From: an uncultured bacterium
Lineage (GTDB): Bacteria > Oederibacteriota > Oederibacteriia > Oederibacteriales > Oederibacteriaceae
DNA: 64,000 bases
NCBI GenBank assembly: GCA_965112635.1
Contig: OZ218778.1
Coordinates: 243,666 to 307,665 of the forward strand
Direction of reading: 5' to 3'
Part shown: piece by piece, positions 1 to 64,000 of the stretch
How the letters are laid out: the number at the start of each line of letters is the position of its first letter
Numbering within the stretch: position 1 is the stretch's first letter
Made by a program: the position numbers and the translations under genes
Notes under the pieces: model-generated
What the model was told of the DNA's origin: nothing
The model's input: the letters and a program-made list of their open reading frames with translations, nothing else
The model's database searches: none

Positions 1-50
1 ACCACCTCATAAGGAACCGGCACCATCGCGTCTTTATTGAGTTCTTTCAT
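1..50 (-). CDS. 5' end of an unidentified CDS running off the window start (N-terminus MKELNKDAMVPVPYEVV)
   Basis: ATG at 48-50 on minus strand, frame open to position 1; sits 10 nt after the cNMP-binding gene, so probably same operon. Confidence 0.3.
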   Translation of the reverse strand, partial: MKELNKDAMVPVPYEV

Positions 51-60
51 GATGTCCCCC

Positions 61-528
61 TTATGGTTTAACGTTGTAAATGTTGAGTAACTGGAACCGG
101 GCAGCTTCTAAGCGCTGGCTCATGATGACGCTGAACCGGCGCAGCAGCTCATAACCGAGCTCATGGTTGGCCTCGCATTTGCCTCTCAGGCACTTGCCGT
201 CCAGGGCGATGACCTGGGACATTTCTACGGCCTTGGCGTCAAAGCGGTTCTGGTAGGGCGGTATCAGCCACGACCAGCCCAGGATATCTCCTTCGCCCAG
301 GGTCTGCACCGTGATAGGCCCGGCCTCGGGCGAATAAACCTGGACCGCTACCTTGCCGCTGCGGATGATATAGAACTCATTGGCGTCCGCGCCCTGACGG
401 AACAGGAACTGGCCCGGGTCATAACGCCGGTTGCTGGCGCAGCCCACGACGGTCTTGAGATGAGCGTTTTGCAGGCCTTTCAAGAACGGGTGCTTGGAAA
501 GAATAGGTTCTAAGGTCTCTTTTTGCAT
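61..528 (-). CDS. cyclic nucleotide-binding (Crp-type effector) domain protein without DNA-binding domain
   Basis: 155-aa ORF with cNMP-binding signature ([30 protein letters not shown]); AGGAGG RBS; 10 nt after stop of upstream Fe-S gene. Confidence 0.8.
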
Positions 529-538
529 GGTTCCTCCT

Positions 539-1690
<1,152 letters not shown>

Positions 1691-1939
1691 ACTGCTCTCC
1701 TTTCGAGAAATTTAAAAAATGATAGCGTTATAGATGTTCTATTATTATAGGCCTTTGCTCTTTCGTCTAATTTTTGTTGGAAAATGGAAGGTTATTTTTT
1801 TTGATGTGAGATTATACATTAAAAAATAATAAATTGTAAACATCCCCGGCATATATATATAAAGAAGAACAATAGGCCAATTTACATAGGTTTACTGGGT
1901 CAAATACCAGCGGAAAAATTATGGGTTGAAGGACCTGAA

Positions 1940-1969
1940 CATGCTCAAGCATGCGTGCTTAAACACGTG
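1940..1969. promoter_or_regulatory. composite palindromic motif copy A (CATGCTCAAGCATG + degenerate CGTGCTTAAACACG), ~250 bp upstream of the AsrA-like gene
   Basis: read directly; related copies at 2051-2091 and 9151-9178. Confidence 0.4.
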
Positions 1970-2050
1970 GTCGTTCAACGGACACACTCTTTTTACTCTT
2001 TATAGCCCTCGTATGAGGGGTCCCCGAACAGGCTCACGTCATCACTGACG

Positions 2051-2091
2051 CATGCTTGAGCATGCGCCTGCGCACCTCGTGCTAAAGCACG
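2051..2091. promoter_or_regulatory. composite palindromic motif copy B (CATGCTTGAGCATG, 13-nt spacer, CGTGCTAAAGCACG)
   Basis: first half is the exact reverse complement of copy A first half; second half is the exact reverse complement of the 14-mer at 9165-9178. Confidence 0.4.
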
Positions 2092-2245
2092 TGCACCTTG
2101 AGGGCATGAGGGCGTGGGGATACCTTAAATCCTTATGGGGTTGTGCCCCGGATGTCTGCCCTACAAAGCTTTAGCGAAGTAGGGATGCTGGGAGGGGGTG
2201 TATTTGATCTAGTAAATACTGTTGGATTCTACCGGTTGGATTGCT

Positions 2246-3196
2246 TCAGCTTCCGTGCTCGTCCAGCCAGCGCAAGAGCTGGCTGATGCTTCCGGTCGCC
2301 AGGCTGATGTTGGTATCCGCCGCGCCGTAGTAAAGATTAATGGTATCCTTGTCGGCCCCCAGCGTGTATCCGCAGGGGAACACCACATTGGCCACATCGC
2401 CATGGCGCTCGTAGTCGGCCTCAGGACTAAAGATCCAGGAGTCGCCGCGCTTCAGGCATTGGTCCGGCTTGTCGAGCGCCAAGAGCGCCGCGCCCAGGCG
2501 GTAGATACACCCGGCCGCCGTTTGCCGGACCCCGTGATAAAGCATCAGCCAACCCCGGGAAGTCTCGATCAAAGGCGGAGAAAGCCCGATCTTGTTGGCG
2601 TCCCACCAGGCTCCTTTACGCGCCTTGAGGACGGGCTTATGGTCTCCCCAGTTCTGCAGGTCAGGCGAGTAGGAGATCCAGATGTCCGCCTGCGAGTAGG
2701 TCGTCGGGCGGTGGATGAGCGCGTAACTGCCGTTGATCCTGCGCGGCAGCAGAGTCGCGTCTTTGTCTTCCGGCTGCATGATCACGCCATAACGCTTGAA
2801 AACGCGGAAATCCTGCGTCTCGGCCAGTACCACGGCCGGGCCGCTTTTGCTGTAAGCGGTATACGCGACCATATAACTGCCGGACTCCTCAAAGTAGGTG
2901 ATCCGCGGGTCCTCGATCCCCCAAAGCTCCTCGGGATAATTCTGGGGATCAGGGCTGAGCGTGGGTTTTTGGTCAACGACCCACCCGTCTATCCCGTTCT
3001 TCGAGCGCGCCGCGCACAGGTGGGAATGCCCCCGCCGGTCCTCTACCCTGCAGAGCAGAAGCGTGGTGCCGTCCAAGAGCTTGATGGCGCCGGCGTTGAA
3101 CACCGTATGGGCCGGATACGGCCAGTCATCCGCCGTCAGGATTGGATTTTTTTCATGCCGTTTAAAAAGGACCTCATACCCGTGTTCCATGCTCAT
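2246..3196 (-). CDS. glycoside hydrolase family 130 protein (mannoside phosphorylase-like)
   Basis: 316-aa ORF with GH130-like signature (WGIEDPRITYFEESGSYMVAYTAYS); start overlaps stop of upstream gene (ATGA). Confidence 0.85.
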   Translation of the reverse strand: MSMEHGYEVLFKRHEKNPILTADDWPYPAHTVFNAGAIKLLDGTTLLLCRVEDRRGHSHLCAARSKNGIDGWVVDQKPTLSPDPQNYPEELWGIEDPRITYFEESGSYMVAYTAYSKSGPAVVLAETQDFRVFKRYGVIMQPEDKDATLLPRRINGSYALIHRPTTYSQADIWISYSPDLQNWGDHKPVLKARKGAWWDANKIGLSPPLIETSRGWLMLYHGVRQTAAGCIYRLGAALLALDKPDQCLKRGDSWIFSPEADYERHGDVANVVFPCGYTLGADKDTINLYYGAADTNISLATGSISQLLRWLDEHGS

Positions 3197-5451
3197 GGTT
3201 TTTTCCCCCGTCTGACAGTTTTTTCGCTGACAACGCCGATCCCGCCGCTGGAGTACATTTCCGCGAGCGCCAGCAGGAACGAGAGCGTGGACTCCGCGCC
3301 CTGGTTCGCGTTCACGGTGTCGCTATGGAGCCCGTCGCAGCAGCCGCCGGTCGATGGGTCGTAAAGTGATTGCTGCAAATGATTTTCCCCCAGCATCCAG
3401 TTAAAAGCCCGCCGCGCCTGCTTCGTCCACTGGCCGTCTCCGGTGACCCGCCCTGCCTCCAGGCAGGCCGAGACCATGCCGCAGGCTTCCACGGGCTGCT
3501 GGTCAAAAGCGGCCTTGGGCCCGCCCCGGCTGTAGAAGCCGTTCGAACCGACCGGCGCGAAAGTATCATCCCCGGAGCGCTGCACGGAGACCAGCCACCC
3601 CAGCGATCTCAAGCCCGCTTCCTTCATGATTTCATCCCCCATCAGGTTCCCGGATACGAGGAGCGCCTGGGATAACCGCGCGTTGCAGTAGGTCACGCGG
3701 TCCTCGAACCAGGGCCAGTCGCTGGTGCTGGTCCGCTGAAAAAGTCCCAGGAGACGCTCCGCCAGGGTTTTTCTCACCGACTGGATGCCGCTGTCCCCCT
3801 GGAACGCGCGAAGGTATTCGTCGATCCCTAAAAGCGCGTACGCCCAGGCGCGCGGGCTGGAAAAACCCTGGACCGCGGGTAAAGCCGCGTAAAACAAGCT
3901 GCTACTGAGGCTCTGTTGTCCGGGATCGCTGGCGCGGCCGACCACGCTTCCCAGCGCCCAAAGGGCCCGGCCATGGCTTTCTTCGGAGCCGCATTCTTCG
4001 GCCCACTGCCGGGAATAGGTGAGGAAGTTACGGAACCGGCCCTTTTCCGCGTTGAACGCGTTATTGACAAAGGCCAGATAACGGGAGGCCAGAGGAGTCA
4101 CCTCTTTGGCCGTGACCGTGCCCGCGTCCTCCAGGAGCGTCATCAGGAGCAAGGCGCGCGCGTTGTCGTCAAGGCAGTAGCCGTCCTGGTACCGCGGGAT
4201 GCTGAAGGCGGCGTGCTGCAATACTCCTGTCCCGTCCGTCATCAGCCGGAGGTGCTCTAGGTTGATCTCCGGAAGGTCAGCCGGCTGTTCCGCCAGCGTC
4301 CTGGCCTGGAACACCGTGCGCCGCCGGTCCGCTTGCCCGGATACGGCGCGTTCAAAACTCTTTAGATAGCTGGCCGCGACGCTGGGCCACAGCATTTCGC
4401 GGCCCAGGCTGGCGGCGCGCTGGCGCATGGCCAGCCGTTTCGCGTCATTACCCAGAAGGTCGTTGACGGCGTCCGCGATAGCCTTGGAGTCTTTCAAGGG
4501 GACCAGGACCCCGACGCCGTCGCGGAGCAGCTCCTGGGCGTGCCAGTAAGGAGTGGAGATGACCGCCCTGCCGGAACCCAGAGCGTAGGCCAGGGTCCCC
4601 GAGGTGGTTTGTTCCATATTAAGATAGGGCGTCACGTAGATGTCCGTCGCGGATAGGAATTCCACGAGCTCGGCCTGGCTCACGAAGCGGTTATGAAAAA
4701 TGATATTGGCGTCCACGCCCAGCCGCTGGGCGCGGTTTTCCAGCCCCAGCCGGTAGATCTCGCCGTGATGCTCTTTGACGTGGGGGTGGGTGGCTCCCAG
4801 CACGATGTAGACCGTGTCCGGATGCCGCCCCAGGATGGCCGGCAGGGCTTCGATGACATACTCGATCCCCTTGTCCGGCGAGAGCAGTCCGAACGTAAGG
4901 AGCACGGATCTGCCCGCCACGCCGAGCTTGTCCTTGCTGAGGGAGTCGAACGGCACGGCCGGTATCCCGTGGGGGATCAAGTCGATCTTGTGGTCCGGGA
5001 CCCCGTAGACCTTTCGGAGCGTCGCGGCGCCGCGCTCGGTCATGACCACGAGGCGCTCGGAAACCTGGACGAGTTCTTCCATCACGGCACGCTGGGGTTC
5101 ATTGGGTTCGCTGAGCAGCGTGTGCAGGGTCGTGACGACCGGCATCCGCAGCTCCCGGAGAAGCACCAGCAAATGGCTGCCGGCCTTGCCTCCGAAGATC
5201 CCGTATTCGTGCTGGACGCAGAGGACATCCACGGCGTTGACGTTCAAAAAATCCGCCGCCCGCCGGTACGAGGCGATATCGCTCTCGGTGATCTCGAAAC
5301 GGACGCGGCCGGAGTAATCATAACGCCGGTCGGCGTCGTTCATGGCCAGCACGAACAGGTCTTTTTCAGGGGATTGGGCCGCGACGGCCTCAGAGAGGTC
5401 ACCAGTGAAAGTGGCGATACCGCACAGGCGCGGGACATAACTGCCCAGCAT
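3193..5451 (-). CDS. GT4 (group 1) glycosyltransferase fused to a ~350-aa C-terminal domain of uncertain family (possibly glycoside-hydrolase-like)
   Basis: 752-aa ORF; N-terminal half has GT4-like architecture; C-terminal half not confidently assigned. Confidence 0.7.
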   Translation of the reverse strand: MLGSYVPRLCGIATFTGDLSEAVAAQSPEKDLFVLAMNDADRRYDYSGRVRFEITESDIASYRRAADFLNVNAVDVLCVQHEYGIFGGKAGSHLLVLLRELRMPVVTTLHTLLSEPNEPQRAVMEELVQVSERLVVMTERGAATLRKVYGVPDHKIDLIPHGIPAVPFDSLSKDKLGVAGRSVLLTFGLLSPDKGIEYVIEALPAILGRHPDTVYIVLGATHPHVKEHHGEIYRLGLENRAQRLGVDANIIFHNRFVSQAELVEFLSATDIYVTPYLNMEQTTSGTLAYALGSGRAVISTPYWHAQELLRDGVGVLVPLKDSKAIADAVNDLLGNDAKRLAMRQRAASLGREMLWPSVAASYLKSFERAVSGQADRRRTVFQARTLAEQPADLPEINLEHLRLMTDGTGVLQHAAFSIPRYQDGYCLDDNARALLLMTLLEDAGTVTAKEVTPLASRYLAFVNNAFNAEKGRFRNFLTYSRQWAEECGSEESHGRALWALGSVVGRASDPGQQSLSSSLFYAALPAVQGFSSPRAWAYALLGIDEYLRAFQGDSGIQSVRKTLAERLLGLFQRTSTSDWPWFEDRVTYCNARLSQALLVSGNLMGDEIMKEAGLRSLGWLVSVQRSGDDTFAPVGSNGFYSRGGPKAAFDQQPVEACGMVSACLEAGRVTGDGQWTKQARRAFNWMLGENHLQQSLYDPSTGGCCDGLHSDTVNANQGAESTLSFLLALAEMYSSGGIGVVSEKTVRRGKKP

Positions 5452-5669
5452 GGCGATCTTGCGGACTGCCTTTGGCGCGGTAAGGTTTTCGATAACTCCT
5501 CCGATGGCGCGCTCCTCGCTAAAGCAAGCGGAGACAGCGTCACTTCTAATGTATCACCGAATCGCGGGTGGAATATCACGATCTTCAGTCCCCGCCCTAG
5601 AGTCCGCGAGAAATAGACATTCCATTAGATTTATCAGTTGTCCTAATGGCAGTATTTGAAAGGACGGAT

Positions 5670-5948
5670 TCATTTATATATTTCTCTTCTGTGCCCAATA
5701 TCAATAATAATGACCAACAGCACATCGGATTTGATCATATAAATGATCCGATAACTCCCTACCCGGTAGGAATACTGACCTTTTAAATCCCCATGAAGGG
5801 GCTTGCCCAGATACGGTTCCCTTTCCAGGCCGTGAAGAGCATTGCTGATCCTTTCATAAAGCGGCCTGTCTCGTTTTGCAAGCTTCTTATAAAATTTTTC
5901 TGCATCTTCCTGCAGGACAACAGTGTATTTATTCAATTTCTTTTTCAA
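5670..5948 (-). CDS. type II toxin, RelE/ParE family
   Basis: 92-aa ORF, RelE/ParE-like C-terminus (YRIIYMIKSDVLLVIIIDIGHRREIYK); overlaps upstream antitoxin gene by 20 nt; AT-rich relative to neighbours. Confidence 0.85.
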   Translation of the reverse strand: MKKKLNKYTVVLQEDAEKFYKKLAKRDRPLYERISNALHGLEREPYLGKPLHGDLKGQYSYRVGSYRIIYMIKSDVLLVIIIDIGHRREIYK

Positions 5949-6195
5949 TCTCCTCTAATGGACGCACCTTGCCTTTCTTCACATTTTCCAGTCCCGCTTT
6001 AATTCTTTTCATGGCACTGCGGTCATTCAAAATATCAAGGGTTTCCATCAAGGATTCATAATCCTCATAGCTCATAATTTCAGCCACAGGTTTGCCGTGG
6101 TTCGTGACCGTGACCCTTTCCAATTTATGGTCTATCTTCTTAAGAACGCCGGGCAAGGTTTGCCTCAATTCCCTGACGCTCAAAACATTATTCAT
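5929..6195 (-). CDS. type II antitoxin, Phd/YefM family
   Basis: MNNVLSVRELRQ N-terminus typical of Phd/YefM; GGAGG RBS 8 nt upstream of ATG at 6195. Confidence 0.85.
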   Translation of the reverse strand: MNNVLSVRELRQTLPGVLKKIDHKLERVTVTNHGKPVAEIMSYEDYESLMETLDILNDRSAMKRIKAGLENVKKGKVRPLEEIEKEIE

Positions 6196-6256
6196 CTGCA
6201 ACACCTCCTCATTATGAAAATTTTATGTTAAGTATAGCAGGAAAAGGGTTAATTTG

Positions 6257-6275
6257 GTACACAGATGTGTACACA
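6257..6275. promoter_or_regulatory. palindromic candidate operator of the TA operon (GTACAC-AGAT-GTGTAC, overlapping TGTGTACACA)
   Basis: perfect inverted repeat 62-80 bp upstream of the antitoxin start, next to a TATACT -10-like hexamer on the minus strand. Confidence 0.4.
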
Positions 6276-6307
6276 TTAGGCAAAGGTGTTCTGCCGAAAG
6301 TGCTTTT

Positions 6308-6414
6308 CGACATAAATACGCAAGTAAGGAAACGCATTATTATAACTGGGCTTGCGCTTGTTTTGTCGTAAAGCTATTACGACATAAACACCCTTGAGTG
6401 GAAACGCATATTAA
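6308..6414. repeat. two degenerate ~35-bp direct repeats with 72-bp period (CGACATAAA...GGAAACGCAT)
   Basis: read directly; only two copies, roughly three-quarters identical. Confidence 0.4.
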
Positions 6415-6429
6415 AATCTGCAAGGGTGT

Positions 6430-7479
6430 TTAGCAGATCCTCGGCAGTTGGTCTCCGCTGAGCATGTCCAGGATCCTTCTCACGCCGATTTTGCTCTCCA
6501 GCGTGACCTGGCCCTTGGCGGCATCCAAAACCTTTCCCACCACAGCCGCTTCTTTACCAAGAGGATGGGCCCTCATCAAGTTAAGGGCTTTTTTCTCGTC
6601 TTTTTCCGGCACAAACAAGGCAAACCTGCCCTCATTGGCCACATACAAGGGATCCAGCCCCAGCATTTCACAGGCCGCCTGCACTTGATTGTTTACTGGG
6701 ATGGCCTTTTCTTCCAGGGCTATTTCCCTGCCAGAGGCCTGGGCTATCTCCACCATTGTCGTAGCCAATCCGCCCCGGGTCAGGTCGCGCAAACAATGGA
6801 CCTCGACCTCGGCCTTTAAGAGCTCCAGCACCAGGCCGGACAAGGGAGCGCAGTCGCTCTGGATGGTGGTTTCAAAATTCAACCCTTCCCGGCTGGCCAT
6901 GATGGCCATGCCGTGCCTGCCCAAATCTCCGTTGATGAGGATCTTGTCTCCGGGTTTGATGCTTTTGGGATGGATAACCAGCTTGTGGTCTATGGCTCCC
7001 ACCCCGGCGGTATTGATATACACGCCGTCCCCCTTGCCTTTGTCCACCACTTTGGTGTCACCGGTCACGACCTGCACTCCGGCCTCTTCGGCTGTTTTGG
7101 CCAGGGACTGGACGATTTGCCACAAGGTTTCCATGGCCAAACCTTCTTCCAATATAAAGGAAGCGGAAAGATAGAGCGGCCTGGCCCCGCACATGGCCAG
7201 ATCATTGACCGTGCCGCACACAGCCAGCTTGCCTATATCCCCGCCGGGGAAAAATAAAGGTTTGACCACGAATGAGTCCGAAGTGAAGGCCAGTTTTTCC
7301 CGTGTCGTGGGGAACACCGCGCTGTCGTGCCCTGCTCCAGGCAGGTCATTTTTAAAGGCGGGCAAAAACATTTTTTCGATGAGCTGGTGCATGAGTTTGC
7401 CGCCGCTGCCGTGGCCCAGGGTCACGACCGGATATTGGGCTATGGGGATGGGGCAGGTCAGATTAAATTCTTTAGGCAT
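6430..7479 (-). CDS. hypE: hydrogenase maturation carbamoyl dehydratase HypE
   Basis: HypE-like sequence ending in the characteristic C-terminal PRIC; AAGGAG RBS before ATG at 7479. Confidence 0.9.
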
Positions 7480-7501
7480 AAATATGCTCCTTAAAAATTG
7501 T

Positions 7502-7572
7502 GTCCAAAGTCTCAAGTCCAATGTCCAAAGTTTTTGTGTAACTTTGAACTTTAAACTTTGAACTCGGAACTA
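7502..7572. repeat. hypD-hypE intercistronic repeats (GTCCAAAGT x2, AACTTTGAAC x3) able to form stem-loops
   Basis: read directly in the 105-nt gap between hypD stop and hypE start. Confidence 0.4.
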
Positions 7573-7584
7573 TCATTACTCCAA

Positions 7585-8670
7585 TCAATGCTTCCTATAG
7601 TTGTAATAAGCTGCGCAGGCGCCCTCAGGCGACACCATCGGCGCACCCAGCGGCGTTTCCGGAGTGCAACGCGTGGCAAAAGCCGTGCATTCCTTGGGTT
7701 TTTTGATGCCCTGCAGGACCAGACCGCTGATACACTCGGGGTCTTCGCTCACCGCCAGGTCTTGGAGGTCAAACTTTTTTTCCGCGTCATAGGCCGCATA
7801 CTGGGGCCGCAGACCTAGGCCGCTCAAGGGGATCTCTCCGATACCGCGCCATTTGCGCGGTACGATCTGAAAAACTTCCTTGATGAGTGTCTGGGCAGGT
7901 AGATTGCCCTGCCTCTGGACACTGCGGGTATATTGATTCTCCACTTTGGCTTCGCCTTTTTCCAGTTGAGCGATGCATAGATACAGCCCCTCTAAAATAT
8001 CCACTGGTTCGAACCCCGTGACCACGATGGGAACTTTGAATTTCGCCGCCAGCGGTTCATACTCGGTATAACCCATGACCGTGCACACATGGCCCGCGGC
8101 CAGGAAGCCGTTGATCCTTTGGTTCGGGGAACTCAGGATCGCCTCCATGGCCGGCGGCACCAACACATGAGAGACCAGAATGGAAAAGTTCTTTATCCCC
8201 TGTTCCTTGGCCTGGAAAACCGCCATGGCATTGGCCGGCGCCGTAGTCTCAAACCCCACGGCAAAAAACACCACCTGTTTCCCTGGGTTTTCCCGGGCCA
8301 GCTGGAGACAATCCAGGGGTGAATACACCATGCGCACATCCCCGCCCTGGGCCTTGGCCAACAACAGGTTCTCTTTGGTCCCGGGCACGCGCATCATATC
8401 GCCGAAAGAGCAAAAGATGATGTCAGGCCGATGGGCCAGCTGGATGGCCTTATCGATGAGCTCGACGGGTGTCACGCACACCGGACATCCCGGGCCGTGG
8501 ATCAGGGTGATCCCCTTGGGCAACAGCTCATCCACTCCGTACTTGACGATGGAATGCGTCTGTCCGCCGCACAGTTCCATGATGTTCCAGGGCTTGGTGG
8601 TTATCTTCTGGATAAGTCCGGCGATATGGCGGGCTTGTTCCGGGTCACGGTATTCGTCGATAAATTTCAA
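7585..8670 (-). CDS. hypD: hydrogenase maturation factor HypD
   Basis: 361-aa ORF with HypD motifs (CGGQTHS, GPGCPVC); apparent TTG start overlapping the hypC stop. Confidence 0.9.
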
Positions 8671-8912
8671 CCAATGCCTTCCCTTCCCAGGGCATCCATC
8701 TCACGAAAAGCTTCGTAGACTTTGGCCGCTTCTTTTTCATCCAACCGGCTGATGGCAAAACCCACATGCACATACACATAGTCGCCGACCTTAGCCTCAG
8801 GCACATAGGCCAGGCAGGCCTCTTTGATCACGCCTTCGTAACTCACTTTGCCCATACGGGTCTGGGCGTTCTCTTCAATGCTAATGATCTTACCGGGTAT
8901 GGCTAAACACAT
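8667..8912 (-). CDS. hypC: hydrogenase maturation factor HypC
   Basis: 81-aa ORF starting MCLAIP, the HypC/HupF hallmark. Confidence 0.9.
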
Positions 8913-8927
8913 AATTAAATACCTCCC

Positions 8928-8974
8928 AGACCAGCTTGCAAATTTTCAACATACTTTCCCTCTAAAGCTGGTCT
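8928..8974. promoter_or_regulatory. 10-bp perfect inverted repeat (AGACCAGCTT / AAGCTGGTCT) in the hypC leader
   Basis: read directly, 16-60 nt upstream of hypC start. Confidence 0.3.
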
Positions 8975-9150
8975 TTATCGTAAAGTGCTTTCAACAACCT
9001 TATTATTATCATTATTTCACGAATCATTAGTCCGGGCAACCGCTTCAAGTATTATCTGATGAGACTTTTTCGGCGGACTAATGAGGTTGACTTTCCCCTC
9101 TGGGCTTGTTAGCTTTTTTTTGCACTGGGCAACAGCCCAGCCCGGAGCGC

Positions 9151-9178
9151 CATGCTCATGCATGCGTGCTTTAGCACG
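9151..9178. promoter_or_regulatory. composite palindromic motif copy C (CATGCTCATGCATG + CGTGCTTTAGCACG), ~240 bp upstream of hypC
   Basis: read directly; related to copies at 1940-1969 and 2051-2091. Confidence 0.4.
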
Positions 9179-9212
9179 AGCCAAAGGATCATTCTTGGCA
9201 AGCGAAGGTGCA

Positions 9213-9252
9213 GTTCGTATGCTATTCTATAAAAAATTAATAGCATACGAAC
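9213..9252. promoter_or_regulatory. candidate NikR operator: perfect 14-bp inverted repeat with 12-bp spacer, containing GTATGC-N19-GCATAC
   Basis: read directly; 50-90 bp upstream of the OMP gene that heads the nikR/nickel-uptake block; overlaps a possible -35 TTGGCA / -10 TATGCT. Confidence 0.45.
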
Positions 9253-9304
9253 CAGCATCAATTATTCAATTTTTTGTAAAGAACTTTAAATTAGGAGGAA
9301 ATAA

Positions 9305-10229
9305 ATGTTCCCCTCCAAAGTCTATCTATTCATTTTCACACTGCTCCTATTATCCTTGACCAATCAGGGCCTGTGCCATGTGATACCCACTACTCCTAAT
9401 GATGACTGGAATCCAGTTTCCACCGGCCCCATCAACACCTGGACCGCTTCCCTGGAACCCGCCGGGGAACTTAACACTCAGCTCTTTGTTTTTTACACCA
9501 TGACCACGGGATTTTATGACGGGGCGGGAAAGTTCTGGTCATTGCCGGATAACACCACCAAGACCCAGTTCCAGGAGCAGCTGTTCCTCCAATATGCTAT
9601 CAACCCTATGTTTGAAATGGATGCCCAACTTTCCACTTTTCAAAATACGCTCAAGGTCGGCGACCAGACTTCCTATTATAGTGGCCCGGGTGACTCGATC
9701 TTCTTTTTGCGTTATGCCATCGCCACCGAAACTCATCCTTACCCCTTCCTGACCGGCGTACTCCAGCTCAGGGTTCCCTCGGGCAATTTTCTTAACCAAA
9801 CCTCCACCCTAAGGACTTCTGATCTCACCGGCACGGGAAGCGTGGGCAGTGGGTATGGGGTTGATGGCCACCAAAAAACTCAAACCATTCTTGCTGCATA
9901 CCGACCTCATCTACAATGTACCCTTACAGACCCAGACCAATATCACTTCTATTAACTACGGCGACTCCGTGAATTATGACCTGGGTGCCGAATACTTTAT
10001 GTCCTACGGATTTAACCTGTCCATGGAGATGAATTATATCTACGAGGCCACTGGCAGTATTTATGGCTTATTCACTCCCGGCGTTTCGGGTAACTACCTC
10101 ATGCTGACCCCGGGACTAGGCTGGGCCGTAAAAAATACCCAGTTACTACTCGGCTATCAATGGGGACTCTATGGCGTCAACACCGATGCCCTAAGTTCCT
10201 ATGTCTTTACCGCCTCGGCTCCGTTCTAA
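9305..10229 (+). pseudogene. putative outer-membrane beta-barrel protein, reading frame broken at an A6 run near 9874-9879
   Basis: signal peptide MFPSKVYLFIFTLLLLSLTNQG, C-terminal aromatic residue; two overlapping ORFs (9305-9955, 9849-10229) rejoin if A6 is read as A5. Confidence 0.5.
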
Positions 10230-10267
10230 AAAAACACTCGTCGGACAAAACTTAAGGAGGCAAAATT

Positions 10268-10684
10268 ATGGCAGGTTTAGTAAGATTTGGCGTATCCCTG
10301 GAAAAAGAACTTCTCAAAAAATTTGATCGACTTATCACCCAAAAACACTACACCAACCGCTCCGAAGCCCTGCGCGACCTCATCCGGGAAGAATTGGTCA
10401 AAGAACAATGGAACCAGGGAGACGAAGTGGCCGGCGCCATTACCCTGATCTACAACCACCACCATAGAGACCTGACCGATAAATTGACTAACATTCAACA
10501 TGATTATGGAGACTGCATCCTGTCTTCCCAGCACATCCACCTAGACCACCACCACTGCCTGGAGATCATCGCGGTCAAAGGGTCCCCCAGCCAGGCGCAA
10601 AAACTGGCCGACACCCTCCACGCGGTTAAAGGAGTCATGCATTCCAGCCTCAGCATGTCCACCACCGGCAAAGAAATACATTAA
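10268..10684 (+). CDS. nikR: nickel-responsive transcriptional regulator NikR
   Basis: 138-aa ORF: ribbon-helix-helix N-terminus (RFGVSLEKELLKKFD) plus His/Cys-rich C-terminal domain (HHHRD, HLDHHHC). Confidence 0.9.
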   Translation: MAGLVRFGVSLEKELLKKFDRLITQKHYTNRSEALRDLIREELVKEQWNQGDEVAGAITLIYNHHHRDLTDKLTNIQHDYGDCILSSQHIHLDHHHCLEIIAVKGSPSQAQKLADTLHAVKGVMHSSLSMSTTGKEIH

Positions 10685-10816
10685 ACCGTATTTTCACTCG
10701 TAACTCCCAGTCCATATCTCCTCAAAAATAATGACCCTCAAACTCTTGACAGACCTACTCCTATGTGTTACTTTTCCAAAATTCGTGTTACTAATTATAC
10801 AAGAGGAGGATTTAAG

Positions 10817-13009
10817 ATGATGAAAAGCAATAAAACCAGGTTTTCCTTGGTCGGTTTTATTTTTTGTTCGCTATTGTTGTCCAACCCTAGCTGGGGGCAG
10901 GATGGCGCCAACAGCACCCTGGATGCATTGCGTCATGACAGCAGCCCTGCGGCAGTTACTAAGAGCGCTATACCTGTAAGTGTGACCAAGACCGCTGCAA
11001 CGGAGTCAACCGTGGCCGGTGAAGAAGTAGTGGTTAGAGGCAGGGCTGCCAACTTGCTGGGACTGGCAGACTCGGCCATGCAGGGCAGTGTCAGCCAGGA
11101 AGACCTGAGCCACCGTGCTTTGCTCAGGACGGGAGAAGTTATGGAAGCCGTACCCGGACTGCTCATCACACAGCACAGTGGTGACGGCAAAGCCAACCAG
11201 TATTTCAGCCGAGGTTTTAATCTTGATCACGGCACTGATTTTTCATTCAATGCTGATGATGTTCCTATTAACCTGCCCAGCAATGCCCATGGTCAAGGCT
11301 ATACAGACCTTAATTTCCTCATTCCCGATCTGGTTAAGGAAGTGAACTATTCCAAAGGACTTAATAGCGTTGAATACGGGGAATTTAATACCGCAGGCTC
11401 AGCCAATTTTGTTTATCCCAATACTCTGCCCCAAAATATCGCTTCTCTGACCATGGGAGAATGGGGATATCAGAGAGGGCTTTTGGCCGCATCCAACCCC
11501 TTGGGGTCAGGGAATTTGTTGTACGCCGTGGAAGTTTGCGGTTATGACGGTCCCTGGGATGTCCCGGAAGATAATAAAAAATATAATGGATTGCTTCGCT
11601 ACAGTTATGGAAACTCAGAGAGCAGGTGGGCGATCACGGCATCCCTTTATCAGGCTGCCTGGACCTCCACTGACCAGGTCCCGCAACGAGCGGTGGACGA
11701 GGGTCTGATCGATTTCTGGGGCAGCCTTGATCCGACTGATGGCGGTAAGACAAAACGCTACAGCGTTTGGGCAAGCTGGAATGGCCAATCCCAGGACTGC
11801 CAGTCCATGGTCATGGCCTATGAAACCTATTTTCATATGAATCTTTGGAGCAACTTCACCTATTTTACTGACGATCCTGTTCACGGCGACCAGTTTGAAC
11901 AGGAAGATGAGCGGTATATCACCGGCGCTAAAGCCAGGCAGATATACAACAACACTATCGCCGGGCTGGCCATGAAAAATGAGATCGGCGCGGATTTCCG
12001 CAATGATGACGTGCCCATCCTGGGCCTTTACGATACGGAGGCTCATATTCCGTGGCAAACCGTCCAGCTTAACCAGATGGTCCAAACCAGCGGAGCTCCC
12101 TATGCGGAAAATACCACTTATTGGACACCATGGCTGAGAAGTATTTTGGGATACCGTCACGACTTCTTCCATTTCAAAGTTAACGGTGCTACTCCTGCTA
12201 CCAGCGGAGAGGCTGATGCCAACATAGCCGAACCTAAGGTAGCCCTGGTGCTGCGGCCTTATGAAGGGCCGGTGGAGCTGTACGCCAACTATGGCTGGGG
12301 TTTTCACTCCAATGACGCGCGTATCATTGCGCCGGATGCTTTAAATCAGTTAAGCATTATGGGCAACAATGTGAACACCGCTCCCCTGGTCCACGCGGAG
12401 GGAGAAGAAGTAGGCGCCCGTTTCGGCTGGCAGAATTTATTTGAATCCACGGTATCTTTATGGCGCCTGCATCTGGATTCTGAATTGACTTTTGACGGAG
12501 ACGCGGCCGCTCCCAGTCCCAATGGGCCTTCTACGCGTAATGGGGTGGAATGGTCCAATTCCTTGAGGCCTAAACCCTTTTTCCTGGATTTCGACTACTC
12601 CTGGTGCCAGGCGCGGTTTGATCAGACTGCGTTAGATGATGATGGAGAGCACCCGGGTGAGTATGTGCCGGAGGCTCCGGTAAACATGGCTACAGCCACT
12701 TTAGGCACTGATCCCATAGAAGGCTGGTCTGCGGACTGTCGTTTGCGTTACTTTGGGGCAAGGCCGCTGGTACCGGATAATTCGGTGCAATCCAGCGACC
12801 TGACACTGGTAAGTCTTCGTGTCAGCCGTCAGCTGACGGAAAATCAATCCATTTTCTTCGATATTTTTAATCTTTTTAACCAGCGGGGTTATGATATTTC
12901 TTATTATTACGCCACAAGCGTACAGTCGGGAGCCCCGTCGATCCCGGACATAAACAGTAAACCCGCTGAGCCGCGGTCTTTGCGTGTGACCTGGCAGGAC
13001 CGTTTCTAA
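10817..13009 (+). CDS. TonB-dependent outer-membrane receptor, probably nickel/metal uptake by context
   Basis: signal peptide, plug-domain-like region, ~700-aa barrel ending in F; GAGGAGG RBS before ATG at 10817 (track ORF starts at 10763). Confidence 0.85.
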   Translation: MMKSNKTRFSLVGFIFCSLLLSNPSWGQDGANSTLDALRHDSSPAAVTKSAIPVSVTKTAATESTVAGEEVVVRGRAANLLGLADSAMQGSVSQEDLSHRALLRTGEVMEAVPGLLITQHSGDGKANQYFSRGFNLDHGTDFSFNADDVPINLPSNAHGQGYTDLNFLIPDLVKEVNYSKGLNSVEYGEFNTAGSANFVYPNTLPQNIASLTMGEWGYQRGLLAASNPLGSGNLLYAVEVCGYDGPWDVPEDNKKYNGLLRYSYGNSESRWAITASLYQAAWTSTDQVPQRAVDEGLIDFWGSLDPTDGGKTKRYSVWASWNGQSQDCQSMVMAYETYFHMNLWSNFTYFTDDPVHGDQFEQEDERYITGAKARQIYNNTIAGLAMKNEIGADFRNDDVPILGLYDTEAHIPWQTVQLNQMVQTSGAPYAENTTYWTPWLRSILGYRHDFFHFKVNGATPATSGEADANIAEPKVALVLRPYEGPVELYANYGWGFHSNDARIIAPDALNQLSIMGNNVNTAPLVHAEGEEVGARFGWQNLFESTVSLWRLHLDSELTFDGDAAAPSPNGPSTRNGVEWSNSLRPKPFFLDFDYSWCQARFDQTALDDDGEHPGEYVPEAPVNMATATLGTDPIEGWSADCRLRYFGARPLVPDNSVQSSDLTLVSLRVSRQLTENQSIFFDIFNLFNQRGYDISYYYATSVQSGAPSIPDINSKPAEPRSLRVTWQDRF

Positions 13010-13037
13010 CTAAATAATTAAGGAGGAAATTAACTAG

Positions 13038-13661
13038 ATGCAGACTATTTTGCAAAACTTGGCTCTGATCGGGGACGTCTGGGTCATCTACCTTTTGATC
13101 GCCGCAAGCCTGCTTTCTTTGGCGGTCATGGTGGAAAGATGGATGGTCTTCTCGCGTAACAGGGGAGATGTCACGGTTCTAATGGACGGATTAGGCGAAC
13201 GCCTGGAAAAAAAGGATATCAAGGGGGCTCTGGAATTTACCCGTGGTTTTCCCAATGTGGAGGGCAGGGTTGCCGTGGCGGGACTGGAGCATTTTTCCAA
13301 AGGCGCGGCTTCCGTGGAAGAGGCCATGTCCGCCAGGATCATCCGAGAGCGGAAGCATTTGGGGAAAAAACTGATCATCCTCAGCACGCTGGGCAATAAC
13401 GCGCCCTTTATCGGGTTGTTCGGGACCGTGCTCGGTATCATCAAAGCGTTCAACGACCTTGCGGTCAGCGGAAGCTCGGGGGTGTCCGTGGTCATGGCCG
13501 GCATTTCCTCGGCTCTGATCGCCACGGCATTCGGCATCGCGGTGGCTGTCCCCGCCGTCATAGCCAATAATTATTTCCGCAACCGGCTCAACGAGGTCAG
13601 ATCCAACGCCGAAGAGGTGTCCAAAATGCTTTTGCTTTACATCAAAGCGCAGGGAAAGTAG
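13038..13661 (+). CDS. exbB: MotA/TolQ/ExbB proton channel protein
   Basis: 207-aa membrane protein with ExbB/TolQ-like TM helices; AGGAGG RBS. Confidence 0.85.
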   Translation: MQTILQNLALIGDVWVIYLLIAASLLSLAVMVERWMVFSRNRGDVTVLMDGLGERLEKKDIKGALEFTRGFPNVEGRVAVAGLEHFSKGAASVEEAMSARIIRERKHLGKKLIILSTLGNNAPFIGLFGTVLGIIKAFNDLAVSGSSGVSVVMAGISSALIATAFGIAVAVPAVIANNYFRNRLNEVRSNAEEVSKMLLLYIKAQGK

Positions 13662-13670
13662 GAGGAAGCC

Positions 13671-14069
13671 GTGCAAAACTCTGAAGACGAACAGGAAATA
13701 GTCGGCGGCATCAATATCACGCCCATGGTGGATATCACCCTGGTACTGTTGATCATTTTCATGGTCACGGCGACCTTTATGGCGCAATCAGGCCTGAAAG
13801 TGAACCTTCCCAAGGCGGTCACTACCGAAGCGGCTTTCACCGCCAGCCTGACCGTAACCCTGGATTCCAAGGGTTATCTCTATCTGATGAAGTCACCCAT
13901 AGATGAGAAAGGTCTCAGGGCTGCCCTGCAGCACGAAGTCAGGCTCAATCCCGGCGTGAAAGTTACCATTGCCGCAGACAAGAAACAATATTATGAGCAG
14001 GTCATCCATATCCTGGACCTGGTCAAGCAGGCGGGTATCAGTAAAGTGGCGCTAGCCGCGGAAAGGTAG
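13671..14069 (+). CDS. exbD: ExbD/TolR biopolymer transport protein
   Basis: 132-aa ORF, single TM then periplasmic domain; GTG start with GGAGGA RBS. Confidence 0.85.
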   Translation: MQNSEDEQEIVGGINITPMVDITLVLLIIFMVTATFMAQSGLKVNLPKAVTTEAAFTASLTVTLDSKGYLYLMKSPIDEKGLRAALQHEVRLNPGVKVTIAADKKQYYEQVIHILDLVKQAGISKVALAAER

Positions 14070-14075
14070 GGCGGG

Positions 14076-14684
14076 TTGTTTTCTGTTTCCGGTGTGAATG
14101 GTGGGTGGCAGGACCCTGGAAGAAAAGATTTTTATCTGGGCGCCGTGGTGTCATTGGCCGTGCATCTGGCGCTGCTTGCCATTTTTTACTGTTTATTTTC
14201 CTACCTGAAGAACAGCGCGCCTGTGTCCATGGACCTGGACCTTTCCGTGGCCCCTGCTGTGGTTCCCTTGAGCCGTCCCGTGAAAAAAGAACATGTGGTT
14301 CCGCCCCAAGCCTGGGTGGCGCCTAAAGCTGGGATAGCTCCGACACCCCAAAATGTAAGTGAAACCGCCCAGCCGGTGGAAGAACAATATGTGCCCTCAG
14401 CCGTTACAGCGCTCAAGCCCCGCTGGTTAGACGGGTTTATTACCGATGAGGACTACCCGCCGCAGGCGCGGAGCAAAGGGGAAAAGGGAACGGTCAAGGC
14501 GGAAGTTTTTATTGATGCCTCAGGTATGGTCAAGGATCTGAAAATAGTCCAGGAAAGTTATCCTGCCTTGAATGAGGTGGTTTTGCACAAATTAAAGGAT
14601 GCCAAGTTTACGCCAGCCCGTGATGCCTCGGGAAAACCTGTGCCCTGCAAGATGTTGCTGCCCATTAAATTTGAATTGTATTAA
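14076..14684 (+). CDS. tonB: energy transducer TonB
   Basis: N-terminal TM, Pro-rich linker, TonB-like C-terminal domain; TTG/GTG start, exact start uncertain. Confidence 0.7.
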   Translation: MFSVSGVNGGWQDPGRKDFYLGAVVSLAVHLALLAIFYCLFSYLKNSAPVSMDLDLSVAPAVVPLSRPVKKEHVVPPQAWVAPKAGIAPTPQNVSETAQPVEEQYVPSAVTALKPRWLDGFITDEDYPPQARSKGEKGTVKAEVFIDASGMVKDLKIVQESYPALNEVVLHKLKDAKFTPARDASGKPVPCKMLLPIKFELY

Positions 14685-14766
14685 GATAGTTCTTGATTAT
14701 GTTCAGGAAAAAGCTATTACCAAAACAGTGAAGCCATCCTGCTGACTTTATGAAAGGATAAATTTT

Positions 14767-15786
14767 ATGCACATTCCTGACGGATATTTAGGACCGACCA
14801 CCTGCGGATTTTTTTATGTGGTCATGGTGCCGATCTGGATGACCGCTTCCCGCATGGTCAAAAAGACCCTCAAGGCCGGTCAGATCCCTTTTCTGGCCAT
14901 TGGCGCGGCTTTTAGCTTTGTCATTATGATGTTCAATGTCCCCATCCCCGCTGGCTCTACCGGCCACGCGGTAGGCGGCGCCTTGATCGCCATCCTGCTC
15001 GGACCCTGGGGCGCCTGTCTGACCGTTTCCGTAGCCTTGGTCATCCAGGCCTTTTTGTTCGGAGATGGCGGCCTGACCGCCATCGGCGCCAACTGCTTTA
15101 ATATGGCCGTCGTACTGCCCTTTTCTGCGTACCTTATTTACCGGCTCTTGTCCGGCTCCGCCCAAAAAAGTCCGACCAGAAATGTCTGGGCCGCGGGTAT
15201 CGCCGGCTACCTTTCCATCAATATCGCCGCTCTGTGCGCCGGTGTGGAGTTCGGCTTACAGCCTTTGCTCTACCATACCGCGGATGGACAGGCTCTTTAC
15301 TGCCCGTTCGGCTTGAGCGTTGCAGTGCCGGCCATGCTGGGCGGACACTTGCTGGTTTTTGGGTGGATAGAAGGCTTGGTCACCGCTCTGCTGGTCAAAT
15401 ATCTCCAACAGCACTCTCCTGAAATGCTCGCTCGCCCCGCCCTAAAAACTTCCACCAAATTATGGGCCTGTCTTGGCATCCTTGCGGTGCTGACCCCGTT
15501 AGGACTGCTCATCCCCGCCTGGCTCCACGGAGGAGACGCCTGGGGTGAGTGGGCGCCTGAAGAAATACAAAAAATCGCCGGCTATGTTCCCCAGGGCCTG
15601 CAAAAACTTTCCGCGCTCTGGAATGCCCCTTTGGCTGACTATGGTTTTAAAAGCTGGGAAGGAAAAGGATTGGGATACTCAAGCCTAGCCTATATAATAT
15701 CAGCCGTTCTAGGCGCAGCCCTGATCGCTTTTTGCGTCTGGTTATTGTTCAAATATCTCTTCCGGAAAGGCTTTTCCAAAAAATGA
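14767..15786 (+). CDS. nikMN: ECF-type Ni/Co transporter substrate-capture protein, fused NikMN (CbiMN-like)
   Basis: starts MHIPDGYL (CbiM/NikM hallmark); 339 aa with extra C-terminal TM region consistent with an N-component fusion. Confidence 0.85.
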   Translation: MHIPDGYLGPTTCGFFYVVMVPIWMTASRMVKKTLKAGQIPFLAIGAAFSFVIMMFNVPIPAGSTGHAVGGALIAILLGPWGACLTVSVALVIQAFLFGDGGLTAIGANCFNMAVVLPFSAYLIYRLLSGSAQKSPTRNVWAAGIAGYLSINIAALCAGVEFGLQPLLYHTADGQALYCPFGLSVAVPAMLGGHLLVFGWIEGLVTALLVKYLQQHSPEMLARPALKTSTKLWACLGILAVLTPLGLLIPAWLHGGDAWGEWAPEEIQKIAGYVPQGLQKLSALWNAPLADYGFKSWEGKGLGYSSLAYIISAVLGAALIAFCVWLLFKYLFRKGFSKK

Positions 15787-16589
15787 ATTTTGTGGAACGC
15801 ACTATCCTGGCTGCTCTTTCCCTGCTGAAAAATTCCATGTTCGCCGAGGATATCGCCCGCCAAAAAGGGCTCTTACAAACACTGGACCCACGGGTCAAGG
15901 CTGTTTCTTTGCTGGCCTTGATCGTGCTGGTCCTGTTCACCAAAAACTTATGGGTACTGGCTTGTATTTATGGTCTATGTCTGGTCCTGGCTATGCTATC
16001 GAGGATCCGCCTGCTGTTTTTCCTGGAGCGCACCTGGATCTTTATCCCCCTGTTTTCCCTGCTCATCGCCATACCTGCTCTTTTTAGTTTTGTATCACCG
16101 GGCCGGCCTTTGTTCTCCTGGGGGATATGGACCATCACCAGCCAGGGATTAGGCAGCGCCGTCATCTTTATCAGCCGCGTCATCACCTCGGTGTCCCTAG
16201 CCGTGCTTTTGAACCTGACCACCCGTCACCTGGAACTGCTCAAGGTCCTTAGGATATTCGGGATCCCGCAAATGTTCGTCATGATCCTGTCCATGAGCTA
16301 CCGTTATATTTTTCTTTTTGTGGAGATCATGGAAAACACCCACCGGGCCGTGCAGAGCCGCGTCGGCTCGGCCATTCATTATAAAAAAGGTCAGCACCTG
16401 GTGGCCTGGAGCATGGCTGGCCTGTGGAGCCGTTCAGTCGGCCTGCAGGAACAGGTGCACCACGCCATGCTCTCCCGCGGATTTCAAGGCGAGCCGGTCC
16501 TCCTGCACCGCATGAGCACAAGGTTCAGGGACTGGGCCTGGCTGGCCTGCGTTCTCGTCCTGGTAGTCTGTTTGTGGGGAGCGTCCTGA
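15783..16589 (+). CDS. nikQ: ECF transporter transmembrane (T) component NikQ/CbiQ
   Basis: polytopic membrane protein; ATG overlaps nikMN stop (ATGA). Confidence 0.8.
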   Translation: MNFVERTILAALSLLKNSMFAEDIARQKGLLQTLDPRVKAVSLLALIVLVLFTKNLWVLACIYGLCLVLAMLSRIRLLFFLERTWIFIPLFSLLIAIPALFSFVSPGRPLFSWGIWTITSQGLGSAVIFISRVITSVSLAVLLNLTTRHLELLKVLRIFGIPQMFVMILSMSYRYIFLFVEIMENTHRAVQSRVGSAIHYKKGQHLVAWSMAGLWSRSVGLQEQVHHAMLSRGFQGEPVLLHRMSTRFRDWAWLACVLVLVVCLWGAS

Positions 16590-17401
16590 TGAAACCTATC
16601 TTTGAGTTTCAAAAAGTCAGCTATGCTTACCTGGGTAAATTCCCGGCCCTGCGGGACATCACTCTAACTATCCCGGCTGGAAAAATGGTCACCCTGGTCG
16701 GCGCCAACGGTTCGGGCAAATCCACGCTCCTGCAGATGATGGACGGTCTTTTGTTCCCGGACAGCGGGACCATAGTTTTTGATGGCAGACAGCTGGCCAG
16801 CGCTGAACTGGAAAAACAGGACTTTTCCAAGACCTTTAGACAAAAGGTAGGACTGGTCTTCCAGAACCCCGACATCCAGCTTTTTTGTCCTACGGTCCGC
16901 GAGGATATTATTTTTGGTCCGCTCCAGCTGGGGATAGACGAAAAAATAGTGATGAACCGATTGGAAGAGTTGGCCGTAGCCCTTAAACTCACGCCTCTCC
17001 TGGACCGTGCCCCGCATCAGTTGAGCATCGGCGAAAAACGCAAGGTGGCCATAGCCTCCACCCTGGCCATAGACCCTGAGGTTTTGCTTTTGGATGAACC
17101 CACAGCCGGCCTGGACCCCATGACCACGGCTTCCATCCTGGAGATCCTGCTCACAGCCAATCAGTCAGGCAAGACCATTATTACAGCCACCCACGACCTG
17201 CATATTTTAGAGGAGATCGCGGACACAGTGTTCGTTTTCGGGCAGGATAAGACCATCGTCGCGGAAAGCACCCCCGAATCCATACTCAAGGATACGGACC
17301 TCCTGCAAGCGAACAACCTGGTGCATTTTCATCCGCACAGCCATAAAGGCAGGATGCACCAGCATCCCCACCAGCACCCGGACCACCACGAAGGAAGCTA
17401 A
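16589..17401 (+). CDS. nikO: ECF transporter ATPase NikO/CbiO with His-rich C-terminal tail
   Basis: Walker A GANGSGKST, signature LSIGEKRK, Walker B LLLDEPTAGLD; tail HFHPHSHKGRMHQHPHQHPDHHEGS; start overlaps nikQ stop. Confidence 0.85.
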   Translation: MKPIFEFQKVSYAYLGKFPALRDITLTIPAGKMVTLVGANGSGKSTLLQMMDGLLFPDSGTIVFDGRQLASAELEKQDFSKTFRQKVGLVFQNPDIQLFCPTVREDIIFGPLQLGIDEKIVMNRLEELAVALKLTPLLDRAPHQLSIGEKRKVAIASTLAIDPEVLLLDEPTAGLDPMTTASILEILLTANQSGKTIITATHDLHILEEIADTVFVFGQDKTIVAESTPESILKDTDLLQANNLVHFHPHSHKGRMHQHPHQHPDHHEGS

Positions 17402-17423
17402 AGCCCCTGTATTTGAAGGCTCT

Positions 17424-17816
17424 TTATCTAAGCTGTTCTATCCGCTTTTTCAGCTCATTGAATACATCCTGGAAGCTTTGCCTTTGTTCTTCCTGGGTCA
17501 GGCCCGGCCTGGCCGGGTCAGGCAAGCCCCAATGTATCCTCTTGGCCTTGCCCAAAAATACCGGGCATTCCTCCTCCGCGCACAGGGTTATGACCGTATC
17601 CACCGTGGCGGGGTCTATCTCCTTCACGGATTTGGAGCGTTGTTGGGATAGGTCGATGCCAGCCTCCTGGGCAACTTGGATGGCCAGTGGATGGACCCGT
17701 GAAGGCTTGGACCCGGCGCTTTGCACCATGACCTCGGGCCCCAAGATATGCCTGGCCAATCCTTCAGCCATCTGGCTGCGCGCCGAATTGCCCACGCAAA
17801 GGAAAAGTATCTTCAT
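17424..17816 (-). CDS. arsC: arsenate reductase, LMW-PTP/thioredoxin-coupled type
   Basis: 130-aa ORF with CVGNSARS P-loop. Confidence 0.85.
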
Positions 17817-18874
17817 GGCTTCCCTTCCTTAAAATAGGCCCTCTTGAAATACAACGCCACATTGACCAGGCTGATCAAGACCGGCACCTCGACCAAGGGG
17901 CCGATGACCGCGGTAAAGGCCACTGCCGAACCAATGCCGAACACGGCCACCGCTACCGCGATGGCCAGCTCAAAATTGTTGCTGGCCGCGGTAAAAGACA
18001 ATGAAGCGGTCTGGGCGTAACCGGCCTTGAATTTTCTGCCCAGGTAAAAGGAGATAAAGAACATCACCACAAAATAGACCAGGAGCGGCATGGCGATACG
18101 CAGGACATCCAGCGGAATGCGGACTATGGTCCCTCCCCTGAGCGAAAACATCACGACGATCGTAAAGAGCAAAGCAATGAGCATGATAGGACTGATACGG
18201 GGAATGAATTTATTTTGGTACCACTCTTTGCCTTTGGCCCGGATCAGGAAGATGCGCGTGAACAACCCGGCCAGGAAAGGGATACCGAGATAGATAAAAA
18301 CGCTCTTGGCGATCTGTGCGATGGTCACGGGTACCGCGGCTCCGGCCAGGCCAAACCATCTCGGCAGGACCGTGATAAAGACCCAGGCAAATACGGAAAA
18401 AAACAGGACCTGGAATATGGAGTTAAAAGCCACCAGCCCGGCGCAGTATTCGCTGTCCCCGCAGGCCAGCTCGTTCCAGACAATGACCATGGCAATGCAC
18501 CGGGCCAGTCCTATCAGGATGAGGCCGATCATGTATTCGGGGTAGTGGCGCAGGAACAGGACAGCCAGGCTGAACATCAGGATAGGCCCAATGACCCAGT
18601 TGAGAACAAGGGACAGGATCAGGACCTTGATATTTTTGAACACATCTCCCAGTTCCTCGTATTTGACCTTGGCCAATGGCGGGTACATCATCAGGATAAG
18701 CCCGATGGCTATGGGAATATTTGTCGTACCCGAGGAAAAGCCGTTGACCAGAGATGAAATGCCCGAATAAAAATATCCTATGCCCACGCCCATCCCCATA
18801 GCCAGAAATATCCACAGGGTTAAATAACGGTCCAGGAAGGAAAGTTTTTTAAGAAGACTATTTGGGGGTTTCAT
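17813..18874 (-). CDS. acr3: ACR3-family arsenite efflux permease
   Basis: 353-aa polytopic membrane protein of ACR3 size and pattern; stop overlaps arsC start. Confidence 0.8.
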
Positions 18875-18919
18875 TTACACCATACTTTGAAATTAAAGTG
18901 TGTTTTGTTTTGGAAGGTC

Positions 18920-21010
18920 CTAAACGGTGTTTAAAAGCTCAATCAGTTCCCCGACCTCAAAAGGTTTCCTAAGGCTTCCGTTAAATCCGTATTTCTTGGG
19001 TTCCACGATCACCGGGTCATTGTAATATCCGCTGGAGACGAACACCGCCAGGTTTGGGGCGAACCCCCTGATCTTCTCGACCGCCTCCTTGCCTCCCATG
19101 CCCATGGGGATGGTAAGGTCCAGGATCACCGCCATAAAAGGTTCCTTTTGATGCTCCGGGTTTTTTAAAAACTCTAGGGCCTCTTTTCCGTCCTTGGCGC
19201 CGATGGGAGCGCACCCCAGGGTGATGAGCGTCCGGGCCAGCATTTTGACCACATCCGGCTCGTCGTCCATGATCAATATCTTGCCTGTCTTTTTCAGGTT
19301 AAACACCTTCTGAGCCGCATCCTCCGGCAAAGGCTTTTGGGAAGCAGGCAGGTAAACATGGAAGGTGGACCCTTTGAGCGGAATGGATTCTACATCGATA
19401 CAGCCGCCATGATTTTTGACGATGGAATAGGCTGAGGTCAATCCCAGGCCGCGTCCTCCGATCTTGGTGGTGTAGTAGGGGTCAAAAATGCGTAGCTGCA
19501 CCTCCGGCGCTATCCCTGTCCCGTTGTCCCTGAAGGAAACCCTGACATAATTTCCTTCCGGCAAACTGGGATGCTGCTTGGCCAGGAGGGTCACGTTTTC
19601 CGCCGTCACTTTAAGGCTCCCTCCGCCGGGCATGGCCTGGACCGCGTTGAGGAGGATATTTTCAAAGACCTGCCCTATCTGATTCTCGTCATAATCCAGG
19701 GACCACAAACCTTGTTCGATCCTGAACTCCGGACGGATACGGGACCCGCTCAGGGTGAACTGGACGACACTGGGGATGAATTTGGCCAAAGTGCCCGTCT
19801 TTTTGGTCGGAGCCCCTCCTCTGGAAAAGGTGATCAGTTGGTTGGTGATGGACCGGGCCCGTTCCATGGTCTTGAGGGAATCGCTGAGGCACTCCAGCAT
19901 ATCCTGCCGTTTGGGGTCCATGCGCAAAAGCTGCAGGTTGCCGTAAATAATACTGAGCAGGTTGTTGAAATCGTGGGCGATGCCCGCGGCCAGGATGCCG
20001 ATGGACTCCAGCTGCTGGGTCTTTTGGAGCTGCAGTTCGTATTTCTCGTGCTCTTCAACGGCCCGCTTGCGGTCCGTGATGTTGCGGCAAAAGGATACAA
20101 TATCCTTGACCCCTCCGCCGGTTGTTTCCACCGTGGCATTGATCACGACATGGACGCGGGTGCCGTCGCGGTGCTGGTAAATTGTCTCAAAATCATTGAG
20201 ATACCCCTGCCGGGCGCACAGAGCCACCGCCCGGGCGTCCTTTTCCTTCTCCTGGGGAGCGGTCCATTCGATGACCGAATGCCCCACCACTTCTTCTGCA
20301 CGATTAAAACCTGCGAGGCGGCAGTAGGGTTCGTTGGCCGCCCGGACCACCCCGTGGTCATCGGTGACCGCAAACCCTGTATCCGTATTGTCCAAAAGCT
20401 GGCGGTATCTCGTTTCGCTTTCCAAAAGCTCCCTTTCCGTCTTTTGGCGCCGGGCCAGTTCATCCTGGGCTTGGCTTAGGTTTTTCCTCATGTTGGTCGT
20501 AAGAACATCGACGGCAAAAGCCCACACCGTCAGGATAATGGTGATGACAATAAAGTCAAAACCAAAGGTTTCCGGGATGGGCAGCGGCTGGTACCATCCG
20601 TATTTTTGGCCGAAAACCAGCCAGGCGAGAGAGGCCAAGACCAGGCCGACCGTGATCATCAAAGCGGTCCGTCCGAGGGTGAGCCCGGCGACCACAAAGA
20701 TTACTGGAATAGCGAGGATTCCAACATCCCTGTAGCCCTGGCCATAAGTCGCAAAAAGCACCAGGATGACCAGCTGAAAAAAGATAAGGACCCAGTTGCC
20801 CAAAATAGTCTTGCCCCGTAACAACAGGATAAAGGGAACAAGTTGAAGGATACTTCCAATGATAGCGACCGCGATCTCATAAGGCTCCTTATCCAGGATG
20901 CCGGTAAGGATGAGAAAAGCATAGGCTATCCAGGCGACTGTCATCAGGGTGAAAAGAACCCGGCGGTTTTGTCTGTCCTGGACGCTTTCAATATTGTTTG
21001 GCAAGGTCAA
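18920..21010 (-). CDS. hybrid sensor histidine kinase (multi-TM N-terminus, PAS, HisKA, HATPase, C-terminal receiver)
   Basis: H-box [10 protein letters not shown]; HATPase motifs; receiver with ILIMDDEPD. Confidence 0.8.
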   Translation of the reverse strand: MTLPNNIESVQDRQNRRVLFTLMTVAWIAYAFLILTGILDKEPYEIAVAIIGSILQLVPFILLLRGKTILGNWVLIFFQLVILVLFATYGQGYRDVGILAIPVIFVVAGLTLGRTALMITVGLVLASLAWLVFGQKYGWYQPLPIPETFGFDFIVITIILTVWAFAVDVLTTNMRKNLSQAQDELARRQKTERELLESETRYRQLLDNTDTGFAVTDDHGVVRAANEPYCRLAGFNRAEEVVGHSVIEWTAPQEKEKDARAVALCARQGYLNDFETIYQHRDGTRVHVVINATVETTGGGVKDIVSFCRNITDRKRAVEEHEKYELQLQKTQQLESIGILAAGIAHDFNNLLSIIYGNLQLLRMDPKRQDMLECLSDSLKTMERARSITNQLITFSRGGAPTKKTGTLAKFIPSVVQFTLSGSRIRPEFRIEQGLWSLDYDENQIGQVFENILLNAVQAMPGGGSLKVTAENVTLLAKQHPSLPEGNYVRVSFRDNGTGIAPEVQLRIFDPYYTTKIGGRGLGLTSAYSIVKNHGGCIDVESIPLKGSTFHVYLPASQKPLPEDAAQKVFNLKKTGKILIMDDEPDVVKMLARTLITLGCAPIGAKDGKEALEFLKNPEHQKEPFMAVILDLTIPMGMGGKEAVEKIRGFAPNLAVFVSSGYYNDPVIVEPKKYGFNGSLRKPFEVGELIELLNTV

Positions 21011-21026
21011 GGTCGCTTCCCTTTCT

Positions 21027-24134
<3,108 letters not shown>

Positions 24135-25280
24135 TTAGCAGTTGAATATTTTCTTTTTTTGCTTCAGGTAATATTCATAGTTTTTGAGCGGGACAGTAGG
24201 CGGGCAGCGGTGGTCAAACCCGGGCACAAACCCTCCCTGCTTGACCGTAGCTTCCAGATATCTGAGCTCGTCGTCAATATCCTTGAACGAGCCCTGTATC
24301 TTGATCTTGTCCACTCCGCCCCACAGCAGGATCTGGTCCCCATATTTAGCCCGGAGCTTGACCGGGTCCGTGCCGCAGGCGCGCTCCATGGGGAACATGC
24401 AGTTGTATCCCGCCTCCAGGAAAATGGGCACCAACAGGTTGATGTCACCGTCGCAGTCCGTATAGATCACGTCGATCCCGTATTTGTGGAGCAGGCGGCT
24501 GATCTTCTTGTACTGGGGCAGGACATACTGGCGGTACATGGCCGGCGAGATCATGGGCCCGTTCTTAAAAGCCACATCCTCCCAGCCGTGGGCAAAATCG
24601 AACTGGACTTCCTTGAGAGCCGGTTCGATCAGGGCGCAGATAAAATCACCCATATACTCGATCATCTCGGCCATAAGCTCCGGCTGGTCGTAAAAAGCCA
24701 CGGTGATGTTCTCGAAACCCATCCAGTCACGGGGCTTGCCGATCATAGAGCCAATATCTATGCCCACGGGTACTTTGCGGTTGATCCAGCCCTCCACGTC
24801 CTTTTTCCAGGTCTTCGGATATCGCCCGGGGTCATGCGGGTCCAGCCTGGTCTTTTTGAACTCTTTCCAGTCCGCTGGGCCTTTGATGGGGAATTCGATG
24901 AAATGAGGGATGGAGGACATGCCCTTCTTTCTATTGATCTCGCATGTGACGCCGTTAGCGTCGATCATGATGACATGGCTTTCGCTTTTTTCCAGTATCC
25001 TTTCCTCAAAGTAGGGGTAAACATTCGTTTGTATCCCGTCCCCTTCGCAGCTTTCGATCCCGAAATACTGGTAGGCGGTCGCCTCGTCCTTGACCCATGC
25101 AGGCAGGCCCTGCTGGTGCCAGACATCCAGGGTCTCTTCCCAATACCCGAACTCAAAATTGGGGATCCTGTCCACGCTTTGATAATGCATGGTGCGCTGG
25201 AAGCGCTCCCGCGGGGACATGCTCTTATTCTTTTTGGGAGCCTGTTTTTTATCCGCTATTTTTTTAGCCGCTTTGACCAT
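24135..25280 (-). CDS. uroporphyrinogen decarboxylase (URO-D)/MtaA-family protein with Lys-rich N-terminal extension
   Basis: URO-D-like fold; ATG at 25280 has GGAGGGG RBS; alternative starts at 25364 and 25220. Confidence 0.75.
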   Translation of the reverse strand: MVKAAKKIADKKQAPKKNKSMSPRERFQRTMHYQSVDRIPNFEFGYWEETLDVWHQQGLPAWVKDEATAYQYFGIESCEGDGIQTNVYPYFEERILEKSESHVIMIDANGVTCEINRKKGMSSIPHFIEFPIKGPADWKEFKKTRLDPHDPGRYPKTWKKDVEGWINRKVPVGIDIGSMIGKPRDWMGFENITVAFYDQPELMAEMIEYMGDFICALIEPALKEVQFDFAHGWEDVAFKNGPMISPAMYRQYVLPQYKKISRLLHKYGIDVIYTDCDGDINLLVPIFLEAGYNCMFPMERACGTDPVKLRAKYGDQILLWGGVDKIKIQGSFKDIDDELRYLEATVKQGGFVPGFDHRCPPTVPLKNYEYYLKQKKKIFNC

Positions 25281-25388
25281 GGATCCCCTCCACAACGCGT
25301 AAGGAACGATGAAGTAATGATTGACCCTCAATAATAGAACAGGGGTACCCAATTGTAAATACAACGGATACCCCTGATCCTTATTAAA

Positions 25389-26207
25389 TTATGGGCGTTT
25401 TTTGGCCAGTCCCAGGAATGATACGACGACCAGCAACAGAACCGGCATAACCCCAAAACAAACCACGATGAAAGGGCCCGTGGGCATATCCAACCCGTAG
25501 CTGACGGCCATGGCCCCCAGGCTAACGATGAACCCGAAAACCCAACCGAAGATCAGCCTGGCCTTTATGGTGGTAAAAAAGTATGTGCTAATCAGCGAAG
25601 GCACGATCAGGTACGAGAAGACCTGCAGGACACCCGCGATGCTCACCGAGGAAGTGATGACGATCCCGAACAGCACATAGAACAGCAGGTCCCATCCCAT
25701 GGTCCTCTCGGTCCGGCGCCCGAAAGAAACATCCAGTAGGGGCTTGCGGAAAACATAATGGATCAACCCGACCACCGCGTAAATGACCGCCGTCTTGACC
25801 ACATCATGCCAGGTCACCCACAGGATCTGCCCGGCCAGCAGGTCTTTGATGTGTTCCAGGCCGTGGGCCAGCCTGTTGGCCACCAGCACGACCGCGGCCG
25901 AGGAAAGGGCGAAAACAACACCAATGATCGCTTCCTGCGAGAACATGCTTTCTTGTCTCCGGGCCAAGGCGAATATCCCAGCCGCCAAAAAGGTCGAACA
26001 TAAGGAGATGAAATAAAGGGTCAGAGAGTGTTCCTCGAACCCCAGCAGCAAAGCCACCGAGGCCCCCAGCGCCGCGACCTGGGCCAGGGAGAGATCCACG
26101 AAAATCACTCCCCTGGCCAGCACATGCATGCCCAAGTAGCAATGGATGCCCGCTAAAATAAGGGACATCACAAAAGGCGCTAAAAGGAACTGAATAGCTT
26201 CGTTCAT
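25389..26207 (-). CDS. metal ABC transporter permease, ABC-3 (ZnuB/MntB/TroC-like)
   Basis: 272-aa polytopic membrane protein of ABC-3 size and pattern. Confidence 0.85.
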   Translation of the reverse strand: MNEAIQFLLAPFVMSLILAGIHCYLGMHVLARGVIFVDLSLAQVAALGASVALLLGFEEHSLTLYFISLCSTFLAAGIFALARRQESMFSQEAIIGVVFALSSAAVVLVANRLAHGLEHIKDLLAGQILWVTWHDVVKTAVIYAVVGLIHYVFRKPLLDVSFGRRTERTMGWDLLFYVLFGIVITSSVSIAGVLQVFSYLIVPSLISTYFFTTIKARLIFGWVFGFIVSLGAMAVSYGLDMPTGPFIVVCFGVMPVLLLVVVSFLGLAKKRP

Positions 26208-27128
26208 TTATTTACCCTCAATGATCGAGACAAGCCGCTCCACCAGGTCGTCAGTGGTCTTGACGGCTGGCTCTCCGCCGACCTCCTCCGGAACCATGAC
26301 CACCCTCATTCCCGGCACCTCCTGGATGACCTTGTCGGCAAAGCTGGTGTCAAAGACATTCTCCACCATGATCAGCTTGATCCCCTGCTCTTTGGCCACC
26401 CGGATCACTTCCAGGATATGCTTGGCCGTGGGCGGGATACCGGGTTTTGGCTCCATGGTGATGGGATTCTCGATACCGAACCGGTCAAAGAAATAATTGA
26501 GCGTTTTGTGATAGGTGATGATCTTCTTGACGCCGGCCTTGTTGATTCTGTCCAGCCATGCCTTGGTCTTTTCCTCCAGTCGTTGCTGCATTTTTTTGGC
26601 GTTATCCATGTAAAGATCGGCGTGTTCCGGGTCCATTTCTCCCAGATGTTCGGCGACTTTGATCGCCACCTGTCCTACCCGGATGGGATCAGTCATAAAG
26701 TGGGGATTTCCAAAAGGATGGACATCTCCTTCTGCCCTGGAAACCTTGGTATTGGGAACCTCGATGGTCTCGATGAATGGCCCCACCTCCAGATAACCGG
26801 CAGTTCCCGGCATGACTTTGGGATTGCGCGCCCCCTGCAGGATGGGAGGCAGCCATCCTATCTCCAGCTCCAGCCCGATGGACACTACCAGGTCAGCGCG
26901 ATTGACCTTGACCATATAGGAAGGTTTGGCCTCTATGTAATGGGGGTCCTGGGTCCCTTTGGACAGGGACTCCACGGTCACATGATCCCCGCCGATCTCC
27001 GAGACCATGGCGGCCAGGTCCGGGATGGTTGTGATCACGTTAAGTTTAGCCTGCGCTGGTCTGGCCAAGGCACACGCCACGACCAAACCAAACATCGTTA
27101 ATGTTCGTTTCATAATGGTCCTCCTCAA
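26208..27128 (-). CDS. metal ABC transporter substrate-binding protein (ZnuA/TroA-like)
   Basis: signal peptide, cluster-9 SBP-like sequence with His/Glu/Asp metal-site region. Confidence 0.85.
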   Translation of the reverse strand: MRRTIMKRTLTMFGLVVACALARPAQAKLNVITTIPDLAAMVSEIGGDHVTVESLSKGTQDPHYIEAKPSYMVKVNRADLVVSIGLELEIGWLPPILQGARNPKVMPGTAGYLEVGPFIETIEVPNTKVSRAEGDVHPFGNPHFMTDPIRVGQVAIKVAEHLGEMDPEHADLYMDNAKKMQQRLEEKTKAWLDRINKAGVKKIITYHKTLNYFFDRFGIENPITMEPKPGIPPTAKHILEVIRVAKEQGIKLIMVENVFDTSFADKVIQEVPGMRVVMVPEEVGGEPAVKTTDDLVERLVSIIEGK

Positions 27129-27131
27129 CGT

Positions 27132-28229
27132 TTAGTAAGAATGGGCGGGATGAGCGCCGATGGTGATGTTCATTTGCACGCTGACTTTATTCTCAGGGGT
27201 ACCTAGCCCGTCCTCCAAATGGTCGTACTGTAGCCTAAAACCTGAAAACTCGGAAGGCAGCAGCGCCAGCAGCACGCTTTCTTTTTTCTGGGTCTGGACT
27301 ATTCCCTGCTGGGCCGCGCTAATATCCTGGACTCCCGCCTGGGCATCTTCAAACCTGGCCTGGATCCACCACAGTTCGGCGAACTGGTACTGCACCCAAG
27401 TGGCCATGCCACTCTGGAACTCTCCGTTGGGGTCTCCTTTAAGGTCAGCCCAGAGGCACTCCGTGTTCCAGATCATGGAGTTGTATTTGCCGCCCACCAG
27501 GGGACGCCATTTAAAGGTCAGGTCCGAACCATAAACCTGGGAGTAGGAGCCGTACTGGTTGTTTCCTTCAGTGCCGGACACACCCCAGTCCATCGTGGTC
27601 TCTTCGGTCAAGTCCCAAAGGTTCCTTAAATGGACCAAAGACGCCGGGCTGTTGCGGTCAGGACTATCGTAGAGGATGGAGTTGGTCCCCTGAAATTCCT
27701 GCACCGTGAGCTCCATGAACCAGTCCGTGGGCATCAAAAAGGCGCCCGAAACGCCCACTCCGCTCAAGCTGTCTCCCACCAGCTCCTGGTCGATCAGGGG
27801 CGCGTCAATGAAGGGAAAGGCATGGGTATGCATGGTATTGTGGCGATCCAGGGCGGTCTTAAATTTCCCCAGTTTAAAGGTCATGCCTGAAAGATCGATG
27901 GTTTCCACAAAGACCTCTTCGGGGTCGATCCCAAAATCTGAAGTCGGGGAGTCCTGACTGATGGAAAGCAGGGCATTGGCGTGGAAATAAGGGTCCACGT
28001 CGGAAAAGAACTGCATCTCCGCTTCCTGCAAATAGAACCCGTTTAACTCATTGGGAAACAATGTGGAAGTATCGTTTCCCCTGTTACTGTTCTGATAAAG
28101 GGTTAAAAAATTAACTGATGTATCGGGATTGGCGTATTTGGTGTTGGCATTGACCTGGGCCGTCAGGGGCAAGGCACACAGGAGGGCCGCTGCCATGAAT
28201 ACACCTATGCCCGAATATAATTTAGACAT
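27132..28229 (-). CDS. putative outer-membrane beta-barrel protein/porin
   Basis: signal peptide MSKLYSGIGVFMAAALLCALPLTAQ, alternating amphipathic pattern, C-terminal aromatic; AAGGAG RBS. Confidence 0.5.
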   Translation of the reverse strand: MSKLYSGIGVFMAAALLCALPLTAQVNANTKYANPDTSVNFLTLYQNSNRGNDTSTLFPNELNGFYLQEAEMQFFSDVDPYFHANALLSISQDSPTSDFGIDPEEVFVETIDLSGMTFKLGKFKTALDRHNTMHTHAFPFIDAPLIDQELVGDSLSGVGVSGAFLMPTDWFMELTVQEFQGTNSILYDSPDRNSPASLVHLRNLWDLTEETTMDWGVSGTEGNNQYGSYSQVYGSDLTFKWRPLVGGKYNSMIWNTECLWADLKGDPNGEFQSGMATWVQYQFAELWWIQARFEDAQAGVQDISAAQQGIVQTQKKESVLLALLPSEFSGFRLQYDHLEDGLGTPENKVSVQMNITIGAHPAHSY

Positions 28230-28256
28230 AGTTTTCTCCTTAATTTTTTAGTTGAC

Positions 28257-28280
28257 GAACCTGTAGCGTTTAACAGGTTC
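28257..28280. promoter_or_regulatory. 8-bp inverted repeat GAACCTGT-N8-ACAGGTTC just upstream of the OMP/SBP/permease operon RBS
   Basis: read directly. Confidence 0.3.
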
Positions 28281-28296
28281 TACGGAACCTAACGAA

Positions 28297-28563
28297 TTAG
28301 GAGACGGCAGGCGGAGCCTTGTTGCTGATCAGTTCCTTGGCTGGAGTGGGTAAAAAATCAGGGATGGGATTGGGTAAGAATGAAATGAATTCGAACTGGG
28401 GAGTGATGACCACGGCCTCTACCGTGCTGACGAATACGCATTGGCCCCAGTTGCACGCTAAACAATGGTCATCGGGTTCATCCAAGGGATGGTTATGGAG
28501 GAATGGGATAGCTGAAAACCACAAACACAGAACGATAAATAATATTTTTTTGGTCAGTGTCAT
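28297..28563 (-). CDS. small secreted/membrane protein with HNH..DxxDH and CxxC motif (possible metal-binding)
   Basis: 88-aa ORF from ATG 28563; signal-like MTLTKKILFIVLCLWFSAIPFL then HNHPLDEPDDHCLACNW. Confidence 0.4.
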   Translation of the reverse strand: MTLTKKILFIVLCLWFSAIPFLHNHPLDEPDDHCLACNWGQCVFVSTVEAVVITPQFEFISFLPNPIPDFLPTPAKELISNKAPPAVS

Positions 28564-28620
28564 GGCTATAAGGCTAACCCTTCTCACCCAATAAAGTCAA
28601 GAGAGTAGAAGTTTGTATCA

Positions 28621-29244
28621 TTACTCGTAGCAACCACAGTCTTTGCTGCTAGCGTTCTCCCAGCCTTCCCGGCCGATGAGCACGGCAATGCCCAGGCTGG
28701 TGACCGAGTCAAACCAGGCCAGCCCGGTCGCGGTAAAGAGAAACGACCCGGCCAAAAGCAATCCGGACAACCACATGCAGGATAAGGTGCAAAAAGCATC
28801 GGCCTCCAGGGCCGGACTGCGCAATCCCTGGGCCGCCTGCTTTTTATAATGATAGAGGACAAACATCACTCCCAGGGAGATGACGGCAATGATCATGCCG
28901 GGCAAACCGGTCTTGGGCCTGAACTTATCGCTCCACTCCAGGACCACTCCGGCCGCCAGCAGGACGGACAATAATAAAAGGAACCAGCCGATGATGCGGT
29001 GGGCCAGGTGTTCGGCCCCGGCTGTCCGTGTTTTTTTGGATTCCCTGCGGCTGAAACACCATAGCACCACGACCGCCGAGGCGGTCTCGATAAGGCTGTC
29101 GAACCCGAACCCCAAAAGGGATAGGGACTCCGCGGCCAGGCCGAACCACAGGCTCACCAAAAACTCGGCCAGGTTGTAAAAGACCGAAGCCCAGGCCAAA
29201 ACAAGGGCCAGCTTTACCCACTGGCGCCGTGGTACTTTTTTCAT
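28621..29244 (-). CDS. cation-diffusion-facilitator-like membrane protein, TM domain only
   Basis: ~207-aa polytopic protein with CDF-like TM motif SLSLLGFGFDSLIE and C-terminal CGC; AAGGAG RBS before ATG 29244. Confidence 0.5.
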   Translation of the reverse strand: MKKVPRRQWVKLALVLAWASVFYNLAEFLVSLWFGLAAESLSLLGFGFDSLIETASAVVVLWCFSRRESKKTRTAGAEHLAHRIIGWFLLLLSVLLAAGVVLEWSDKFRPKTGLPGMIIAVISLGVMFVLYHYKKQAAQGLRSPALEADAFCTLSCMWLSGLLLAGSFLFTATGLAWFDSVTSLGIAVLIGREGWENASSKDCGCYE

Positions 29245-29255
29245 ACACACTCCTT

Positions 29256-29299
29256 AAAAAAGAAAAGCAGCCTTCGCTTAGATAAGAAGACTGCTTTTC
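29256..29299 (-). terminator. candidate rho-independent terminator after the small ORF (9-bp stem, 20-nt loop, T6 on minus strand)
   Basis: GAAAAGCAG...CTGCTTTTC inverted repeat followed on the minus strand by TTTTTT. Confidence 0.4.
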
Positions 29300-29316
29300 T
29301 CAGAATCCCTAATAGA

Positions 29317-29388
29317 CTAACAGCATTTCCCCTTGTGAACCTTACCACAACCAGGGCACTTCTTTGCTTTTTTTGTCTTTTTCGCCAT
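29317..29388 (-). CDS. unannotated 23-aa Lys/Cys-rich small ORF (MAKKTKKAKKCPGCGKVHKGKCC)
   Basis: ATG 7 nt after AGGAGGG, below the ORF-track size cutoff, followed by the terminator hairpin; 50 nt downstream of the URO-D gene. Confidence 0.3.
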   Translation of the reverse strand: MAKKTKKAKKCPGCGKVHKGKCC

Positions 29389-29438
29389 ATGCCCTCCTTT
29401 CTTTACAGCATTATACTCCAAAAACATTTCAAGTAAAT

Positions 29439-30485
29439 CTACCCTGCTTTTCTAGCCTCGTCATACATGGCCACGATGTTCTCCACCGGCGTGATGGACT
29501 GGATATTATGGCAGGGCGATAGGATATACCCCCCTCCCTCACCCAAAATCCTGATATTATCCCGGACCTCCTGCCTGACTTCGGCAACCGTTCCAAAGGG
29601 CAGGGTCTGCTGGTTGTCCATGGCTCCGTGGAAGCACAGCTTGGCGCCGAAGGTTTTCTTGAGCACCTGCCGGTCCATCCCTGCGCAGCGCCACTGGATG
29701 GGGTTCAAAATATCCACCCCGATCTCGACCAGGTCCGGGATGATGGCTAGGATGGCCCCGTCGCTGTGGGTCATGACGTAAGCCCCGTGCTTGTGCACCA
29801 ACTCCATCATTTTTTTCATCCTCGGTTTTAAAAATTTCCTGAAAATAGCCGGGCTGTACAAAAGGGATTCCTGGGTCCCCAGGTCTTCGGCGATATAGGC
29901 AATATCAATGTTCCCCTTGGCAGCAATGAGGGTCTTTTCGTTCAGTTCGTAATGGATCTGGAAGATCCGCTCCAGGGCCGCTTCCACCATCTCCGGATTC
30001 TCGTAAAAGTCGGACATGGCCTGTTCCATGCCCCGCATATAGCTATAAAGCCACATCGGCTCAAAGTAACTTCCCTGGATGGGTCTGCCCTTGTATTCCA
30101 GGCATTTGTCCAGGACATTTTCAAAGGTCCACCATTTTGGATCCGGCCAGGGATAATCTTCCATCTCCTTGACGCTGGTGATCTTGGCCAGGGGGTTGCG
30201 GGCTATCTCATCATAAGTTCCGGCGCCGTTGGCATAGTTGACCTTCCGCCACTCCATGCCCCAGATATCCGCCTTGCCCCGTTCCTTGGCATGGGGGTCG
30301 TGCAAATCCCCGCCCACCCCCACAACGCGGTCTATGTTCAGTTTGGCCCAAAGTTCATCCGGGTTCTTGCATTTCAATTCTTGGAGAAGCTTATCGGTGA
30401 TCTCCGGTGTTCCCCAGTAATCCGTCGGGATATGGTCCACGCCTTTCTTGGCTATGGTCGCTCTCCAGCGTTCCTTAGAAGTCAT
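29439..30485 (-). CDS. uroporphyrinogen decarboxylase (URO-D)/MtaA-family protein
   Basis: 348-aa ORF with URO-D-like fold. Confidence 0.8.
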   Translation of the reverse strand: MTSKERWRATIAKKGVDHIPTDYWGTPEITDKLLQELKCKNPDELWAKLNIDRVVGVGGDLHDPHAKERGKADIWGMEWRKVNYANGAGTYDEIARNPLAKITSVKEMEDYPWPDPKWWTFENVLDKCLEYKGRPIQGSYFEPMWLYSYMRGMEQAMSDFYENPEMVEAALERIFQIHYELNEKTLIAAKGNIDIAYIAEDLGTQESLLYSPAIFRKFLKPRMKKMMELVHKHGAYVMTHSDGAILAIIPDLVEIGVDILNPIQWRCAGMDRQVLKKTFGAKLCFHGAMDNQQTLPFGTVAEVRQEVRDNIRILGEGGGYILSPCHNIQSITPVENIVAMYDEARKAG

Positions 30486-30600
30486 TATTACCCTCCATTG
30501 TTCGAAGTGTCCTGTAAATTGGTTAATTCTTGCGCTTTAACGGCGTAAAGTCAAGCCAACGGCCTGTTCTGCAAAACACCTAATTCTAGCTTGACTTTTT

Positions 30601-30620
30601 AACTATACGCCCGTATAGTT
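30601..30620. promoter_or_regulatory. candidate TetR operator palindrome AACTATAC-GCCC-GTATAGTT
   Basis: perfect 8-bp arms 30 bp upstream of the TetR start. Confidence 0.4.
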
Positions 30621-30650
30621 ATACAGAGGTATAGATATAAAGGAGGCACA

Positions 30651-31292
30651 ATGCCTAGACCTTCGAGTGATTCTGATAAAAAACTTATCCAGGCAGCTTT
30701 GGAACTGCTGGACCAGACTGGTTTTAGCGGCCTAAAACTAAGGCAGGTGGCCGCTAAAGCCAAGGTCAACCTGGGCATGTTCCATTACCACTTCAAAACT
30801 AAGGAAGATTTTGAGGCTAAAGTTCTGGAAGCGGTCTACGAGAGTATGTTCAGCAAGCTCAGCCTTGAATCAACCGGCCCTGAACCTGGCCTGGAGCGTC
30901 TGAGGAAGGCCCTGTTCACCTTTGGCCAGTTCACCCGGCAGCACCGCCGCATAGTCCTGGGCCTTTTGCACGATGCCATGAACGGCCACAAGGGCATCCT
31001 GCAGTTCGCTCAAAAGAATTTTCCCCGCCATATCAAAGTCCTAGTTGACCTCATCCAGGAATGCCAACAACAGGGCTCTTTAGAAAAGTCGGACCCCATG
31101 GACGCCCTGATCTTTTTAATGAGTGCTATCAACCTGGCCAATGCCATTTCCGGCATACTGGAAAAAACTGAGGAACATAAACTCTTCTCCTTCAAGCTCA
31201 AGCTCATCCAGTCCCGCTTGATCTCCGACCAAGCCATCCAGCGCCGGGTGGACCTGGCTCTCAAAGCCCTGTCCCCGGCCAAAGGAGCCTGA
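30651..31292 (+). CDS. TetR/AcrR-family transcriptional regulator
   Basis: N-terminal HTH (FSGLKLRQVAAKAKVNLGMFHYHF), ~210 aa; AGGAGG RBS. Confidence 0.85.
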   Translation: MPRPSSDSDKKLIQAALELLDQTGFSGLKLRQVAAKAKVNLGMFHYHFKTKEDFEAKVLEAVYESMFSKLSLESTGPEPGLERLRKALFTFGQFTRQHRRIVLGLLHDAMNGHKGILQFAQKNFPRHIKVLVDLIQECQQQGSLEKSDPMDALIFLMSAINLANAISGILEKTEEHKLFSFKLKLIQSRLISDQAIQRRVDLALKALSPAKGA

Positions 31293-31293
31293 T

Positions 31294-32661
31294 ATGAAAA
31301 AATTGTTATCTACCGTTCTATCTTTAGGATGCCTGCTGGCCGCACAGGCGTCCTCTGGCGCCCCCACCCTCAAACTATCCCTGGCCGAGATGGTCAAGCA
31401 GGCCATGCTCAACTCCAACCAGCTCACGGCAGCGGAACTGGACTGGCACGCGGCCCAGCGCCGCTCGGACCTGGCCGGTTCGGCCCTACTCCCCTATGTG
31501 GGCGCACAAGGTTCTTGGAGCCGCGTCTCCATCATCCCTTCCCTCAGCCTGTTCCCCAACCAGCCGCCAATGCAATTCGGGGACTATCAGAATTATAACT
31601 ATGGCCTGGCGGCCAGCTGGACGGTGTGGGACTGGCTGGGGACTTTTAACAGCGCCGAAAGCAACCGAGAAGCGGCCTGGGCCAAGGAACAGCAATGGCG
31701 GACCATGGTCCTGCAGACCGTGCTCACAGCCAGGCTGGCTTATTTCCAGGTCCAGGCCAATCTGGAACAGGTACGGTTGGCCTCGGACTCCCTCAAGCTC
31801 GCCCAGTCCCAGTACAGGGATGTGGATCTCCGTTACCACGCGGGCACGGCCAGTAAGATCGACGAACTCTCCGCTCACCAAGAGGTTCTGACCTGGCAAA
31901 GGCAGTTCCGCCAGGCCCAGGCTGACCTGGCCGGCTCCCTGCGCACCCTCTATAGCCTTACCGGCCTGGACCCCCAGGCTGACCTGAGCCTGCCCTACGA
32001 TAGCCGCCTGGCCGGTAATATGCCTGATAATATAGGGAATCCAACGGTTTTTGTGGCCCTGGATAACATCCAGGATTCGGCCAAAATCTTGGAGCCGGGC
32101 ACCCACGATCGTCCGGACAATACCCTTCCCCAGGTCCAGATCTACCAGGCGCTTTCTGATTCATTCAAAAAACTGGGGTGGAGCGCGGATGCGGCCTTCC
32201 TGCCCCGGTTCCAGGTGCAGGCCACAGCCGGTTACCAGTATCCCAACGGCCCGGTCCTAGAGACCATTCAGCAAAACACCGTGGCGGTGTCGGCTTCCAT
32301 GCCTCTTTGGGATTGGGGCAGGACCATCAACCAATCCGCGGAAGCCAGAGACCAGTCCCTTACCTATGAAAAACAGCGCGACCAGTCCTTGACCGACCTG
32401 GGCCGGAACTGGGACATGGCCCAGGACCAGCTTCAGGGTCTGCTGGACCAGCAAAAGCTCAACAACCAGTACGTATCCGAGGCCGAGCAGTTGGCTAAAC
32501 TCGTTTACCAGTCCTACCAGTCCGGCCGTTCCAGTTTCTTGGATGTCCAGTCCGCCAACTTGCGGGAAATGGAAGCTAAGGTCCAGTCCGTCCGGACCGA
32601 CATACAGGTCTTGATACAGATGGCGACCCTATCTGCTCTATCCAAAGGAGGTTCCTTATGA
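31294..32661 (+). CDS. TolC-family outer-membrane efflux protein
   Basis: signal peptide, 455 aa, outer-membrane-factor-like repeat structure. Confidence 0.8.
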   Translation: MKKLLSTVLSLGCLLAAQASSGAPTLKLSLAEMVKQAMLNSNQLTAAELDWHAAQRRSDLAGSALLPYVGAQGSWSRVSIIPSLSLFPNQPPMQFGDYQNYNYGLAASWTVWDWLGTFNSAESNREAAWAKEQQWRTMVLQTVLTARLAYFQVQANLEQVRLASDSLKLAQSQYRDVDLRYHAGTASKIDELSAHQEVLTWQRQFRQAQADLAGSLRTLYSLTGLDPQADLSLPYDSRLAGNMPDNIGNPTVFVALDNIQDSAKILEPGTHDRPDNTLPQVQIYQALSDSFKKLGWSADAAFLPRFQVQATAGYQYPNGPVLETIQQNTVAVSASMPLWDWGRTINQSAEARDQSLTYEKQRDQSLTDLGRNWDMAQDQLQGLLDQQKLNNQYVSEAEQLAKLVYQSYQSGRSSFLDVQSANLREMEAKVQSVRTDIQVLIQMATLSALSKGGSL

Positions 32662-33386
32662 AGAAAAGAATTCCGATCATCCTGGCGGTCATTTTGCTGG
32701 TGATCGCGGCCATCATCGTCTGGCAGGTTTGGCTCAAAGGGCCGTTCCGCTACGCCGGCACGGTCGAGGCCACCGAGGTGGACATCCCTTCCCGCCTGGG
32801 TACGGTCATCACTTCTTATGAGGTCAAGGAAGGCGACAAGGTCGCCAAAAGCCAGCTTATGGTGGTCTTGTCCGGGGACGAGGTCAAAGTGGACAGCGAC
32901 GAGGCCGCAGACGACTACCACCGAGCCATTTCTCTTTACCAGAGCGGTTCCATGGCCAAGGAGGCTTTTAACCATATTAAATCCCGCTGGGAGACGAGCT
33001 CGCTGCGGGTCTCCTGGTGCAATGTCAAAGCGCCTCTGGCCGCCACGGTCCTGACCAAATACCACGAACCCGGTGAATGGGTCAACCCGGGTACCAAGCT
33101 TCTGACCCTGGGAGACCTGTCCGAGGTCTGGGCCTACGTGTATGTGCCCGAGACCAAGCTCGCTTCCCTCAAATTGAACGGGGAGATCCGGGGCTGGCTG
33201 GCCGACACGCACCAGTACTTCCAGGGCAGGATCAGCAAGATCAACGACGAAGCAGAATTTACCCCAAAAAATGTGCAAACCCAGGCTGAACGTACCCGTC
33301 TGGTCTATGGGGTCAAATGCGTTTTCCCCAATCCCGACGAAATCCTCAAGCCCGGCATGACCATTGAGGTAGAGTTTCCCAAATAA
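32658..33386 (+). CDS. HlyD-family periplasmic adaptor (membrane fusion protein)
   Basis: N-terminal TM then adaptor-like domain; overlaps TolC stop. Confidence 0.8.
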   Translation: MKKRIPIILAVILLVIAAIIVWQVWLKGPFRYAGTVEATEVDIPSRLGTVITSYEVKEGDKVAKSQLMVVLSGDEVKVDSDEAADDYHRAISLYQSGSMAKEAFNHIKSRWETSSLRVSWCNVKAPLAATVLTKYHEPGEWVNPGTKLLTLGDLSEVWAYVYVPETKLASLKLNGEIRGWLADTHQYFQGRISKINDEAEFTPKNVQTQAERTRLVYGVKCVFPNPDEILKPGMTIEVEFPK

Positions 33387-33448
33387 CGGTTGGCCCTATT
33401 GTTCCTGGCCGGTTTTCCAAGCCTATAGGTCGGAAATCAGGTGGAAAA

Positions 33449-34204
33449 ATGACGGAAAAAACCCATGTTTCCTTTGAAATCAAAGGGGTTTATAAAAAAA
33501 TGGGCCTCAACCAGGCCCTGGACGGAATCACCACGCTTTTTGACGCCTCCACCCTGCACGGCCTTATCGGCCCGGATGGGGCCGGTAAAACCACTCTCCT
33601 GCGCTGCCTCATCGGCCTGCTGAAACCCAATAGCGGGGAGATCCTTTACTTCCAGGAGCAAAGCCAGGTCCCCTTTTCTAACGTCAGGGACGGCCTGGCC
33701 TACATGCCCCAGCAGCAAAGCCTGTACCCGGACCTTTCCATTGACGAACATTTGGAATTTTTCCGAGACCTCTACCAGATCCCGCCGGAAATTTACTCAC
33801 AGCGTCGCGATGAACTCCTCCAGTTGGCTCGTTTGGCCCAGTTCAAGGACCGTCCGGCCGGACAGCTCTCCGGCGGCATGTATAAAAAGCTCGGTCTCAT
33901 GTGCGCCCTGCTCCGCTCCCCCTCGGCCGTACTGCTGGACGAGCCCACCAACGGCGTGGACCCCATCAGCCGCCGGGAGTTTTGGGATATGCTCTACCGT
34001 CTGGTGGGACAGGGTGTCCTGGTCCTCATTTCCACGGCCTACATGGACGAGGCCGAACGCTGCGGCAAGGTCCATATCCTGTCACATGGGAAACTTTTGA
34101 CCAGCGGTGAGCCTGAAAATGTCCTTACCGCGGAAAAGGTCCGCAACTTCGAGGAGCTTTTTATGAAATATGACCGGCTTGAGACAGCTTTAAAGGAGAG
34201 ATGA
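33449..34204 (+). CDS. ABC transporter ATP-binding protein
   Basis: Walker A GPDGAGKTT, signature LSGGMYKK, Walker B LLDEPT. Confidence 0.85.
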   Translation: MTEKTHVSFEIKGVYKKMGLNQALDGITTLFDASTLHGLIGPDGAGKTTLLRCLIGLLKPNSGEILYFQEQSQVPFSNVRDGLAYMPQQQSLYPDLSIDEHLEFFRDLYQIPPEIYSQRRDELLQLARLAQFKDRPAGQLSGGMYKKLGLMCALLRSPSAVLLDEPTNGVDPISRREFWDMLYRLVGQGVLVLISTAYMDEAERCGKVHILSHGKLLTSGEPENVLTAEKVRNFEELFMKYDRLETALKER

Positions 34205-35140
34205 ACATGTCTAGCGTCTTGAACACTCCCAGCGTTGAGGTCAACGGCCTTACGGTCAAATTCGGTAAATTCACGGCTGTGGACAACATCTCCTTCAGGG
34301 TCGCCCAGGGAGAGATTTTTGGGTTTTTGGGGGCTAACGGCGCCGGCAAGACCACGACCATCCGTGTCTTGTGCGGACTCCTCATGCCCACCAGCGGTAG
34401 CGTGTCCGTGGCCGGCCTGGAGGTCAAGCAAAGCCTGCAGGCAATCAAACAAAAGGTCGGCTACATGTCCCAAAAATTTACCCTGTACCAGGACATGACC
34501 GTGTGGAGAAAACCTGGCCTTTACCGCGGCCCTGCGCAAAATTCCCCAGGAAGTCTTTCAACAGCGTAAAAAAGAACTGCTGGAGTTCATTGGCTTCCAT
34601 GAGCCGGAAAAAACTTTTGTCAAAGACCTGGCCGGGGGCCTCAAACAGGAAGTGTCCCTGACCGCGGCCATGCTGCACGACCCTGAGATCGTGTTTTTGG
34701 ACGAACCCACAGCCGGGGTGACCCCGGCCAGCCGCCAGCGCTTTTGGGACCTCATCCGCCAACTCTCCGCCAAGGGCAAAACCGTTTTTGTGACCACCCA
34801 TTACATGGATGAAGCTGAAAACTGCGGCCGTATCGCTCTCATGCGGGCCGGCCAGATCATAGCCCTGGATACCCCGGAAAACCTTAAAAACACGCGTTTT
34901 CCTTATCCTCTTTATGAGATCACCCCCAAACCAGGGGCAGCCCCGGACTGGCTTGACCGTCTGCAAAAGGACAAGCGCCTGGATTTGTCACCTTACGGTC
35001 TGCGTTACCATTGCGCAGTCAAAGATAAAGCAGCTTGGCCGGAAATTTCCACATTTTTAAGCGAGCAAGCCGCTTCCCATCCTATCAAACCGTCCCTGGA
35101 GGATGTTTTTATCCAGCTTGTGGAAGGAGTGGACCGATGA
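34201..35140 (+). pseudogene. second ABC transporter ATP-binding protein, frame broken near 34507-34513
   Basis: Walker A GANGAGKTT in first ORF; Walker B VFLDEPT in ORF 34652-35140; removing one base at tgg-a-gaaaac restores TVWENLAFTAAL. Confidence 0.7.
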
Positions 35141-36258
35141 ACTCCTTTTTTGTCTGGACCAGAGCCTTGTCCATCGCCCGCAAGGAGACCCGGCATGTGC
35201 TGCGCGACCCCTTTACGCTGGGCCTGGCCTTGGGGTTACCCCTGGCCATGGTGGTGTTCTTCGGGCTGGCCATAGATTTTAACGCCAAGGACTTGAAACT
35301 CACCATCTATGACCGGGACCAGAGCCGGGCTTCTCGCCAAGTGGCGGATGCGTTCCAAAGTTCGGGCTATTTCCGGGTCAAGTACGGCAACCTCAACGTC
35401 AATCCCACCAATGACCTGGACGCGGAAAGGGCCAAGGCGGTTTTGATCATTGAACCGGAGTTCCAGCAAAACCTGGGAGCCGGCCGTCCTACCCGGGCCC
35501 AGCTGCTGGTGGACGGAGCGGACAATTCTACGGTCGGCATGATCCTGGGTTATGTGGCCGGTATCCAGCAGTCCGCTGCCGAAAAGTTCACCGGCCAAAA
35601 GGTCGTCCAGCCCATTACCCTCAAAACCCGTTTCCTTTTCAACCCCGAGCTCAACACCCAGTGGTTCATCGTCCCCGGCCTGGCCGCCACGGTCATGGCC
35701 ATCCTGGCCATTCTTTTGACCGCCCTGACCGTGGCCCGCGAATGGGAGAACGGCTCTATGGAACTGCTGCTGTCCACACCCGTTAAACCACTGGAGATCA
35801 TCGCCGGTAAAATTGCCCCCTACCTTGTCATCGGGCTTTTAGCCCAGGCCACGGTCTATGTGCTGGCCAGGGTGGGCTTTGGGGTGCCTTTTGAGGGCAG
35901 CCACATCCTGCTTTTGTTTGGCAGCCTCCTGTTCCTGGCCGCCTATTTTGCCCAGGGCATCCTGATTTCCGTGACCGCCCGCCAGCAGCAGATCGCTATG
36001 CAATTAGCCATGCTCACGGGTATGCTGCCGACCATGCTCTTGTCCGGGTTTGTCTTTCCCGTGGAAAGCATGCCTCCCTTCTTCCAATACCTCTCCATGA
36101 TCATGCCCGCCCGCTGGTATATGGAGATCCTGCGGAGCCTGTTCTTGCGAGGTGCTGATTTGGTCCAGCTGGCTATCCCTTTTGGAGCCCTGGCCTTGAT
36201 CAGCGTAATCATGGTCACGGCCGCCACCAAACGCTTCAAAACGGATGTGGAACCATGA
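35137..36258 (+). CDS. ABC-2 family transporter permease
   Basis: polytopic membrane protein; ATG 35137 overlaps upstream stop. Confidence 0.8.
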   Translation: MNSFFVWTRALSIARKETRHVLRDPFTLGLALGLPLAMVVFFGLAIDFNAKDLKLTIYDRDQSRASRQVADAFQSSGYFRVKYGNLNVNPTNDLDAERAKAVLIIEPEFQQNLGAGRPTRAQLLVDGADNSTVGMILGYVAGIQQSAAEKFTGQKVVQPITLKTRFLFNPELNTQWFIVPGLAATVMAILAILLTALTVAREWENGSMELLLSTPVKPLEIIAGKIAPYLVIGLLAQATVYVLARVGFGVPFEGSHILLLFGSLLFLAAYFAQGILISVTARQQQIAMQLAMLTGMLPTMLLSGFVFPVESMPPFFQYLSMIMPARWYMEILRSLFLRGADLVQLAIPFGALALISVIMVTAATKRFKTDVEP

Positions 36259-37367
36259 ACCAAACTGTCGTTGGATTCATCAAAAAAGAGCTTATCCAGG
36301 CCTTGCGTGACAACAGGATGCGGGTTCTTATTTTTATCGCGCCCCTGCTGCAGACCTGTATCTTTGGTTTGGCCATCCAAACCGAGATTAAAAATATCCA
36401 GCTTTCCGTCATGGCCTCACCCAGCGACCGCCTGATGAGCCGTATCGCGCAAAGAGCTTTTGCTTCCGGTTGGTTCATTCCGGCCGCCAGCCATGAGACC
36501 GACCCTTTTCGACAGGTCCAGTCCGGCCAGGCTGACGCCGTCCTCGTGGCCCCTAAGGAGGGCTTGGATGCTGCCGTGGAAAGGGGCCGGGGCCAGGTGC
36601 AATACCTGGTCAACGCCAGCAACGTCCTCAAAGCCAGCGCCATGGAGAACTATATGCAGGCCGCCATCCAGGAAGTCGTCCAGGACAGCGCTTCCAGCCT
36701 GCCCAGCGGGGCTGTACCCGCCATACCCCTCAATCTGGATATCCGCATCCTCTATAATCCCGAGCTGATATCCTCCGTTTTCATGGTGCCCAATGTCATT
36801 GTGTTCATCCTCTGCCTGGTTTCCATCGTCCTGACCGCCATGGCCCTGGCCCGGGAAAAGGAGATCGGCACCTTTGAGACCCTGCTGGCCTCGCCCGCCA
36901 AACCCTGGGAGATCATGATGGGTAAAACTATTCCCTTTATCATTATCGGGTTCATTGATGTGCCGCTGGTCATGTGTTTTGGGGTGTTCTTTTTCAGCGT
37001 GCCAGTGAGAGGCTCTATCCTTCTCTTGGGCCTATCCTCCGCCGTGTTCCTGTGCACCACGGTGTCGGTCGGTATCATGATCTCGACCCTGGCCAAAAAC
37101 CAACAGCAGGCTATGATGGGCAGTTTTATGTTCCTGTTCCCTGCCTTTATGCTTTCCGGCATCTTTTTCCCTGTGGAGAATATGCCGTCCTATTTAAGGT
37201 TCGTGGCCTACCTCAACCCCCTGAAATATTTCGTGGCTATTCTGCGCAACATTATGCTCCGGGGTGGGGACCTTTCGTTGGTGGCTTATAATCTAGGCGT
37301 GCTTATTTTAATGGGAACTCTTGCCGTGCTTTTCAGCTACAGGCGTTTTCATCAGACCTTGGACTAG
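36255..37367 (+). CDS. ABC-2 family transporter permease (second copy)
   Basis: 370-aa polytopic membrane protein; overlaps upstream stop. Confidence 0.8.
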   Translation: MNQTVVGFIKKELIQALRDNRMRVLIFIAPLLQTCIFGLAIQTEIKNIQLSVMASPSDRLMSRIAQRAFASGWFIPAASHETDPFRQVQSGQADAVLVAPKEGLDAAVERGRGQVQYLVNASNVLKASAMENYMQAAIQEVVQDSASSLPSGAVPAIPLNLDIRILYNPELISSVFMVPNVIVFILCLVSIVLTAMALAREKEIGTFETLLASPAKPWEIMMGKTIPFIIIGFIDVPLVMCFGVFFFSVPVRGSILLLGLSSAVFLCTTVSVGIMISTLAKNQQQAMMGSFMFLFPAFMLSGIFFPVENMPSYLRFVAYLNPLKYFVAILRNIMLRGGDLSLVAYNLGVLILMGTLAVLFSYRRFHQTLD

Positions 37368-37370
37368 ACA

Positions 37371-38393
37371 TCAGCGTGGGGGGCGCGCTTCCAGTTTTTT
37401 TTCCAGCCGCGTTTGCAGGATCACCCGCCGGCCTCCGCTAATCTTGAGGATCCGCTCCACCGTCATAGAGCGCGTTAGCGCAACATAGATCATCTGGTCG
37501 TCACGCAATCCCCGAAAGTAATGCTCAAAGTCGTCCGCCGCAGCGTCGTTGAGCTGCACACCCCGGAGGTTCTCCATTTTTCGCCAGCAGGGAATGTGCT
37601 GCGTGTGATAGCCGCAGAGGTGGATCGTACCGCCCTCGGGATAAACCCTTAGCACCTGCGCGTCCAAAGGCGCGACATGCTCCGCGTAGGCCTGGGGCCC
37701 TACCAGCTGGGTCGAGCAGCCGCAGATATGGCCGAACCCGTCCGGTGCGTAACGGTGCGAAGAGGCATAAAATCGGACTCGTTTTTGAGGAAAACGCTTA
37801 CGGATCAGCCGGTGCAGGGCCTCTATGGTGTCCGCGATCACGGCCAGGCCGGCCATATCCGCGGTTTCTACCAGGGAAAGCGCCATAAGCGCACGCTCGC
37901 CAAAGAGGTTTAGGGCAATATTGAGCGGTGAGGCAAATACAGGGGTCGTAAGAGAGATTCCCTTTGGCAGGCTGGACAGAGCCCGGCTCATAGCCTCCAG
38001 CGACCAGAGCACGAGTTCCGCGTGCTCTACGTCAACAGGTTTCAAACTCCCCAGTTCAGTTGGAAGCTGGTCAGCCCAAAAGTTCCCGTCCCGCTCGCTG
38101 ACATGGGCTCCAAAAAGCGCGTCCACAAAATGCACTCCCAATGGCCAGAACTCGGCTACCAGCGGACTGAACGTGATTGTGTCAGCTCCCAGGCTGGCGT
38201 TTTCCTCAAAGGAACGAATCATCGCCTTGAGCCACTCTGCAAAGGACTCCTCATCCGGCCGCAAATATTCCCTTTGAGGTATGTTGGCGATTGAAAGCAC
38301 TGACTCGCCCGGATGCCCGATATACAAATCCCTAAACGCCTTCACATGGGCTTCCTGGGCAATCTTAATCGCAGGATCACTAAGTTTCACCAT
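37371..38393 (-). CDS. hypothetical enzyme, possibly a third URO-D/MtaA-family paralog
   Basis: 340-aa ORF with Cys/His-containing C-terminal half (GHICGCSTQL, HLCGYHTQHIPC); family call is tentative. Confidence 0.45.
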   Translation of the reverse strand: MVKLSDPAIKIAQEAHVKAFRDLYIGHPGESVLSIANIPQREYLRPDEESFAEWLKAMIRSFEENASLGADTITFSPLVAEFWPLGVHFVDALFGAHVSERDGNFWADQLPTELGSLKPVDVEHAELVLWSLEAMSRALSSLPKGISLTTPVFASPLNIALNLFGERALMALSLVETADMAGLAVIADTIEALHRLIRKRFPQKRVRFYASSHRYAPDGFGHICGCSTQLVGPQAYAEHVAPLDAQVLRVYPEGGTIHLCGYHTQHIPCWRKMENLRGVQLNDAAADDFEHYFRGLRDDQMIYVALTRSMTVERILKISGGRRVILQTRLEKKLEARPPR

Positions 38394-38438
38394 TGGCTTC
38401 CTTTCCAGCCTAGCCCAAAATGTAATGTCATGGTGAGC

Positions 38439-38978
38439 TTAATCAAAGACGACATCCTCATTTTGCACATACCCGCGGTTCTGGACTTTAGCTTTGGTCC
38501 TGTTTCTTTTGACTTTTACTTTTTCCGTCACAGGCCCTGTCCCCTCAGGAACAGCCTGCTTTTCCCTGACCGTATTGGCCTTGAGGAATTTTTTGACGGC
38601 TCCGATGACCTCATCCTCATAACGCGGATGGCTCTCCAGGACCCACTCCGTGAACTGCCCCAGCTCTTCTGGGGACACTTTGAGCCACAGGCTGTTCTTG
38701 TCCAGCCAGGCCAGGAGCACGGCCAGGCTGACCTGCTTCTGGGCCTGTTTGCCGAACGGCGGCTCTTTGAGGAATCGGTAGAACAGGACCGCGCCTTTGT
38801 CCAAAGTGCCGGGATAGGGATTTTGGTCAATGAAATTCTCGAACGGCGCAGCCAGGTCTTTTTCCAGGATATTGGCTGGCCTGGGATCAGCTACCTCTGC
38901 CAGTCCCTTTTTGACCATCTCGCTGACCAGGTACTCCACTTCTGCCAGACCAAGCCGGGTCATCAGCGTCCGCTCCAT
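38439..38978 (-). CDS. hypothetical protein with basic C-terminal tail
   Basis: 179-aa ORF overlapping the upstream HTH gene by 16 nt; no recognised motifs. Confidence 0.4.
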   Translation of the reverse strand: MERTLMTRLGLAEVEYLVSEMVKKGLAEVADPRPANILEKDLAAPFENFIDQNPYPGTLDKGAVLFYRFLKEPPFGKQAQKQVSLAVLLAWLDKNSLWLKVSPEELGQFTEWVLESHPRYEDEVIGAVKKFLKANTVREKQAVPEGTGPVTEKVKVKRNRTKAKVQNRGYVQNEDVVFD

Positions 38979-39232
38979 TTCGACAATATGCCGCCAAAAT
39001 CACTGGATATCCGCTCCAGACAAGTATTGAGGCGCTGAATATCCTTTTCGCCCAATGTTTTGCCCAAAATACCGTCTATATGGTCGCTGGGAATCACATA
39101 ATTCCGGCCGATTTTCTCGCCTGTTATCAGGCCTTTTTTGACCTTTTGGAATACCGCTATCCTGCTGACTCCCAATAAATCAGCAACTTGTTTAATCGTT
39201 AAATATCGTTGTTTTTCAATCACTTTAACCAA
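38963..39232 (-). CDS. small helix-turn-helix DNA-binding protein (excisionase/MerR-like HTH)
   Basis: 89-aa ORF with HTH LTIKQVADLLGVSRIAVFQKVKKG. Confidence 0.6.
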   Translation of the reverse strand: MVKVIEKQRYLTIKQVADLLGVSRIAVFQKVKKGLITGEKIGRNYVIPSDHIDGILGKTLGEKDIQRLNTCLERISSDFGGILSKWSGR

Positions 39233-39456
39233 CCTATGTTAATAATATCTATCTAACTTAACAACAGTTAACTTACATAATATCTTAACATATCCATCAA
39301 AAAATGCAATATCGACAGGCTTATTTGATTTTACTCAGGAGTTGCATATCACAGGATTTCTTATAGCAATGGTTTTAGGTGAATTATCAAGTTTGGAAAG
39401 GAGTAATAGGGAATCCCTTTGGACATTTGTGCCGCAAACCTTGCAGTTTCTCTTCC

Positions 39457-40878
39457 CTATTTCCCCTGGTTTTTGGGGCCTCGGTGCTGGCTGTGGCTGA
39501 AACTATGACCTTGCCCCTGACCGTAGTGGCTCTGGGGCCTGTGGCTATCTCCGTGGTGGCCCTGGGGCCTGGAGTGGTGCGGATGGTGGGGATGGCCTCC
39601 TCCTAGATAGCCGGTAGGCGGTTTTTCATTATAGTCAAAGTCGGGCAGGAGCACGGCCGGCAGTTTTTTGTTCACCAGTTTCTCGATATCCCGAAGCATC
39701 AGGTTGTCCTGGGGTGTGACAAATATAAAAGCGTCGCCTTCGGTATCTTTGCGGGCGGTCCGGCCGATACGATGGATATAATCCTCGGCGGCCTGCGGCA
39801 CATCGTAGTTGATGACATGAGTGATGTCCGTGAAATCAATACCCCGGGCCGCAATATCGGTCGCGACCAGGACCCTGATATCGCCCTTTTTGAAACGATG
39901 GAGCACTTCCCGGCGGTGGGTCTGGCTCTTGTCGCCGTGGATGACCTCGGAATCCACCCCGTGCCGCCTGAGCTTTTGCACCAGGGAGTCCGCCGAATGC
40001 TTGCTCCGGACAAAGACCAGGACCGAGTAGAGCGCCTGCTGTTCCAGCAGTTTGATCAGGAGCTTGGTCTTGAGATGCCGCTCCACCGGGAACATGGCCT
40101 GGCGGATGCCGCTGGGCGGGGCCTCCCGGCCCACCCGCACGGTCACCGGGTCTTTGAGGACCACATGGGTCAGTTCTATGATCTCCTGCGGCATGGTGGC
40201 TGAGTAGAGCAGGGTCTGCCTTTTGGCCGGGACATAGCTCAGGATGCGCTTGATATCCGGCATGAATCCCATGTCCAGCATCCGGTCCGCCTCGTCCAGC
40301 ACCAAAACCTCCAGATTGTTGAACTTCGCGTACCCCCGGCGCAGGTGGTCCATAAGCCGGCCCGGTGTGGCCGCGATGATGTCAAAACCGGTGCGCAAGG
40401 CGTTCTCCTGGGCATCAAAACCCACCCCGCCGTAGACCGCCGCGCACCGAATCTTGGTGTGGTAACCTAAGGCCGTAGCCTGCTCATCTATCTGGGCAGC
40501 CAGCTCCCGGGTGGGCGTCAGGATGAGGACCCGGATGCCTGTCCCGCGGTTGTGCAGGATGCGGTGCATCAGGGGGATGAGGAACGCCGCGGTCTTGCCT
40601 GTGCCGGTCTGGGCCGTGGCGATGAGGTCATGGCCTTTTAAAACCTCAGGGATGGCCTGTTCCTGGACAGGCGTTGGTCGGGTATATCCCATATCTTTGA
40701 TGCCGCGGAGCAGGTCTGGATGCAGGTTAAATTTAGCGAAAATGGGCGTTTCCCCCTTTTCATAGATTAAATATCTCTCCAAGTATAGCCTTTTAATCTG
40801 CCTATAACTATCAAATATTGCGGAAGCGGCTGTCTTCTTTATTTGGTGCCGGATTGTTATAATTACTCCGCTGGTCAT
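39457..40878 (-). CDS. DEAD-box ATP-dependent RNA helicase with His/Gly/Gln-rich C-terminal tail
   Basis: Q-motif PTPVQ, Walker A AQTGTGKT, DEAD, SAT, HRIGRTAR; true start probably downstream of 40878. Confidence 0.85.
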   Translation of the reverse strand: MTSGVIITIRHQIKKTAASAIFDSYRQIKRLYLERYLIYEKGETPIFAKFNLHPDLLRGIKDMGYTRPTPVQEQAIPEVLKGHDLIATAQTGTGKTAAFLIPLMHRILHNRGTGIRVLILTPTRELAAQIDEQATALGYHTKIRCAAVYGGVGFDAQENALRTGFDIIAATPGRLMDHLRRGYAKFNNLEVLVLDEADRMLDMGFMPDIKRILSYVPAKRQTLLYSATMPQEIIELTHVVLKDPVTVRVGREAPPSGIRQAMFPVERHLKTKLLIKLLEQQALYSVLVFVRSKHSADSLVQKLRRHGVDSEVIHGDKSQTHRREVLHRFKKGDIRVLVATDIAARGIDFTDITHVINYDVPQAAEDYIHRIGRTARKDTEGDAFIFVTPQDNLMLRDIEKLVNKKLPAVLLPDFDYNEKPPTGYLGGGHPHHPHHSRPQGHHGDSHRPQSHYGQGQGHSFSHSQHRGPKNQGK

Positions 40879-40910
40879 TTCAAACTAGAACAGAAAGGCA
40901 GGCAAAAAAT

Positions 40911-42428
40911 ATGAAATCGTACTATATCGGAGTGGATTGCGGGACCCAGAGCACCAAGGCAGTGGTCATGGACGGCCAAACCGGGGCCATCCTGGGGAGT
41001 GCCAGCGAGACTTATGACCTCATCCCCGGCCTTCCTGCCGGCCACAAAGAGCAGCACCCCGAGACTTGGATAAAAGCGGTCAAGCACTGCGTCCAAAAAG
41101 CCGTGAAACTTTCCCATGTGGACCGCAATAAGATAAAAGGCATAGGTATTTCCGGCCAGCAGCACGGTTTTGTGGCCCTCGACAAGGACGACCGGGTCAT
41201 CCGTCCGGCCAAACTTTGGTGCGACACCAGCACCATCAGCCAATGCCATACCATCACCCGCAAGGTCGGCGGCGAAGACAAAGTCATCCAGCTGACGGGC
41301 AACACAATTTCAGCCGGCTTTACCGCTCCCAAGATCCTCTGGCTCAAGGAAAAGGAACCCAAAAATTTTGGCCACTTGGCCTGCGTGATGCTTCCTCATG
41401 ATTATATTAATTTCTGGTTGACCGGCGAAAAGATCATGGAGCCAGGGGATGCCTCAGGCACCGCCATGTTTGATGTCAAAAAACGGTCCTGGTCGGACAA
41501 GGTCGTCCGGGTGGTTGACTCCAGGCTGTCCACCAAACTCCCTCCAGTCGCCAAAACCTACCAGTCCATCGCTACCTTGCGGCCTGGGGTGGCTAAAGAA
41601 CTGGGGCTCTCGCCTGATGTCCAGGTCAGCCCCGGCGGCGGCGACAATATGATGGGAGCCATCGGCACCGGCAATGTGGAGCCGGGTATGGTCACAGCCA
41701 GTCTGGGTACATCCGGCACCATCTATGCCTATTCCCCTAAACCCATGGTGGACCCGCGGGGAGAGATCGCTGGGTTCTGCGACAGCACCGGCCACTGGCT
41801 GCCCCTTCTTTGCACTCTGAGCGTGACCGTCTCCACCGAGCTGGCTAAAAAAGCTTTCCAGCTGGGCAATGACGCCTTGACCAAAACCGTGGCCAGGGTG
41901 CCAGCCGGAGCCGGCGGCCTCCTGCTGCTCCCCTATTTTGAGGGCGAACGCACCCCCAACCTGCCCGAAGCCACCGGAGTGTATTTTGGCCTCAGGGAAA
42001 AGACTTTCCAGCCTGCCGTGATGGCCCGGGCCGCTATGGAAGGCGCGACCCTGGGCATGAACTACGGCCTCAACCGGATGAAAGCCCTGGGTATCCGGCC
42101 CAGGCAGATACGCTTGATTGGCGGCGGGTCAAAAAATCCGGTGTGGCGGCAGATGGCCGCGGACATCTTCAACGTGGAAGTGGTCAGTATGGTCCAAGCC
42201 GAAGGCGCGGCCTTTGGCGGGGCGCTGCAAGCCCAGTGGTGCTGTGAAAAAACCAGCCTCCCGGCTCTGTGTCAGCGGTTTGTCCAAACAGACAGCAGGA
42301 CCAAATGTGTCCCGGACAAAAAAAAGGCAGCCCTTTATCAGGAGCTGCAGCATATCCATAACGCCCTGTCCGCCAGTCTAAAACCGGCCTTCCATCTCCA
42401 CCGCCGTTTTTTAGAGAAGCACGGTTAA
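40911..42428 (+). CDS. FGGY-family carbohydrate kinase (xylulokinase-like)
   Basis: 505-aa ORF with N-terminal YYIGVDCGTQSTKAVV. Confidence 0.85.
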   Translation: MKSYYIGVDCGTQSTKAVVMDGQTGAILGSASETYDLIPGLPAGHKEQHPETWIKAVKHCVQKAVKLSHVDRNKIKGIGISGQQHGFVALDKDDRVIRPAKLWCDTSTISQCHTITRKVGGEDKVIQLTGNTISAGFTAPKILWLKEKEPKNFGHLACVMLPHDYINFWLTGEKIMEPGDASGTAMFDVKKRSWSDKVVRVVDSRLSTKLPPVAKTYQSIATLRPGVAKELGLSPDVQVSPGGGDNMMGAIGTGNVEPGMVTASLGTSGTIYAYSPKPMVDPRGEIAGFCDSTGHWLPLLCTLSVTVSTELAKKAFQLGNDALTKTVARVPAGAGGLLLLPYFEGERTPNLPEATGVYFGLREKTFQPAVMARAAMEGATLGMNYGLNRMKALGIRPRQIRLIGGGSKNPVWRQMAADIFNVEVVSMVQAEGAAFGGALQAQWCCEKTSLPALCQRFVQTDSRTKCVPDKKKAALYQELQHIHNALSASLKPAFHLHRRFLEKHG

Positions 42429-42453
42429 GCAGGCAAAAACACCTTTCCGCGCC

Positions 42454-42849
42454 CTAGACACAGACTGTTTCCCCAATACCCAGCAGGTCTTTGACCTGAT
42501 CGATAAAACTCCTATTATCTATGGGCTTGGAAATATAGGAGTCAAACCCGGCTGCCCATATCTTTTCCTGTTCGTCTCTCATAGCCAGGGCAGTCAGGGC
42601 CACGACCTTCACGCCCGCGGTCCTTTGCTCACCCCGGATCCGCTTAAAAATGGTAAAGCCGTCCACCTCCGGCAGATTGATATCCAGCAGGACGAGGTCG
42701 GGGACACAGCTTTCCAGCACCCGGAAGCACTCCTCCGCGTTGAACGCCTTCAGCACCCTGAGCCCCTGCATTTCCAGCAGGGCCTCGGCAAGCCTCATAT
42801 TCGCTTCATCATCCTCTACCATCAATACTGTTTTGCTTTGCGTGAACAT
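42454..42849 (-). CDS. single-domain response regulator (receiver only)
   Basis: 131-aa CheY-like receiver (LMVEDDE, LLDINLPEVDG, YISKP). Confidence 0.8.
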   Translation of the reverse strand: MFTQSKTVLMVEDDEANMRLAEALLEMQGLRVLKAFNAEECFRVLESCVPDLVLLDINLPEVDGFTIFKRIRGEQRTAGVKVVALTALAMRDEQEKIWAAGFDSYISKPIDNRSFIDQVKDLLGIGETVCV

Positions 42850-45022
42850 GAACTCCTCCTTGTAGGATCAAAATTCTTTCCGCAGTTTCCGTGCCGCAAA
42901 CTTCTCCCGGTGCCGGCTGCGGCCTGACTGCGCTGAGATCCGGTAAAGCTAAATAAAACCGGGAACCCTTGTCTTTGCCCTTGCTCTCGCACCACAACCG
43001 GCCTTTCTGCATATCCGCTATTTTCTTGGAAAGCGCCAGGCCCAGCCCCGTGCCTCCATACTGGCGGTTGAGGCCGCCCTGGACCTGTTCAAATTCATTA
43101 AATATCCTGAGCTTGTCTTTTTCTTCGATACCGATGCCCGTATCCTCAACGCAGATGCTTATCTCCCCGTTGTTTCCGCCCGCGGTCAGGCGGATCTCCC
43201 CGCCTTCCGGGGTGAATTTGACCGCGTTGGAGAGCAGGTTATTGACCACCTGCTTTATCATGCGTTCATCCGCATAAACAACGCCCGCTTCCCTGGCCAC
43301 CTGCAAAGAAACTTTGATCCTCTTTTTCTGGATCTTATCCGTCACCATCATCAGACTGGACTCCAGGAGCTTTCTGAGATCCACCTCGCTCGCCTCCGAG
43401 GTCACTTTGCCGGTCTCTATCTTGTTCAGGTCCAGAATATCGTTGATCAGGGAAAGCAGATGCTTGCCGCTATCGTAGATATTTAGGGCATACTCGGACT
43501 GCTTAGCGGTCAGCGGCCCGACATCGCCCGACTTCATCATGTCCGAAAACCCGATGATGGCATTAAGGGGAGTTCGTAATTCATGGGACATCGTGGCCAG
43601 GAAAGCCGACTTGGCCCGGTTGGCGGATTCGGCCGTTTCACGGCCCAGATTGGCCTCTTCAATTTTTTTGCTCAAGGTGATATCCCTGACCGTGGCCTGC
43701 AGGAATTGCTTACCCTCCAGTTCCATGCGGGTCAGAAGTACGGTAGCGGGGAAATCCTCGCCGTTTATCCGTTTGTGTGTCCACTCAAATAGGTTATTTC
43801 CCTCCCGCATCGCTTTTTCGATCATTTCCTTGGCCTTTTCGCCGGATGGCCGGCCGTCCGGCTGTTTTTCCGGGGATAACTTACCCGGTCTGTAGGAATT
43901 AAAATCCTTTGAGTCCTTTGCTCCGAACATCCTGACCGTTTCCGGATTTCCTGAGGTGAAATTCCAGTCAGGCGGCTTCAGGGTCATCAGGGCGTCGCTG
44001 GAATATTCAAATAGATAACGGTATCTTTCTTCGCTTTTTCTCAGGGATTCTTCCATGGTTCGGCGGGAGGTGGCGTCACGGAATATCCCCATCATATACT
44101 GCTTGCCTTCCAGTTCGATTTGGTGGGAACTGATATCCGCGTAAATAAGGGAGCCATCCTTTCGTTTAAAAGGCACATCTGTTTCCATCAAAACCTGGTT
44201 TTTGGGGCCTTTATCAAATCTTTCCGCGGCACTCCCAAAAGCCTGGGGAGGATGGATATCCCTGACGCCCATGCGAGTCAATTCCTCATGCCCGTAGGCC
44301 AGGAGTTGGCCCATGCTCTGGTTCGCGTCAAATATTTTCATGGTTTGGGGGTCCACCAGCATGATGCCGTCCGAGGCATGGTCAAAAATGGCCTTGAACT
44401 TGCCTTCCCCCAGGCTCAAGGCTTTGCTGGTCCTGTTCCGCTCGGTGAGGACCATCCTTTGGGCGATAAGAAAACCAATAAAGACGAAGAACCCGACCAC
44501 CCCAAAGACATTGTTCCGGGCCTGGATGTTTTTTTGCATCGTGGAAACGAACAGCGACCTGATAGTGTTCCTCAAGGTGAAAGCATTTTTGAATACTTCA
44601 TCGGCCTGCCGGGGACCCGGTTGTTCCAAAGTCCCTGGGGTGGCTGCGCCATATTGGACCGGCGTATCCTGGATCCACAGGGGGGACATACCGGACAGGG
44701 TGGCCTCAAAGTTTTTTTGGACTTTTTGCAGGAGCGCCTTGTCCTGGGCGCTGGTAAAACTTTTGAGGGCTGTAGCCAGCAGGCCCTCTAAAGTGCTGGT
44801 TTTTTTATCCCACTCGGTTTTTAGTTGCTGGCTGGGATACAGCAGGTACCTGGCCCTCAGGACGATCCTGGCCGAAACCGTGTTGCTCATTTCATCGGCG
44901 AGCTGGAGGTTCCGGCTGGCCAGGGTAATATCCCTCAGGGTCCAGGCCAGGGCCAGGAGCATGAGCACGACCCCTCCCGCATATATCCATCCATTGTCTT
45001 TCATCCATTTATCCATCCTCAT
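42809..45022 (-). CDS. membrane-anchored PAS sensor histidine kinase
   Basis: N-terminal TM, PAS domains, H-box SHELRTPLNAI, HATPase motifs. Confidence 0.8.
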   Translation of the reverse strand: MRMDKWMKDNGWIYAGGVVLMLLALAWTLRDITLASRNLQLADEMSNTVSARIVLRARYLLYPSQQLKTEWDKKTSTLEGLLATALKSFTSAQDKALLQKVQKNFEATLSGMSPLWIQDTPVQYGAATPGTLEQPGPRQADEVFKNAFTLRNTIRSLFVSTMQKNIQARNNVFGVVGFFVFIGFLIAQRMVLTERNRTSKALSLGEGKFKAIFDHASDGIMLVDPQTMKIFDANQSMGQLLAYGHEELTRMGVRDIHPPQAFGSAAERFDKGPKNQVLMETDVPFKRKDGSLIYADISSHQIELEGKQYMMGIFRDATSRRTMEESLRKSEERYRYLFEYSSDALMTLKPPDWNFTSGNPETVRMFGAKDSKDFNSYRPGKLSPEKQPDGRPSGEKAKEMIEKAMREGNNLFEWTHKRINGEDFPATVLLTRMELEGKQFLQATVRDITLSKKIEEANLGRETAESANRAKSAFLATMSHELRTPLNAIIGFSDMMKSGDVGPLTAKQSEYALNIYDSGKHLLSLINDILDLNKIETGKVTSEASEVDLRKLLESSLMMVTDKIQKKRIKVSLQVAREAGVVYADERMIKQVVNNLLSNAVKFTPEGGEIRLTAGGNNGEISICVEDTGIGIEEKDKLRIFNEFEQVQGGLNRQYGGTGLGLALSKKIADMQKGRLWCESKGKDKGSRFYLALPDLSAVRPQPAPGEVCGTETAERILILQGGVHVHAKQNSIDGRG

Positions 45023-45065
45023 ATTCCTGTCCCCCTTCCCAAAATAGCCATGACCCTTTGATGCA

Positions 45066-46631
45066 TCATTGGAATTCTTCCTTACCGGCCATCACCATCT
45101 GGAAGGCCTTGGCCTCTTCCCGGCGGCCTAAAGAAATCAGCGGTTTAACAAAGGAAAAAATGGTCTTTTTTTCACTGGCCGCAGCCAGGGGCAGGCTAAA
45201 ACTTATGGAATTGTCCCCCTTGGAGGGAAAATCCACCTTGATTTCGCCCTGATGCGACTCCACGATCCTCTTGGCTATGGCCAGCCCCAGGCCTATGCCC
45301 GGGATATCGCCCGCGCCCTCTTTGTCCACCTGATAAAAAGTGTCAAAGATCTTCTGCCGTTCCTCGCAGGGTATGCCGGGGCCGTTATCGCCCACAGAGA
45401 ACCTGACCAGGCCTTGCTCCTGCCTGGCCGTGAAAGTGAGCTTGACTATCTTTTGGTCGTTGAATTTCACGGCGTTCTCAATGAGGTTGCTCAACAGTAT
45501 CTCCAGCATCACCGGGCTGAGCCGCAGCCCCACCATGCTGCCCGGCAGGTCGAATGTGTATTCGATCTCTTTATCCGTATGCTTTTTGAGGATGGCCTTC
45601 ACGATTCCCTCTATCCGGTCCATATACACAGAGCCCTCTCCGACACCTTTGCCCCCGTAACGGGCCGCCGTGTCCACATTGACAAAATCCGTTATTTTTT
45701 CCATCACCTTTGAAAACTCGGCCAATCTTTTCATCGTGGCCTCTGCGGAGTCCCTGAGCCGGGTATTTTTCATGGCCACAAAGGCCTCTTTCATCTGGGC
45801 CAAATGGCCCAGGCTCAGGTTCAGGGGAGCATGCACTTTTTGGGCGATAAGGTTGAGAAAATTTGCTTTCCGGTGCTTTTCTCCCCTCTGTTCCGTCACG
45901 TCATGCAAAATGATGACCACGCTGGTTGTCCTGCCCTGGCTGTCCCTGATCACCCTGGAACTGAAACTAAGTATCAGCGGCCAGTAGGTGGGGAACTCGG
46001 GCCGCTCCAGGTCAAAATCAAGGTCGTCAATGACCAGGTCGGTCTTCAGCTCGCCTTCATAATGGACCTTAAAGGTCTGGTGCAGGCGGTCCAGCCAGTC
46101 CGGGGACGGCTCCACAAAGCTCAGCAGCTCCCGGGCCAGCTGGTTGGACCGGACGATCCTCAGGTCCGCGTCGCAGACGATCAACCCTTCACTGGCCCGC
46201 TCAATGACCTTTTCCAGCTTTTTCTTTTCATCCACCCGGGAGCGTTCATTGTGGAGCTGGAGGAGCGTCTTGACCTTGGCCAGCACTTCATTGATATCAA
46301 AAGGCTTGGAAATAAAATCATCGCATCCCGCCTCTATCCCGGAGATCCGGGCGCTGGTTTCGGCCAGCGCCGTGATCATCACCACGGGCAGCGTCTTAGT
46401 GCTTTCCGCGGCCCGGATCTTCCGCGTCACCTCGAAACCATCCATATCCGGCATCATCACGTCCAGCAGGACCAGGTCTATTTTTTCATAGGTGAGTTTC
46501 CTTAGGGCCTGCCCCCCGTTTTCCGCGGTGACGACCTCGTAACCCTTGGACTTGAACAAAGTGGCCAGGAGCTCCACATTAAGGGGCTCGTCGTCCACCA
46601 CCAAAATCGTGGTTTTTTCAACTATATTCAT
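45066..46631 (-). CDS. receiver-PAS-histidine-kinase-like fusion protein
   Basis: N-terminal receiver (ILVVDDEP, LLDVMMPDMDG), central PAS, C-terminal HATPase-like domain; ATG 46631 overlaps upstream stop (ATGA). Confidence 0.75.
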   Translation of the reverse strand: MNIVEKTTILVVDDEPLNVELLATLFKSKGYEVVTAENGGQALRKLTYEKIDLVLLDVMMPDMDGFEVTRKIRAAESTKTLPVVMITALAETSARISGIEAGCDDFISKPFDINEVLAKVKTLLQLHNERSRVDEKKKLEKVIERASEGLIVCDADLRIVRSNQLARELLSFVEPSPDWLDRLHQTFKVHYEGELKTDLVIDDLDFDLERPEFPTYWPLILSFSSRVIRDSQGRTTSVVIILHDVTEQRGEKHRKANFLNLIAQKVHAPLNLSLGHLAQMKEAFVAMKNTRLRDSAEATMKRLAEFSKVMEKITDFVNVDTAARYGGKGVGEGSVYMDRIEGIVKAILKKHTDKEIEYTFDLPGSMVGLRLSPVMLEILLSNLIENAVKFNDQKIVKLTFTARQEQGLVRFSVGDNGPGIPCEERQKIFDTFYQVDKEGAGDIPGIGLGLAIAKRIVESHQGEIKVDFPSKGDNSISFSLPLAAASEKKTIFSFVKPLISLGRREEAKAFQMVMAGKEEFQ

Positions 46632-48103
46632 TGCTTTTCCTTCTCCTGACAGCAAGTTGCCTCAAAAATACCGGCGAGCATCCGGCCTTTCTCGTCGGCA
46701 TCTCCCGGCTGGTAGCTTTTGCCCGATACCCCGGACCGGCCCACGGGCAGATGGATATAAAAAATGGTCCCCTGTTCCTGGGATGTTTTATAAAAGATAT
46801 GACCCTTGTGCGCTTCCACGATCTCCCGGCAGATGGACAGCCCCAGTCCCGCGGCCCGCTCCGCGGTTTTGGTGGTAAAGAACGGCTCAAATATCCTGCC
46901 GCGTATCTCCTCCGCGATGCCCGGACCCCTGTCCTTGACGCTGATTTGGACCTTGTCCTCGCCCAGATGGTCGGCCGCCAGCGAGGTCCTTATTTCTATG
47001 ATGCCATCCTTTTGAACGAGCGAGATGGCCTGGGCCGCGTTGTGGATGAGATTAAGGAAGACCTGCTGCATCTTCAGCTCATCGCAGCGGACCGGGGGCA
47101 GGTCCAAGGCCGGTTCAAAGACCAGTTTGATGCCGTGCATGGTCAGGATATTCTGGACGATCTGGATGCTCCGCCTCAGGCAAAGGTTGATGTCCAATGT
47201 CTCCAGGCCGGGCTCATTGTTCACGGACAGGCTGATGGTCCGCTTGACCATCACCTGGCACTGGGTCCCTTCGCGGATGATGTTGTCCGCGGCTAGCATC
47301 CTGCCCTCCGGGCCCAGGTATTCCTGCTGGAATTTTTCCGCCTCCCGGACCATCAGGGTCAGGGAATCATTGACGCTCTCGGCCATGCCGTGCAGTATTT
47401 CCCCCAGGGTGGCCATGCGCTGGGTGCGGTCCAGCCGGACCTGCGCCATCTTCACTTCCCTGGTCAGCTTCTCGCTGAGCTGGCGGCTGTTCTCGGACTG
47501 CTTCCTGAACCCGCGTTCCTGCTCCATCAGGAAGCTGTAGAAGATGGTCAGGACAAAGATAAAGGGGATGCGTATCAAAAAGGTCGTCTCCATCAGGCTC
47601 TGGCTCATGATGCCCGTGGAATGCAGGACCATCAGCGCGTACACGCCCGAGACGACCCCAGCGATCAGGAGGTTTTCCAGCAGGTTGCGCCCAATGGCCA
47701 CCATAAAGATAAGGAGGAAATAGGCCAGGTAAAGGTCGGTATCAAATTTACGGAGCAGGAGGATGGCCAGGGTGATGACAGCCGTGTCAAAAATGAACAG
47801 CACCAGGTTTTGCCAGGCCTGGTCAAAACGCGCCAGCCTGGAAACAGTCACCCAGATATTGGACGCGGCGTAGCAGGTCAGCAGAAGGGCCAGTAGAACC
47901 AAGTTCCAAAAATGCATTCCCCGGCCGGCGTAGATCATAAAAAGGGTGAGGGTCAGGAGCACCATCCAGCGGAGCATGAGGATGGCCCGCTTGGTACCCT
48001 GGCTGCCTTCCTGCTTCACGGTCATGCCTCGGAACAACTTAAGGGCCTGTTCACGGGCTCCATACAGGACACCCTTCAGCCGACTTGCCAAAACCTGTTC
48101 CAT
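46628..48103 (-). CDS. sensor histidine kinase with polytopic membrane N-terminal domain
   Basis: ~5 TM helices then HisKA/HATPase (NLIHNAAQA, DRGPGI, GLGLSI). Confidence 0.8.
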   Translation of the reverse strand: MEQVLASRLKGVLYGAREQALKLFRGMTVKQEGSQGTKRAILMLRWMVLLTLTLFMIYAGRGMHFWNLVLLALLLTCYAASNIWVTVSRLARFDQAWQNLVLFIFDTAVITLAILLLRKFDTDLYLAYFLLIFMVAIGRNLLENLLIAGVVSGVYALMVLHSTGIMSQSLMETTFLIRIPFIFVLTIFYSFLMEQERGFRKQSENSRQLSEKLTREVKMAQVRLDRTQRMATLGEILHGMAESVNDSLTLMVREAEKFQQEYLGPEGRMLAADNIIREGTQCQVMVKRTISLSVNNEPGLETLDINLCLRRSIQIVQNILTMHGIKLVFEPALDLPPVRCDELKMQQVFLNLIHNAAQAISLVQKDGIIEIRTSLAADHLGEDKVQISVKDRGPGIAEEIRGRIFEPFFTTKTAERAAGLGLSICREIVEAHKGHIFYKTSQEQGTIFYIHLPVGRSGVSGKSYQPGDADEKGRMLAGIFEATCCQEKEKQ

Positions 48104-48369
48104 ACTGCCTCCCCCTTCGCATGCGAATGGTTAACAACATAGTCAACACTATCATTTGCGGGATAAAGGCAGAAGGAGCCAGGGCTGTAAATACATTGAT
48201 TTTTAAAGGGTAATTAGCTGTCCTGGAGCAGGAGATAATTGGAGTATTGTTGAGAAAAAGCTATTTCATACCTCATTTCAGCAAGTACCCCTTTTTGTCC
48301 ACTTGATGAAATGAGCCTACCACCCCATTTTCTCTGTTCAATGTTGTTTCTCTAGTTCAGGGTTCTGAC

Positions 48370-49950
48370 TGGGGAACGGGGAAGGGGGATTGTTAAACAG
48401 CTGGTTGCTCAGGCATACAGGGCTTTGTGGACCGCGGCGAGCATGGTTTCGGACTCGTAGGGCTTGCCCAGGAACCGGTAACCCAGCTTGTCCAATTCGG
48501 GCAGTTCTATCCTGTCGTCCAGATAGCCGCTGCAGACCAGCACCTTGATGCCGGGGTTCTGCCTGCTGACCTCCTCCGCGAGCTGTCTGCCGTCCATGCC
48601 TGGCAGGATCATATCCGTAAAAAGCAGGTTGAATTTTTTCTTTTCTTCTTTAAAAGAGATGAGGGCCTCCTCTGCGTTCTGTGCGGGAAACACAATATAA
48701 CCATGCTTCTGGAGGATGACCGTGCTCAGGGCCAGGTTTTCCGGCTGGTCTTCCACCAGCAATATCCTTTCTCCGGTCCCCCGGCCGTACTCCAGCGCTA
48801 TTTTTTTTGACTCCCTGGGTTCCTCGCTCTTTCTGGTGTCCATAGGGAGCCACACCTTGAACTCCGTGCCCTGACCCGGCTGGCTGGACACATTGATCCA
48901 CCCGTTATGCTGTTTCACGATGCCATAGGTGACCGACAGCCCCAGTCCCGTGCCCTTGCCACGGGTCTTGGTGGTAAAAAAGGGCTCAAATATTTTTGCC
49001 ATGGTTATCGGCTCCATACCCTTCCCGTTGTCTTTGACCGTCAGGCACACGAACTCGCCAACCCGGGCTTCGGATATTTCCAGGGCCTGGCTCTCGCTTA
49101 GAGTGCAGTTGCAGGTCTGGATGAGCAATTGGCCGCCCTGGGTTATGGCATCCCGGGCATTGACGCAAAGGTTCATCAGGACCTGTTCCATCTGGGTCTG
49201 GTCGGCGTAGATGGCCTGGAGGCCCTTATCCAGCTCCAGTTTCAAAGTAACCTTTTCACCCACTGCCTCTTTGAGCATCTTTTCCATATCCTGGACCACT
49301 AGATTCAAGGAAAGGGACTTGGGGGACAGGTTTTGTTTGCGGCTGAACGCCAGCAGCTGACCGGTCAGGGCAGCGGCTTTTTTACCCGCGCCCTTTACTT
49401 CCTCCAGATAGGATTGGACAGCATCCCGGTCATCTTTTTTGATGAGGGCCAGGTCAGAGTAACCGATAATGACATTAAGCAGGTTGTTGAAATCATGGGC
49501 AATGCCTCCGGCCATCTCCCCGATAGAGGCCAATTTTTGGGCCTGCATCAGGCCCTGTTTCAGGAGTTTAAATTCCGTCACATTGGAGGCTATGGTGGAG
49601 AAACCGATGGCCTGGCCATTTTGTCCTTGAAGCGGGGTTATGGTCAAAGCCACCTGGATGGTCTCCCCGTTCTTGCGCAGGTGCTCGGTCTCAAAATGGG
49701 CAATTTTATGGCCTGCGTTGAGTTGCTCTGTAAGCATCCGCATCTCTTCTTTGCGTTCCGCGGGAACCAGTTGTTCCGCAGACATTCCAATGGCTTCCGC
49801 TGGGGAATAACCATAAATCTTTTCCGCACCCCTGTTCCAGCTCGTGATGAGGTTCGCCAAATCCCTGCTGAATATCGCGTTATCCGAGGATTCCACGATC
49901 GTCGCCAGCAGGCGGTCTTTTTCTTCCGCTTTCCGGCTCTCGGTGATGTC
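48370..49950. repeat. paralogous segment (3' part of hybrid kinase plus ~40 bp of 3' flank) duplicated at ~53130-54710; bounds approximate
   Basis: long near-identical protein stretches ([61 protein letters not shown]) and shared downstream GGGAAGGGGGATTGTTAAACAGCTGG. Confidence 0.6.
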
Positions 49951-51081
49951 CCTGGAAACGGCGAGTAAACCTATGATCTTTTTGTGTTCCGCCCCTTCCC
50001 AGATGGGGGTTTTGACTTCCCAGAACACCCGGCCATTCTCCGAGACGACCTCCTCGGTGGTCTGTTCGCCCTGTAAAACCCGGGCCTCAATGGCCTTGAT
50101 CTGCTCGGCCGCGCCAGTGGGCATCAGTTCGGAGTCCTGACGGCCTATCAATCCCTCCAGGGAACAGCGGAACAGCTCCAGGGTCGCCTTGTTGCCGTAA
50201 ACATACCGGGACTGGGCGTCCTTGAAATAGACATAAACGGGTATCTGGTCCATGATCTCCCGGAAACGCTGGGCTTCGTCCAGAGCCCTGAGCAGTTTCA
50301 ACTCCTCCTGCTTGCGTTCGGTGATGTCCTCGGATATGCCCAGCAAATATTTCGTGACCCCATCCTCCCCCCGAATGCAAACCTTGCGGGTATGAAGAAT
50401 CCGTTGGCCTTTCTTGGCTGTCAGGATAAATTCTTCCGGGATATCCAGCATCCCCGCTTCGCCATCCAGCACCTCACGGTCTTTGCTCATGAAATTGGCC
50501 GCCTGTTCAGGAGGGAAAAGGTCCAGGTTATTCCTGCCCAGCAGGTCTTTGCGGTCATATCCCAGGAGTTCCTCGCCCGCGCGGTTGAATATGACGAAAC
50601 GCAGGTCTTTGGACTCTTTGAGGAATATCATGAGCGGAATATTTTCTACGACGGATGCGAAAAGGCTTTTCGATTCCCTCAACTCCCTCTCCGACCGCTT
50701 GCGCTCTATGGCATATCTCAATGAACGGATCAGCAGGGAACCGTCAAATTTCCCTTTAACCAGATAATCTTCCGCGCCCGTATGAAGGGAATCCACAACT
50801 AGTGCTTCATCATCCAGCCCGGTGATCACCACCACCGCGGTCCCGGGGGCATTGCCCAGGATGCTTTTCAGCGTAGTGATCCCCTGACTGTCCGGCAAAT
50901 TAAGGTCTAGTATGAGGCCGTCAAACGAACTCTTGCGTAACTGATCGACCGCGTTATCCAGCGTGCCTACAGTTGATATTTCATACCGGCCGACACCGGC
51001 TTTTTTGACCATTTCCTGGATGAGCCGAGCATCGCCCGGATTGTCCTCGACCAATAATAGTTTTATCTTTGGCTCCTCCAT
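48409..51081 (-). CDS. hybrid sensor histidine kinase (REC, 3x PAS, HisKA, HATPase, REC)
   Basis: 890-aa ORF; N-terminal receiver [11 protein letters not shown]-box [11 protein letters not shown]-terminal receiver [10 protein letters not shown]. Confidence 0.85.
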   Translation of the reverse strand: MEEPKIKLLLVEDNPGDARLIQEMVKKAGVGRYEISTVGTLDNAVDQLRKSSFDGLILDLNLPDSQGITTLKSILGNAPGTAVVVITGLDDEALVVDSLHTGAEDYLVKGKFDGSLLIRSLRYAIERKRSERELRESKSLFASVVENIPLMIFLKESKDLRFVIFNRAGEELLGYDRKDLLGRNNLDLFPPEQAANFMSKDREVLDGEAGMLDIPEEFILTAKKGQRILHTRKVCIRGEDGVTKYLLGISEDITERKQEELKLLRALDEAQRFREIMDQIPVYVYFKDAQSRYVYGNKATLELFRCSLEGLIGRQDSELMPTGAAEQIKAIEARVLQGEQTTEEVVSENGRVFWEVKTPIWEGAEHKKIIGLLAVSRDITESRKAEEKDRLLATIVESSDNAIFSRDLANLITSWNRGAEKIYGYSPAEAIGMSAEQLVPAERKEEMRMLTEQLNAGHKIAHFETEHLRKNGETIQVALTITPLQGQNGQAIGFSTIASNVTEFKLLKQGLMQAQKLASIGEMAGGIAHDFNNLLNVIIGYSDLALIKKDDRDAVQSYLEEVKGAGKKAAALTGQLLAFSRKQNLSPKSLSLNLVVQDMEKMLKEAVGEKVTLKLELDKGLQAIYADQTQMEQVLMNLCVNARDAITQGGQLLIQTCNCTLSESQALEISEARVGEFVCLTVKDNGKGMEPITMAKIFEPFFTTKTRGKGTGLGLSVTYGIVKQHNGWINVSSQPGQGTEFKVWLPMDTRKSEEPRESKKIALEYGRGTGERILLVEDQPENLALSTVILQKHGYIVFPAQNAEEALISFKEEKKKFNLLFTDMILPGMDGRQLAEEVSRQNPGIKVLVCSGYLDDRIELPELDKLGYRFLGKPYESETMLAAVHKALYA

Positions 51082-51094
51082 TTTTTCCTGCGTC

Positions 51095-51544
51095 CTATCC
51101 TTGGAGAGGAAGCTTAACCACGGTCAGCCAGAAATCCTCTATAATTTTAACCACTTTATAAAACTGATTAAAATCCAAAGGTTTGGTGATATAGGCATTG
51201 GCATGAAGATTGTAGCTTTTTATAACATCCTCGTCCGCCTTGGAAACGGTCAAAACCACCACGGGAATGCTTTTCAAGGCCTCATCGGATTTGACCTCTT
51301 TTAGAACTTCCCTGCCGTTCTTCTTGGGGAGATTCAGGTCAAGCAAGACAATGTCCGGGCGGGATAATTTTTCGTATTTTCCCTGCTTCCTAAGATAAGC
51401 CATAGCTTCCACCCCATCCCCTACAACATTCAAAGCATTCCTTATCTTGGCATCCTTGAACGCCTCCTGGATAAGCCGAATATCACCCGGATTGTCCTCC
51501 ACCAGCAGTATTTCTATCGGCTTTCCTATATTATTCATTTCCAT
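51095..51544 (-). CDS. single-domain response regulator of the phytochrome-associated (Rcp-like) CheY type
   Basis: 149-aa receiver ([27 protein letters not shown]). Confidence 0.85.
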
Positions 51545-51559
51545 TTTCCCCTCCTCCTA

Positions 51560-52655
51560 TTAATCTTTTAAAGTGAAATAAAAAACTGTGCCCTTTCCAT
51601 ATTCGGACTCATACCATATCTTCCCCCCATTACGCTCCACGATACGCTTGCAAACAGCCAGGCCCACCCCGTTACCGGGGTACTTGACCCCTGCCAACCG
51701 CTGAAATAGGGAAAAAACCCTATCCTTATACTGGGGTTCTATTCCGATACCATTGTCCTTGATGGAAAAAACAACCTCTTTTCCCTTTTTCCCCGCAGAA
51801 AGATGAACACACGGTGCCTGTTCTCCGCAAAACTTGATGGAGTTGGCAATGAGATTCTGCAAAACCTGAAGAAGCTGGGAGGGGTCGGCCATGACCGCTG
51901 GCAAAGGATCTGTGGGTAATGACCGCTTTATTCTCTAATATGGCCAATTTCAGATTGGCCAGAGCGCCTTTAAGGACCTCCTCGGTATCCACCAGCTCCA
52001 GGGGTTTAGCCTGGGACTCTACCCGTGAGAATAATAACAGACCGTCAATGAGTCCCTGCATGCGGGTAGCTCCGTCTACGGCGAAATTGATGAATTCATC
52101 AGCATCCTGGTCCAGTTTGCCTTTATAGCGTTGCTCTATCAATTGAAGATAACTTACGACCATCCGGAGCGGCTCCTGCAGGTCGTGGGAGGCGATATTG
52201 GCGAACTGCTGGAGGTCTTCATTGCTGCTTTTTAGTTTTAAGGCATATTTCCTAATCTCCTCTTCCTCTTTGTGCCTGGTGATGTCCTCGATGGCCAGAA
52301 GAATGATATGCTCTTTTCCTAATGCTCTCTGAATTTGCCTTGCATTCAAAAGTAAGATGCGCCGGCCAATGGTGTCAAAATCGTGCTCCACCTCAAAATT
52401 GTCAAAGGAGGTCTTTTGAGGAAGGATGTTTTCCAGCAGTTCCCTTAGCTGGGGAATATTCCACTGTTTGTTACCCAGGTCATAGATTAACTGCCCCACC
52501 GTCTCTGCCGGGTTTACCTTAAAAAATTCATAGAAGGAACGGCTGGCGGAGATGACCCTGAGGTCCTGGTCCAGAACGACCAAGGGTTCGCGAATGGTAT
52601 TGATAATGCTTTCGGCGTATTCCTGGGATTCTACTGCTGTTTTTTCGCTAAACAT
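51560..52655 (-). pseudogene. PAS sensor histidine kinase, frame broken near 51905-51925 between HisKA and HATPase
   Basis: ORF 51726-52655 carries PAS and H-box (SHDLQEPLR); ORF 51560-51904 carries N-box/HATPase (QVLQNLIANSIKF, DNGIGI) in another frame. Confidence 0.65.
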
Positions 52656-52712
52656 TTCTTATCTCCTTGCTGGCTGCCTGGCCGCGTTCCCTGGCCCTTT
52701 CAGGCCAAGGCT

Positions 52713-52895
52713 TTACCTATGGAGTGAAAATACTACTGAGCTTGTTTTTGCAGGAGTTCGGATTGTAGGATGGTGATGTCTGTGGGTGGTGCGGCTCGAG
52801 GTGAAATTATTCTTGCAGGTATGGTTGAGTCCCTCAAAAATACTTCCCTTGAGGCTGGGACATTTCATATCACAGGTACAGTTATCTTTGGTCAT
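52713..52895 (-). pseudogene. internally deleted remnant of an FNR-like regulator gene (paralog of 56524-57219)
   Basis: N-terminal 27 codons (MTKDNCTCDMKCPSLKGSIFEGLNHTC) match the intact paralog; last ~12 codons in another frame (ILQSELLQKQAQ, stop at 52734) match its C-terminus. Confidence 0.55.
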
Positions 52896-52901
52896 TTTCT
52901 A

Positions 52902-52915
52902 CCCCCCCCCCCCCC
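52902..52915. repeat. C14 homopolymer (G14 on the minus strand) followed by A7, 6 nt upstream of the remnant ATG
   Basis: read directly. Confidence 0.9.
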
Positions 52916-53129
52916 GAAAAAAAGGGTGGAGGTTTCTACAATTAAGTTTAATCCTCTTCCTCTGCATTAGGAAGATATAAAAAAATTATCTTTTGCAAAT
53001 GGATATTGGGCCATTAACCGTCTTAAGAAAGCTGAGCAATATCAAGGGGTTTGCAACAATAGCGCCCCAAACAAGGGTTTTATTGGGTAACATGGATCAT
53101 AATTCAAAAATCCTCCTCTACCTCCCCCT

Positions 53130-54710
53130 TTTCTGTAAAGGGGGAAGGGGGATTGTTAAACAGCTGGCTGCTCAGGAATACAGGGCTTTTTGGACCGCCG
53201 CCAGCATGGTTTCGGATTCGTAAGGTTTGGCTAGGAACTGGAAACCTTGGTTGGTGAGTTCGTTTTGCTCCACGATCTTATCCAGATAACCGCTGGTCAC
53301 CAGCACCCGGATGTTAGGATTCTCTTTTCGGATTTCCTTGATAAGTGCATTCCCATCCATGCCGGGCAGAATGATGTCGGTAAAAAGCAATTTAAACCCT
53401 TTTTTCTCTTCCTTGAACGCCCTGAGGGCGTCTTCTGCATTCTCAGCGGGAAAAACAGTATAACCTTGTTCTTCGAGTATCTTGGTGGCCAGGGCCAGAT
53501 TGTCCGGCTGGTCCTCCACCAAAAGTATTTTTTCACCAGCGCCCCGGCCGTGCTCCAGGGCTATTTTCTTTTGTAGCTTGGGCTCCTGGTCTTTGCGTTC
53601 ATCCCTGGGGAACCATATCCTGAACTCTGTGCCTTTCCCAGGCTGACTGGACACATTGATCCACCCGTTATGCTGTTTCACGATGCCATAGGTGACGGAC
53701 AGGCCCAGGCCCGTGCCCTTGCCCCTGCTCTTGGTGGTAAAAAAGGGGTCAAATATTTTGGTCAGGGTCATGAAATTCATTCCTATACCGTTGTCCTTGA
53801 CTGTCAGGACTATAAAATCCCCGGGACGGGCTTCACGGATAACCTGCGCTTCTAACTGGCCAAGGGACACTGCCTGGGTCTTGATAAGCAGTTGGCCTCC
53901 CTGAGGCATGGCGTCGCGGGCGTTGACGCACAGGTTCATCAGGACCTGCCCTAACTGGTTCTGGTCCGCATATATTCTTTCTTGTCCTTTACTCAAGGCC
54001 AGCGTAAGCACGACGTGTTCACCCACCGCCTCTTTGAGTATTTTTTCCATACCCAGGACCACTTCATTCAGGGATAAGGACTGGAGGGACTGGTTCTGTT
54101 TGCGGCTGAAGGCCAGCAATTGTCCGGTCAGGGAGGCGGCTTTTATGCCCGCGCCTTTTATCTCCTCCAGGTAGTTCCTGGCGGCAGTCCAGTCATTGGC
54201 TTTCATCAGGGCCAAGTCAGAATAGCCGATGATGACGTTGAGCAGGTTGTTGAAATCATGGGCAATGCCTCCGGCCAATTCCCCGACAGAGGCCATTTTC
54301 TGGGTCTGGACCAAATCGCTCTGCAGGCGCCGGAATTCGGTGATATCGGTGGCGATGGTGGACCCGCCGACGACCTGGCCGTTCTTGTCGTAGATAGGCG
54401 AAAGGGCCAGCATCACCTGGACCCGGGTCCCATTTTTATGCAGGCGCTCTGTCTCAAAGCGCAGTATGGGTTGGCCAAGGTTAAGTTTTTTGGTGATCTC
54501 CAGCATCTCTTCCCTGCGTTCCGGAGGGACCAATTTTTCCGCGGACATGCCGATAGCCTCCTGGACGGAATACCCATATATCTTTTCCGCGCCCTTGTTC
54601 CAGCTCAAAATTATTTGATGATGGTCCCTGCTGAATATCGCGTCACCTGAGGATTCCGCGATGGTGGCCAGCAAGCGGTTTTTTTGTTCGGCTTCCCGGC
54701 GCTGGGTAAT
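53130..54710. repeat. second copy of the paralogous hybrid-kinase segment (see 48370-49950); bounds approximate
   Basis: same shared protein stretches and 3' flank. Confidence 0.6.
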
Positions 54711-56507
54711 ATCTTGGACATAGTTCACAAAATAAAGGATAACTCCCGTGGAGGGCTTGCGCACTGCAGCCACAGACACATTGGCCCAAATAATCCGGCC
54801 GTCCTTGCGTAAATACCGCTTTTCTAGGATGGCATTGTCAGCCTCACCCTCCGTCATGCTCCTCATGGCTTTTAACCCTATTTCATAATCTTCCGGATGA
54901 GTGATGCTGTTAAAGGTTTTGCCTAAAAGCTCATTCTCACCAAACCCCAGCATTTCGTTCATGGCCCGGTTGACCCTGAGATACCGGCCTTCAATATCCA
55001 CTAGGCTGACCCCGACCACGGCGTTTTCAAAAGAGGTCCTGAAAAGCTCCTCGCTCTCGGCCAAGGCCTTTTCAGCTTGCCGGCGTTCAGTCACATCGCT
55101 CATAAAATTGAGCGTAGCCAGCCGGCCCTGCCATTCGATCCTGACGGCGTTTATCTGCACCCAGCGCAGCTGGCCCGAAGCGGTCAGGATGCGGAACTCA
55201 TATATTTTTTCCAGGTCCTCCCCAGCCAGCCGTCTCAGGTGGTTTGCCGCGACCATGGCCCGGTCTTCCGGATAGATGAAATCAGTGAAAGGATGGCGGG
55301 ATATCTCTTCGGGTGGATATCCCAATTCCCGGACTGTGGCCTTGTTCACGAAAACCAGTTTGTTGTCCTGGGCCACCATGATCATTTCCTGGGAATTTTC
55401 CACGACCTGGCGGTATCTTTTCTCGCTCTCCCGCAGTGCTTCTGAAGCTTTCCTGAACTCGGTAATATCCCTTGCCGAGCTGAGCGTCCCGGTGATGCGC
55501 CCCTCCTCATCATGGACAAGGGAGTTATGAAAAGCCAATAAACGCCTGTCTCCTTGTTTGGTGACCACAAAATTCTCAAAATATTCAACTGGCTTGATAG
55601 CGCCGGAGATGATCTGGTCAAAAACAGAATGGACAGCCTGATACTCCTCGGGAGTAACGCAGGTCTTGAACCAGTCCTTGCCCAGGAGCTCTCCCTCCTG
55701 GTAACCGAGGAGTTCGTGACCCTTACGGTTGAGGAGCACGACCTGGCCCTGGGTGTCCAGCACCACCATCAATACCTGGGCAACTTCAAGATATTCGGAG
55801 GCTTTTCTTCTTTCGGCCCTTAAATACGCCACATCCTTCTTGCGCAGGGTCACATCGTTGGCCATGGATATATTTAACTTTCGCCCATCCGCGGTCCGGC
55901 CCAAGGCAGTAGATTGAAATTCCCAAACCCGGGTCTTCCCGCTTTTCGTCTTGACTGTGAACTCTCCCTCATTGTACCGGATGCCATCGTCCAGAGAAAA
56001 AAACAGATTTCTCCGGGACTGGACTTTGTCCTTTTTCAGCCCATAGGCAAGCTCAAGCCAAGCATCTAGTGTAGGTATGTCCGCCCGGCTATATCCGGTC
56101 AGTTCTTCCCAAACCTGGTTGACCCGGATGACCTCGCCATCCTCCGCGTAGATCATGATGGGAAACGGTGACAGCTGTATCACTTTTTCCCGCTGTTCCA
56201 GGCTGAGCCTCTCGGCTTTTTCTATGTGCTGGAGCAAAACGACCACGATAAACATGGAAAGGGATAAGGCAAAACGCCTCCCGGTCTCCAGAGGGTCAAT
56301 CGTGCTGGGAACATGGTTTACGAGCATCTGATACAGGGGGGAAAACGCAGGTAAAAGATCAAAACAAGGGCCAAACCCATGAAGGACCAGGAGACTTTCC
56401 TTTTGGACTTGGGCAGGCCCAGGAGGACCATCACCATGGCTATGAGGGCAATGATGGCCGAGGCCACATTGACCACGGTCAAAAACATGGCTGTCCCTCC
56501 TTTTCAA
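53172..56507 (-). CDS. hybrid multi-PAS sensor histidine kinase with C-terminal receiver; N-terminus uncertain
   Basis: multiple PAS, H-box [10 protein letters not shown], HATPase, receiver [10 protein letters not shown]; a 56-aa 2-TM ORF with strong RBS (56318-56488) lies in a neighbouring frame across a C6 run. Confidence 0.8.
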
Positions 56508-56523
56508 TGTATGGTGACGATGA

Positions 56524-57219
56524 TTACTGGGCTTCCTTTTGCAGGAGTTCGGACTGCAGGACTGTGATCCTTTTGCCTACCAGGGAAATGATCTTTTTTT
56601 TCTCCAGTACTTTCAGGGCCCGGATGGCGGTCTCCTGGGCCGTGTCCGCCAGCTCGGCCAGCTCGGTCCGGGAAAGCTGGATGTTGAGCGAACCGTCCTT
56701 GGCCGGAGCATAGTCCCGGGCCAGCTTGCACAGCACCTCGGCCACCCGGTTCTTGACCGGCTTTTGGACCGCGCTTTCCAGCCGGGACAGGGTGTCGCCC
56801 ACCTCGGCTCCCATCCGGCTCATGATGTTCTCTCCCAGCCGGGGATCCAGCCCCAAGGCCGCGAATAAAATGGAGCGTTCAATGAAGCAGACCTGGGTTT
56901 CCTCCAGGGTTTCCGCAGAGGTGAAATTGACCTTGCCCGACATCAGCGCGGACACACCCAGCGCATCACACGGTCCGGCGATCTGGACGATCTGCTCGCG
57001 GTCCAGGCGGCCGGTTTTGTAGAGTTTTACTTTTCCGGAACGGATGTGATAAATGCCGTAGGGTTTATTGCCCTCATAAAAAAGGTTTTGTTTGGGTTTG
57101 TAGGTGTTGGTGGTGCGGCCCTTGGCGATATAATCCAGGCATTCATGGTTAAGCCCCTCGAATATACTTCCCTTGTAGCCGGGACATTTGGCGTCACAGG
57201 TCCAGTTTTGATTGACCAT
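56524..57219 (-). CDS. Crp/Fnr-family regulator with FNR-like cysteine pattern
   Basis: cNMP-binding-like fold plus C-terminal HTH (LSRTELAELADTAQETAIRALK); N-terminal C8-x3-C12-x14-C27 plus internal Cys (GPCDALG); AAGGAAG RBS before ATG 57219. Confidence 0.8.
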   Translation of the reverse strand: MVNQNWTCDAKCPGYKGSIFEGLNHECLDYIAKGRTTNTYKPKQNLFYEGNKPYGIYHIRSGKVKLYKTGRLDREQIVQIAGPCDALGVSALMSGKVNFTSAETLEETQVCFIERSILFAALGLDPRLGENIMSRMGAEVGDTLSRLESAVQKPVKNRVAEVLCKLARDYAPAKDGSLNIQLSRTELAELADTAQETAIRALKVLEKKKIISLVGKRITVLQSELLQKEAQ

Positions 57220-57302
57220 CCACGCTTCCTTTCTCCCCTGCCTCAATGTCTACATATAAAGTATAGTCCTTATAACCTGATTTCTGACAATGAAATGGCT
57301 GG

Positions 57303-57698
57303 CTAATTCGATCCGGGCAGGAGGTCATTGAGGGTCTTGAGAAACTGAGTTATATCCATGGGTTTAGAGATATAGCCGTCAAAGGAGTACGATTGGACCT
57401 CTTCCCGGTAATGGGGATTGCCCATGCCTGTGAAACTGACGACCTTGACGGCTTTGAAAGCCTCATTCTGCCGGATCATTTTGAAAATCTCAAATCCGTC
57501 AATGTCAGGAAGCCCGATATCCAGCAGGACAATATGTGGAACTATGGTGTCCAGGATTTCTATGGCCTCCTCACCTGTCGCGGCCTGATGGACCTGCCAG
57601 CCGTCCATTTTTAGGATCTCCACGGATATCTTCAGATTGGTCGGATGGTCCTCTACGACCAAAATGATCTTGGTTTTTACCTTTTCGCCATTAGCCAA
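57303..57698 (-). CDS. single-domain response regulator (receiver only)
   Basis: 131-aa CheY-like receiver (ILVVEDHPTN, LLDIGLPDIDG, YISKP). Confidence 0.8.
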   Translation of the reverse strand: MANGEKVKTKIILVVEDHPTNLKISVEILKMDGWQVHQAATGEEAIEILDTIVPHIVLLDIGLPDIDGFEIFKMIRQNEAFKAVKVVSFTGMGNPHYREEVQSYSFDGYISKPMDITQFLKTLNDLLPGSN

Positions 57699-57866
57699 TG
57701 TTTACTCCCCGTTGCCATGGATTGGTTTCTCGAATTTTTGTACCACTAATCTACCTTATAATTGGAAATCCCGTCAAGTTCCAGTTCAGTTGGATTGATG
57801 AGATATCGGGCAGGGCAATCCTTTTGATAATGATTCTTTCCCAACCGCCAGGGCCATCACAAATTT

Positions 57867-58883
57867 TCAGTCAGCACTCTGGTCGCCTATCTTGTGCTTG
57901 GCTATCTCGCAAAAACACCGCGTATGATTGGCGCACTGCGGGTCATACACCATGGCTTTTTTCAGATTAGAGACGGCGGCCTTGTAAAGCTCCGGGTCGC
58001 CGGTGAGGATACCCAAGCTCATCTGGGTGAGGCCGCAAAGACGATACGCCGCCACGTATTGCGGATCAAGCTCAATGGCTTTGTTAAAACAGGAGACGGC
58101 TCCCTTGATGTCATTGATCTGCCATAAATAAAATCCCCTATTATAATATTTCTCCGCCTCTCCCACGCTGATGCCGTCATTGGGGATCTTATAGCCCATG
58201 AGTTCCACATCTTTCTGGAGATGGATCAGGGAAATAACGACCACCGGATTGGATGAGTCTATTTTGGCCAGAGCCTCCGAAGCGCAATGCCGGACCTGCT
58301 GATCCGGGTCACTGAGCAGCTGGAACAGGGCAGGCATGGCGTCTTTATCAGAGGGATCGATGTTTCCCAGGACACCCGCGGCACAGCAGCGGACATTCCC
58401 ATCCGAGTCCTTGAGAAGATCCAGGAGCGGCGAGAGGATTTCTTTGGTTAGCGGTTTGATCTGTTGCAGGGCTTCCGCGGCCTTGGAACGGACCTCGGCA
58501 TCCTGGTCCTTGAGCATTCCCAGAAGAACAGGCACGTCTTTTTCACCGACTTTATTCCAATCCAAGTTCCCGGGTTTAGCGCTTGGAGCTACGGATTCCG
58601 CGGACTTTAAGGACCGCAGATCATTTTCTAGTTTTATTTTATCCGCCCTGACAGCCTCCGCAACCCGTTGTTTAAGTTCTGTATCTATACTTACTTTATC
58701 CTGCTCCATGGCCTTCAGATCCGCCTTGAGCGTGGCCTGGTCCTGCGCGATGGTTAGTTCGAGCTGATCGACCATGGGGTTGGCTGCCACAGGCAGGGTA
58801 GCCATTATGGTCATAAGCACGGCGATGCAAAAAAATACTATCAGTGCAGGGCATGAGTTTTTTGGGACAGCCAAGTTTTCCAA
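57867..58883 (-). CDS. secreted/membrane-anchored HEAT-repeat plus TPR-repeat protein
   Basis: three HEAT-like repeats (DAEVRSKAAEAL, DGNVRCCAAGVL, DQQVRHCASEAL) then TPR-like region; start uncertain (TTG 58883 with GGAGG, or GTG 58931). Confidence 0.6.
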   Translation of the reverse strand: MENLAVPKNSCPALIVFFCIAVLMTIMATLPVAANPMVDQLELTIAQDQATLKADLKAMEQDKVSIDTELKQRVAEAVRADKIKLENDLRSLKSAESVAPSAKPGNLDWNKVGEKDVPVLLGMLKDQDAEVRSKAAEALQQIKPLTKEILSPLLDLLKDSDGNVRCCAAGVLGNIDPSDKDAMPALFQLLSDPDQQVRHCASEALAKIDSSNPVVVISLIHLQKDVELMGYKIPNDGISVGEAEKYYNRGFYLWQINDIKGAVSCFNKAIELDPQYVAAYRLCGLTQMSLGILTGDPELYKAAVSNLKKAMVYDPQCANHTRCFCEIAKHKIGDQSAD

Positions 58884-59056
58884 GGTCGTACACCTCCGCT
58901 TTCCTCTAGTGCAAGTGTACCCCTGGACCAAAAAATCCCTTATGACGCAGGAAGACTGGCCGATTGATATTTGGATACGGAAAAGCTGACGCAGGTCAAT
59001 AGATGAAGGGTGTGTTTTTCAGGATTTTAAGCAATTTTCCGTAAAAAACTTTGGGG

Positions 59057-59941
59057 TTAGGGCCTTTTGGAGCCCCGGGCTAGCATCAGGGAAGGATTAA
59101 AATTCTCGTAAAGAGCAATATTTTTGCCTGATTTTTTAGCCTGGGCCACCAGTTGGCTGGCCTGCCTGAAGAGGTCCTGGCTTTCCGGAACATCCTCTCC
59201 CACGCTGACCAAACCGCAGCTGAAAGTGATCTTCCAGTTGTTGTATTCCATGGCCTTGTTCAGGTTCTGGTGGACCCTGTTCCAAAATTCTTTGGCGCCG
59301 GTTCCATCGATATTCACCAGCAGGACCCCGAACTCGTCCCCGCCCAGCCGGGCCACCTCGTCGCTTTCCCTGATATGCACTTTCAAAGTTTCAGCGACTT
59401 TGGCCAGCACCTCGTCGCCTGCCCTATGGCCCAGTGTGTGGTTTAAGTCCGCGAAATCATCCAGGTCAATGACCGCCAAGGTGTAGGGCGTATTTTTGTG
59501 CTGGCGTCTGTTCTCCTCGCGGTCCATGGCCTCATACAATCCCTGCCGGTTCAGGGTTTGGGTCAGATGGTCGGTCTTGGTAAGGACGATCTCGCGTTCC
59601 AGGGTTCCGCGGATGCGGCCGAGAAGGAGTGCGATAAGGGTGAAAACGGCGAGGTCCACTCCGCAATTCCAATAAGCAATGGTTTGTTGGGAATAGAGTT
59701 GATGGATGAAGTTCGTCCACACCGCAATGACTGCGCCCAAGGCCGTGCCAGCCCACCATCCCACGGTCCAGGTGGCCAACCCTACTGGAAAAATATAGAA
59801 AAGGAACAGGCTCGCTTCTTTGCCGGTAAGGTCATCTACATAAGTGATGATCAGGATGAGGAAAAGGCAGATGGCCAGGCGCATGGCATAGGGCAGTCTT
59901 TCCATCCAGCCGAACAGATTTTTTGGGTCAAAGTTTTGCAA
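59057..59941 (-). CDS. membrane-anchored diguanylate cyclase (GGDEF domain)
   Basis: N-terminal TM helices; GGDEF motif in RLGGDEFGVLL. Confidence 0.8.
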   Translation of the reverse strand: MQNFDPKNLFGWMERLPYAMRLAICLFLILIITYVDDLTGKEASLFLFYIFPVGLATWTVGWWAGTALGAVIAVWTNFIHQLYSQQTIAYWNCGVDLAVFTLIALLLGRIRGTLEREIVLTKTDHLTQTLNRQGLYEAMDREENRRQHKNTPYTLAVIDLDDFADLNHTLGHRAGDEVLAKVAETLKVHIRESDEVARLGGDEFGVLLVNIDGTGAKEFWNRVHQNLNKAMEYNNWKITFSCGLVSVGEDVPESQDLFRQASQLVAQAKKSGKNIALYENFNPSLMLARGSKRP

Positions 59942-59969
59942 GGCTCAGCACACCTCAAAAGTTATTACT

Positions 59970-60015
59970 GCTGGCAAGAAAATCACGGGCGTAAGCCCGA
60001 GAATGAATTGCCAGC
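59970..60015 (-). terminator. candidate structured 3' element/terminator after macB: 8-bp stem enclosing a CGGGC-GTAA-GCCCG hairpin
   Basis: nested inverted repeats read directly; only a weak T-run follows on the minus strand. Confidence 0.3.
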
Positions 60016-60090
60016 CCGCAGCGAAGCGGAGGAGTAACAAACATAATAAACTCTTCCATACAAATACCATGCCTGTGAAGGCGTGGATGT

Positions 60091-62094
60091 TTATTCGTAA
60101 CGCAGGGCCTCGATGGGTGATAGCTTGGAAGCCTGCCACGCCGGCCAGATCCCGAATATAATGCCTGTTCCAGCTGAGATAAAGACCGCCAGGAACACCG
60201 TGCCCCAGGGAAGCGAAATAGGCCAACCAGCCAGGACCGCCGTACTGATAGCGCCGCTGGAGCCGATCAAAATGCCGATGAATCCGCCGATCACTCCGAT
60301 CAAAATCGACTCGACCAAGAACTGGAACATGACCTCCATATTGTGCGCGCCGAGCGCTTTGCGCAATCCGATCTCCTTGGTCCTTTCCCTGACCGAAACC
60401 AGCATGATGTTCATGATACCGATGCCGCCCACAAACAGGGACAATAATGCGATCATGCTGATCATGGTGGTCAGAGTGCCGACCGTGTCCTGCTGGGCCT
60501 GCTGGATGTCCGACATATTGCGCACCGTGAAATCATCCAGTTTGCCCGGTTGGATATGCCGAGTGTGCCTCAAGATCTGAGAAACCTCCTGGATGCAGCC
60601 GTCCACGCCCTCCGGCGTTTTGGCGTCCACATCTATATAGTTGATGGTATTGAGACCCAGAAGACGGTACATGGCCGTATGCAAAGGCACGATCACCACA
60701 TCATCTTCATCCCGGTAGGTGGCTCCTTTGACGGGCAGGACCCCCAGCACTTGGAAATTGATCTTGTTGATCTTGATCTGGGTGCCGGTAGGATTGAAAT
60801 CCGGAGGGTAGATGCTCTTGACCACTGTAACTCCCAAAAGGCAGACTTTGGCCCGCTGTTGGTCTTCCTTTTCCGTGAAAAACCTGCCCGTGACCGGTTT
60901 GGAAGCCCTCATATCCTCATAGGTATATTCGCAGCCCGTGACCCGAGTGCTCCAGTTCTGGTCGCCATAACTGACCAACACACCCCCGCCCACACAACCG
61001 TCCACATGCCGGATCATGCTCTCCTGCTGATTGACCTGCCTAAGGTACAGGAGATCCATGAGCGTGAACTTCGGAGCACTTCCCGAACCTCTGGCGTCCT
61101 GGTTTCCTGGGAAGACCATCAAAAGATTGCTGCCCAACGAGGCCAGCCTCTGCTTGACCGCCTCTTTGGCCCCGTCACCGATGGCGGTCATGGCAATGAC
61201 CGCGGCCACGCCGATGATAATACCCAGCATGGTCAAAAAAGTGCGGAATTTATTCAGCGAAAGGGCAATGAGGGCCATTTTGACGTTCTCCAGGATCTCT
61301 GAGAATCCGGGAATGACGGTACTTTTTGGCACCGCTATCTGCCTGTCTTTTACCATGTTTTTGTGTTCCGGCCTGTTCTGAACATCTGAAATGATCTTCC
61401 CGTCTTTCATCGTGATAACGCGGCGCGCATGGGCGGCGATATCAGTCTCATGGGTGACCACGATAAGCGTCACTCCTTCCTCGCGGTTGAGACGGTCCAA
61501 TTCTTCCATGACTTCCACGGCCTGCTGGCTGGAAATATTCCCGGTCGGTTCGTCGGCAAAAAGAATGGAGGGAGAATTGACCAGGGCCCGGGCAATGGCG
61601 ACCCTTTGCTGCTGTCCCCCGGATAGCTGGTGCGGAGCATGGTGGAGCCTGTCGCCCAAACCGACCTTTTCCAAAAGGGTTTTAGCCCTGGCCTGAGGGT
61701 TGGGATGCCGGGCATAAATGGCCGGCAGGGCCACATTGGCTAGCGCTGTGGTCCTGGCGAGGAGGTTGAAGAATTGGAATATAAACCCTATGGCCCGATT
61801 GCGCAGGCTGGCGATCTGATCGTCGTTCAGCTCGGACATCTCATATCCGGCCAGAGAGATGCTTCCCGAAGTTGGCCGATCCAAAAGGCCCAGGATCTGC
61901 ATCAAGGTGGATTTGCCTGACCCAGAAGGCCCGACAATAGCGATATACTCCCCGGCCTGGATATCCAGGTCCAGATGGTCCAGGGCACGGACCACCACTC
62001 CGGACCCTTTTAGTTTTTTCTCGGCGGTCGCGTAGACCTTGCTCAAATCCCTGACTCGGATAAGCGGCCCGTTGCTGCTGGGTGTGGGGCTCAT
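60091..62094 (-). CDS. macB: MacB-type ABC transporter (ATPase fused to FtsX-like permease)
   Basis: Walker A GPSGSGKST, signature LSGGQQQRVAIARAL, Walker B LFADEPTGN; C-terminal 4-TM permease; ATG 62094 preferred over track start 62250. Confidence 0.85.
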   Translation of the reverse strand: MSPTPSSNGPLIRVRDLSKVYATAEKKLKGSGVVVRALDHLDLDIQAGEYIAIVGPSGSGKSTLMQILGLLDRPTSGSISLAGYEMSELNDDQIASLRNRAIGFIFQFFNLLARTTALANVALPAIYARHPNPQARAKTLLEKVGLGDRLHHAPHQLSGGQQQRVAIARALVNSPSILFADEPTGNISSQQAVEVMEELDRLNREEGVTLIVVTHETDIAAHARRVITMKDGKIISDVQNRPEHKNMVKDRQIAVPKSTVIPGFSEILENVKMALIALSLNKFRTFLTMLGIIIGVAAVIAMTAIGDGAKEAVKQRLASLGSNLLMVFPGNQDARGSGSAPKFTLMDLLYLRQVNQQESMIRHVDGCVGGGVLVSYGDQNWSTRVTGCEYTYEDMRASKPVTGRFFTEKEDQQRAKVCLLGVTVVKSIYPPDFNPTGTQIKINKINFQVLGVLPVKGATYRDEDDVVIVPLHTAMYRLLGLNTINYIDVDAKTPEGVDGCIQEVSQILRHTRHIQPGKLDDFTVRNMSDIQQAQQDTVGTLTTMISMIALLSLFVGGIGIMNIMLVSVRERTKEIGLRKALGAHNMEVMFQFLVESILIGVIGGFIGILIGSSGAISTAVLAGWPISLPWGTVFLAVFISAGTGIIFGIWPAWQASKLSPIEALRYE

Positions 62095-62110
62095 AAATTC
62101 CTTTCCTGAA

Positions 62111-63088
62111 CTACTGCGGACGCTGGCGGTTGCCGCTTTGACTGCCGGCGCTGGGAGTGGTCCGGCTTTGCGGACGGCCGAATTGGAACATACCCAGAGA
62201 AGCGGCTCCTTTGACTTTGAGGGACTCCACTTGGACCGAATCGTTCTCATTTAATCCGGACAACACCACGACCTGGCTGCCATCCGAATCGCCCAGCTTG
62301 ACCTCCCGTTTTTCCGGTTTTTTGGCCAGGTCATTCTGCACCCGGAGGAACACCGTGGTATTTTCGCCGCCCTTGACCGCCCAGGAGGGGATCAACAGGC
62401 TGTTATCCGCTTCTTTGATGATGAAATTGATGTTCGCGGTCATCCCGGCCCGGAGCACGCCTGGTTCTTGGCGGGGAATAAGATCAACATAATAACTCAC
62501 CACATTGTTGACCTTTACGGCCTGATGAGTGATCAAAGAAACATCCGCTAAAAATAGCTTGTCTGGATAGGAGTCCACCGTAACCTCGGCTTTTTGGTCC
62601 ATCTTGATATTCGCCAGGTCCGTTTCGTCCACATAGGCTTCGACGATGAGCTTGTCAGAAAGGTCATACAGGTCCGTATCGCCGGCCACGGTCTGCCCTT
62701 CCACCACATTTCGCGCGATGATCAGGCCGTCCGTGGGCGCCACGATAGGGGTCGGCTGGAAAGCCTTCTCCCAATACGATAGTTCATCCTTGCCCTTGGC
62801 CAAGGCCATGTCCAATAGAGCCGCCCTGTCTGACGAGCTCATCCAGGCGATGATCTGGCCTTTTTTCACATGGGTTCCCTCATCGACGAGGATCTTATCA
62901 ATACGGCCCGCCACAGGAGGTAAGATAGAGACCTTATTTAAAGGCGTAATGATCCCGTTGGCCTGAACGGTCTGCTTGAAATTGCCCCTGCTTACCTTGA
63001 CTTTCTGGGCATCCTCGCTCGCATGGTTCCCGCAGCCTATGATGAAAAATACCATGGCCGCAGCCGTTATACAGGTCAAACGTTTCAT
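62111..63088 (-). CDS. macA: MacA/HlyD-family periplasmic adaptor
   Basis: lipoprotein-like N-terminus (ITAAAMVFFIIGC) then adaptor domain; AAGGAAGG RBS before ATG 63088. Confidence 0.8.
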   Translation of the reverse strand: MKRLTCITAAAMVFFIIGCGNHASEDAQKVKVSRGNFKQTVQANGIITPLNKVSILPPVAGRIDKILVDEGTHVKKGQIIAWMSSSDRAALLDMALAKGKDELSYWEKAFQPTPIVAPTDGLIIARNVVEGQTVAGDTDLYDLSDKLIVEAYVDETDLANIKMDQKAEVTVDSYPDKLFLADVSLITHQAVKVNNVVSYYVDLIPRQEPGVLRAGMTANINFIIKEADNSLLIPSWAVKGGENTTVFLRVQNDLAKKPEKREVKLGDSDGSQVVVLSGLNENDSVQVESLKVKGAASLGMFQFGRPQSRTTPSAGSQSGNRQRPQ

Positions 63089-63124
63089 AGAACCTTCCTT
63101 TCTTGGCAAACTTTGTTCCATATT

Positions 63125-64000
63125 TTAAGGTTTAAGCTCTGACTCTAAAGTCAGACCCAAGGCTTTATCAAAACTTACTTTGGCTTGGGCGATATTGAGT
63201 TTATCGGAAAGCTGGCTCTGTTGGGCTGAAGTATAACCTGTTTCCGCCTGCTCAAAATCAAGGTACTGGGCCAGGCCTGATTCATACAAGGCCCGGACCG
63301 TCTTGAACCGCTCTTCCCCAGATTGGACGAGCAAATTGGTGTAAACAGTATGCTGCTGATCGGATACATAGGTGATCCAGGCCTGATAAAGCTGCAATTG
63401 CAAAGACCCGACAAGGTCATCCAGGTTATCTTTACTGGCCAGCCACTGATGGGTGGCCTGCGTGATGGAAGCCTCCTGGCCAAATCCGGAGAATAGGCTG
63501 AAACCTGTGGAAAGACCCACGCTTCCAGGTGGACTGGGTGGGAGGCCAGGAACTCCCATCAGAATAATTGTAGCCGCTGTTTAAATTAAGGGAAGGATAC
63601 CGCGTGGACAAACTGCCGTTCATTGCCGCCTCGGCGGCTTCCACGATAGCCTTTTGCAGCATCAAAGCAGGATTCTCCTCGTACATCCTTTCATACCACG
63701 GCTCGATCTCCTCGGGCGGTTCCGGGGTCTCTAGGTTTCCGGACACCTTGATAGTTTCCTTGATATCTCGCGGTTTACGTCCCAATAAGTAGGCCAAATT
63801 TTTTTGCTGTGAATCCAGATCTTCCTGGGACTGCTTGGTTTGCCATGCTATTTGCGCTTCTTCAGCTTCGGCTTGGAGATAAGCCCAGTGCGCTTCACGG
63901 CCGGATTTATACTGCATCTGGATATAACGGGTATCCTGGTTCAATCTCTCTTTGATGGATTCTAAAAGAACCAGGTTCAACTGGTCATAGATGATCCTGT
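63125..64000 (-). pseudogene. TolC-family outer-membrane factor, partial (5' end beyond window), frame broken near 63510-63560
   Basis: two overlapping ORFs (63125-63559, 63432-63980) both with outer-membrane-factor-like sequence; upstream frame still open at 64000. Confidence 0.65.

Follow-up and report, generated by a model that had tools for sequence, protein, structure and literature searches.

A 23-codon open reading frame (ORF) on the minus strand, lying between a URO-D-family gene and a cation diffusion facilitator (CDF) gene, is tentatively read here as a real, promoter-proximal mini-gene. Its product would be a cationic peptide that binds metal through thiolates, and its terminator would limit read-through into the CDF/Znu cluster behind it. 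This is the preferred reading, held at somewhat less than even confidence. Its present value is that of a well-defined orphan candidate in a poorly sampled lineage, and it is not yet a discovery. If translated, the product would rank with the shortest bacterial proteins for which a metal site is predicted. Its gene would be the promoter-proximal cistron of a metal-transport cluster, ahead of a CDF without the usual cytoplasmic regulatory domain, and the peptide would add one more micro-protein acting with transporters to a small set.

Location and gene neighbourhood

The features on which this reading is based were located in the window (the whole 64 kb stretch of DNA that was analyzed) and are as follows.

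29439..30485, minus strand, URO-D-family (MtaA-like) gene (PF01208), upstream of the small ORF
29410..29437, minus strand, sigma-70-like promoter site with 10/12 matches (-35 TTTACT at 29437-29432, 16-nt spacer, -10 TATAAT at 29415-29410)
29392..29398, minus strand, Shine-Dalgarno sequence AGGAGGG before ATG 29388
29317..29388, minus strand, small ORF with its TAG stop, 23 codons, encoding MAKKTKKAKKCPGCGKVHKGKCC
29256..29301, minus strand, intrinsic terminator (16-bp stem 29301-29286 / 29275-29260, 10-nt loop, T6 at 29261-29256)
29244..29255, minus strand, CDF ribosome-binding site AAGGAG (29255-29250, abutting the T-run) and ATG 29244
28621..29244, minus strand, CDF gene, 207 aa (PF01545, TIGR01297), the first long gene downstream of the small ORF

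The small ORF begins with ATG at 29388-29386 and stops with TAG at 29319-29317. The initial annotation had described it as an unannotated minus-strand frame of 23 aa starting at 29388, with a CxxC, a terminal CC and one His, located 50 nt downstream of a URO-D-family gene and beside CDF-like and ZnuA-like transporters. All of this was borne out: the strand reads as described, public gene calls for the identical contig place no gene there, the URO-D-family gene stops at 29439, exactly 50 nt upstream, and the two transporter genes match PF01545 and PF01297. Downstream of the small ORF, the CDF gene is followed by a gene for a 365-aa protein without a Pfam match, by ZnuA and by an ABC-3 permease (PF00950), and further on by a second URO-D paralog and a GH2 beta-galactosidase. 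A TetR gene is among the neighbours, and a NikR/CbiMQO cluster is nearby.

The URO-D family is named after uroporphyrinogen decarboxylase, and the sole relative of the upstream gene product in the PDB is the zinc-dependent thiol methyltransferase MtaA (4AY7, E = 1.5e-6). The CDF start at ATG 29244 is backed by the public gene call and by N-terminal alignment with homologs. The CDF protein has no cytoplasmic C-terminal domain and ends in CGCYE; members of its family are ~200-230 aa long and many of them end in a CxC or His tail. The idea that the C-terminal CGC ties the CDF specifically to the peptide was considered and rejected, as such CxC/His tails are common in CDF-family lineages without the small ORF.

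Expression signals

Transcription from the promoter-like site is predicted to start near 29403. The Shine-Dalgarno sequence had initially been placed 7 nt before the ATG; the real spacing is 3 nt (CAT), that is, 4 nt after AGGAGG. In the window AGGAGG stands 4-8 nt before the starts of long genes, and since two of these long genes use 4 nt, this spacing appears workable in the organism. A value of 7 is roughly what is obtained on counting from the middle of GGAGG to the A of the ATG.

The small ORF had also been credited with its own terminator, a stem-loop with T6, and this held up well. The hairpin has a predicted energy of -22.5 kcal/mol (z = -3.76; 0/200 shuffles as stable), combines a stable stem-loop with an adjacent run of six U on the transcribed strand, as in Rho-independent terminators, and under strict criteria is the only canonical intergenic terminator on a coding strand within the 64 kb. 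It starts 15 nt past the small-ORF stop and ~140 nt past the URO-D stop, and no terminator separates the URO-D-family gene from the small ORF. A promoter would not fit between the T-run and the CDF ribosome-binding site, and from this geometry we infer that transcription of the CDF gene would have to pass through the hairpin. Translation of the small ORF and a metal-binding role of its product are plausible.

A further ATG at 29427, in the same frame, would yield a 36-aa version, of which no record was found. This ATG has no ribosome-binding site in front of it and falls within the promoter-like element, which makes the 23-aa form the credible product. A read-through fusion of the small ORF with the CDF, which share a frame and are 144 nt apart, was rejected on account of three in-frame stops between them. 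RNA structure in the ORF body was not significant by comparison with shuffled sequences (z = -0.7 to -1.0), and a candidate structured RNA within it, the hairpin CCCUGGUUGUGG...CACAAGGGG, was likewise not significant (z = -0.69) and was set aside. The initiation region is likewise unstructured; these results are in keeping with accessible initiation and speak against a structured riboswitch.

The predicted peptide

The peptide MAKKTKKAKKCPGCGKVHKGKCC contains 9 Lys, 5 Cys (22% of residues), 3 Gly and 1 His. Its N-terminal 10 residues are MAKKTKKAKK and its C-terminal 13 residues are CPGCGKVHKGKCC, with the Cys and His residues laid out as C11-X2-C14-X3-H18-X3-C22-C23. The CPGCG core is a CPxCG knuckle of the rubredoxin/zinc-ribbon type, and CPGCGKVH resembles known metal knuckles. 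When the PDB was searched with the peptide sequence, only metal knuckles were resembled, and weakly, with per-site E values of 0.4 or worse: KRRCPHCGQVHPG, from the C-terminal rubredoxin-like site of 3-hydroxyanthranilate dioxygenase, matched at E = 0.4, and KCPECGK of designed C2H2 fingers reached a summed E of 2e-4, each site alone having E > 40.

The peptide had been proposed to be small and metal-binding or zinc-ribbon-like. The first part of this proposal finds some support in the CPxCG knuckle and in the metal-transport neighbours; the zinc ribbon is not, as the peptide has one knuckle and matches no Pfam family at E<=10. A small metal-binding peptide is our best guess for the product. 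Binding of a thiophilic metal, either within one chain or by the bridging of two chains, would be chemically reasonable. Two adjacent terminal Cys are an awkward ligand pair for a single tetrahedral site.

Proposed mini-gene

From the arrangement described above we infer transcription, translation, metal binding and a read-through relationship along the following lines. The mini-gene would be genuine and lineage-specific, and would be transcribed from a sigma-70-type promoter of its own and also by polymerase reading through from the URO-D-family gene, the latter suggested by that gene's missing terminator. Translation would begin at ATG 29388 from a near-perfect ribosome-binding site, and the transcript would end at the strong intrinsic terminator that follows the stop codon by 15 nt. 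The encoded 23-residue peptide would be highly cationic, its C-terminal half bearing one CPxCG knuckle, one His and the terminal Cys-Cys, and it may bind a thiophilic divalent metal (Zn, Ni, Co or Cd). The metal site would be formed within one chain (Cys3His or Cys4) or by two peptides bridged through their CPxCG knuckles. Such a peptide could act as a small cytoplasmic metal buffer or as a hand-off partner for the metal-transport genes downstream. The CDF gene, and probably the genes behind it, would be transcribed only through the terminator, and the hairpin would thus serve as an internal attenuator giving much peptide mRNA and little transporter mRNA. If the peptide is made, a synthetic 23-mer would be a very small and tractable model of a single-knuckle metal site.

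Searches for homologs

The 23-aa peptide matched no family in Pfam (E<=10) or NCBIfam (E<=1), and the sole NCBIfam match of the 36-aa form was to YacG (E = 0.047, 13 bits against a cutoff of 79). Neither form matched the models of small ribosomal proteins (bL36 and similar). A word-indexed search of 5.8 billion proteins with a tandem-duplicated peptide gave no match at E<=10, an exhaustive phmmer search of 1.84 billion representatives with the 36-aa ORF gave 0 matches, and tblastn against plasmids gave no match to the small ORF. Nucleotide data were also scanned for the codon pattern C-P-x-C-G-x2-H-x3-C-C-stop. The scan returned 28 matches in metagenome contigs and one in viral contigs; the viral match was a chance one and, on inspection, so were all 28 metagenome matches, which had no Met/Lys-rich N-terminus, had internal stops or had Trp in place of the stop.

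Conserved homologs downstream of URO-D-family genes had been suggested as the check on the ORF, and none were found at 80 genome loci with URO-D relatives or at three further URO-D homolog loci. The two closest of the 80 (66% partial identity and 57%) were read by eye and have other genes downstream and no such ORF; the best non-self URO-D match in the large database was at 63% identity. At another site in the genome, a URO-D paralog has a Na/Ca exchanger gene directly behind it, again with no similar ORF. The six CDF-homolog contexts are tight operons in which the small ORF is absent, and none of the four CDF-homolog loci with DNA has it; the CDF relatives are at <=55% identity. Overall, the best relatives of the flanking genes are at 55-66% protein identity with a different gene order, and no sequence homologous to the small-ORF region was present in any fetched locus. 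The strain's only other public assembly has the same sequence throughout this region and adds no population variation.

With no homolog found, there is no evidence of purifying selection on the frame. The lineage is poorly sampled, the flanking genes having no relative above 66% identity, and neither conservation nor absence can therefore be demonstrated from these comparisons.

Rarity of the signals and the possibility of a chance ORF

The signals, their geometry and their statistical rarity were read directly from the DNA. A full signal set was defined as a promoter-like site with at least 9/12 matches, a ribosome-binding site, a start codon, an ORF of 10-70 codons and a terminator within 40 nt. 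The window has one instance of this set, against 0.0175 per block-shuffled window; when the terminator was dropped, the figure rose to 0.755 per shuffled window. The signals of a mini-gene are thus present and jointly unlikely by chance, but all rarity criteria were set after the example had been seen, so the support they give is moderate and not decisive.

The main alternative is that the hairpin ends the URO-D transcript after a long 3' UTR and that the hexamer, the ATG and the frame arose fortuitously in an A/G-rich spacer. We consider this unlikely, while giving it more weight than any other competing account. It agrees with the lack of conservation in every search, with the frequency of the terminator-less combination in shuffled windows, and with the behaviour of the single signals. 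Intergenic AGGAGG sites number about 10 in the window, most of them before long genes; three are unexplained, that of the small ORF included, and by our estimate ~3 are expected by chance in 6.2 kb of intergenic DNA on both strands, so that the ribosome-binding site alone proves little. Promoter-like sites with 10/12 matches are not enriched overall (9 in the window against 7.3 +/- 2.6 in shuffles), although the four of these nine that are intergenic all lie upstream of a start codon in the correct orientation. Lys richness would follow from A-rich sequence in any frame.

Against chance stand the composition of the frame and the fit of its parts. The probability of at least five Cys in 22 open codons is ~9e-4 under intergenic base composition, so that the five in-frame TGY codons are expected at p ~1e-3, and at least nine Lys were seen in 0 of 30,193 ORFs simulated with that composition. 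The spacing between the ATG and its 7-nt ribosome-binding site is a workable one. The 15 nt from the stop to the terminator are typical of a gene end, whereas the ~140 nt from the URO-D stop are long, and the CDF ribosome-binding site abuts the T-run, so the hairpin is not a plain end-of-operon terminator. Finally, there are six intergenic ORFs of 10-80 codons with a ribosome-binding-like site in the window, and an ATG, a GGAGG-class site and a terminator are combined only in the ORF at 29388; the joint configuration is the rare one in shuffles.

Possible leader ORF or small RNA

The same layout could belong to a regulatory leader, in which translation of the ORF sets termination or read-through, or translation of the CDF, and the released peptide has no role. 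The unit would then be the 5' leader of a CDF-led operon, responding through its Lys- or Cys-rich codons or sensed as a nascent chain in the manner of TnaC. We regard this as improbable, and as somewhat more so than a chance ORF. It draws on the standard attenuator layout, which is also that of trpL, hisL, pyrL and TnaC (the last of similar size, 24 aa): a short ORF stands between a promoter and a terminator that precedes a structural gene, here with the T-run abutting the CDF ribosome-binding site and no room for a promoter. Some pairings and a repeat also speak for it. A weak helix between AUUCU (29306-29302) and GGAGU (29253-29249) can mask the CDF ribosome-binding site and is within reach of a ribosome terminating at UAG; the terminator 5'-arm sequence AGAAAAGCAG recurs at 29453-29444; and the segment AAAAAAGCAAAGAAG inside the ORF can pair with the 3' arm of the terminator and its U-tail.

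What the leader-peptide attenuators have, and what was not found here, is a pair of mutually exclusive terminator and antiterminator structures set by ribosome position. Nothing upstream is complementary to the 5' arm of the terminator, and every alternative pairing would use the 3' arm, for which the local hairpin should be the stronger competitor. Classical attenuation was rejected on these grounds, only the terminator being robust in the minimum-energy and centroid folds and no other structure in the leader being significant. A terminating ribosome 15 nt from a stem should, from the geometry of its footprint, not invade the hairpin, and with the stop at that distance the same should hold for a stalled one; the ORF ends there without overlapping any regulatory structure. 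Its 9 Lys and 5 Cys codons precede metal transporters and not genes of Lys or Cys biosynthesis, and it is not obvious how Cys/Lys supply would bear on a metal-transport operon. No leader of this kind precedes the CDF homologs elsewhere. A riboswitch or other known RNA upstream of the CDF, the NiCo/czcD riboswitch included, was rejected for want of an Rfam match: Rfam 15 gave 0 matches at the gathering score in the whole window and, at E<=10 over 29100-29600, two spurious eukaryotic families only.

It is very unlikely that the unit is instead a small regulatory RNA of ~145 nt (~29403 to 29256) that has a promoter and a Rho-independent terminator of its own, the ORF being incidental or part of a dual function. 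A single-stranded A-rich body does lie between a promoter-like site and a strong, U-tailed terminator, and canonical terminators are otherwise rare in the window, as would be expected for a special short transcript. The body, however, carries a ribosome-binding site and an ATG in place of a C/U-rich seed for pairing with ribosome-binding sites. It forms no significant structure beyond the terminator, has no Rfam match at the gathering threshold and no credible one at E<=10, and has no homologous sequence in any fetched locus.

Possible sensor and precursor roles for the peptide

A more novel form of the mini-gene reading would make the peptide a trans-acting metal sensor of its own operon, by binding the hairpin or by docking on the CDF; this is a long shot. 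In one version the Zn-, Ni- or Co-loaded knuckle and the poly-Lys tail would bind the 16-bp hairpin, much as nucleocapsid zinc knuckles bind stem-loops, and so bring about metal-dependent read-through into the CDF/Znu genes. In the other the peptide would dock on the CDF, which has no cytoplasmic domain and has a CGC end, and would supply in trans a metal-sensing module of the kind that canonical CDFs carry in cis. Either version, if true, would be an undescribed type of metal-regulated control by a 23-residue protein.

The initial annotation had also offered a modified-peptide precursor. The Cys thiols would then be altered (for example S-methylated) by the MtaA-like URO-D enzyme, or the peptide would be a ribosomally made natural-product precursor, and this we find barely credible: the five thiols, the co-oriented enzyme gene 50 nt upstream and the relation of that enzyme to MtaA speak for it, but no similar ORF occurs at the fetched URO-D loci (identity up to 66%) or beside the same-genome paralog, recognised genes for peptide modification (radical-SAM, YcaO, lanthipeptide or other) are absent from the neighbourhood, there is no leader/core architecture, and the alignment places an Asp where the H-x-C motif of MtaA has a Cys that we take to be part of its zinc site. 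The adjacent dedicated modifying enzyme and the co-occurrence across genomes that mark RiPP precursors were both lacking here.

Comparison with known systems

A literature search returned general comparators only. Haloarchaeal CPxCG small zinc-finger proteins are ~40-70 aa long and have two C(P)xCG motifs that jointly give four Cys. The present peptide lies outside that definition, being encoded in a bacterial host, without homology to them, and having 23 aa with one CPGCG, a His and a terminal CC. It resembles these proteins, as represented by Brz of Halobacterium salinarum and by those of the Haloferax small proteome (PMC10117724), in being very small, basic and CPxCG-based, and in being encoded by a short ORF, often overlooked, that adjoins the genes these proteins influence.

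With the zf-CCHC knuckle (PF00098) the peptide has in common the Cys-Cys-His-Cys order over ~13 residues, a basic flank and a second Cys that is followed by Gly-Lys. The retroviral-type knuckle, which binds nucleic acid, is the smallest autonomous zinc module known. Its spacing is C-X2-C-X4-H-X4-C, whereas that of the peptide is C-X2-C-X3-H-X3-C (X4 to the last Cys), and the peptide matched neither PF00098 nor any other Pfam family at E<=10.

Bacterial metallothioneins (SmtA/BmtA) are 50-60 aa long, with ~9 Cys and a Zn4 cluster. The peptide is like them in its high Cys content with His and in its linkage to metal-homeostasis genes, and differs in having 5 Cys in 23 aa and an extreme positive charge; with only 5 Cys and no Pfam or NCBIfam match it is not placed among them.

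For the preferred mini-gene reading, a functional comparator is MntS of E. coli, a 42-aa soluble protein that acts with the Mn exporter MntP and may modulate the metal pool or an exporter. There is no sequence similarity between the two, the metal and the transporter family are different, and MntS is not rich in Cys or Lys. The likeness is in the kind of role proposed, that of a tiny soluble protein encoded beside metal-homeostasis genes.

Terminators across the window

The whole 64-kb window was scanned for canonical intrinsic terminators, defined as a perfect stem, 7 bp or longer, with at least 4 GC pairs and at least 6 T in 8 nt. Such structures were nearly absent; besides the terminator that follows the small ORF, all matches were intragenic except for one near 60067-60086, which lies on the strand opposite to the neighbouring genes. 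Canonical intrinsic terminators appear to be little used by this organism.

An exact 10-nt repeat, AGAAAAGCAG, is present on the minus strand at the following positions:

29444-29453, minus strand, last codons of the URO-D-family gene
29291-29300, minus strand, 5' arm of the terminator

Because the repeat is exact and one copy is part of the 5' arm, both copies are able to pair with the 3' arm of the terminator. A third, imperfect pairing partner of this arm is found inside the small ORF at 29373-29359. The repeat and its pairing partners may be due to chance in A-rich sequence.

The short CDF family and its gene neighbourhoods

By alignment (A1), the CDF protein encoded at 28621-29244 is a member of a short family of ~200-230 aa that is without the cytoplasmic C-terminal domain and in which the C-terminal tail is often CxC or His-rich. 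The gene clusters with ZnuA and an ABC-3 permease both in the window and at the locus of P0002, a distant relative (55% identity), and no ABC ATPase adjoins the cluster at either locus. In other lineages, the neighbours of short CDF genes are ketoacyl-synthase and cyclase-like genes.

A called acidic ORF of 55-62 aa was observed in a distant lineage at L083 4745-4933, and also at L084 and L085, these being loci of CDF homologs. At L083 it lies 67 nt upstream of the CDF homolog (44% identity) and contains five Cys residues (…LDCEALCEAF…FCN…TCEMYESCK). Its sequence is unrelated to that of the 23-codon peptide, although both are small Cys-containing ORFs ahead of a short CDF gene.

Within the 390-nt gap separating the CDF gene from the 365-aa gene, an additional ORF was observed:

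28297-28563, minus strand, ORF of ~88 aa

Its N-terminus is hydrophobic (MTLTKKILFIVLCLWFSAIPF) and is followed by a His/Cys motif, HNHPLDEPDDHCLACNWGQC, which may bind metal. The public annotation of the identical contig does not call this ORF, it has no strong ribosome-binding site, and a Pfam search at E ≤ 10 returned no match.

URO-D-family paralogs

The genome encodes at least three URO-D-family paralogs:

24135-25364, window
29439-30485, window
10001-11044, locus L117, elsewhere in the genome

The first two flank the metal-transport cluster, and a GH2 beta-galactosidase gene adjoins one of them. The third is 57% identical and adjoins a Na/Ca exchanger gene. Where MtaA has H-I-C and G-C, the aligned residues of the 29439-30485 copy are H-S-D and C-H, respectively.

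Other features of the window

An ABC ATPase gene is split near 34504 into two ORFs:

34201-34569, plus strand, first ORF
34652-35140, plus strand, second ORF

In L081, a Logan assembly of the same strain, the protein is intact at 310 aa, and the two assemblies differ at ~34504 by one base within a run of C. The split may reflect a genuine frameshift or a mistake in the assembly.

A nickel/cobalt uptake island was also located:

10268-17401, NikR, TonB-dependent receptor, ExbB, ExbD, TonB, CbiM, the next ORF and an ABC ATPase

After the ABC ATPase comes a membrane gene of 353 aa whose product looks like a candidate ACR3 arsenite carrier. The ATPase itself carries a His-rich tail (...HFHPHSHKGRMHQHPHQHPDHHEGS), and a long His-rich tail also ends the ORF at 39457-40878, named DEAD-box-like helicase from its sequence motifs.

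Follow-up and report, generated by a model that had tools for sequence, protein, structure and literature searches.

Two overlapping genes on the minus strand of an Oederibacteriota contig are probably a diverged and disarmed descendant of a type II toxin-antitoxin (TA) module pairing an HTH_17 antitoxin with a Doc toxin. The reading draws on the 64-kb window (the whole stretch of DNA analysed, 64,000 nucleotides) and on relatives in other genomes. It is based on the position of the HTH family directly upstream of a Doc gene of ~139 aa (72 of 80 genome loci, spread over many uncultured phyla), on the retention in the window of the gene order, the one-base gene overlap, the invariant HTH residues and the four-box operator layout, and on a second protein that keeps the Doc fold although its active-site motif no longer has the catalytic His or four of its other residues.

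An open reading frame (ORF) check of the window confirmed the overlapping gene pair and the neighbouring AT-rich region described in the initial annotation, the latter amounting to 224 bp at 33.5% GC, where the window as a whole has 53.7% (Table 1). Read as longest ORFs the two genes overlap by 16 nt. Relatives and public gene calls favour shorter starts for both, GTG being chosen for the HTH gene because the N-terminal length of its relatives and the public gene calls agree on it. With these starts the genes meet at TGATG, a stop and a start codon overlapping by one base, which is the commonest geometry in the HTH_17-Doc family, and the pair has the type II TA arrangement of two small, co-oriented and coupled genes with the antitoxin first. 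An independent short-read assembly and a further public contig carry exactly the same module sequence, so the unusual Doc motif described below does not come from misassembly. No paralogue of either protein was found within the window. The AT-rich region had no Rfam match to an RNA element, the one miRNA match being at chance level and inside coding sequence.

Table 1. Features of the HTH_17-Doc-like locus (window coordinates)
Feature	Position	Strand	Remarks
Orphan gene, 340 aa	37371..38393	-	45 bp downstream of the Doc-like gene, outside the conserved module
Doc-like (Fic-fold) protein gene	38439..38963	-	ATG start 38963, 174 aa
Doc-like gene, longest ORF	38439..38978	-	ATG start 38978, 179 aa
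C-terminal extension, ~40 aa, Lys/Arg-rich, predicted disordered	38442..38558	-	alignment A1, pLDDT, composition
Degenerate active-site loop PPFGKQAQKQVS	38727..38762	-	translation and alignments A1, A2
HTH_17 / excisionase-family protein gene	38963..39223	-	GTG start 39223, 86 aa; predicted antitoxin and autorepressor
HTH gene, longest ORF	38963..39232	-	TTG start 39232, 89 aa
AT-rich intergenic region	39233..39456		33.5% GC; between DEAD-box helicase gene and HTH gene
Operator box 4, ATTAAC	39238..39243	-	19 bp start-to-start from box 3
Operator box 3, GTTAAG	39257..39262	-	other palindrome half; 10 bp start-to-start from box 2
Palindrome TTAACAACAGTTAA	39258..39271		sole TTAAC-N4-GTTAA site in the window
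Operator box 2, GTTAAC	39267..39272	-	perfect match; one palindrome half
Predicted promoter	39282..39309	-	−35 TTGCAT (39309-39304), extended −10 TGT-TAAGAT (39290-39282)
Operator box 1, GTTAAG	39284..39289	-	family consensus GTTAAC; overlaps predicted extended −10

The initial annotation assigned the second protein, taken there at 179 aa, to no recognisable family. This holds for routine annotation, as a Pfam search gave zero hits at E<=1 (PF02661 included) and the TIGR01550 score of 15.4 bits lies below the cut-off (38.65), but not under the remote-homology search and structure prediction that had been proposed as checks. A canonical HTH-linked Doc relative passes both TIGR01550 and PF02661 (48.9 and 46 bits), and the canonical Doc of one such pair (L003) aligns to the window sequence by tblastn with an E-value of 1.6e-22 and 35% identity across 138 aa. 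All 85 phmmer hits among 1.84 billion representative proteins are Doc-like, the top non-self hit having an E-value of 1.8e-12. The protein also matches phrog_577 ‘Doc-like toxin’ at 1.4e-3 and PADLOC PDC-S23 at 6.7e-6, and a profile that includes it (A1) matches the Doc protein of E. faecalis (9vzc) at 4e-10. An AF2 model comprises six helices with a pLDDT of 75 overall and >90 for most of residues 61-140, and its top five Foldseek matches are all chains of P1 Doc (3k33/3dd7/3kh2; target-normalised TM 0.72-0.76, 0.75 for the best; probability 0.99-1.00), although the Foldseek E-values are modest (0.03-0.4) and the model rests on an alignment of eight sequences. By sequence homology and predicted fold the second protein is therefore a Doc/Fic-fold homologue, and not one of the common housekeeping proteins in conserved synteny.

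We found 341 relatives of the HTH protein in genome contigs, and 16 homologues at 38-51% identity to the window protein. In most relatives the HTH and Doc genes have a −1 or −4 geometry, with gaps across the genome loci ranging from −4 to +10 nt, and in L003 to L006 the HTH homologue is followed by a Fic protein recognised by PF02661. Canonical pairs (L003 to L090) come from Omnitrophota, Planctomycetota, Elusimicrobiota, Nitrospirota, Desulfobacterota, Patescibacteria and other metagenome-assembled genomes, and the genes downstream of the module vary among them. To our knowledge these pairs are uncharacterised to date, and our search of the open-access literature returned no paper on the HTH_17-Doc pairing or on a GTTAAC operator. 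The window pair resembles them in gene order, stop/start overlap, four-box operator and promoter layout, as well as in having a homologous HTH protein and a homologous second protein. It differs in that the canonical partners are ~139 aa long with an intact HPFQNGNKR motif and pass TIGR01550 and PF02661, whereas the window protein has 174 aa and fails both. Three further family members have also lost the catalytic His. Two of these Doc-like proteins (L007 and L008) likewise follow an HTH gene, with the box layout retained in L008, and in L010 the toxin gene still lies beside its regulator.

The first protein had been described as an excisionase/MerR-like HTH protein, of which the first half stands: it scores 32.9 against NCBIfam TIGR01764 ‘excisionase family’ (cut-off 28.8) and barely passes Pfam HTH_17 (PF12728; 27.7 bits, cut-off 27). 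Membership of the MerR family, which would also call for a long dimerisation helix and an effector domain, does not, since PF00376 reaches just 13.9 bits against a cut-off of 28.2 and the protein has merely 86-89 aa. A winged HTH occupies the N-terminus (approximately residues 10-53), the remainder of the protein, starting near residue 55, is a helical tail that is conserved in the family, and all family-invariant HTH residues are present (Y10, A17, G21, S23, R24, A26, G34, G42, R43 and N44). Its profile matches extend to several PHROG excisionase families, and among solved structures the phage excisionase (Xis) Gp37 comes closest (4j2n, E 0.006). Together with the relative L004, which adjoins two tRNA genes and an integrase, these matches would fit the remains of an integrative element, in which the HTH protein is an excisionase (recombination directionality factor) or a MerR-type regulator and the second gene unrelated cargo. 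We regard this as extremely unlikely given the surroundings of the gene and of its relatives. The initial annotation had suggested looking for phage or integrative-element hallmarks in the neighbourhood, and none were seen: the ~10 kb to each side contain ordinary chromosomal genes, with no integrase or transposase among them, and the 64-kb window has no tRNA gene. The HTH protein had no tblastn match among plasmids and phages, and its family has no relative in IMG/VR. Across the 80 loci the conserved neighbour is Doc rather than an integrase, att-like direct repeats and an integrase co-varying with the HTH family are absent, and the GTTAAC boxes lie on the family's own promoters instead of at attachment sites. 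Of the two settings proposed earlier for such a pair, a mobile-element remnant or a regulator-effector system, the latter fits, and the pair is a toxin-antitoxin-type module and not an excisionase cassette.

The promoter and operator of the module occupy the 39238-39309 portion of the AT-rich region. Attention had been drawn to the palindrome TTAAC-AACA-GTTAA in this region, and with 0.03 such sites expected by chance in the window it does appear meaningful, not as a lone site but as the inner two of four operator boxes whose arrangement is conserved. Loci of the HTH family carry two to four GTTAAC boxes over the family's own promoter, box 1 overlapping an extended −10, and their layout is fixed (GTTAAC-N13-GTTAAC-N4-GTTAAC-N13-GTTAAC; start spacings of 19, 10 and 19) and conserved across 84 loci. 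A total of 243 GTTAAC sites were counted in 84 upstream stretches of 120 nt, as opposed to 2.9 expected from composition, corresponding to 24 per kb upstream of family HTH genes versus 0.14 per kb in the rest of these loci (~170-fold enrichment). The window operator has spacings of 17, 10 and 19, with boxes 1 and 4 forming an outer inverted repeat (TATGTTAA/TTAACATA), and departs from the canonical pairs in having a single mismatch in three of its four boxes. These mismatches and the first spacing of 17 instead of 19 suggest that the operator itself may be eroding. The promoter was assigned by register with the layout TTGACA-N14-TGT-TAACCT found in 51 family loci, which gives a spacer of 16 nt, TG included. 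A generic promoter scan picked a different site (39271 to 39242), to which we prefer the family-register prediction. The arrangement agrees with that of type II TA modules, in which a DNA-binding antitoxin has operator sites on its own promoter, binding being predicted here from the boxes. No further target of the predicted repressor was detected in the window, where the paired-box pattern occurs at the HTH promoter only.

Doc proteins are EF-Tu kinases with the motif HxFx(D/N)(A/G)NKR (PMC13034048). The sequence HPFQNGNKRIA is essentially invariant across 75 canonical partners in the HTH_17-Doc family, while the corresponding window sequence is PPFGKQAQKQ, in which His is replaced by Pro, Asn by Gln, Gly by Ala, Asn by Gln and Arg by Gln, with one residue inserted. 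The sole His of the protein sits in a loop far from the motif. A frameshift masking an intact motif was rejected because the other frames over the loop encode nothing resembling NGNKR, as was a sequence error as its source, the region being identical in the independent short-read assembly. With the motif destroyed, EF-Tu kinase activity is not expected. The protein might still poison the cell in some other way, by stoichiometric binding to EF-Tu or the ribosome, or by another chemistry relying on other residues or on its basic tail, and so belong to a functional TA or defence module. That the module has kept its antitoxin gene, its operator and the coupled translation of the two genes is what a still dangerous partner would predict, a weak match to PADLOC PDC-S23, C-terminal domain (a candidate defence family; E 6.7e-6), points the same way, and Fic-fold proteins with non-canonical motifs are capable of other modifications (PMC8401265). 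We nevertheless consider a surviving toxin improbable, in view of the replacement of the catalytic His together with the N, G, N and R of the motif, the distant location of the one remaining His, and a divergence greater than that of the HTH partner, indicative of relaxed or changed constraint. In P1 Doc, one His-to-Tyr change suffices to abolish toxicity. One of the P1 Doc structures matched by the model, 3dd7, is that of DocH66Y.

The window protein further carries a C-terminal extension that is missing from the canonical relatives and over which (residues 141-179) pLDDT drops from 55 to 41. GC3 is 0.475 in this tail, 0.74 in the Doc-like core and 0.47 in the HTH gene. The sharp difference between the HTH gene and the Doc-like core is not what a simple shared history would predict.

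Relative to its partner the window Doc-like protein has diverged more than expected. In canonical pairs Doc is the more conserved of the two proteins (65% identity versus 58% for the HTH protein), whereas the window protein falls 19 points (3.6 residual standard deviations) below the similarity predicted from its HTH partner, and two other His-less pairs show the same excess divergence of the Doc-like protein. This faster divergence points to relaxed or changed constraint. The protein retains 27 of the 54 strongly conserved Doc columns, mainly core aromatic and aliphatic residues. By our own count 4 of 13 columns are kept in the motif region and 23 of 41 elsewhere, which does not clearly support a loss of residues targeted to the motif, and we do not use it as evidence of targeted inactivation. 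As the divergence runs across the whole protein, plain decay fits it as well as retention does. The pair could accordingly be a neutral relic, a dead TA cassette heading for deletion in which the Doc-like protein, and perhaps the HTH protein, is useless and the intact frames are transient. Such decay would account for the loss of half of the family-conserved positions beyond as well as within the motif, for the degenerate boxes and shifted spacing of the operator, for an AT-richer disordered tail that possibly arose by read-through into former intergenic DNA, and for the orphan status of the protein, of which neither 5.8 billion proteins nor the 1.84 billion representatives include a close relative and for which a profile search for close orthologues returned 8 proteins only. 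It is less easily reconciled with the intact Doc-like ORF, which over its 140-aa core shows two indels, both in-frame, or with the confident prediction of the core fold. A substitution-only simulation of neutral drift left 0.5-1.2% of genes free of stop codons at 35% identity, so that an open frame at such divergence would be seen in about one relic in a hundred. The core matches host genes in GC3, suggesting long residence without breakage, every invariant HTH residue has been retained, and His-less Doc-like proteins are also kept beside HTH genes elsewhere in the family. On this evidence we judge a neutral relic unlikely, if a more serious contender than a surviving toxin, and favour a disarmed module that has been retained.

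Phd-Doc (of P1, and the chromosomal E. faecalis system, PDB 9VZC) resembles the window pair in being a two-gene operon with the antitoxin first and a Doc-fold protein second, and in its repression through repeated or palindromic operator sites, the antitoxin here being predicted to repress its own promoter in this manner. The window pair differs from it in an antitoxin with an excisionase-type (HTH_17) winged helix rather than a Phd/YefM or beta-dome DNA binder, in an operator of four GTTAAC boxes, and in a Doc-like protein with a destroyed motif and a 40-aa basic tail. Nor is the module carried on a phage or plasmid. Doc is known with AbrB, Xre, YhfG and Phd antitoxins (Makarova et al. 2009, PMC2701414) and with a PanA antitoxin bearing a Phd-C element (PMC10440598). 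The window pair shares with these the modular combination of Doc with unrelated DNA-binding antitoxins, which usually neutralise through C-terminal helices. In the 2009 survey truncated MerR-like HTH antitoxins were listed with PIN toxins only (PMC2701414), unlike the combination of an HTH_17 protein with Doc found here. A precedent for loss of the motif with the fold retained is provided by BepC and Bep8 of Bartonella, whose FIC domains have degenerate motifs and act by binding (PMC8401265). Both descend from FicT AMPylases and act on the host as secreted effectors with several domains, in contrast to the small, cytoplasmic, Doc-type protein of the window, which is still paired with an antitoxin-type regulator.

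In the disarmed module that we propose, the HTH protein would bind the GTTAAC-type boxes, of which box 1 lies over the extended −10 and boxes 2 to 4 in the leader, and so repress its own operon. Its conserved C-terminal helical tail may hold the Doc-like partner, by analogy with Phd and PanA, which hold Doc by their C-terminal helices. The Doc-like protein, to judge from its motif, would no longer phosphorylate EF-Tu or act as a toxin, and most likely persists because it still folds and partners the repressor without catalysis, possibly in the role of co-repressor, with decay as the alternative. The module would then be a self-regulating circuit without a poison that may also drive the 340-aa gene downstream. 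No terminator-like site was found between the Doc-like gene and this gene, and the two may be co-transcribed. The 340-aa protein matched no family in Pfam, NCBIfam, PHROGs, PADLOC or the PDB, and a single-sequence AlphaFold model (pLDDT 37) was too low in confidence to use. Its reading as a URO-D-like enzyme is not supported, as it has none of these family matches and shows no similarity to the window's own URO-D gene.

Taken alone the window pair is modest, one more chromosomal TA descendant, for which the 174-aa product would be better annotated as ‘Doc-like, catalytic motif absent’ than as ‘hypothetical’ or ‘toxin’. The HTH_17-Doc family to which it belongs is present in at least 341 species-representative genomes and is unstudied, and its promoter and operator design, conserved across phyla, offers a testable model of an excisionase-type HTH protein serving as antitoxin and repressor. 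Tentatively, and with more doubt than confidence, we suggest that HTH_17-Doc is a large undescribed type II TA family of uncultured phyla, with a fixed four-box GTTAAC operator around an extended −10 promoter, in which His-less toxins have repeatedly been kept as non-enzymatic repressor partners. On this view the window pair would be a TA module reduced to a transcription circuit, its Doc-like protein with the basic tail being a co-repressor or sensor that may control the 340-aa gene. The window pair and the other His-less members (L007, L008 and L010) constitute a natural test of what becomes of TA modules after the toxin has been disarmed, and should the inactive toxin still modulate repression, they would provide a simple case of an enzyme turned regulatory subunit.

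Both members of the overlapping gene pair lie downstream of an AT-rich region (33.5% GC at 39233-39456 compared with 53.7% window-wide) which, as the initial annotation had described, contains a palindrome: TTAACAACAGTTAA at 39258-39271 is the sole TTAAC-N4-GTTAA site in the window, where 0.03 would be expected by chance. Judging from public gene calls and from alignment with relatives, translation more probably starts within the longest reading frames, at a GTG at 39223 for the HTH gene (86 aa) and an ATG at 38963 for the second gene (174 aa); the resulting one-base stop/start overlap, TGATG, is the arrangement seen most often in the family. Two further public assemblies, including an independent short-read one, carry exactly the same module sequence.

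Coordinates of the gene pair, its predicted promoter and operator, and adjacent features (window positions)
Feature	Position	Strand	Description
HTH protein, longest ORF	38963..39232	-	89 aa
Doc-like protein, longest ORF	38439..38978	-	179 aa; overlaps HTH ORF
Predicted -35	39309-39304	-	TTGCAT; register with family layout
Predicted extended -10	39290-39282	-	TGTTAAGAT; register with family layout
Predicted operator	39289-39238	-	GTTAAG-N11-GTTAAC-N4-GTTAAG-N13-ATTAAC
340-aa gene	37371-38393	-	45 bp downstream of Doc-like gene
DEAD-box helicase	39457..40878	-	C-terminus (39457-39600) a His/Gly/Gln/Ser-rich low-complexity tail, ...GGGHPHHPHHSRPQGHHGDSHRPQSHYGQGQGHSFSHSQHRGPKNQGK
Second ABC ATPase, ORF 1	34201..34569	+	split at ~34504
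Second ABC ATPase, ORF 2	34652..35140	+

The second protein had been described as belonging to no recognisable family, which is true of routine searches (zero Pfam matches; 15.4 bits against the TIGR01550 Doc cut-off of 38.65) but not of remote homology. Weak signals from a PHROG annotated as Doc-like toxin (E 1.4e-3), phrog_18015 (E 9.5e-6) and the C-terminal domain of the PADLOC candidate PDC-S23 (E 6.7e-6) point the same way, to Doc. The decisive link is the genomic context of the HTH homologues, since a PF02661 Fic/Doc protein of ~140 aa directly follows the HTH gene in all those whose context was inspected, and a Doc-like ORF is next in 72 of 80 genome loci. The whole core of the window protein can be aligned to these HTH-linked Docs at 34-38% identity, and one of them recovers it by tblastn with an E-value of 1.6e-22. 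Searching 1.84 billion representatives exhaustively with phmmer returned 85 matches, all Doc-like and none above 41% identity. An AlphaFold model resting on 8 sequences has a pLDDT of 75 overall, mostly >90 over residues 61-140, and its top five PDB matches are P1 Doc chains (target-normalised TM 0.72-0.76, probability 0.99-1.00, E-values of only 0.03-0.4). A profile including the window protein matches the E. faecalis Doc structure 9vzc (E 4e-10). By homology and modelling, the second protein is a Doc homologue with a predicted Doc fold; it should not be classed as a Doc toxin, because it falls short of the curated thresholds and lacks the motif that defines the family.

The HTH protein was initially called excisionase/MerR-like, of which the excisionase part stands (NCBIfam excisionase family, 32.9 against a cut-off of 28.8) but not the MerR part, whose profile threshold it misses by far. 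It barely exceeds the Pfam HTH_17 threshold (27.7 against 27), and its closest solved structure is the mycobacteriophage excisionase 4j2n (E 0.006). It also shows weak similarity to MamR, a magnetosome protein (NF040990, 24.8 bits; cut-off 100), and to MAD1, the HTH protein of the MADS defence system (PADLOC mad1, E 2.6e-8); both matches appear to stem from the common HTH_17 domain rather than from membership. The protein database holds 16 homologues of ~85 aa at 38-51% identity, and one-genome-per-species contigs contain at least 341 relatives from Omnitrophota, Planctomycetota, Elusimicrobiota, Nitrospirota, Desulfobacterota, Patescibacteria and other phyla. The window protein retains every family-invariant residue; its conserved C-terminal tail is more diverged (Y79 to F, L86 to W).

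The hexamer GTTAAC recurs upstream of HTH genes in unrelated loci, with 243 copies within 120 nt upstream of the start codon at 84 loci. This density of 24 per kb compares with 0.14 per kb in the remainder of those loci and a composition-based expectation of 2.9. Start-to-start spacings are almost exclusively 19, 10 and 19 nt, giving the layout GTTAAC-N13-GTTAAC-N4-GTTAAC-N13-GTTAAC. In the HTH upstream regions of the family (loci L011-L090 and L003-L008), TTGACA is followed after 14 nt by TGT-TAACCT, which holds box 1, with TAT immediately before that box in nearly all loci; these are the predicted -35 and an extended -10 overlapped by box 1. The window retains this layout with one mismatch in each of three boxes and a first spacing two bases short. 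Boxes 2 and 3 make up the palindrome, which is thus part of a conserved putative operator, and boxes 1 and 4 form an outer inverted repeat. If the pair works as type II modules do, the HTH protein would repress its own promoter via the boxes and its C-terminal helices would hold the Doc-type partner, in the manner of the C-terminus of Phd and of PanA's 'Phd-C' element (PMC10440598).

Doc toxins, which share the motif HxFx(D/N)(A/G)NKR, act as EF-Tu kinases (PMC13034048). The motif histidine is kept in 75 of 75 canonical HTH-linked partners, nearly all with HPFQNGNKRIA; the window protein reads PPFGKQAQKQVS, with His, Asn, Gly, Asn and Arg replaced and one residue inserted. A single H66Y change suffices to make P1 Doc non-toxic; the structure 3dd7 is of that mutant. 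Because the catalytic histidine and most of the motif are gone, the window protein should not phosphorylate EF-Tu. It keeps 27 of the 54 columns conserved in at least 90% of canonical members, mostly core aromatic and aliphatic residues; by our own count these comprise 4 of 13 in the motif region and 23 of 41 elsewhere, so that the losses do not clearly cluster in the motif, and drift spans the whole protein. The alignment also shows that six residues near the N-terminus are deleted, and the ~40-aa tail is Lys/Arg-rich, predicted to be disordered and AT-richer than the core.

The Doc-like protein is 19 identity points (3.6 residual standard deviations) more diverged than its HTH partner predicts, a pattern shared by L007 and L008, two loci with a His-less Doc-like protein; constraint has therefore changed or relaxed. 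The module may be decaying, as its orphan Doc-like protein, eroding operator and this excess divergence suggest. Alternatively, the protein may be retained: its reading frame is intact, all indels are in-frame, the fold is confidently predicted, GC3 of the core equals that of host genes, and in substitution-only drift simulations 0.5-1.2% of genes stayed stop-free at such divergence. Further His-less Doc-like proteins (including P0019, P0023, P0031, P0037, P0060, P0062, P0085, P0087 and P0097) are also kept after an HTH gene, a context observed in L007 and L008, the latter with the box layout. Non-catalytic FIC domains acting by binding have a precedent in Bartonella BepC (PMC8401265).

A mobile-element remnant had been suggested, and its hallmarks are missing: no integrase or transposase lies within ~10 kb on either side, no tRNA in the 64-kb window, and plasmid, phage and IMG/VR collections contain no relatives of the HTH family. 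Neighbours within ~10 kb include the DEAD-box helicase, an FGGY sugar kinase, sensor kinases, TetR, URO-D, and an ABC-2 exporter with an RND-type adaptor and outer-membrane factor. In the exporter operon, the window and contig L001 have the second ABC ATPase gene in two pieces, and the short-read assembly L002 has it as one 310-aa gene; the two sequences differ by a single additional base over 11,856 aligned bases, which is an assembly indel or a genuine frameshift. No terminator-like site separates the 340-aa gene from the Doc-like gene, and it may be co-transcribed with the module; it does not belong to the module, because downstream genes vary among relatives. Its product matches nothing in Pfam, NCBIfam, PHROGs, PADLOC or PDB sequences, is alone in its protein cluster, and its single-sequence AlphaFold model fails (pLDDT 37). 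GC3 across 38439-39232 is a mosaic (HTH gene 0.47, Doc-like core 0.74, tail 0.475; neighbouring host genes 0.65-0.73), for which recombinational replacement of the antitoxin and operator end, or recruitment of the tail from former intergenic DNA, are possibilities. Elsewhere in the family, a canonical pair in locus L004 (2715-4727) directly follows tRNA-Arg, tRNA-His and tyrosine integrase genes, the kind of site at which islands typically insert. Two contigs of one metagenome (L005 2103-3666, L006 1-1567) are 94.9% identical over the module and near flanks and part ways ~240 nt past the Doc gene, consistent with one module in two contexts, and MAG MHFL01 carries two copies (L042, L064).

The predicted working outline of the pair resembles Phd-Doc, from which it differs in antitoxin fold, operator design and the lost toxin active site. 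In a 2009 survey the antitoxins combined with Doc were AbrB, Xre, YhfG and Phd, and MerR-like truncated HTH proteins appeared with PIN only (PMC2701414); we found no description of an HTH_17-Doc pairing or a GTTAAC operator in the open-access literature. The window pair is ordinary in kind; what merits follow-up is the operator shared across the family and the repeated occurrence of disarmed toxins.

Follow-up and report, generated by a model that had tools for sequence, protein, structure and literature searches.

Two of the six kinase-family genes in a dense signalling cluster (positions 42454–59941 of the 64,000-nucleotide stretch of DNA analysed here, referred to as the window) encode products that lack the phospho-acceptor His. 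Both belong to a tightly, translationally coupled four-gene operon (48103–42454) that also encodes a canonical sensor kinase and a DivK-like stand-alone receiver, and which is the one unusual feature of the cluster. The explanation that we favour, with slightly better than even confidence, is that the cluster arose by accretion of about five distinct signalling units and is not one designed phosphorelay, and that the two His-less proteins of the fifth unit would be regulatory pseudokinases placed beside a real kinase. The host is an uncultured Gram-negative bacterium, probably anaerobic.

Organization of the signalling cluster

According to the ORF listing and Pfam scans, the genes of 42454–59941 form an unbroken minus-strand run (Table 1) that extends past 59941 into genes for MacB (60091–62250) and HlyD (62111–63121). 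Ten of the 12 genes encode two-component, c-di-GMP or Crp/Fnr products, in agreement with an earlier note that had described a same-strand run composed almost entirely of signalling genes. The three hybrid kinases, three stand-alone receivers, HEAT/TPR protein and GGDEF cyclase listed in that note were all recovered with Pfam, while its count of five sensor kinases rises to six kinase-family genes. The binomial chance of finding nine two-component genes among 12 consecutive ones is about 4e-12 (against a background of 3% of genes being two-component, which is our assumption). The density of signalling genes is far above chance, and local duplication accounts for part of the excess.

Table 1. 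Features of the minus-strand run, in order of transcription.
Feature	Position	Strand	Domains and remarks
Membrane-anchored diguanylate cyclase	59057..59941	-	3–4 predicted TM (hydropathy), then GGDEF; no receiver
HEAT-repeat and TPR protein	57867..58931	-	HEAT_2, HEAT, TPR_11 (Pfam)
Stand-alone receiver REC131b	57303..57698	-	Response_reg (Pfam, E=3e-24)
Crp/Fnr-family transcription regulator, 231 aa	56524..57219	-	cNMP_binding, HTH_Crp_2 (Pfam)
Hybrid sensor kinase, 1105 aa when intact	53172..56488	-	3 TM, 5 PAS, HisKA, HATPase, REC
Remnant of second crp gene	52734..52883	-	Inside 516-bp intergenic gap
Cytoplasmic PAS-HisKA-HATPase kinase, 364 aa when intact	51560..52655	-	Pfam on two ORF halves
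Rcp-type stand-alone receiver REC149	51095..51544	-	Response_reg (Pfam)
Cytoplasmic hybrid kinase, 890 aa	48409..51081	-	REC, 3 PAS, HisKA, HATPase, REC (Pfam)
Membrane kinase-like protein, 491 aa	46628..48103	-	About 6 TM, DHp, CA; first operon gene
Rec-controlled kinase-like protein, 521 aa	45066..46631	-	REC, PAS-like, DHp, CA
Canonical sensor kinase, 737 aa	42809..45022	-	TM, periplasmic loop, TM, 2 PAS, HisKA, HATPase
DivK-like stand-alone receiver REC131a, 131 aa	42454..42849	-	Response_reg (Pfam, E=2e-23)

An independent gene call on a sister metagenome contig (L001) gave the same gene models as the window, from which this contig differs over 21.5 kb by no substitution and by two single-base indels, of which one falls in a homopolymer. 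Two kinase genes appear broken in the window (at 51911 and at 56336–56341) and intact in L001, and because the contig is otherwise identical both frameshifts are probably consensus errors. The 364-aa kinase is split by an extra A at 51911 into ORF 51726–52655 and the out-of-frame ORF 51560–51904, the remainder of its alignment with L001 being 100% identical. The large membrane hybrid kinase is frameshifted at its 5′ end, where the window has six C residues (56336–56341) and L001 has seven; in L001 an ATG equivalent to 56488 lies behind AGGAGG and three N-terminal TM helices are encoded. A TTG-started ORF (53172–56507) was rejected as the true gene, since it is an artefact of the C-run that is one nucleotide shorter.

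Intergenic gaps of 149, 125, 168, 516 and 305 bp divide the run into what are probably about five transcription units. Because neither promoter-like sites (15 versus 13.4 in shuffled sequence) nor terminator-like sites (28 versus 24.5) are enriched, this division is drawn from gene spacing. Unit 1 would be a membrane diguanylate cyclase with direct sensing and unit 2 an exported HEAT/TPR protein. Unit 3 would consist of a receiver, the Crp/Fnr regulator and the membrane multi-PAS hybrid kinase, with REC131b, behind the 168-bp gap, as its probable first gene. Unit 4 would comprise the PAS kinase, the Rcp-type receiver and the cytoplasmic multi-PAS hybrid kinase, and unit 5 the translationally coupled operon, which is preceded by the 305-bp gap. 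Functional cross-talk among the units may occur.

Judged from its internal similarities, the run is a patchwork built in part through local duplication. The two large hybrid kinases (48409–51081 and 53172–56488) share 53% identity over 789 aa, with higher values in the C-terminal half (kinase cores 71%, C-terminal receivers 68%), and the corresponding DNA (48375–49950 versus 53138–54713) is 74% identical over 1595 bp, reaching 34 bp beyond the stop codon. The crp remnant keeps the 5′ 103 bp and the 3′ 44 bp of the gene and has lost about 536 bp internally (blastn: 52781–52883 versus 57105–57207, 76%; 52734–52777 versus 56525–56568, 84%); its small ORFs, TCDMKCPSLKGSIFEGLNHTC and ...ITILQSELLQKQAQ, match the Crp N- and C-termini. 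Together with the paralogy of the hybrid kinases, this remnant indicates that a crp–hybrid-kinase unit was duplicated locally, after which one crp copy would have decayed and the kinase paralogs would have diverged in their sensor halves.

An operon with two kinase-like proteins lacking the phospho-acceptor His

Alignment of all six kinase cores of the window places His at the phospho-acceptor position in four of them, Glu in the 491-aa protein and Gln (Gln264) in the 521-aa protein, the N, G1, F and G2 boxes being intact in all six. In both His-less proteins Pfam detects HATPase_c, accompanied by Response_reg in the 521-aa protein, and HisKA is not detected. The H-box of the 491-aa protein, LGEILHGMAESVNDSL, aligns with the LG.L.AGVAHEINNPL of its homologs; most of its family has His at the acceptor site, and its nearest full-length relative (P0248, 34% identity) has Gln. 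The AlphaFold2 model of the 521-aa protein (pLDDT 77) has the order REC-helix-PAS-DHp-CA with Q264 in DHp helix 1, its fold matches include WalK, VicK, YF1 and LvrB, and the nearest solved relative of its REC domain is PleD (E=1e-35). Other His residues lie near the lost site: H233 of the 491-aa protein precedes it by four residues, and H267 of the 521-aa protein follows it by three.

The two overlaps pointed out in the earlier note are both real: the ATG of the 521-aa gene overlaps the stop codon of the upstream gene (ATGA, 46628–46631), and the first 41 bp of the REC131a gene lie within the 3′ end of the kinase gene (42809–42849). The gene for the 737-aa kinase begins 43 bp downstream of the preceding gene. 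This kinase has an intact H-box (MSHELRTPLN) and two TM helices (residues 11–36 and 168–194) that enclose a periplasmic loop of about 130 aa. Among solved structures, REC131a is closest to DivK (E=6e-23) and next to PleD, and its alignment contains the acidic pocket, the phospho-Asp, the Thr and the Lys.

Conservation of His loss and gene context

In the family alignment, His is absent from 24 of the 27 closest relatives of the 521-aa protein, which have D, S, A, Q, R, Y, E, K or W at the acceptor position. The neighbouring K-L-R-x-P-L is kept in the His-less close relatives, and SHKLRTP is present in all 14 distant relatives listed (LIAQKVHAPL in the window protein versus LISHKLRTPL in the distant relatives). 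The receiver catalytic residues D13, D57, T87 and K109, as well as the ATP-binding residues of the N, G1, F and G2 boxes, are invariant in the subfamily.

Gene context differs with the presence of the His. At six of the seven loci of His-less relatives a PAS-HisKA-HATPase kinase and a receiver of 118–155 aa lie downstream, so that the order pseudokinase, kinase, receiver recurs; spacing in these three-gene modules is −8 to +31 bp, and their flanks are unrelated case by case. This downstream pair was found in none of the eight His-containing relatives (at least 33% identity, with enough downstream sequence); in six of these, a kinase gene, a receiver gene or both lie immediately upstream (Fisher test on 6/7 versus 0/8, about 0.0014, ignoring phylogenetic non-independence). 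The module kinases are 75–85% identical to each other and 34–45% to the core of the 737-aa kinase, and the module receivers 60–72% to each other and 28–34% to REC131a. The window therefore keeps the arrangement and not the partners, and these identities give no clear orthology between its downstream kinase and receiver and their module counterparts. The 364-aa kinase of unit 4 matches the module kinases better (41–45% over its full length). All island proteins that were tested are singletons at 90% identity.

Comparison with known pseudokinases and Rec-controlled kinases

The closest parallel is the DivJ/PleC-DivK/PleD-DivL circuit of Caulobacter crescentus, in which DivL is a pseudokinase that reads DivK~P (PMC4211667, PMC5361649). 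The window likewise encodes a canonical PAS kinase beside a DivK-like single-domain receiver, a PleD-like receiver domain (in the 521-aa protein) and kinase-like proteins without the phospho-acceptor His, and by analogy of these features a pseudokinase DHp may read a phospho-receiver here too. However, DivL has a Tyr where the window proteins have Gln or Glu, at a site that is hypervariable in the window family; in the window, receiver and pseudokinase form a single polypeptide; there are tandem pseudokinase genes, with one polytopic product; and the ATP-binding motifs are fully conserved. Furthermore, all components lie in one operon, the CckA-ChpT-CtrA branch is absent near it, and the organism is not alphaproteobacterial, as far as can be told.

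A second parallel is provided by the Rec-controlled histidine kinases (Rec-HK), of which LvrB of Leptospira is the prototype (PMC13269768) and PhcR and CheS3 are further examples (PMC13269768, PMC5863495, PMC3868531). The 521-aa protein has their N-terminal phosphorylatable receiver, helical linker, DHp and CA domains, LvrB (8vc9) ranks among the best fold matches to its model, and its His-containing relatives have a kinase directly upstream, as LvrA precedes LvrB. Whereas LvrB autophosphorylates on H161, His is missing from that site in the 521-aa protein and in 24 of its 27 close relatives; the window protein also has a PAS-like insertion between receiver and DHp, and its partner kinase is downstream rather than upstream. 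Other histidine pseudokinases, PsmA of Streptomyces (PMC12963549) and CCNA_03265 of Caulobacter (PMC11481889), are receiver-bearing proteins without the catalytic His that act, or are proposed to act, through interaction and not phosphotransfer. As described, they differ in having a C-terminal receiver and other partners (PsmA works with DivIVA), and their genes are not part of a conserved operon that also encodes a canonical kinase and a small receiver.

Proposed working of the operon and alternative explanations

The most fitting reading of the 521-aa protein is that of a DivL-like regulatory pseudokinase module; its mechanism, together with the direction of phosphotransfer, the physical contacts and the output of the operon, we infer as follows. 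The 737-aa kinase, the sole protein of unit 5 able to autophosphorylate on the canonical His, would respond to a periplasmic and/or PAS-bound signal and would then phosphorylate the DivK-like receiver and the PleD-like REC domain of the 521-aa protein. The 491-aa (Glu) and 521-aa (Gln) proteins, with folded DHp and ATP-binding domains, would sense the phosphorylation state of their own or the DivK-like receiver and tune the real kinase, or another partner, via DHp–DHp or DHp–REC contacts, much as DivL controls CckA by reading DivK~P.

A pure scaffold would not be expected to keep its ATP-binding motifs so strictly, and the His-less proteins may still phosphorylate something. We regard it as a possible, if rather doubtful, alternative that they are active kinases, using the displaced H233 or H267 as acceptor, acting in trans with their CA domains on the DHp His of the 737-aa kinase in a heterodimer, or modifying Ser/Thr residues of some other protein in the manner of GHKL anti-sigma kinases. 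Both proteins have fully conserved N, G1, F and G2 boxes, which are invariant across the His-less subfamily; one relative (L006) adjoins STAS, RsbW-like and SpoIIE partner-switching genes; and a Caulobacter hybrid kinase without the canonical His has been proposed to use a displaced one in the same helix (PMC11481889). However, almost all relatives of the 521-aa protein have R in place of H267, and those of the 491-aa protein have A, G or S in place of H233; the two His residues may serve as acceptors in this organism, although both are unconserved in relatives. Replacement of His by nine different residues resembles relaxed selection rather than a new acceptor, and the partner kinase owns a complete catalytic domain. 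That the frameshifts, the crp remnant and the His-less proteins all reflect decay or artefact in a paralog cluster that is degenerating, and have no special function, is very improbable. The crp remnant is genuine decay and the window carries two frameshifts relative to L001, but two indels without a single substitution in 21.5 kb are the signature of consensus errors, and neither His-less protein is truncated or lacks any other functional motif. The His-less 521-aa type is found in most of the close relatives, in many metagenomes and in a conserved gene context.

As for the run as a whole, the earlier note had suggested a branched phosphorelay with c-di-GMP and FNR-type outputs; that all components form one multi-step relay of this kind, with the GGDEF protein and the FNR-like regulator as its end points, we consider unlikely. 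Ten signalling genes are clustered on one strand, three proteins fuse a receiver to a kinase core, as in fusions that elsewhere feed relays, and a PAS-GGDEF gene adjoins two of the six three-gene modules (L007 and L169). However, Pfam finds no HPt domain in any island protein and the gaps are too small for an unannotated one, and the GGDEF and Crp/Fnr proteins both lack a receiver or any other domain that could take up a phosphoryl group; a relay to these outputs is therefore unsupported. Moreover, five gaps of 125–516 bp interrupt the run, the island is partly a product of duplication, decayed crp copy included, and the full arrangement was not seen in another organism, the three-gene module related to 45066–46631 being the only part that recurs.

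Components of units 1 to 4

The Rcp-like receiver claimed in the earlier note is borne out by a PDB sequence search with REC149 (5te9, E=1.5e-48; RcpA, E=7.9e-47; Rcp1, E=8e-43). As in the cyanobacterial phytochrome pairs Cph1-Rcp1 and CphA-RcpA, it is encoded immediately downstream of a kinase, 15 bp after it and 13 bp before the next gene. The H-box of this kinase, ASHDLQEPL, is intact and presumably resembles that of Cph1, but the protein has one PAS domain and lacks any GAF or PHY bilin-binding module, so light sensing is unsupported. In unit 3, REC131b is 42% identical to REC131a, and the H-box of the hybrid kinase (IAHDFNN) is intact.

The regulator of unit 3, called with identical length in L001, belongs to the Crp/Fnr family but was not taken for FNR, the oxygen-sensing [4Fe-4S] regulator of Escherichia coli and Aliivibrio fischeri, since it scores 59.6 bits against an NCBIfam Fnr cutoff of 228 and its N-terminal Cys spacing is not that of FNR. 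It shares the cNMP_binding and HTH_Crp_2 fold and a Cys-bearing N-terminal extension (C8, C12, C27; further Cys at 84, 111 and 164), and C111 is placed by eye opposite what we take to be FNR C122. Its spacing, however, is C-x3-C-x14-C rather than the C-x2-C-x5-C of FNR, and solved FNR can be aligned to it only from residue 41 on. The nearest solved structures are generic Crp/Fnr proteins (2gau and Mycobacterium tuberculosis Crp), and by sequence it is a generic member of the family.

The GGDEF domain of unit 1 (Pfam E=2e-33; NCBIfam TIGR00254, 117 bits, over cutoff) contains RESDEVARLGGDEF, with intact GGDEF motif and RxxD I-site. The TTG start of its gene is uncertain. A terminator-like hairpin (59999–59986) lies between this gene and that of MacB, such sites not being enriched over chance. 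In the HEAT/TPR protein Pfam finds no signalling domain. It gives weak NblB/CpcE-type PBS-lyase HEAT matches, far under NCBIfam cutoffs, and has an N-terminal hydrophobic segment (residues 20–54) that may be a signal or an anchor.

Organization and integrity of the signaling island

Apart from some corrections, the island is organized as the earlier note had described it. Every gene between 42454 and 59941 lies on the minus strand according to the ORF list and two Pfam scans, ten of the twelve island genes encode signaling components (ORF list, Pfam), and both gene overlaps that had been named (42809-42849 and 46628-46631) are present in the ORF list. The same gene models were returned by a separate gene call on the identical metagenome contig L001. 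Upstream, the minus-strand run extends through a MacB/HlyD efflux pair (60091-63121), and downstream it stops at a convergent FGGY sugar kinase gene (40911-42428). Intergenic gaps of 149, 125, 168, 516 and 305 bp probably divide the island into about five transcription units; because promoter- and terminator-like matches in the scans were at chance level and were not used to define operons, this division is drawn from spacing only. Rfam gave no matches over the whole window and thus no riboswitch or leader in the gaps, and a search for tRNA genes found none. The GC content of the island (0.485-0.57) falls inside the range of the window and thus gives no indication of mobile or foreign origin.

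Genes of the minus-strand signaling island, in the order of their reading direction
Feature	Position	Strand	Source
membrane GGDEF protein	59941-59057	-	ORF list, Pfam
HEAT/TPR protein	58931-57867	-	ORF list, Pfam
receiver (131 aa)	57698-57303	-	ORF list, Pfam
Crp/Fnr regulator	57219-56524	-	ORF list, Pfam
large PAS x5 hybrid kinase (1105 aa)	about 56488-53172	-	ORF list, Pfam
PAS kinase (364 aa)	52655-51560	-	ORF list, Pfam
receiver (149 aa)	51544-51095	-	ORF list, Pfam
REC-PAS x3-kinase-REC hybrid (890 aa)	51081-48409	-	ORF list, Pfam
membrane HATPase protein (491 aa)	48103-46628	-	ORF list, Pfam
REC-HATPase protein (521 aa)	46631-45066	-	ORF list, Pfam
TM-PAS kinase (737 aa)	45022-42809	-	ORF list, Pfam
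receiver REC131a (131 aa)	42849-42454	-	ORF list, Pfam

For two of the kinase genes, an intact version exists only in the sister contig L001. Exactly two single-base indels and no substitutions separate this contig from the window over 21.5 kb, and in the window each indel disrupts a kinase gene. The 364-aa PAS-HisKA-HATPase kinase is split into two ORFs (51726-52655 and 51560-51904) by an additional A at 51911, while a run of six C at 56336-56341, which has seven in L001, removes the true 5' end of the 1105-aa hybrid kinase. In L001 this gene has an ATG start behind AGGAGG and encodes three transmembrane helices. Since the indels occur without substitutions and one of them lies in a homopolymer, they suggest long-read consensus errors in the source assembly of the window rather than biology, and real pseudogenization of the frameshifted kinases was ruled out as the main reading on the same count. 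The 491-aa protein has an exact copy both on L001, a 387-kb ENA contig, and on a 2.88-Mb NCBI contig.

Local duplication has shaped part of the island. Self-comparison of the region gave three matches: 48375-49950 with 53138-54713 (74% identity over 1595 bp), 52781-52883 with the crp 5' end at 57105-57207 (76%), and 52734-52777 with the crp 3' end at 56525-56568 (84%). Because both ends of crp are matched, the 516-bp "intergenic" gap represents a second, internally deleted crp copy, whose small ORFs still encode two parts of the intact gene product, its Cys-containing N-terminus and its C-terminal 'LQSELLQK'. The remnant at 52713-52895 (minus strand) contains an ATG-started ORF of 60 codons with three N-terminal cysteines (TCDMKC...NHTC) followed by unrelated sequence. 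The two hybrid kinases of the island are 53% identical over 789 aa, with kinase cores at 71% and C-terminal receivers at 68%, which together with the crp remnant argues for in-place duplication of a crp-hybrid-kinase unit whose copies then diverged. The two 131-aa receivers are 42% identical to each other. Outside the island, 18920-21010 (minus strand) encodes another PAS-HisKA-HATPase-REC hybrid kinase, about 30% identical to both island hybrids over 490 aa, and the genome thus holds further members of this hybrid-kinase type. Dense, duplication-driven two-component gene clusters are frequent in environmental bacteria, and the island as a whole is an ordinary cluster of this sort that requires no new kind of pathway.

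Two kinase-fold proteins without the acceptor histidine

An alignment of the window's six kinase cores shows that every protein retains the N, G1, F and G2 boxes and that the acceptor histidine is present in the 737-, 890-, 1105- and 364-aa kinases, whereas this position is occupied by Gln in the 521-aa protein and by Glu in the 491-aa protein. Pfam results follow the same division: HisKA and HATPase_c were both found in the 737-, 890- and 1105-aa kinases, as well as in the two ORF halves into which the 364-aa kinase is split, while in the 491- and 521-aa proteins HATPase_c was recognized (E=1e-25 and 3e-21, respectively) and HisKA was undetected.

In the 491-aa protein the H-box reads 'GMAESVNDSL', where homologs have 'GVAHEINNPL'. 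An exhaustive HMMER search placed it in a family whose members are 400-475 aa long and share its six-TM N-terminus, most of them with 'AHE'; the closest relative (34% identity) has Gln at the histidine position and five others have T, A or F. Loss of the histidine is far more systematic around the 521-aa protein, in which 'LIAQKVHAPL' stands for 'LISHKLRTPL' and Gln264 occupies the histidine position. Among its 27 closest relatives (46-54% identity), 24 carry D, S, A, Q, R, Y, E, K or W there, whereas more distant relatives (at most 43% identity) have 'SHKLRTP' in 14 of 14 cases among the matches listed. Across this His-less subfamily there is no variation at the receiver residues D13, D57, T87 and K109, nor at the ATP-binding residues N382, N386, D415, G417, G419, F429 and G445-L450. 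A scan of metagenome contigs with the family alignment matched only the receiver domain and gave no more His-less members among the matches listed.

The AlphaFold2 model of the 521-aa protein (pLDDT 77) consists of a receiver domain (8-120), a long helix (113-145), a PAS-like domain (149-244), two DHp helices (246-284 and 290-325), the first of which contains Q264, and a CA domain. Its fold is matched best by PAS-DHp-CA kinases and by LvrB (8vc9), a Rec-controlled kinase. The protein thus has the architecture of a Rec-HK, in which an N-terminal receiver with a phospho-Asp pocket is followed by a helix and then by DHp-CA, but unlike LvrB-type proteins it does not have the DHp histidine whose autophosphorylation is triggered by receiver phosphorylation. 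The acceptor is replaced by Gln or Glu in the window and by nine different residues across the family; in DivL the residue is Tyr.

One other histidine of the 521-aa protein is conserved. His243, in 'LHDVT' at the PAS/DHp junction (window about 45903-45905), is nearly invariant in the close subfamily and variable (R, D, N, T, K) in distant His-containing relatives, and sits exactly 21 residues, or three heptads, ahead of the lost acceptor position. It is unlikely to serve as a substitute acceptor, because the model puts it in the final beta-strand of the PAS domain, 21 residues before the lost histidine; moreover, the three subfamily members with the canonical histidine keep it too.

A conserved neighborhood downstream of the His-less genes

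In six of the seven His-less relatives examined, a PAS-HisKA-HATPase kinase (396-551 aa) and a receiver of 118-155 aa come next downstream, with spacings of -8 to +31 bp, and the genes flanking these six modules are unrelated from case to case. The seventh comes after an RsbU_N-kinase-REC protein and partner-switching genes. In this last locus (contig L006, 5183-10461), two STAS proteins, an RsbW-like GHKL protein, a SpoIIE phosphatase and an RsbU_N-HisKA-HATPase-REC kinase precede the His-less relative, an arrangement that associates the family with a partner-switching cassette and is reminiscent of the anti-sigma link between LvrB and LvrC. A downstream kinase-receiver pair was found in none of the eight His-containing relatives with at least 33% identity and enough downstream sequence. 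Six of these eight are immediately preceded by a kinase, a receiver or both, as LvrB is by LvrA.

The window shares the arrangement of the module and its pseudokinase but not its partners, as judged from the low partner identities. Among themselves, module kinases share 75-85% identity and module receivers 60-72%, but they reach only 34-45% with the 737-aa protein and 28-34% with REC131a, respectively. Pairwise comparison thereby ruled out that the 737-aa kinase and the 131-aa receiver are orthologs of the module kinase and receiver, the arrangement alone being common to both. The 364-aa kinase of the neighboring unit matches the module kinases better (41-45% over its full length), and the 491-aa protein is an extra member in the window relative to the module. 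Within the 364-aa kinase, the PAS domain ('EYAESIINTIREPL...DLGNKQWNIPQLRELLE') reaches 58-66% identity with its N-terminal counterpart in the module kinases on the unrelated metagenome contigs L168, L169 and L170. This similarity is much higher than that of the remainder of the protein and points to a very conserved type of PAS domain. Two of the six modules in other organisms directly adjoin a PAS-GGDEF gene of about 728 aa (L007, 6711-8897; L169, 3562-5751), a weak hint that the module is linked to c-di-GMP signaling.

Candidate outputs of the island

The earlier proposal that the island encodes a single branched phosphorelay ending in c-di-GMP and FNR-type outputs finds no support in domain content, spacing or conservation. 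No island protein matches the Hpt domain (PF01627) in Pfam at E<=0.01 and the intergenic gaps of the island contain no HPt candidate ORF, although an HPt protein could be encoded elsewhere in the genome. The island also encodes no terminal response regulator with an output domain: according to Pfam, its three stand-alone receivers are all single-domain proteins, and a receiver domain is absent from both the GGDEF and the Crp/Fnr protein.

The predicted GGDEF cyclase holds up (TIGR00254, 117 bits against a cutoff of 37), with its active-site motif and the RxxD inhibitory site five residues upstream both intact (RESDEVARLGGDEF, residues 188-204); its N-terminus is a domain of 3-4 TM helices and not a receiver. 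The regulator described as FNR-like does belong to the Crp/Fnr family but scores far below the curated threshold of the FNR subfamily (NCBIfam NF008365 Fnr, 59.6 bits against a cutoff of 228), and its nearest solved structures are generic Crp/Fnr proteins. It has cysteines at positions 8, 12, 27 and 111, through which redox or Fe-S sensing might take place. In FNR, four cysteines ligate the cluster, three of them N-terminal and one in the beta-roll. The crp remnant, too, retains the three N-terminal cysteines of the regulator; their spacing differs from that in FNR, and C111, lined up by eye, presumably corresponds to FNR C122. The HEAT/TPR protein begins with a signal-like segment and lacks any signaling domain. 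The 149-aa receiver, located 15 bp past the 364-aa kinase gene and 13 bp ahead of that of the 890-aa hybrid, is indeed Rcp-like, with full-length matches to RcpA (E=7.9e-47) and Rcp1 (E=8e-43). A phytochrome partner was not found next to it, the adjacent 364-aa kinase having PAS and neither GAF nor PHY.

A possible role for the receiver-fused pseudokinases

To our knowledge, well-studied cases of bacterial histidine pseudokinases are few (e.g., DivL and PsmA), and a structural mechanism for Rec-controlled kinases has become available only recently, through LvrB. The His-less Rec-kinase subfamily and its conserved neighborhood are a variant of these known pseudokinases and Rec-controlled kinases, of which no description was found in the literature searched. 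Several traits come together in it: the acceptor histidine is lost and its position is free to vary while the receiver and the ATP pocket are strictly conserved, the next genes downstream almost always encode a canonical kinase and a small receiver, and close relatives that keep the histidine exist. Such a subfamily would be a compact, testable system for the repurposing of a kinase fold as a phospho-sensor and for the reason why ATP binding is retained, with the His-retaining relatives as built-in comparators.

In the simplest reading, the 737-aa kinase would be the sole phosphodonor of the probable four-gene operon (48103-42454) and would phosphorylate both REC131a and the receiver of the 521-aa protein, which are most similar to DivK and to the first receiver of PleD, respectively. 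The His-less proteins would act as regulatory pseudokinases that couple receiver phosphorylation to the control of the kinase or of another partner. This logic parallels that of DivL, which reads DivK~P (PMC4211667), with the difference that the 521-aa protein has a receiver fused to it. The presence of a DivK-like receiver and a canonical kinase in the same operon is circumstantial evidence that, by analogy, a phospho-receiver may be bound as in DivL to control another kinase. The conserved ATP pocket is left unexplained by a regulatory pseudokinase, and the alternative that the 491- and 521-aa proteins still phosphorylate something is therefore kept alive.

More broadly, and with considerable doubt, the His-less Rec-PAS-DHp-CA proteins might be widespread, undescribed receiver-fused pseudokinases that have swapped roles with their partner and sense phosphorylation to regulate the kinase encoded downstream; the window would add to this a polytopic pseudokinase and a periplasmic-sensing kinase, giving a complex of three kinase folds with one catalytic histidine. 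Whereas LvrB is the second kinase of a kinase-to-kinase cascade in which LvrA is the first, the His-less proteins would, with roles swapped, no longer be so, and the logic of DivK and DivL would be fused in one polypeptide.

Other features of the window

A ZnuA/ABC-3 metal-uptake cassette, together with a 365-aa ORF (27132-28229) that matches no Pfam family, is flanked on both sides by genes of the URO-D family (methyltransferase-like; 24135-25364 and 29439-30485, minus strand). A 340-aa ORF at 37371-38393 (minus strand) has no Pfam family at E<=1e-5, and the same product, domain-less too, was called in L001. Among the window's genes outside the island are those for HypD/HypE, ferredoxin-type proteins, a TonB-dependent receptor, an outer-membrane efflux protein and glycosidases, a gene content that fits an anaerobic Gram-negative organism. 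The hydrogenase maturation genes hypE and hypD lie at 6430-8670 (minus strand). Each of the eight window proteins that were looked up forms a singleton at 90% identity. The best named matches of HypD (only 72-76% identity) are spread across Verrucomicrobia, Abditibacteriales, Acidobacteriota and NC10, which is consistent with a poorly sampled lineage.

Follow-up and report, generated by a model that had tools for sequence, protein, structure and literature searches.

Two neighbouring genes for hybrid histidine kinases, called kinase A and kinase B here, are best explained by tandem duplication of a whole cassette followed by partial rebuilding of one copy, a history that we consider probable. 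The genes lie within the window, a 64,000-nt stretch of DNA from an uncultured bacterium, and share a C-terminal module whose two copies are 4.8 kb apart on the same strand, between co-linear homologous flanks. The pair and its module comprise:

48409..51081, reverse strand: hybrid histidine kinase A, 890 aa, with REC, three PAS, HisKA (DHp), HATPase_c (CA) and REC domains (ORF, Pfam, translation)
53172..56507, reverse strand: hybrid histidine kinase B, 1111-aa ORF, with an N-terminal region, five PAS, HisKA, HATPase_c and REC domains (ORF, Pfam)
48409..49950, reverse strand: shared module in kinase A, residues 377-890, covering the inter-PAS linker, last PAS, DHp, CA and REC (ungapped match to 53172-54713)
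53172..54713, reverse strand: shared module in kinase B, residues 598-1111 (ungapped match to the kinase A module; catalytic motifs intact)

Extent and integrity of the shared module

Self-BLAST of the window at the nucleotide level paired 53138-54713 with 48375-49950 (1595 columns, 73.8% identity, E = 0), and a repeat search recovered it at a constant offset of 4763, in segments that are 72–83% identical. In a single ungapped register 1144/1576 nt match (72.6%). This span is made up of the final 514 codons in both ORFs plus 34 nt 3’ of the stop, in good agreement with the original prediction of some 500 C-terminal residues and about 40 bp of flank. The coding part alone is 72.1% identical at the nucleotide level and 67.7% identical over the 514 residues; unbroken protein identity extends no further than 30 residues (G2 box) and 23 residues (H box), so that the "long near-identical stretches" described earlier were an overstatement. 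Both ends of the match are abrupt, with identity in 60-nt windows dropping from ~83–87% to ~25% in one step.

Both kinases carry HisKA and HATPase_c (Pfam; E ~1e-24 for the latter), and their H-box stretch is identical and aligns to the outgroup H box. The N, G1, F and G2 boxes (NLCVNARDA, DNGxGM, FxPFFTTK and GKGTGLGLS) are present in A and B. Each ends in a Response_reg domain (Pfam) in which the REC residues E-D/D/S/K are retained, within the motifs LLVEDQ, LLFTD(M/I)ILPGMDG, VLV(C/T)SGY and (G/A)KPY in aligned columns. With these motifs intact and dN/dS at ~0.23 (dN = 0.23) between the modules, both proteins are apparently functional, and the PAS-DHp-CA-REC core is evidently under purifying selection in both. 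On the same grounds, A and B would be expected to autophosphorylate and to carry out His-to-Asp phosphotransfer. Because A and B do not differ at any of 23 residues surrounding the phospho-accepting His, the two may also address similar downstream partners. The exact kinase A protein is present in public data (P0001), while kinase B is annotated elsewhere as 1051 or 1105 aa (P0002, P0240) and its start codon is uncertain; a one-base homopolymer difference between assemblies lies near 56335 in this gene.

Upstream of the breakpoint, section-by-section comparison detected no relationship between the kinases, and homology begins abruptly at a "DIT" inter-PAS linker. The sensor arrays accordingly differ, REC-PAS-PAS in A versus an N-terminal region and four PAS domains in B. 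Kinase A has an N-terminal REC that shares 69% identity with protein P0085, and its first PAS is 81–83% identical to PAS domains from other phyla, while the PAS domains of kinase B are 43–55% identical to other proteins. Since the N-terminal regions are unrelated, have closer relatives elsewhere and stop at a sharp edge, this comparison indicates that one of them was replaced and not mutated away, in place of the divergence of sensing regions proposed before. The replacement could have occurred by recombination at the conserved linker.

Age and ancestry of the duplication

Synonymous sites point to considerable age. Third codon positions of the two modules are 58% identical (pS = 0.55, dS ~1.0), and conserved residues use the same codon in 59% of cases versus 40% expected at saturation. 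Among 5.8e9 protein clusters kinases A and B are mutual best matches, and the next best protein over the whole module reaches 44%; the best whole-module match in 185,579 species genomes reaches 45%, versus 68% between A and B. Taken by section, A and B are 61% identical in PAS, 72% in DHp-CA and 68% in REC, with best outside matches of 46–56%, and the nearest relative of A is B in all three sections alike. As the copies are mutually closest and the next best protein is at 44%, the duplication is, judged from these comparisons, old and specific to this lineage. That it took place within the genome, as originally proposed, is thus upheld. No rate asymmetry between A and B was seen against five outgroups (chi2 < 1.6), and no related genome was found with an intermediate state or an independent date for the duplication.

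A recent segmental duplication, with nearly identical copies at risk of assembly collapse, is what had been proposed, and we now regard it as highly improbable. It could draw on exact nucleotide runs of 50, 37 and 27 nt, on the run of 30 identical residues and on the 94% identity of the flank. However, the exact runs sit in the H-box and G2-box motifs, and the 37-nt H-box run is also 89% matched in an unrelated kinase at 19956-19992 (self-BLAST); these runs therefore reflect motif constraint and not recency. The overall nucleotide identity, the third positions, dS and the protein identity all argue against it too. The original prediction had itself held that low nucleotide identity despite protein similarity would mean an old duplication, and this is the pattern found.

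A scenario in which two related kinases arrived by separate horizontal transfers and are neighbours by chance would be in keeping with the frequent transfer of histidine kinases (PMC1630713) and with the similarity of the first PAS of kinase A to domains of other phyla. It is nevertheless very unlikely: the module has no donor-like relative (44–45% for the best outside match against 68% between A and B), and a non-coding flank and remnants of neighbouring genes are also common to both copies.

An assembly artefact, in the form of a chimeric or falsely duplicated contig, has a negligible probability. The two assemblies do differ by single-base indels of the kind typical of long-read assemblies, one of them in a homopolymer. 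Against this, a second assembly (L001; ENA contig_13894, 387 kb) has the same structure, and over the 22.7 kb that surround both copies it differs by 2 single-base indels and 0 substitutions; copies that differ at 27% of positions can be neither collapsed nor created by assemblers. The agreement of the assemblies also speaks against a recent duplication with collapse, and the collapse risk raised earlier is unrealistic at 73% identity.

A duplicated unit probably larger than the kinase

Similarity between the two copies continues beyond the kinase genes; the features there, together with two genes of a non-homologous segment, are:

57303..57698, reverse strand: single-domain response regulator, 131 aa (Pfam Response_reg; 57323-57365 homologous to the remnant at 53009-53052)
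56524..57219, reverse strand: crpB, intact crp/fnr-family regulator, 231 aa, immediately upstream of kinase B (Pfam, L001 gene call)
53009..53052, reverse strand: remnant of a response-regulator 3’ end (KPLDIAQ / FLKTVN, one frameshift; 34/44 nt identical to 57323-57365)
52935..52958, reverse strand: conserved patch upstream of the crp remnant, with a TAAACT that resembles a -10 box (its homologue, 57249-57271, precedes crpB)
52734..52895, reverse strand: crp/fnr-family pseudogene remnant (direct repeats, blastn E = 3e-13, tblastn E = 6e-12)
51560..52655, reverse strand: PAS-HisKA-HATPase kinase gene within the non-homologous segment of copy 2 (Pfam, gene call)
51095..51544, reverse strand: stand-alone response regulator, 149 aa, within the same non-homologous segment (Pfam)

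The intact crpB encodes cNMP_binding (E = 3e-14) and HTH_Crp_2 (E = 1e-13) domains (Pfam). In the crp remnant the first ~38 codons run directly into the last 14, which are in another frame, and an interior of 536 nt is lost; the two parts are identical to crpB at 85/115 and 37/44 nt, and the second assembly (L001) has no gene call there. The response-regulator remnant is only 44 nt long, with a local alignment score of 36 versus a maximum of 26 in 300 shuffles, and it would be where copy 2 of the duplicated unit begins. The remnant identities (77%, 74% and 84%) are similar to the module’s 72%.

The pieces occur at related offsets: 4313 for the response-regulator end and the promoter patch, 4324 for the 5’ part of crp, 3791 for its 3’ part after the 536-nt deletion, and 4763 for the module and its flank. 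These spacings suggest an original tandem period of 4313 nt and a unit larger than the kinase alone, from which we infer that the last ~36 codons of the response regulator (from ~57412) were inside it. The proposal that a kinase module was duplicated had left out the crp-family gene and the end of the response-regulator gene. No clear homology is left at the head-to-tail junction, about 53053-53118.

We propose that an old, lineage-specific tandem duplication copied a cassette of ~4.3 kb, running from the last ~36 codons of the response-regulator gene through the crp/fnr-family gene and the PAS-rich hybrid kinase to the kinase’s terminator. The upstream copy (crpB and kinase B) would have been kept whole. 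In the downstream copy redundant parts would have decayed, with the response-regulator fragment degrading and crp losing its interior. From the stop codon of crp to the "DIT" linker that precedes the last PAS, the copies now differ throughout, and in the kinase A copy the unrelated sequence of this segment comprises genes for a small PAS kinase and a response regulator as well as the N-terminus (REC-PAS-PAS) of kinase A. The outcome would be two hybrid kinases with different sensor arrays on a common PAS-DHp-CA-REC core. Within that segment, an additional A at 51911 shifts the reading frame of the small kinase gene in the window, and the other assembly has this gene intact (364 aa); the response regulator shares 39% identity with the REC at the N-terminus of kinase A.

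Alternatively, the kinases might have been distinct already, with PAS-DHp-CA-REC-terminator copied between the genes by one gene-conversion or recombination event and the crp and response-regulator remnants left by a separate event. The sharp module edges, one at a linker offering microhomology and the other at a hairpin, would suit such copying, as would the unrelated N-terminal regions and a flank that is better conserved than the coding part. We find this unlikely all the same, since the remnants (crp, promoter patch and response regulator) run co-linearly with the module on one strand, at shared offsets and with a like level of divergence (74–77%), a pattern for which one event is a simpler explanation than two. 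In addition, the module shows nearly even synonymous divergence along its length (runs test p = 0.52). A mild clustering of synonymous identity (p = 0.045) speaks, on the other hand, against the cassette reading. Cassette duplication, with a single event behind all the homologous pieces, is nevertheless the reading that we retain.

A conserved 3’ flank related to a terminator-like hairpin

The module match extends into non-coding DNA 3’ of both kinase genes:

53095..53171, reverse strand: terminator-like hairpin 3’ of kinase B, with 5’ arm 53138-53171, 3’ arm 53118-53134 and then a U-run (RNA fold)
48375..48408, reverse strand: 34 nt flanking kinase A on its 3’ side, a homologue of the hairpin 5’ arm at kinase B (32/34 identical to 53138-53171)
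48317..48333, reverse strand: probable kinase A homologue of the hairpin 3’ arm, AGAAAATGGGGTGGTAG (local alignment, 15/17 to the kinase B 3’ arm)

The sequence 3’ of kinase B resembles an intrinsic terminator: a G+C-rich imperfect hairpin, of which the conserved 34 nt form the 5’ arm, is followed by UUUUU. The predicted fold has -28.5 kcal/mol for 77 nt (z = -1.9 in a 131-nt context), and the hairpin is absent from the list of a simple terminator scanner. The kinase A counterpart departs from such a terminator in that its arms are ~40 nt further apart and it folds weakly (-15.9 kcal/mol, z = +1.5; no clear U-run), yet its 5’ arm is 94% conserved. The 3’-arm match in A covers only 17 nt (shuffle p ~0.03) and lies ~38 nt further off because the loop is longer. 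A role in termination would not obviously account by itself for the conservation of the kinase A 5’ arm.

With 32/34 nt identical (binomial P = 3e-6 versus third-position identity) and an exact run of 27 nt, the flank is far too conserved for non-coding DNA under one event so old. Because its identity exceeds what a single event predicts, selection or later gene conversion is needed at least for the flank. It might be a functional cis element that couples expression of kinase and downstream genes, or a record of continuing short-tract gene conversion; we put this forward tentatively, as a rather doubtful proposal. A cis element could take the form of a C-rich anti-Shine-Dalgarno-like motif or of an RNA element that stems from a 3’-UTR or terminator. 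In predicted folds the 34 nt pair with the adjacent G-rich arm in kinase B, while in kinase A their partner is the ribosome-binding site of the kinase gene that follows ~280 nt downstream. If the cis-element reading is true, expression of the paralogous kinases and of their downstream genes would be coupled.

Relation to known systems

Lineage-specific expansion accompanied by a reshuffling of sensor domains has been described for histidine kinases, hybrid ones especially (Alm, Huang & Arkin 2006, PMC1630713). The A/B pair is an ordinary case of a kinase family that has expanded in this way: each paralogue has its nearest relative in the other and not in another genome, and the core is kept while the upstream sensors differ. 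It differs from the published description in that physical traces are still legible here (tandem period, decayed neighbours, inter-PAS breakpoint and shared terminator), and in that the event is old by synonymous divergence, though "recent" under that paper’s operational definition. The pair also resembles tandem duplication with pseudogenisation in its co-linear, same-strand copies, with one crp intact and the other carrying a deletion and a frameshift, and in the truncated gene fragment at the unit boundary. Here, however, the kinase of the decayed copy was apparently rebuilt with another N-terminal half and purifying selection was kept.

The best solved-structure match of the module is a CckA-type core (PDB 5idj, E = 1.6e-53 over DHp-CA; 5idm, E = 2.1e-34), and A and B have an H box (AHDFNN) and a hybrid architecture ending in a REC in common with CckA. 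CckA has an N-terminal membrane anchor followed by two PAS domains and works with the partners ChpT and CtrA. In contrast, the first domain of kinase A is a REC, the PAS domains number three in A and five in B (Pfam), and identity of A and B to any named protein is at most ~45–55%. No ChpT/CtrA context was seen, the neighbours being crp, REC, other kinases and GGDEF, with nothing Hpt-like among the called genes. The resemblance is one of kinase subfamily, not of the cell-cycle kinase itself. Many homologues are labelled "CckA" in the sources.

While of little importance beyond annotation, the locus is a well-preserved example of how sensors may be built in signalling-rich bacteria. The route it suggests is that a kinase cassette is duplicated, the transmitter core is kept and the input domains are swapped at an inter-PAS linker, with by-products that can still be read in the cut-down end of a response-regulator gene, a crp gene without its interior and an impaired terminator. 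For annotation, the two kinases are distinct genes that pose no assembly problem, and the ORF at 52734-52895 is a pseudogene remnant. The two single-base indels between assemblies alter gene calls, namely those of the kinase at 51560-52655 and of the kinase B start.

An old duplication with replaced N-terminal regions

The duplication of the two hybrid histidine kinases is real. It is old and not recent, the N-terminal regions of the kinases have been replaced, and the duplicated unit exceeds the kinase module. The observation behind the original prediction is thus confirmed in part and its interpretation supported in part: the duplication stands, while its recency, the divergence of the N-terminal regions and the size of the unit do not. 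The following features are involved.

Genes and remnants of the duplicated unit
48409-51081, minus strand: kinase A, 890-aa ORF, PAS-rich hybrid histidine kinase
53172-56507, minus strand: kinase B, 1111-aa ORF, PAS-rich hybrid histidine kinase
56524-57219, minus strand: crpB, intact gene of the crp/fnr family, directly upstream of kinase B
52734-52895, minus strand: paralogous crp remnant, downstream of kinase B, with homology to crpB

Comparison of the window with itself gave one strong match, 48375-49950 against 53138-54713, with 73.8% identity over 1595 columns (E = 0). The pieces returned by a repeat finder all lie at an offset of 4763, showing that kinases A and B match without net indels, and in this ungapped register 1144 of 1576 positions are identical (72.6%). 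At both ends of the match identity falls abruptly, from 83-87% to ~25% when measured in 60-nt steps. The matching span is the final 514 codons of each gene plus 34 nt past the stop codon, so the predicted coordinates and extents of the repeat were correct. The claim that the copies are near-identical does not hold: the module proteins share 67.7% identity, and the longest identical runs are only 30 and 23 residues, or 50, 37 and 27 nt, mostly at the G2 and H boxes. In the same self-comparison, the 37-nt run in the H box also matched 19956-19992, part of an unrelated kinase gene, at 89% identity.

Over these 514 codons, the Nei-Gojobori method gave pS = 0.55 and pN = 0.20, corresponding to dS ~1.0, dN ~0.23 and a ratio of ~0.23. 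Third codon positions are 58% identical between the copies, and conserved amino acids use the same codon in 59% of cases, against 40% predicted at saturation from the genes' own codon usage. Together with the value of dS, this indicates that the copies are most of the way to synonymous saturation. Such divergence is of the order of that between enterobacterial genera. The proposal of a recent duplication is contradicted: nucleotide identity is low despite protein similarity. Neither module has evolved significantly faster than the other. We also considered mosaic gene conversion within the module and rejected it: permutation and runs tests on codon identity showed marginal clustering only (maximum-window p = 0.045, runs p = 0.52), and the long exact runs are located in catalytic motifs.

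The shared module and its relatives

The module consists of an inter-PAS linker, one PAS domain, a DHp (HisKA) domain, a catalytic HATPase_c domain and a receiver. Both copies retain the H box (AHDFNN) and the N, G1, F and G2 boxes, together with the acidic pair, phospho-accepting Asp, Ser and Lys of the receiver, and the 23 residues flanking the phospho-accepting His are identical in A and B. The closest solved structure is the DHp-CA core of CckA (5idj, E = 1.6e-53), a likeness which explains why sources often label homologues 'CckA'; kinases A and B nevertheless differ from CckA in domain layout and gene context.

A and B are reciprocal best matches among 5.8 billion protein clusters, and the next ones have 30-45% identity; the best outside protein across the full module reaches 44%. 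Section by section, A-B identity is 61% for PAS (46-48% for the best outsiders), 72% for DHp-CA (54-56%) and 68% for REC (44% for the best outsider). A scan of one genome per species yielded no module relative above 45%, and no close relative suitable for dating the event was found in the protein database, the species genomes (best 45%) or the named cluster members. Judged by these sequence comparisons, the pair is best described as an in-genome duplication specific to this lineage.

Upstream of the breakpoint A and B are not specifically related, and each finds closer relatives among other proteins. In kinase A, the N-terminal REC is 69% identical to the public protein P0085, the first PAS (residues 121-260, 50302-50721) is 81-83% identical to PAS domains from several phyla, found for example in the public proteins P0023 (Ignavibacteriales), P0041 and P0102 (two times), and no relative of the second PAS exceeds 31% identity. 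In kinase B, the segments upstream of the breakpoint are 43-55% identical to other proteins. Divergence of the N-terminal regions had been proposed; because the heads are unrelated and each has closer relatives elsewhere, we consider them replaced. Homology starts at the 'DIT(E/Q)' codons, at the end of the preceding PAS domain. This motif recurs at inter-PAS linkers of the homologues retrieved here, so microhomology is on offer for recombination, and we infer that the N-terminal replacement took place via recombination at an inter-PAS linker. In signalling-rich genomes, new histidine kinases arise mainly through lineage-specific expansion, typically with shuffling of upstream sensor domains, and hybrid kinases are particularly prone to it (Alm, Huang and Arkin, PMC1630713); the present locus is an unusually legible instance of this process.

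The first PAS of kinase A is conserved far beyond the rest of the proteins it matches, and is weakly similar in sequence to the haem PAS domains of EcDOS and FixL (E ~7e-4). The N-terminal receiver of kinase A has 39% protein identity to the stand-alone response regulator just upstream (51095-51544), and a 70-nt patch (50998-51067 against 51449-51518) has 76% nucleotide identity. A receiver domain may have been duplicated locally here on another, older occasion.

A larger duplicated unit

The original prediction of a duplicated kinase module holds for the duplication and falls short on its extent, since the unit also took in crp and the end of a response-regulator gene. The crp remnant matches the start of crpB at 74% identity over its first 115 nt and the end of crpB at 84% over its terminal 44 nt; the second part is joined to the first in another frame, and the 536 nt between them are absent. 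A 24-nt patch that includes a -10-like TAAACT lies ~40 nt ahead of the ATG of the remnant and matches the equivalent position before crpB. Still farther upstream, 53009-53052 corresponds at 34 of 44 nt to the final codons of the response-regulator gene preceding crpB (57323-57365), with an alignment score of 36, whereas 300 shuffles reached at most 26; allowing one frameshift, it reads KPLDIAQ/FLKTVN vs KPMDITQFLKTLN. All these pieces keep the same order and strand in both copies, with identities of 72-84%. For the response-regulator fragment as for the promoter patch the copies lie 4313 nt apart, a spacing that is probably the original period of the duplication. Just past the two crp stop codons no homology was detected (p = 0.55). 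Among distant homologues of the kinases, a Crp homologue occurs at only 1 of 80 loci and is not adjacent, indicating that the crp-kinase operon is specific to this lineage.

The simplest reading of the co-linear pieces would be a single tandem duplication of ~4.3 kb, with a unit running from inside the response-regulator gene to just beyond the kinase terminator. Redundant parts would then have decayed in the second copy, the downstream one that holds kinase A. The segment from the crp stop codon to the DIT linker would have been replaced; it is 972 nt longer in this second copy, where it encodes a PAS kinase of 364 aa, a response regulator of 149 aa and the REC-PAS-PAS head of kinase A. Either kinase may carry the ancestral head.

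The N-terminal cysteines of crpB (C-x3-C-x14-C) are retained in the remnant; their spacing differs from the classical C-x2-C-x5-C cluster of FNR. The only homopolymer of at least 10 nt in the 64 kb, at 52902-52915 (G14 on the minus strand), occupies the expected ribosome-binding site of the remnant, where crpB has GGCAGGGGAGAAAGGAAG; its length is equal in both assemblies. The intergenic stretch with the response-regulator remnant and the G14 run overlaps a weak Rfam alpha_tmRNA match (52875-53111, minus strand; 22 bits vs a gathering score of 50, E = 0.0012 in a search of 5.5 kb), which we take as chance. ARAGORN predicted neither a tmRNA nor a tRNA in the window, and no known RNA family reached its gathering score there.

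A conserved 3' flank

The conserved 34-nt flank after the stop codons (48375-48408 and 53138-53171) is the sole loose end of the case. It is identical at 32 of 34 positions, including a 27-nt exact run, far above what such an age predicts for non-coding sequence (P = 3e-6 vs third-position identity, and P = 0.003 even relative to overall identity). After kinase B it forms the 5' arm of an imperfect but strong hairpin (-28.5 kcal/mol) with UUUUU after it; in the predicted fold this looks like an intrinsic terminator. After kinase A the 3' arm has a probable homologue in a 15/17 match (p ~0.03) located ~40 nt further off. A C to G mismatch in the flank lies opposite a G to U change in this arm, and the kinase A fold is weak (-15.9 kcal/mol, z = +1.5). 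A terminator arm in B with arm homologues in A suggests that the terminator was carried along in the duplication. The 94% identity of the flank could be due to constraint on the hairpin, to a short tract of later conversion or to some other cis function.

No other copy of the flank motif was found in the window, the 80 related loci or JGI metagenome contigs. An antisense ORF starting from the flank was rejected, as the frames stay open for just 57 (A) and 39 (B) codons, unequal lengths, and so was a nearby sigma-54 promoter, for which the window has 25 matches where 36 would be expected. Scans for sigma-70 and terminator consensus sequences gave counts at shuffle level. When the whole intergenic region after kinase A (48085-48415, minus strand) is folded, the minimum-free-energy structure pairs UCCCCCUUC in the flank with GAAGGGGGA at the ribosome-binding site of the next gene (46628-48103), ~280 nt away. 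We set this long-range pairing aside, since shuffled sequences do not fold significantly worse (z = -1.4).

Assembly comparison and genomic setting

Assembly collapse had been raised as a concern. An assembler cannot collapse copies in which 27% of positions differ, and a second public assembly (L001, a 387-kb ENA contig) shows the same structure: over 38409-61081 it differs from the window by two single-base indels and no substitutions, and it has both kinase copies and every remnant in place. One indel is an extra A at window position 51911 (L001 9172; CCCACAGATCC vs CCCACGATCC in L001), which is a sequencing error or else a genuine difference between strains. It breaks a PAS-HisKA-HATPase kinase gene (51560-52655, minus strand), intact in L001 (364 aa), into ORFs 51726-52655 and 51560-51904. 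The other, at ~56335 in the 5' region of kinase B (L001 4747), is C6 in the window vs C7 in L001 and shifts the frame of roughly the first 57 codons; the kinase B calls differ for this reason (1111 aa in the window, with a TTG start, and 1051 and 1105 aa in the public proteins P0002 and P0240).

The region 42809-59941 is a dense signalling island, with six histidine-kinase genes, four or five receiver genes, and Crp/Fnr, GGDEF and HEAT/TPR genes. Its flanks are ordinary chromosomal DNA encoding an ABC transporter, an FGGY kinase and a DEAD helicase; HypD/HypE, a TonB-dependent receptor and a beta-galactosidase lie farther from the island.

Follow-up and report, generated by a model that had tools for sequence, protein, structure and literature searches.

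A probable remnant of a Crp/Fnr-type regulator gene carries a 14-15 nt G run at the position of its former ribosome-binding site

The 64-kb window analysed here, that is, the whole stretch of 64,000 nt from an uncultured bacterium, contains a spacer of 516 nt between the stop codon of a 1105-aa PAS hybrid kinase (HK1105, stop at 53172) and the start of the kinase gene HK364 (52655). This spacer holds a short open reading frame that resembles the beginning of a neighbouring Crp/Fnr-type regulator gene, and just ahead of it a long homopolymer. It raises the question of whether this stub is a small gene, a switch for the genes that follow, an artefact, or what is left of a dead gene. We consider, with a probability of about 0.78, that it is what remains of a second, now dead copy of the Crp/Fnr-type gene nearby, which has suffered a deletion of 533 nt and whose old Shine-Dalgarno (SD) tract has given rise to a G run.

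In the part of the window that contains the relic, every gene is on the minus strand, and the order of the locus is RR131 - Crp/Fnr - HK1105 - terminator - spacer with the relic - HK364 - RR149 - HK890. More broadly, signalling genes are very frequent in positions 42800-60000, where the minus strand carries all of them: at least five histidine kinases and four stand-alone receiver proteins, with a Crp/Fnr regulator, a GGDEF protein and a HEAT/TPR protein, one of each. The TonB-receptor and TolC-like genes present in the window indicate a diderm.

The intact gene clearly encodes a member of the Crp/Fnr family, since its product, P0001, scores 53.3 bits for cNMP_binding (cut-off 27.5) and 51.6 bits for HTH_Crp_2 (cut-off 27). 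It belongs to a sparsely sampled branch of the family, in which its nearest relatives are 54% and 47% identical; the nearest homologue (L011) is found in an RR-Fnr-RR-PAS arrangement, similar to that of the intact copy. A scan of genome contigs for close relatives returned nothing above 37% identity to the Crp/Fnr gene (37% being the best value among GTDB species representatives), and a profile scan of metagenomes gave no homologues other than those of 54% and 47%, whose contexts are unrelated or short. Similarly, a pattern made of the exact relic flanks and a variable gap gave 0 matches in metagenome contigs, and the 90%-identity clusters of the local proteins contained this population alone, with no other strain in the public collections searched. 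The best identities of the DEAD-box helicase were 55-59%, to MAG proteins of Acidobacteriota, Gemmatimonadota and Bacillota. A literature search on the run and on the assembly accessions found no papers.

When the spacer was compared with the window by blastn, two pieces of the intact gene were recovered. The 5' piece (52781-52883 against 57105-57207) is 75.7% identical over 103 nt (E = 2.5e-15) and the 3' piece (52734-52777 against 56525-56568) is 84% identical over 44 nt (E = 1e-7); both were found independently by a repeat search, as repeats D5 and D12. The 5' piece is collinear with the intact gene over about 39 codons, with an ungapped identity of 61/81 nt for codons 1-27, 12/21 for codons 28-34 and 12/15 for codons 35-39. 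The 3' piece corresponds to the final 14 codons and the stop, with 37/45 nt and 12/14 amino acids identical to the intact gene; in its own frame it reads ITILQSELLQKQAQ before the stop codon, and the intact gene ends in ITVLQSELLQKEAQ.

On the minus strand, 163 nt extend from the ATG of the relic (52895), which also opens a mechanical 60-aa ORF, to its TAG (52733-52735), so that the 3' piece is +1 out of frame and the loss amounts to 696 - 163 = 533 nt. As three does not divide 533, both the loss and the change of frame are accounted for by one deletion. Codons 40-217 are missing: the cNMP-binding barrel is gone entirely, as is the dimer helix, and most of the helix-turn-helix is lost as well. 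The N-terminal cysteines C8, C12 and C27 are all kept. Compared with the domains that define the Crp/Fnr family, the remnant lacks PF00027 (no Pfam match was obtained in the 60-aa ORF) and PF13545, of which only the last 14 codons persist, out of frame. These results bear out the first-pass annotation, which had described an FNR-like copy in decay, with about 530 bp deleted and with a homopolymer in the old ribosome-binding position. Its two out-of-frame pieces also stand, and their extent had to be revised from 27 to about 39 codons (by ungapped identity) and from about 12 codons to 14 plus the stop. The features of the locus are collected in Table 1.

Table 1. Positions in the window of the relic, of its intact paralogue and of the neighbouring features
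Feature	Position	Strand	Evidence or remark
Relic 5' piece, codons 1-39	52779..52895	-	blastn; protein identity; phmmer residues 2-40
Junction of the 533-nt deletion	52778..52778	-	resolution of a few nt; extra base sets the +1 frame
Relic 3' piece, last 14 codons + TAG	52733..52777	-	blastn; repeat D12; 37/45 nt
Mechanical ORF of 60 aa across the relic, not considered a gene	52713..52895	-	no Pfam, no family, dN/dS ~0.85
G14 homopolymer (G15 in Logan contig L033)	52902..52915	-	homopolymer census; alignment to the intact SD tract
Relic of upstream (promoter-region) element AGGATTAAACTTAATTGTAGA	52935..52955	-	collinear with 57249-57270 upstream of the intact gene
Intact Crp/Fnr-family regulator P0001, 231 aa, source paralogue	56524..57219	-	Pfam cNMP_binding + HTH_Crp_2
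SD tract AGGGGAGAAAGGAAG (purines only) in the intact copy, matching the G run in position	57225..57239	-	same 20-nt C-to-ATG interval in both copies
Terminator-like hairpin + U run after the 1105-aa hybrid kinase	53104..53154	-	-29.6 kcal/mol, z = -3.1, 0/200 shuffles as stable
HK364, PAS-HisKA-HATPase kinase, first intact gene downstream of the relic	51560..52655	-	interrupted in the window version by one additional A (51911)
RR149 response regulator, 149 aa	51095-51544	-	completes the HK364 module
HK890 REC-PAS hybrid kinase, 890 aa	48409-51081	-	completes the HK364 module; RR149 + HK890 together 48409..51544

Within the relic, positions 52798-52816 (codons 27-33, KNNFTS) also match positions 56918-56936 of the intact gene (codons 96-102, KVNFTS) at 16/19 nt, in frame and non-collinearly. 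The score of this match was reached by 10/1000 shuffles, and it suits that 18-nt stretch of the relic better than the collinear alignment does. It may be due to chance or to a small templated patch.

We then considered whether the stub could still be translated into something useful. Sixty codons are open, the ATG lies 6 nt past a G-rich stretch that is able to pair with the anti-SD, and the three cysteines C8, C12 and C27 are conserved; the 60-aa ORF could thus be a functional small protein which has kept the N-terminal Cys motif and uses the G run as its ribosome-binding site, with a proposed role as a metal- or cluster-binding peptide or as a modulator of the intact regulator. In our opinion this is very improbable. 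When 1.84 billion cluster representatives were searched with phmmer, only P0001 matched the 60-aa ORF (E = 7e-6, residues 2-40 to 2-40), so that its only homologue is the parent gene, and its C-terminal 21 residues are nothing but out-of-frame read-through into unrelated sequence. In addition, no Pfam domain was found in it, gene calling passed it over in the other assemblies, including the ENA contig, and the collection searched has no entry for its exact product. The three kept cysteines are regarded as an insufficient argument for a function.

Comparison of the stub with the intact gene by the Nei-Gojobori method (37-39 codons) gave pS 0.29, pN 0.26 and a dN/dS of 0.85-0.88, and the differences at codon positions 1/2/3 are 13/6/10, without any third-position excess. 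For the functional kinase paralogues nearby, dN/dS is 0.33; the ratio of the stub was reached in 8/74 kinase windows of the same short length. This test is consistent with decay and is not significant on its own. Concerning its origin, the N-terminal 39 residues of the stub are 56% identical to P0001 compared with 28-29% to the nearest outside homologues. As the stub is closest to P0001, it is a paralogue that arose within the lineage and not an old separate family. It thus combines the features by which a pseudogene is recognised, namely a significant homology and a disabling lesion, with no conserved family of the truncated product.

What of the homopolymer itself? The plus strand carries C14; read on the minus strand this is G14, and TAGAAA separates it from the ATG. 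The upstream spacer on the minus strand ends ...CCTCCACCCTTTTTTTC-G14-TAGAAA-ATG. The position that had been proposed for the tract, 6 nt upstream of the remnant ATG, is confirmed exactly at 52902-52915. The window contains seven G/C homopolymers of 6 nt, none of 7-13 and one of 14, and the number of G/C runs of at least 14 expected per window is between 0.001 (independent bases) and 0.011 (first-order Markov).

The intact copy indicates where the run comes from. In both copies 20 nt separate a C from the ATG, and these read AGGGGAGAAAGGAAG-CGTGG in the intact copy and G14-TAGAAA in the stub. Further upstream, an element of 22 nt is found in register, AGGATTAAACTTAAT-TGTAGA versus AGGACTATACTTTATATGTAGA, with 18/22 identical positions, a score that was reached by 6/500 shuffles. 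Since the G run aligns with the intact SD tract and homology resumes upstream of it, the run must have been derived in place rather than brought in by a mis-join. In the two outside genes that are closest, the SDs are ordinary (GAAAGGGA and GGGAGG) and no G tract is present, and the G run is therefore derived in the stub. Going from AGGGGAGAAAGGAA to G14 needs seven changes in the same direction within 14 nt, which looks more directional than neutral drift and counts against a simple decay.

The existence of the tract was checked in three assemblies of one population, in which it is carried between identical flanks as G14, G14 and G15: the NCBI contig of 2.88 Mb from which the window is taken (2,876,006 bp), contig_13894 of ENA ERZ25039471 (387 kb; loci L001 and L009), with the same G14 as the window, and the k=31 Logan contigs of ERR11523656. 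The Logan contig that contains the tract (L033, ERR11523656_2431093, 1165 bp) corresponds to window positions 53676-52513 with a single difference, the G15. It was found by predicting, from the Logan break points, the edge-partial product of the missing middle contig; the look-up returned a match.

That the homopolymer or its junction is a sequencing or assembly artefact, either a poly-G read artefact or a mis-join, and is absent from the genome appears extremely improbable to us. Three points speak for it: homopolymer sequencing is error-prone (PMC11140927), the window contig has three single-base indels that are not in the other assemblies, and the assemblies disagree on 14 versus 15. However, the three assemblies were built differently (one of 2.88 Mb, one of 387 kb with a different indel profile and one from a k=31 de Bruijn graph) and have identical unique flanks; none of the contigs concerned (2.88 Mb, 387 kb and 1.2 kb) ends at the tract, which a single k-mer is long enough to span; and on both sides the sequence is collinear with the intact paralogue, which is contiguous across the corresponding position. 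A mis-join or a phantom poly-G is thus effectively excluded. The first-pass annotation had hesitated between a slipped-strand hotspot and an artefact, and had named a mis-join as the finding that would overturn it. The mis-join has to be abandoned; a slippage hotspot and a homopolymer read error are both possible.

The window and the ENA contig, compared over ~17.5-20 kb, differ by three single-base indels and by no substitutions (~17.5 kb). In the window these are an extra A at 63523, C6 instead of C7 at 56335 and an extra A at 51911, and the k-mer contigs of ERR11523656 (L002 and L010) agree with the ENA version at 56335 and 51911, the two sites within their reach. Because of the additional A at 51911, HK364 is divided into ORFs of 309 and 114 aa, the exact 309-aa product being on record from the 2,876,006-bp contig; with C6 at 56335, the 1105-aa kinase loses its start; and at 63523 the additional A sits within a TolC/OEP-like gene that is called on the ENA contig. 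All three are probably consensus errors of the 2.88-Mb assembly, and the C6/C7 site at 56335 is the only one that could in principle be a real slippage site, within the kinase gene. In the window assembly, single-base indels probably split at least three genes falsely and, as far as the length of the G run is concerned, no single assembly is trustworthy. We conclude that the G run is physically real. As for its length (14 versus 15), either it is not stable within the population or reads cannot measure it; the difference of one base could be a true slippage heterogeneity or a homopolymer read error.

Two further observations were made on the Logan contigs. At window positions 52513-52542, in the conserved PAS motif of HK364, the overlap between L033 and L010 is exactly k-1 = 30 nt, which implies a branch in the read graph, caused by a strain variant or by a k-mer common to another organism. 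On L033, a 56-aa ORF is called antisense to the relic (732-902, corresponding to ~52775-52945 of the window, plus strand), in which the C run is read as PPPPP; its reading frame depends on the length of the tract and it is almost certainly spurious.

The first-pass annotation also placed a sensor kinase behind the remnant, in the same way as behind the intact copy. This is correct for the position, but HK364 is not a paralogue of the kinase behind the intact copy. The paralogues are HK1105 (residues 329-1105) and HK890 (residues 109-890), with 53% protein identity. Their genes match at a constant offset of 4763 nt (48375-50000 versus 53138-54763), with a 34-nt 3' element that is 94% identical. 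Two exact repeats, one of 50 nt (48884-48933) and one of 37 nt (49478-49514), are common to both genes, and it is here that the k=31 Logan contigs break. The position after the 890-aa kinase that is homologous to 53104-53154 shares the 5' arm of the hairpin and does not fold (z = -1.15). A single duplication that would have produced both the Fnr/relic pair and the HK1105/HK890 pair is unsupported: the synonymous divergence of the kinases (pS 0.61, dS 1.25) is to be compared with a pS of 0.29 for the Fnr/relic pair, and only 2/74 kinase windows are as low as 0.29.

The HK364-RR149-REC/PAS module is conserved in loci of other metagenomes, L028-L030 (JGI 3300029286 / 3300029268 and ENA ERZ27250635), with 65%, 65% and 31% identity. 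There, the kinase of 365 aa and the response regulator of 151 aa are located behind a spacer of 445 nt, and neither a Crp/Fnr gene nor a G tract is present upstream; the relic is therefore a lineage-specific addition ahead of an older operon. No similarity was detected between the spacer of the window and the spacers upstream of the orthologous HK365 genes.

Because the terminator-like hairpin precedes the spacer, the HK364 operon must be transcribed from inside the spacer, and a regulatory role of the predicted leader for the downstream operon is possible. Could the G run be part of it, as a genuine contingency (phase-variation) tract that switches the expression of the HK364-RR149-HK890 operon? 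According to this proposal, slippage between 14 and 15 would alter transcription or the structure of the leader, by an RNA G-quadruplex or by a hairpin with CCUCCACCC. The tract is far beyond chance length and unique in the window, its length differs by one base between assemblies of the same population, as that of a contingency tract would, and it lies in the only spacer able to launch the downstream operon, with a strong terminator-like hairpin in front of it. We nevertheless consider such a switch unlikely. At G14/G15 the run has the length that high-frequency slippage requires (about 8 or more), but it is located neither in a live ORF nor in a core promoter. A promoter scan limited to the sigma-70 type, which may not be that of this lineage, detected no sigma-70-like hexamer pair in 52500-53300 and hence none flanking the tract, and the scan for promoters and terminators found nothing around it. 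Shuffled sequences fold just as well as the hairpin of the G run with the upstream CCUCCACCC (z = 0.01), and a search of Rfam returned nothing at gathering thresholds.

The geometry of the site also argues against a switch. The 3' edge of the G run stays 6 nt from the dead ATG, and the next real start codon, that of HK364, is 247 nt downstream of the run and has its own SD, AAGGAG. As the run is ahead of a dead ORF and 247 nt away from the next start, a change of its length is without obvious effect on a reading frame or on promoter spacing. Moreover, with three single-base indels per ~17.5 kb between assemblies, a change of one base in a 14-mer is within the technical noise, and the orthologous modules found elsewhere do without an upstream G tract. 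The more specific claim that G14/G15 is a true hypermutable switch sitting on the remains of a regulator gene, which toggles or tunes the transcription or the leader of the HK364-RR149-HK890 module, is quite unlikely. If true, it would mean that a signalling pathway is subject to phase variation in an environmental bacterium, uncultured and deep-branching, outside the host-adapted pathogens known for such tracts. A real length heterogeneity and more such tracts in the genome, if seen, would point to contingency loci in a lineage with none known.

Two other signals in the spacer were examined. A 22-bit match to alpha_tmRNA at 52875-53111 was rejected as spurious, since there are no base pairs in the alignment, the sequence is AT-rich and ARAGORN detected no tmRNA. 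The FNR box TTGAT-N4-ATCAA gave 38 matches in comparison to 27 +/- 5 expected, of which one is in the spacer (53032-53045, with 2 mismatches) and is not informative.

We come back to the dead remnant of a second Crp/Fnr-type copy, for which the following history may be proposed. The regulator gene was first duplicated within the lineage together with ~60 nt of its upstream region. A single deletion of 533 nt then removed codons 40-217 and left the last 14 codons out of frame, both steps being visible in the sequence. Finally, once the gene was dead, only Gs would have been left in its purine-rich SD tract, presumably through slippage during replication and through changes of A to G. The stub would now be merely a part of the spacer, or leader, between the terminator of HK1105 and the HK364-RR149-HK890 operon. 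For annotation, 52713-52915 should be described as a Crp/Fnr pseudogene fragment and not as a small gene; beyond annotation it has little meaning. A function for the G run is unproven and mechanistically unsupported.

Comparison with known systems leads to the same picture. Like other bacterial pseudogene relics left by paralogous duplication, the stub has homology to a paralogue in the same genome, a large disabling deletion with a frameshift, substitutions that may be nearly neutral and no conserved truncated orthologues. There is no essential difference from them: the stub is an ordinary pseudogene fragment, with the one unusual trait that its old ribosome-binding site, the SD tract, is now a real G homopolymer of 14-15 nt. 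With E. coli FNR and the Crp/Fnr superfamily, the parent gene shares the cNMP_binding and HTH_Crp_2 domains, N-terminal cysteines and a conserved cysteine in a 'VCFI' motif, which we take to resemble the region of FNR Cys122; unlike them, the remnant has lost both defining domains, and the parent is only ~30-54% identical to any other sequence on record.

As for the homopolymer, two systems can be compared with it. In Bordetella, a frameshift in a C tract of bvgS, reportedly described by Stibitz et al. in 1989, is said to cause phase variation of a two-component system. The likeness is that of a G/C homopolymer at a two-component signalling locus, but the Bordetella tract is inside the coding sequence of the kinase and toggles its frame, whereas the present tract is outside any live ORF. 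In Neisseria, a poly-C tract of fetA and a poly-G tract of porA are located between the -35 and -10 hexamers, and the gonococcal porA pseudogene keeps a variable promoter tract (PMC5320596). The locus described here differs from these in that its tract does not lie between recognisable -35 and -10 hexamers, that its length variation may reflect read error and that it belongs to a diderm from the environment, uncultured, for which no repertoire of such tracts is known. It resembles them in having a long G/C run just upstream of a gene start, with a length that differs between sequence sets, and gonococcal porA, in which the gene behind the tract is also dead, is the closest known analogue of the G run of the stub.
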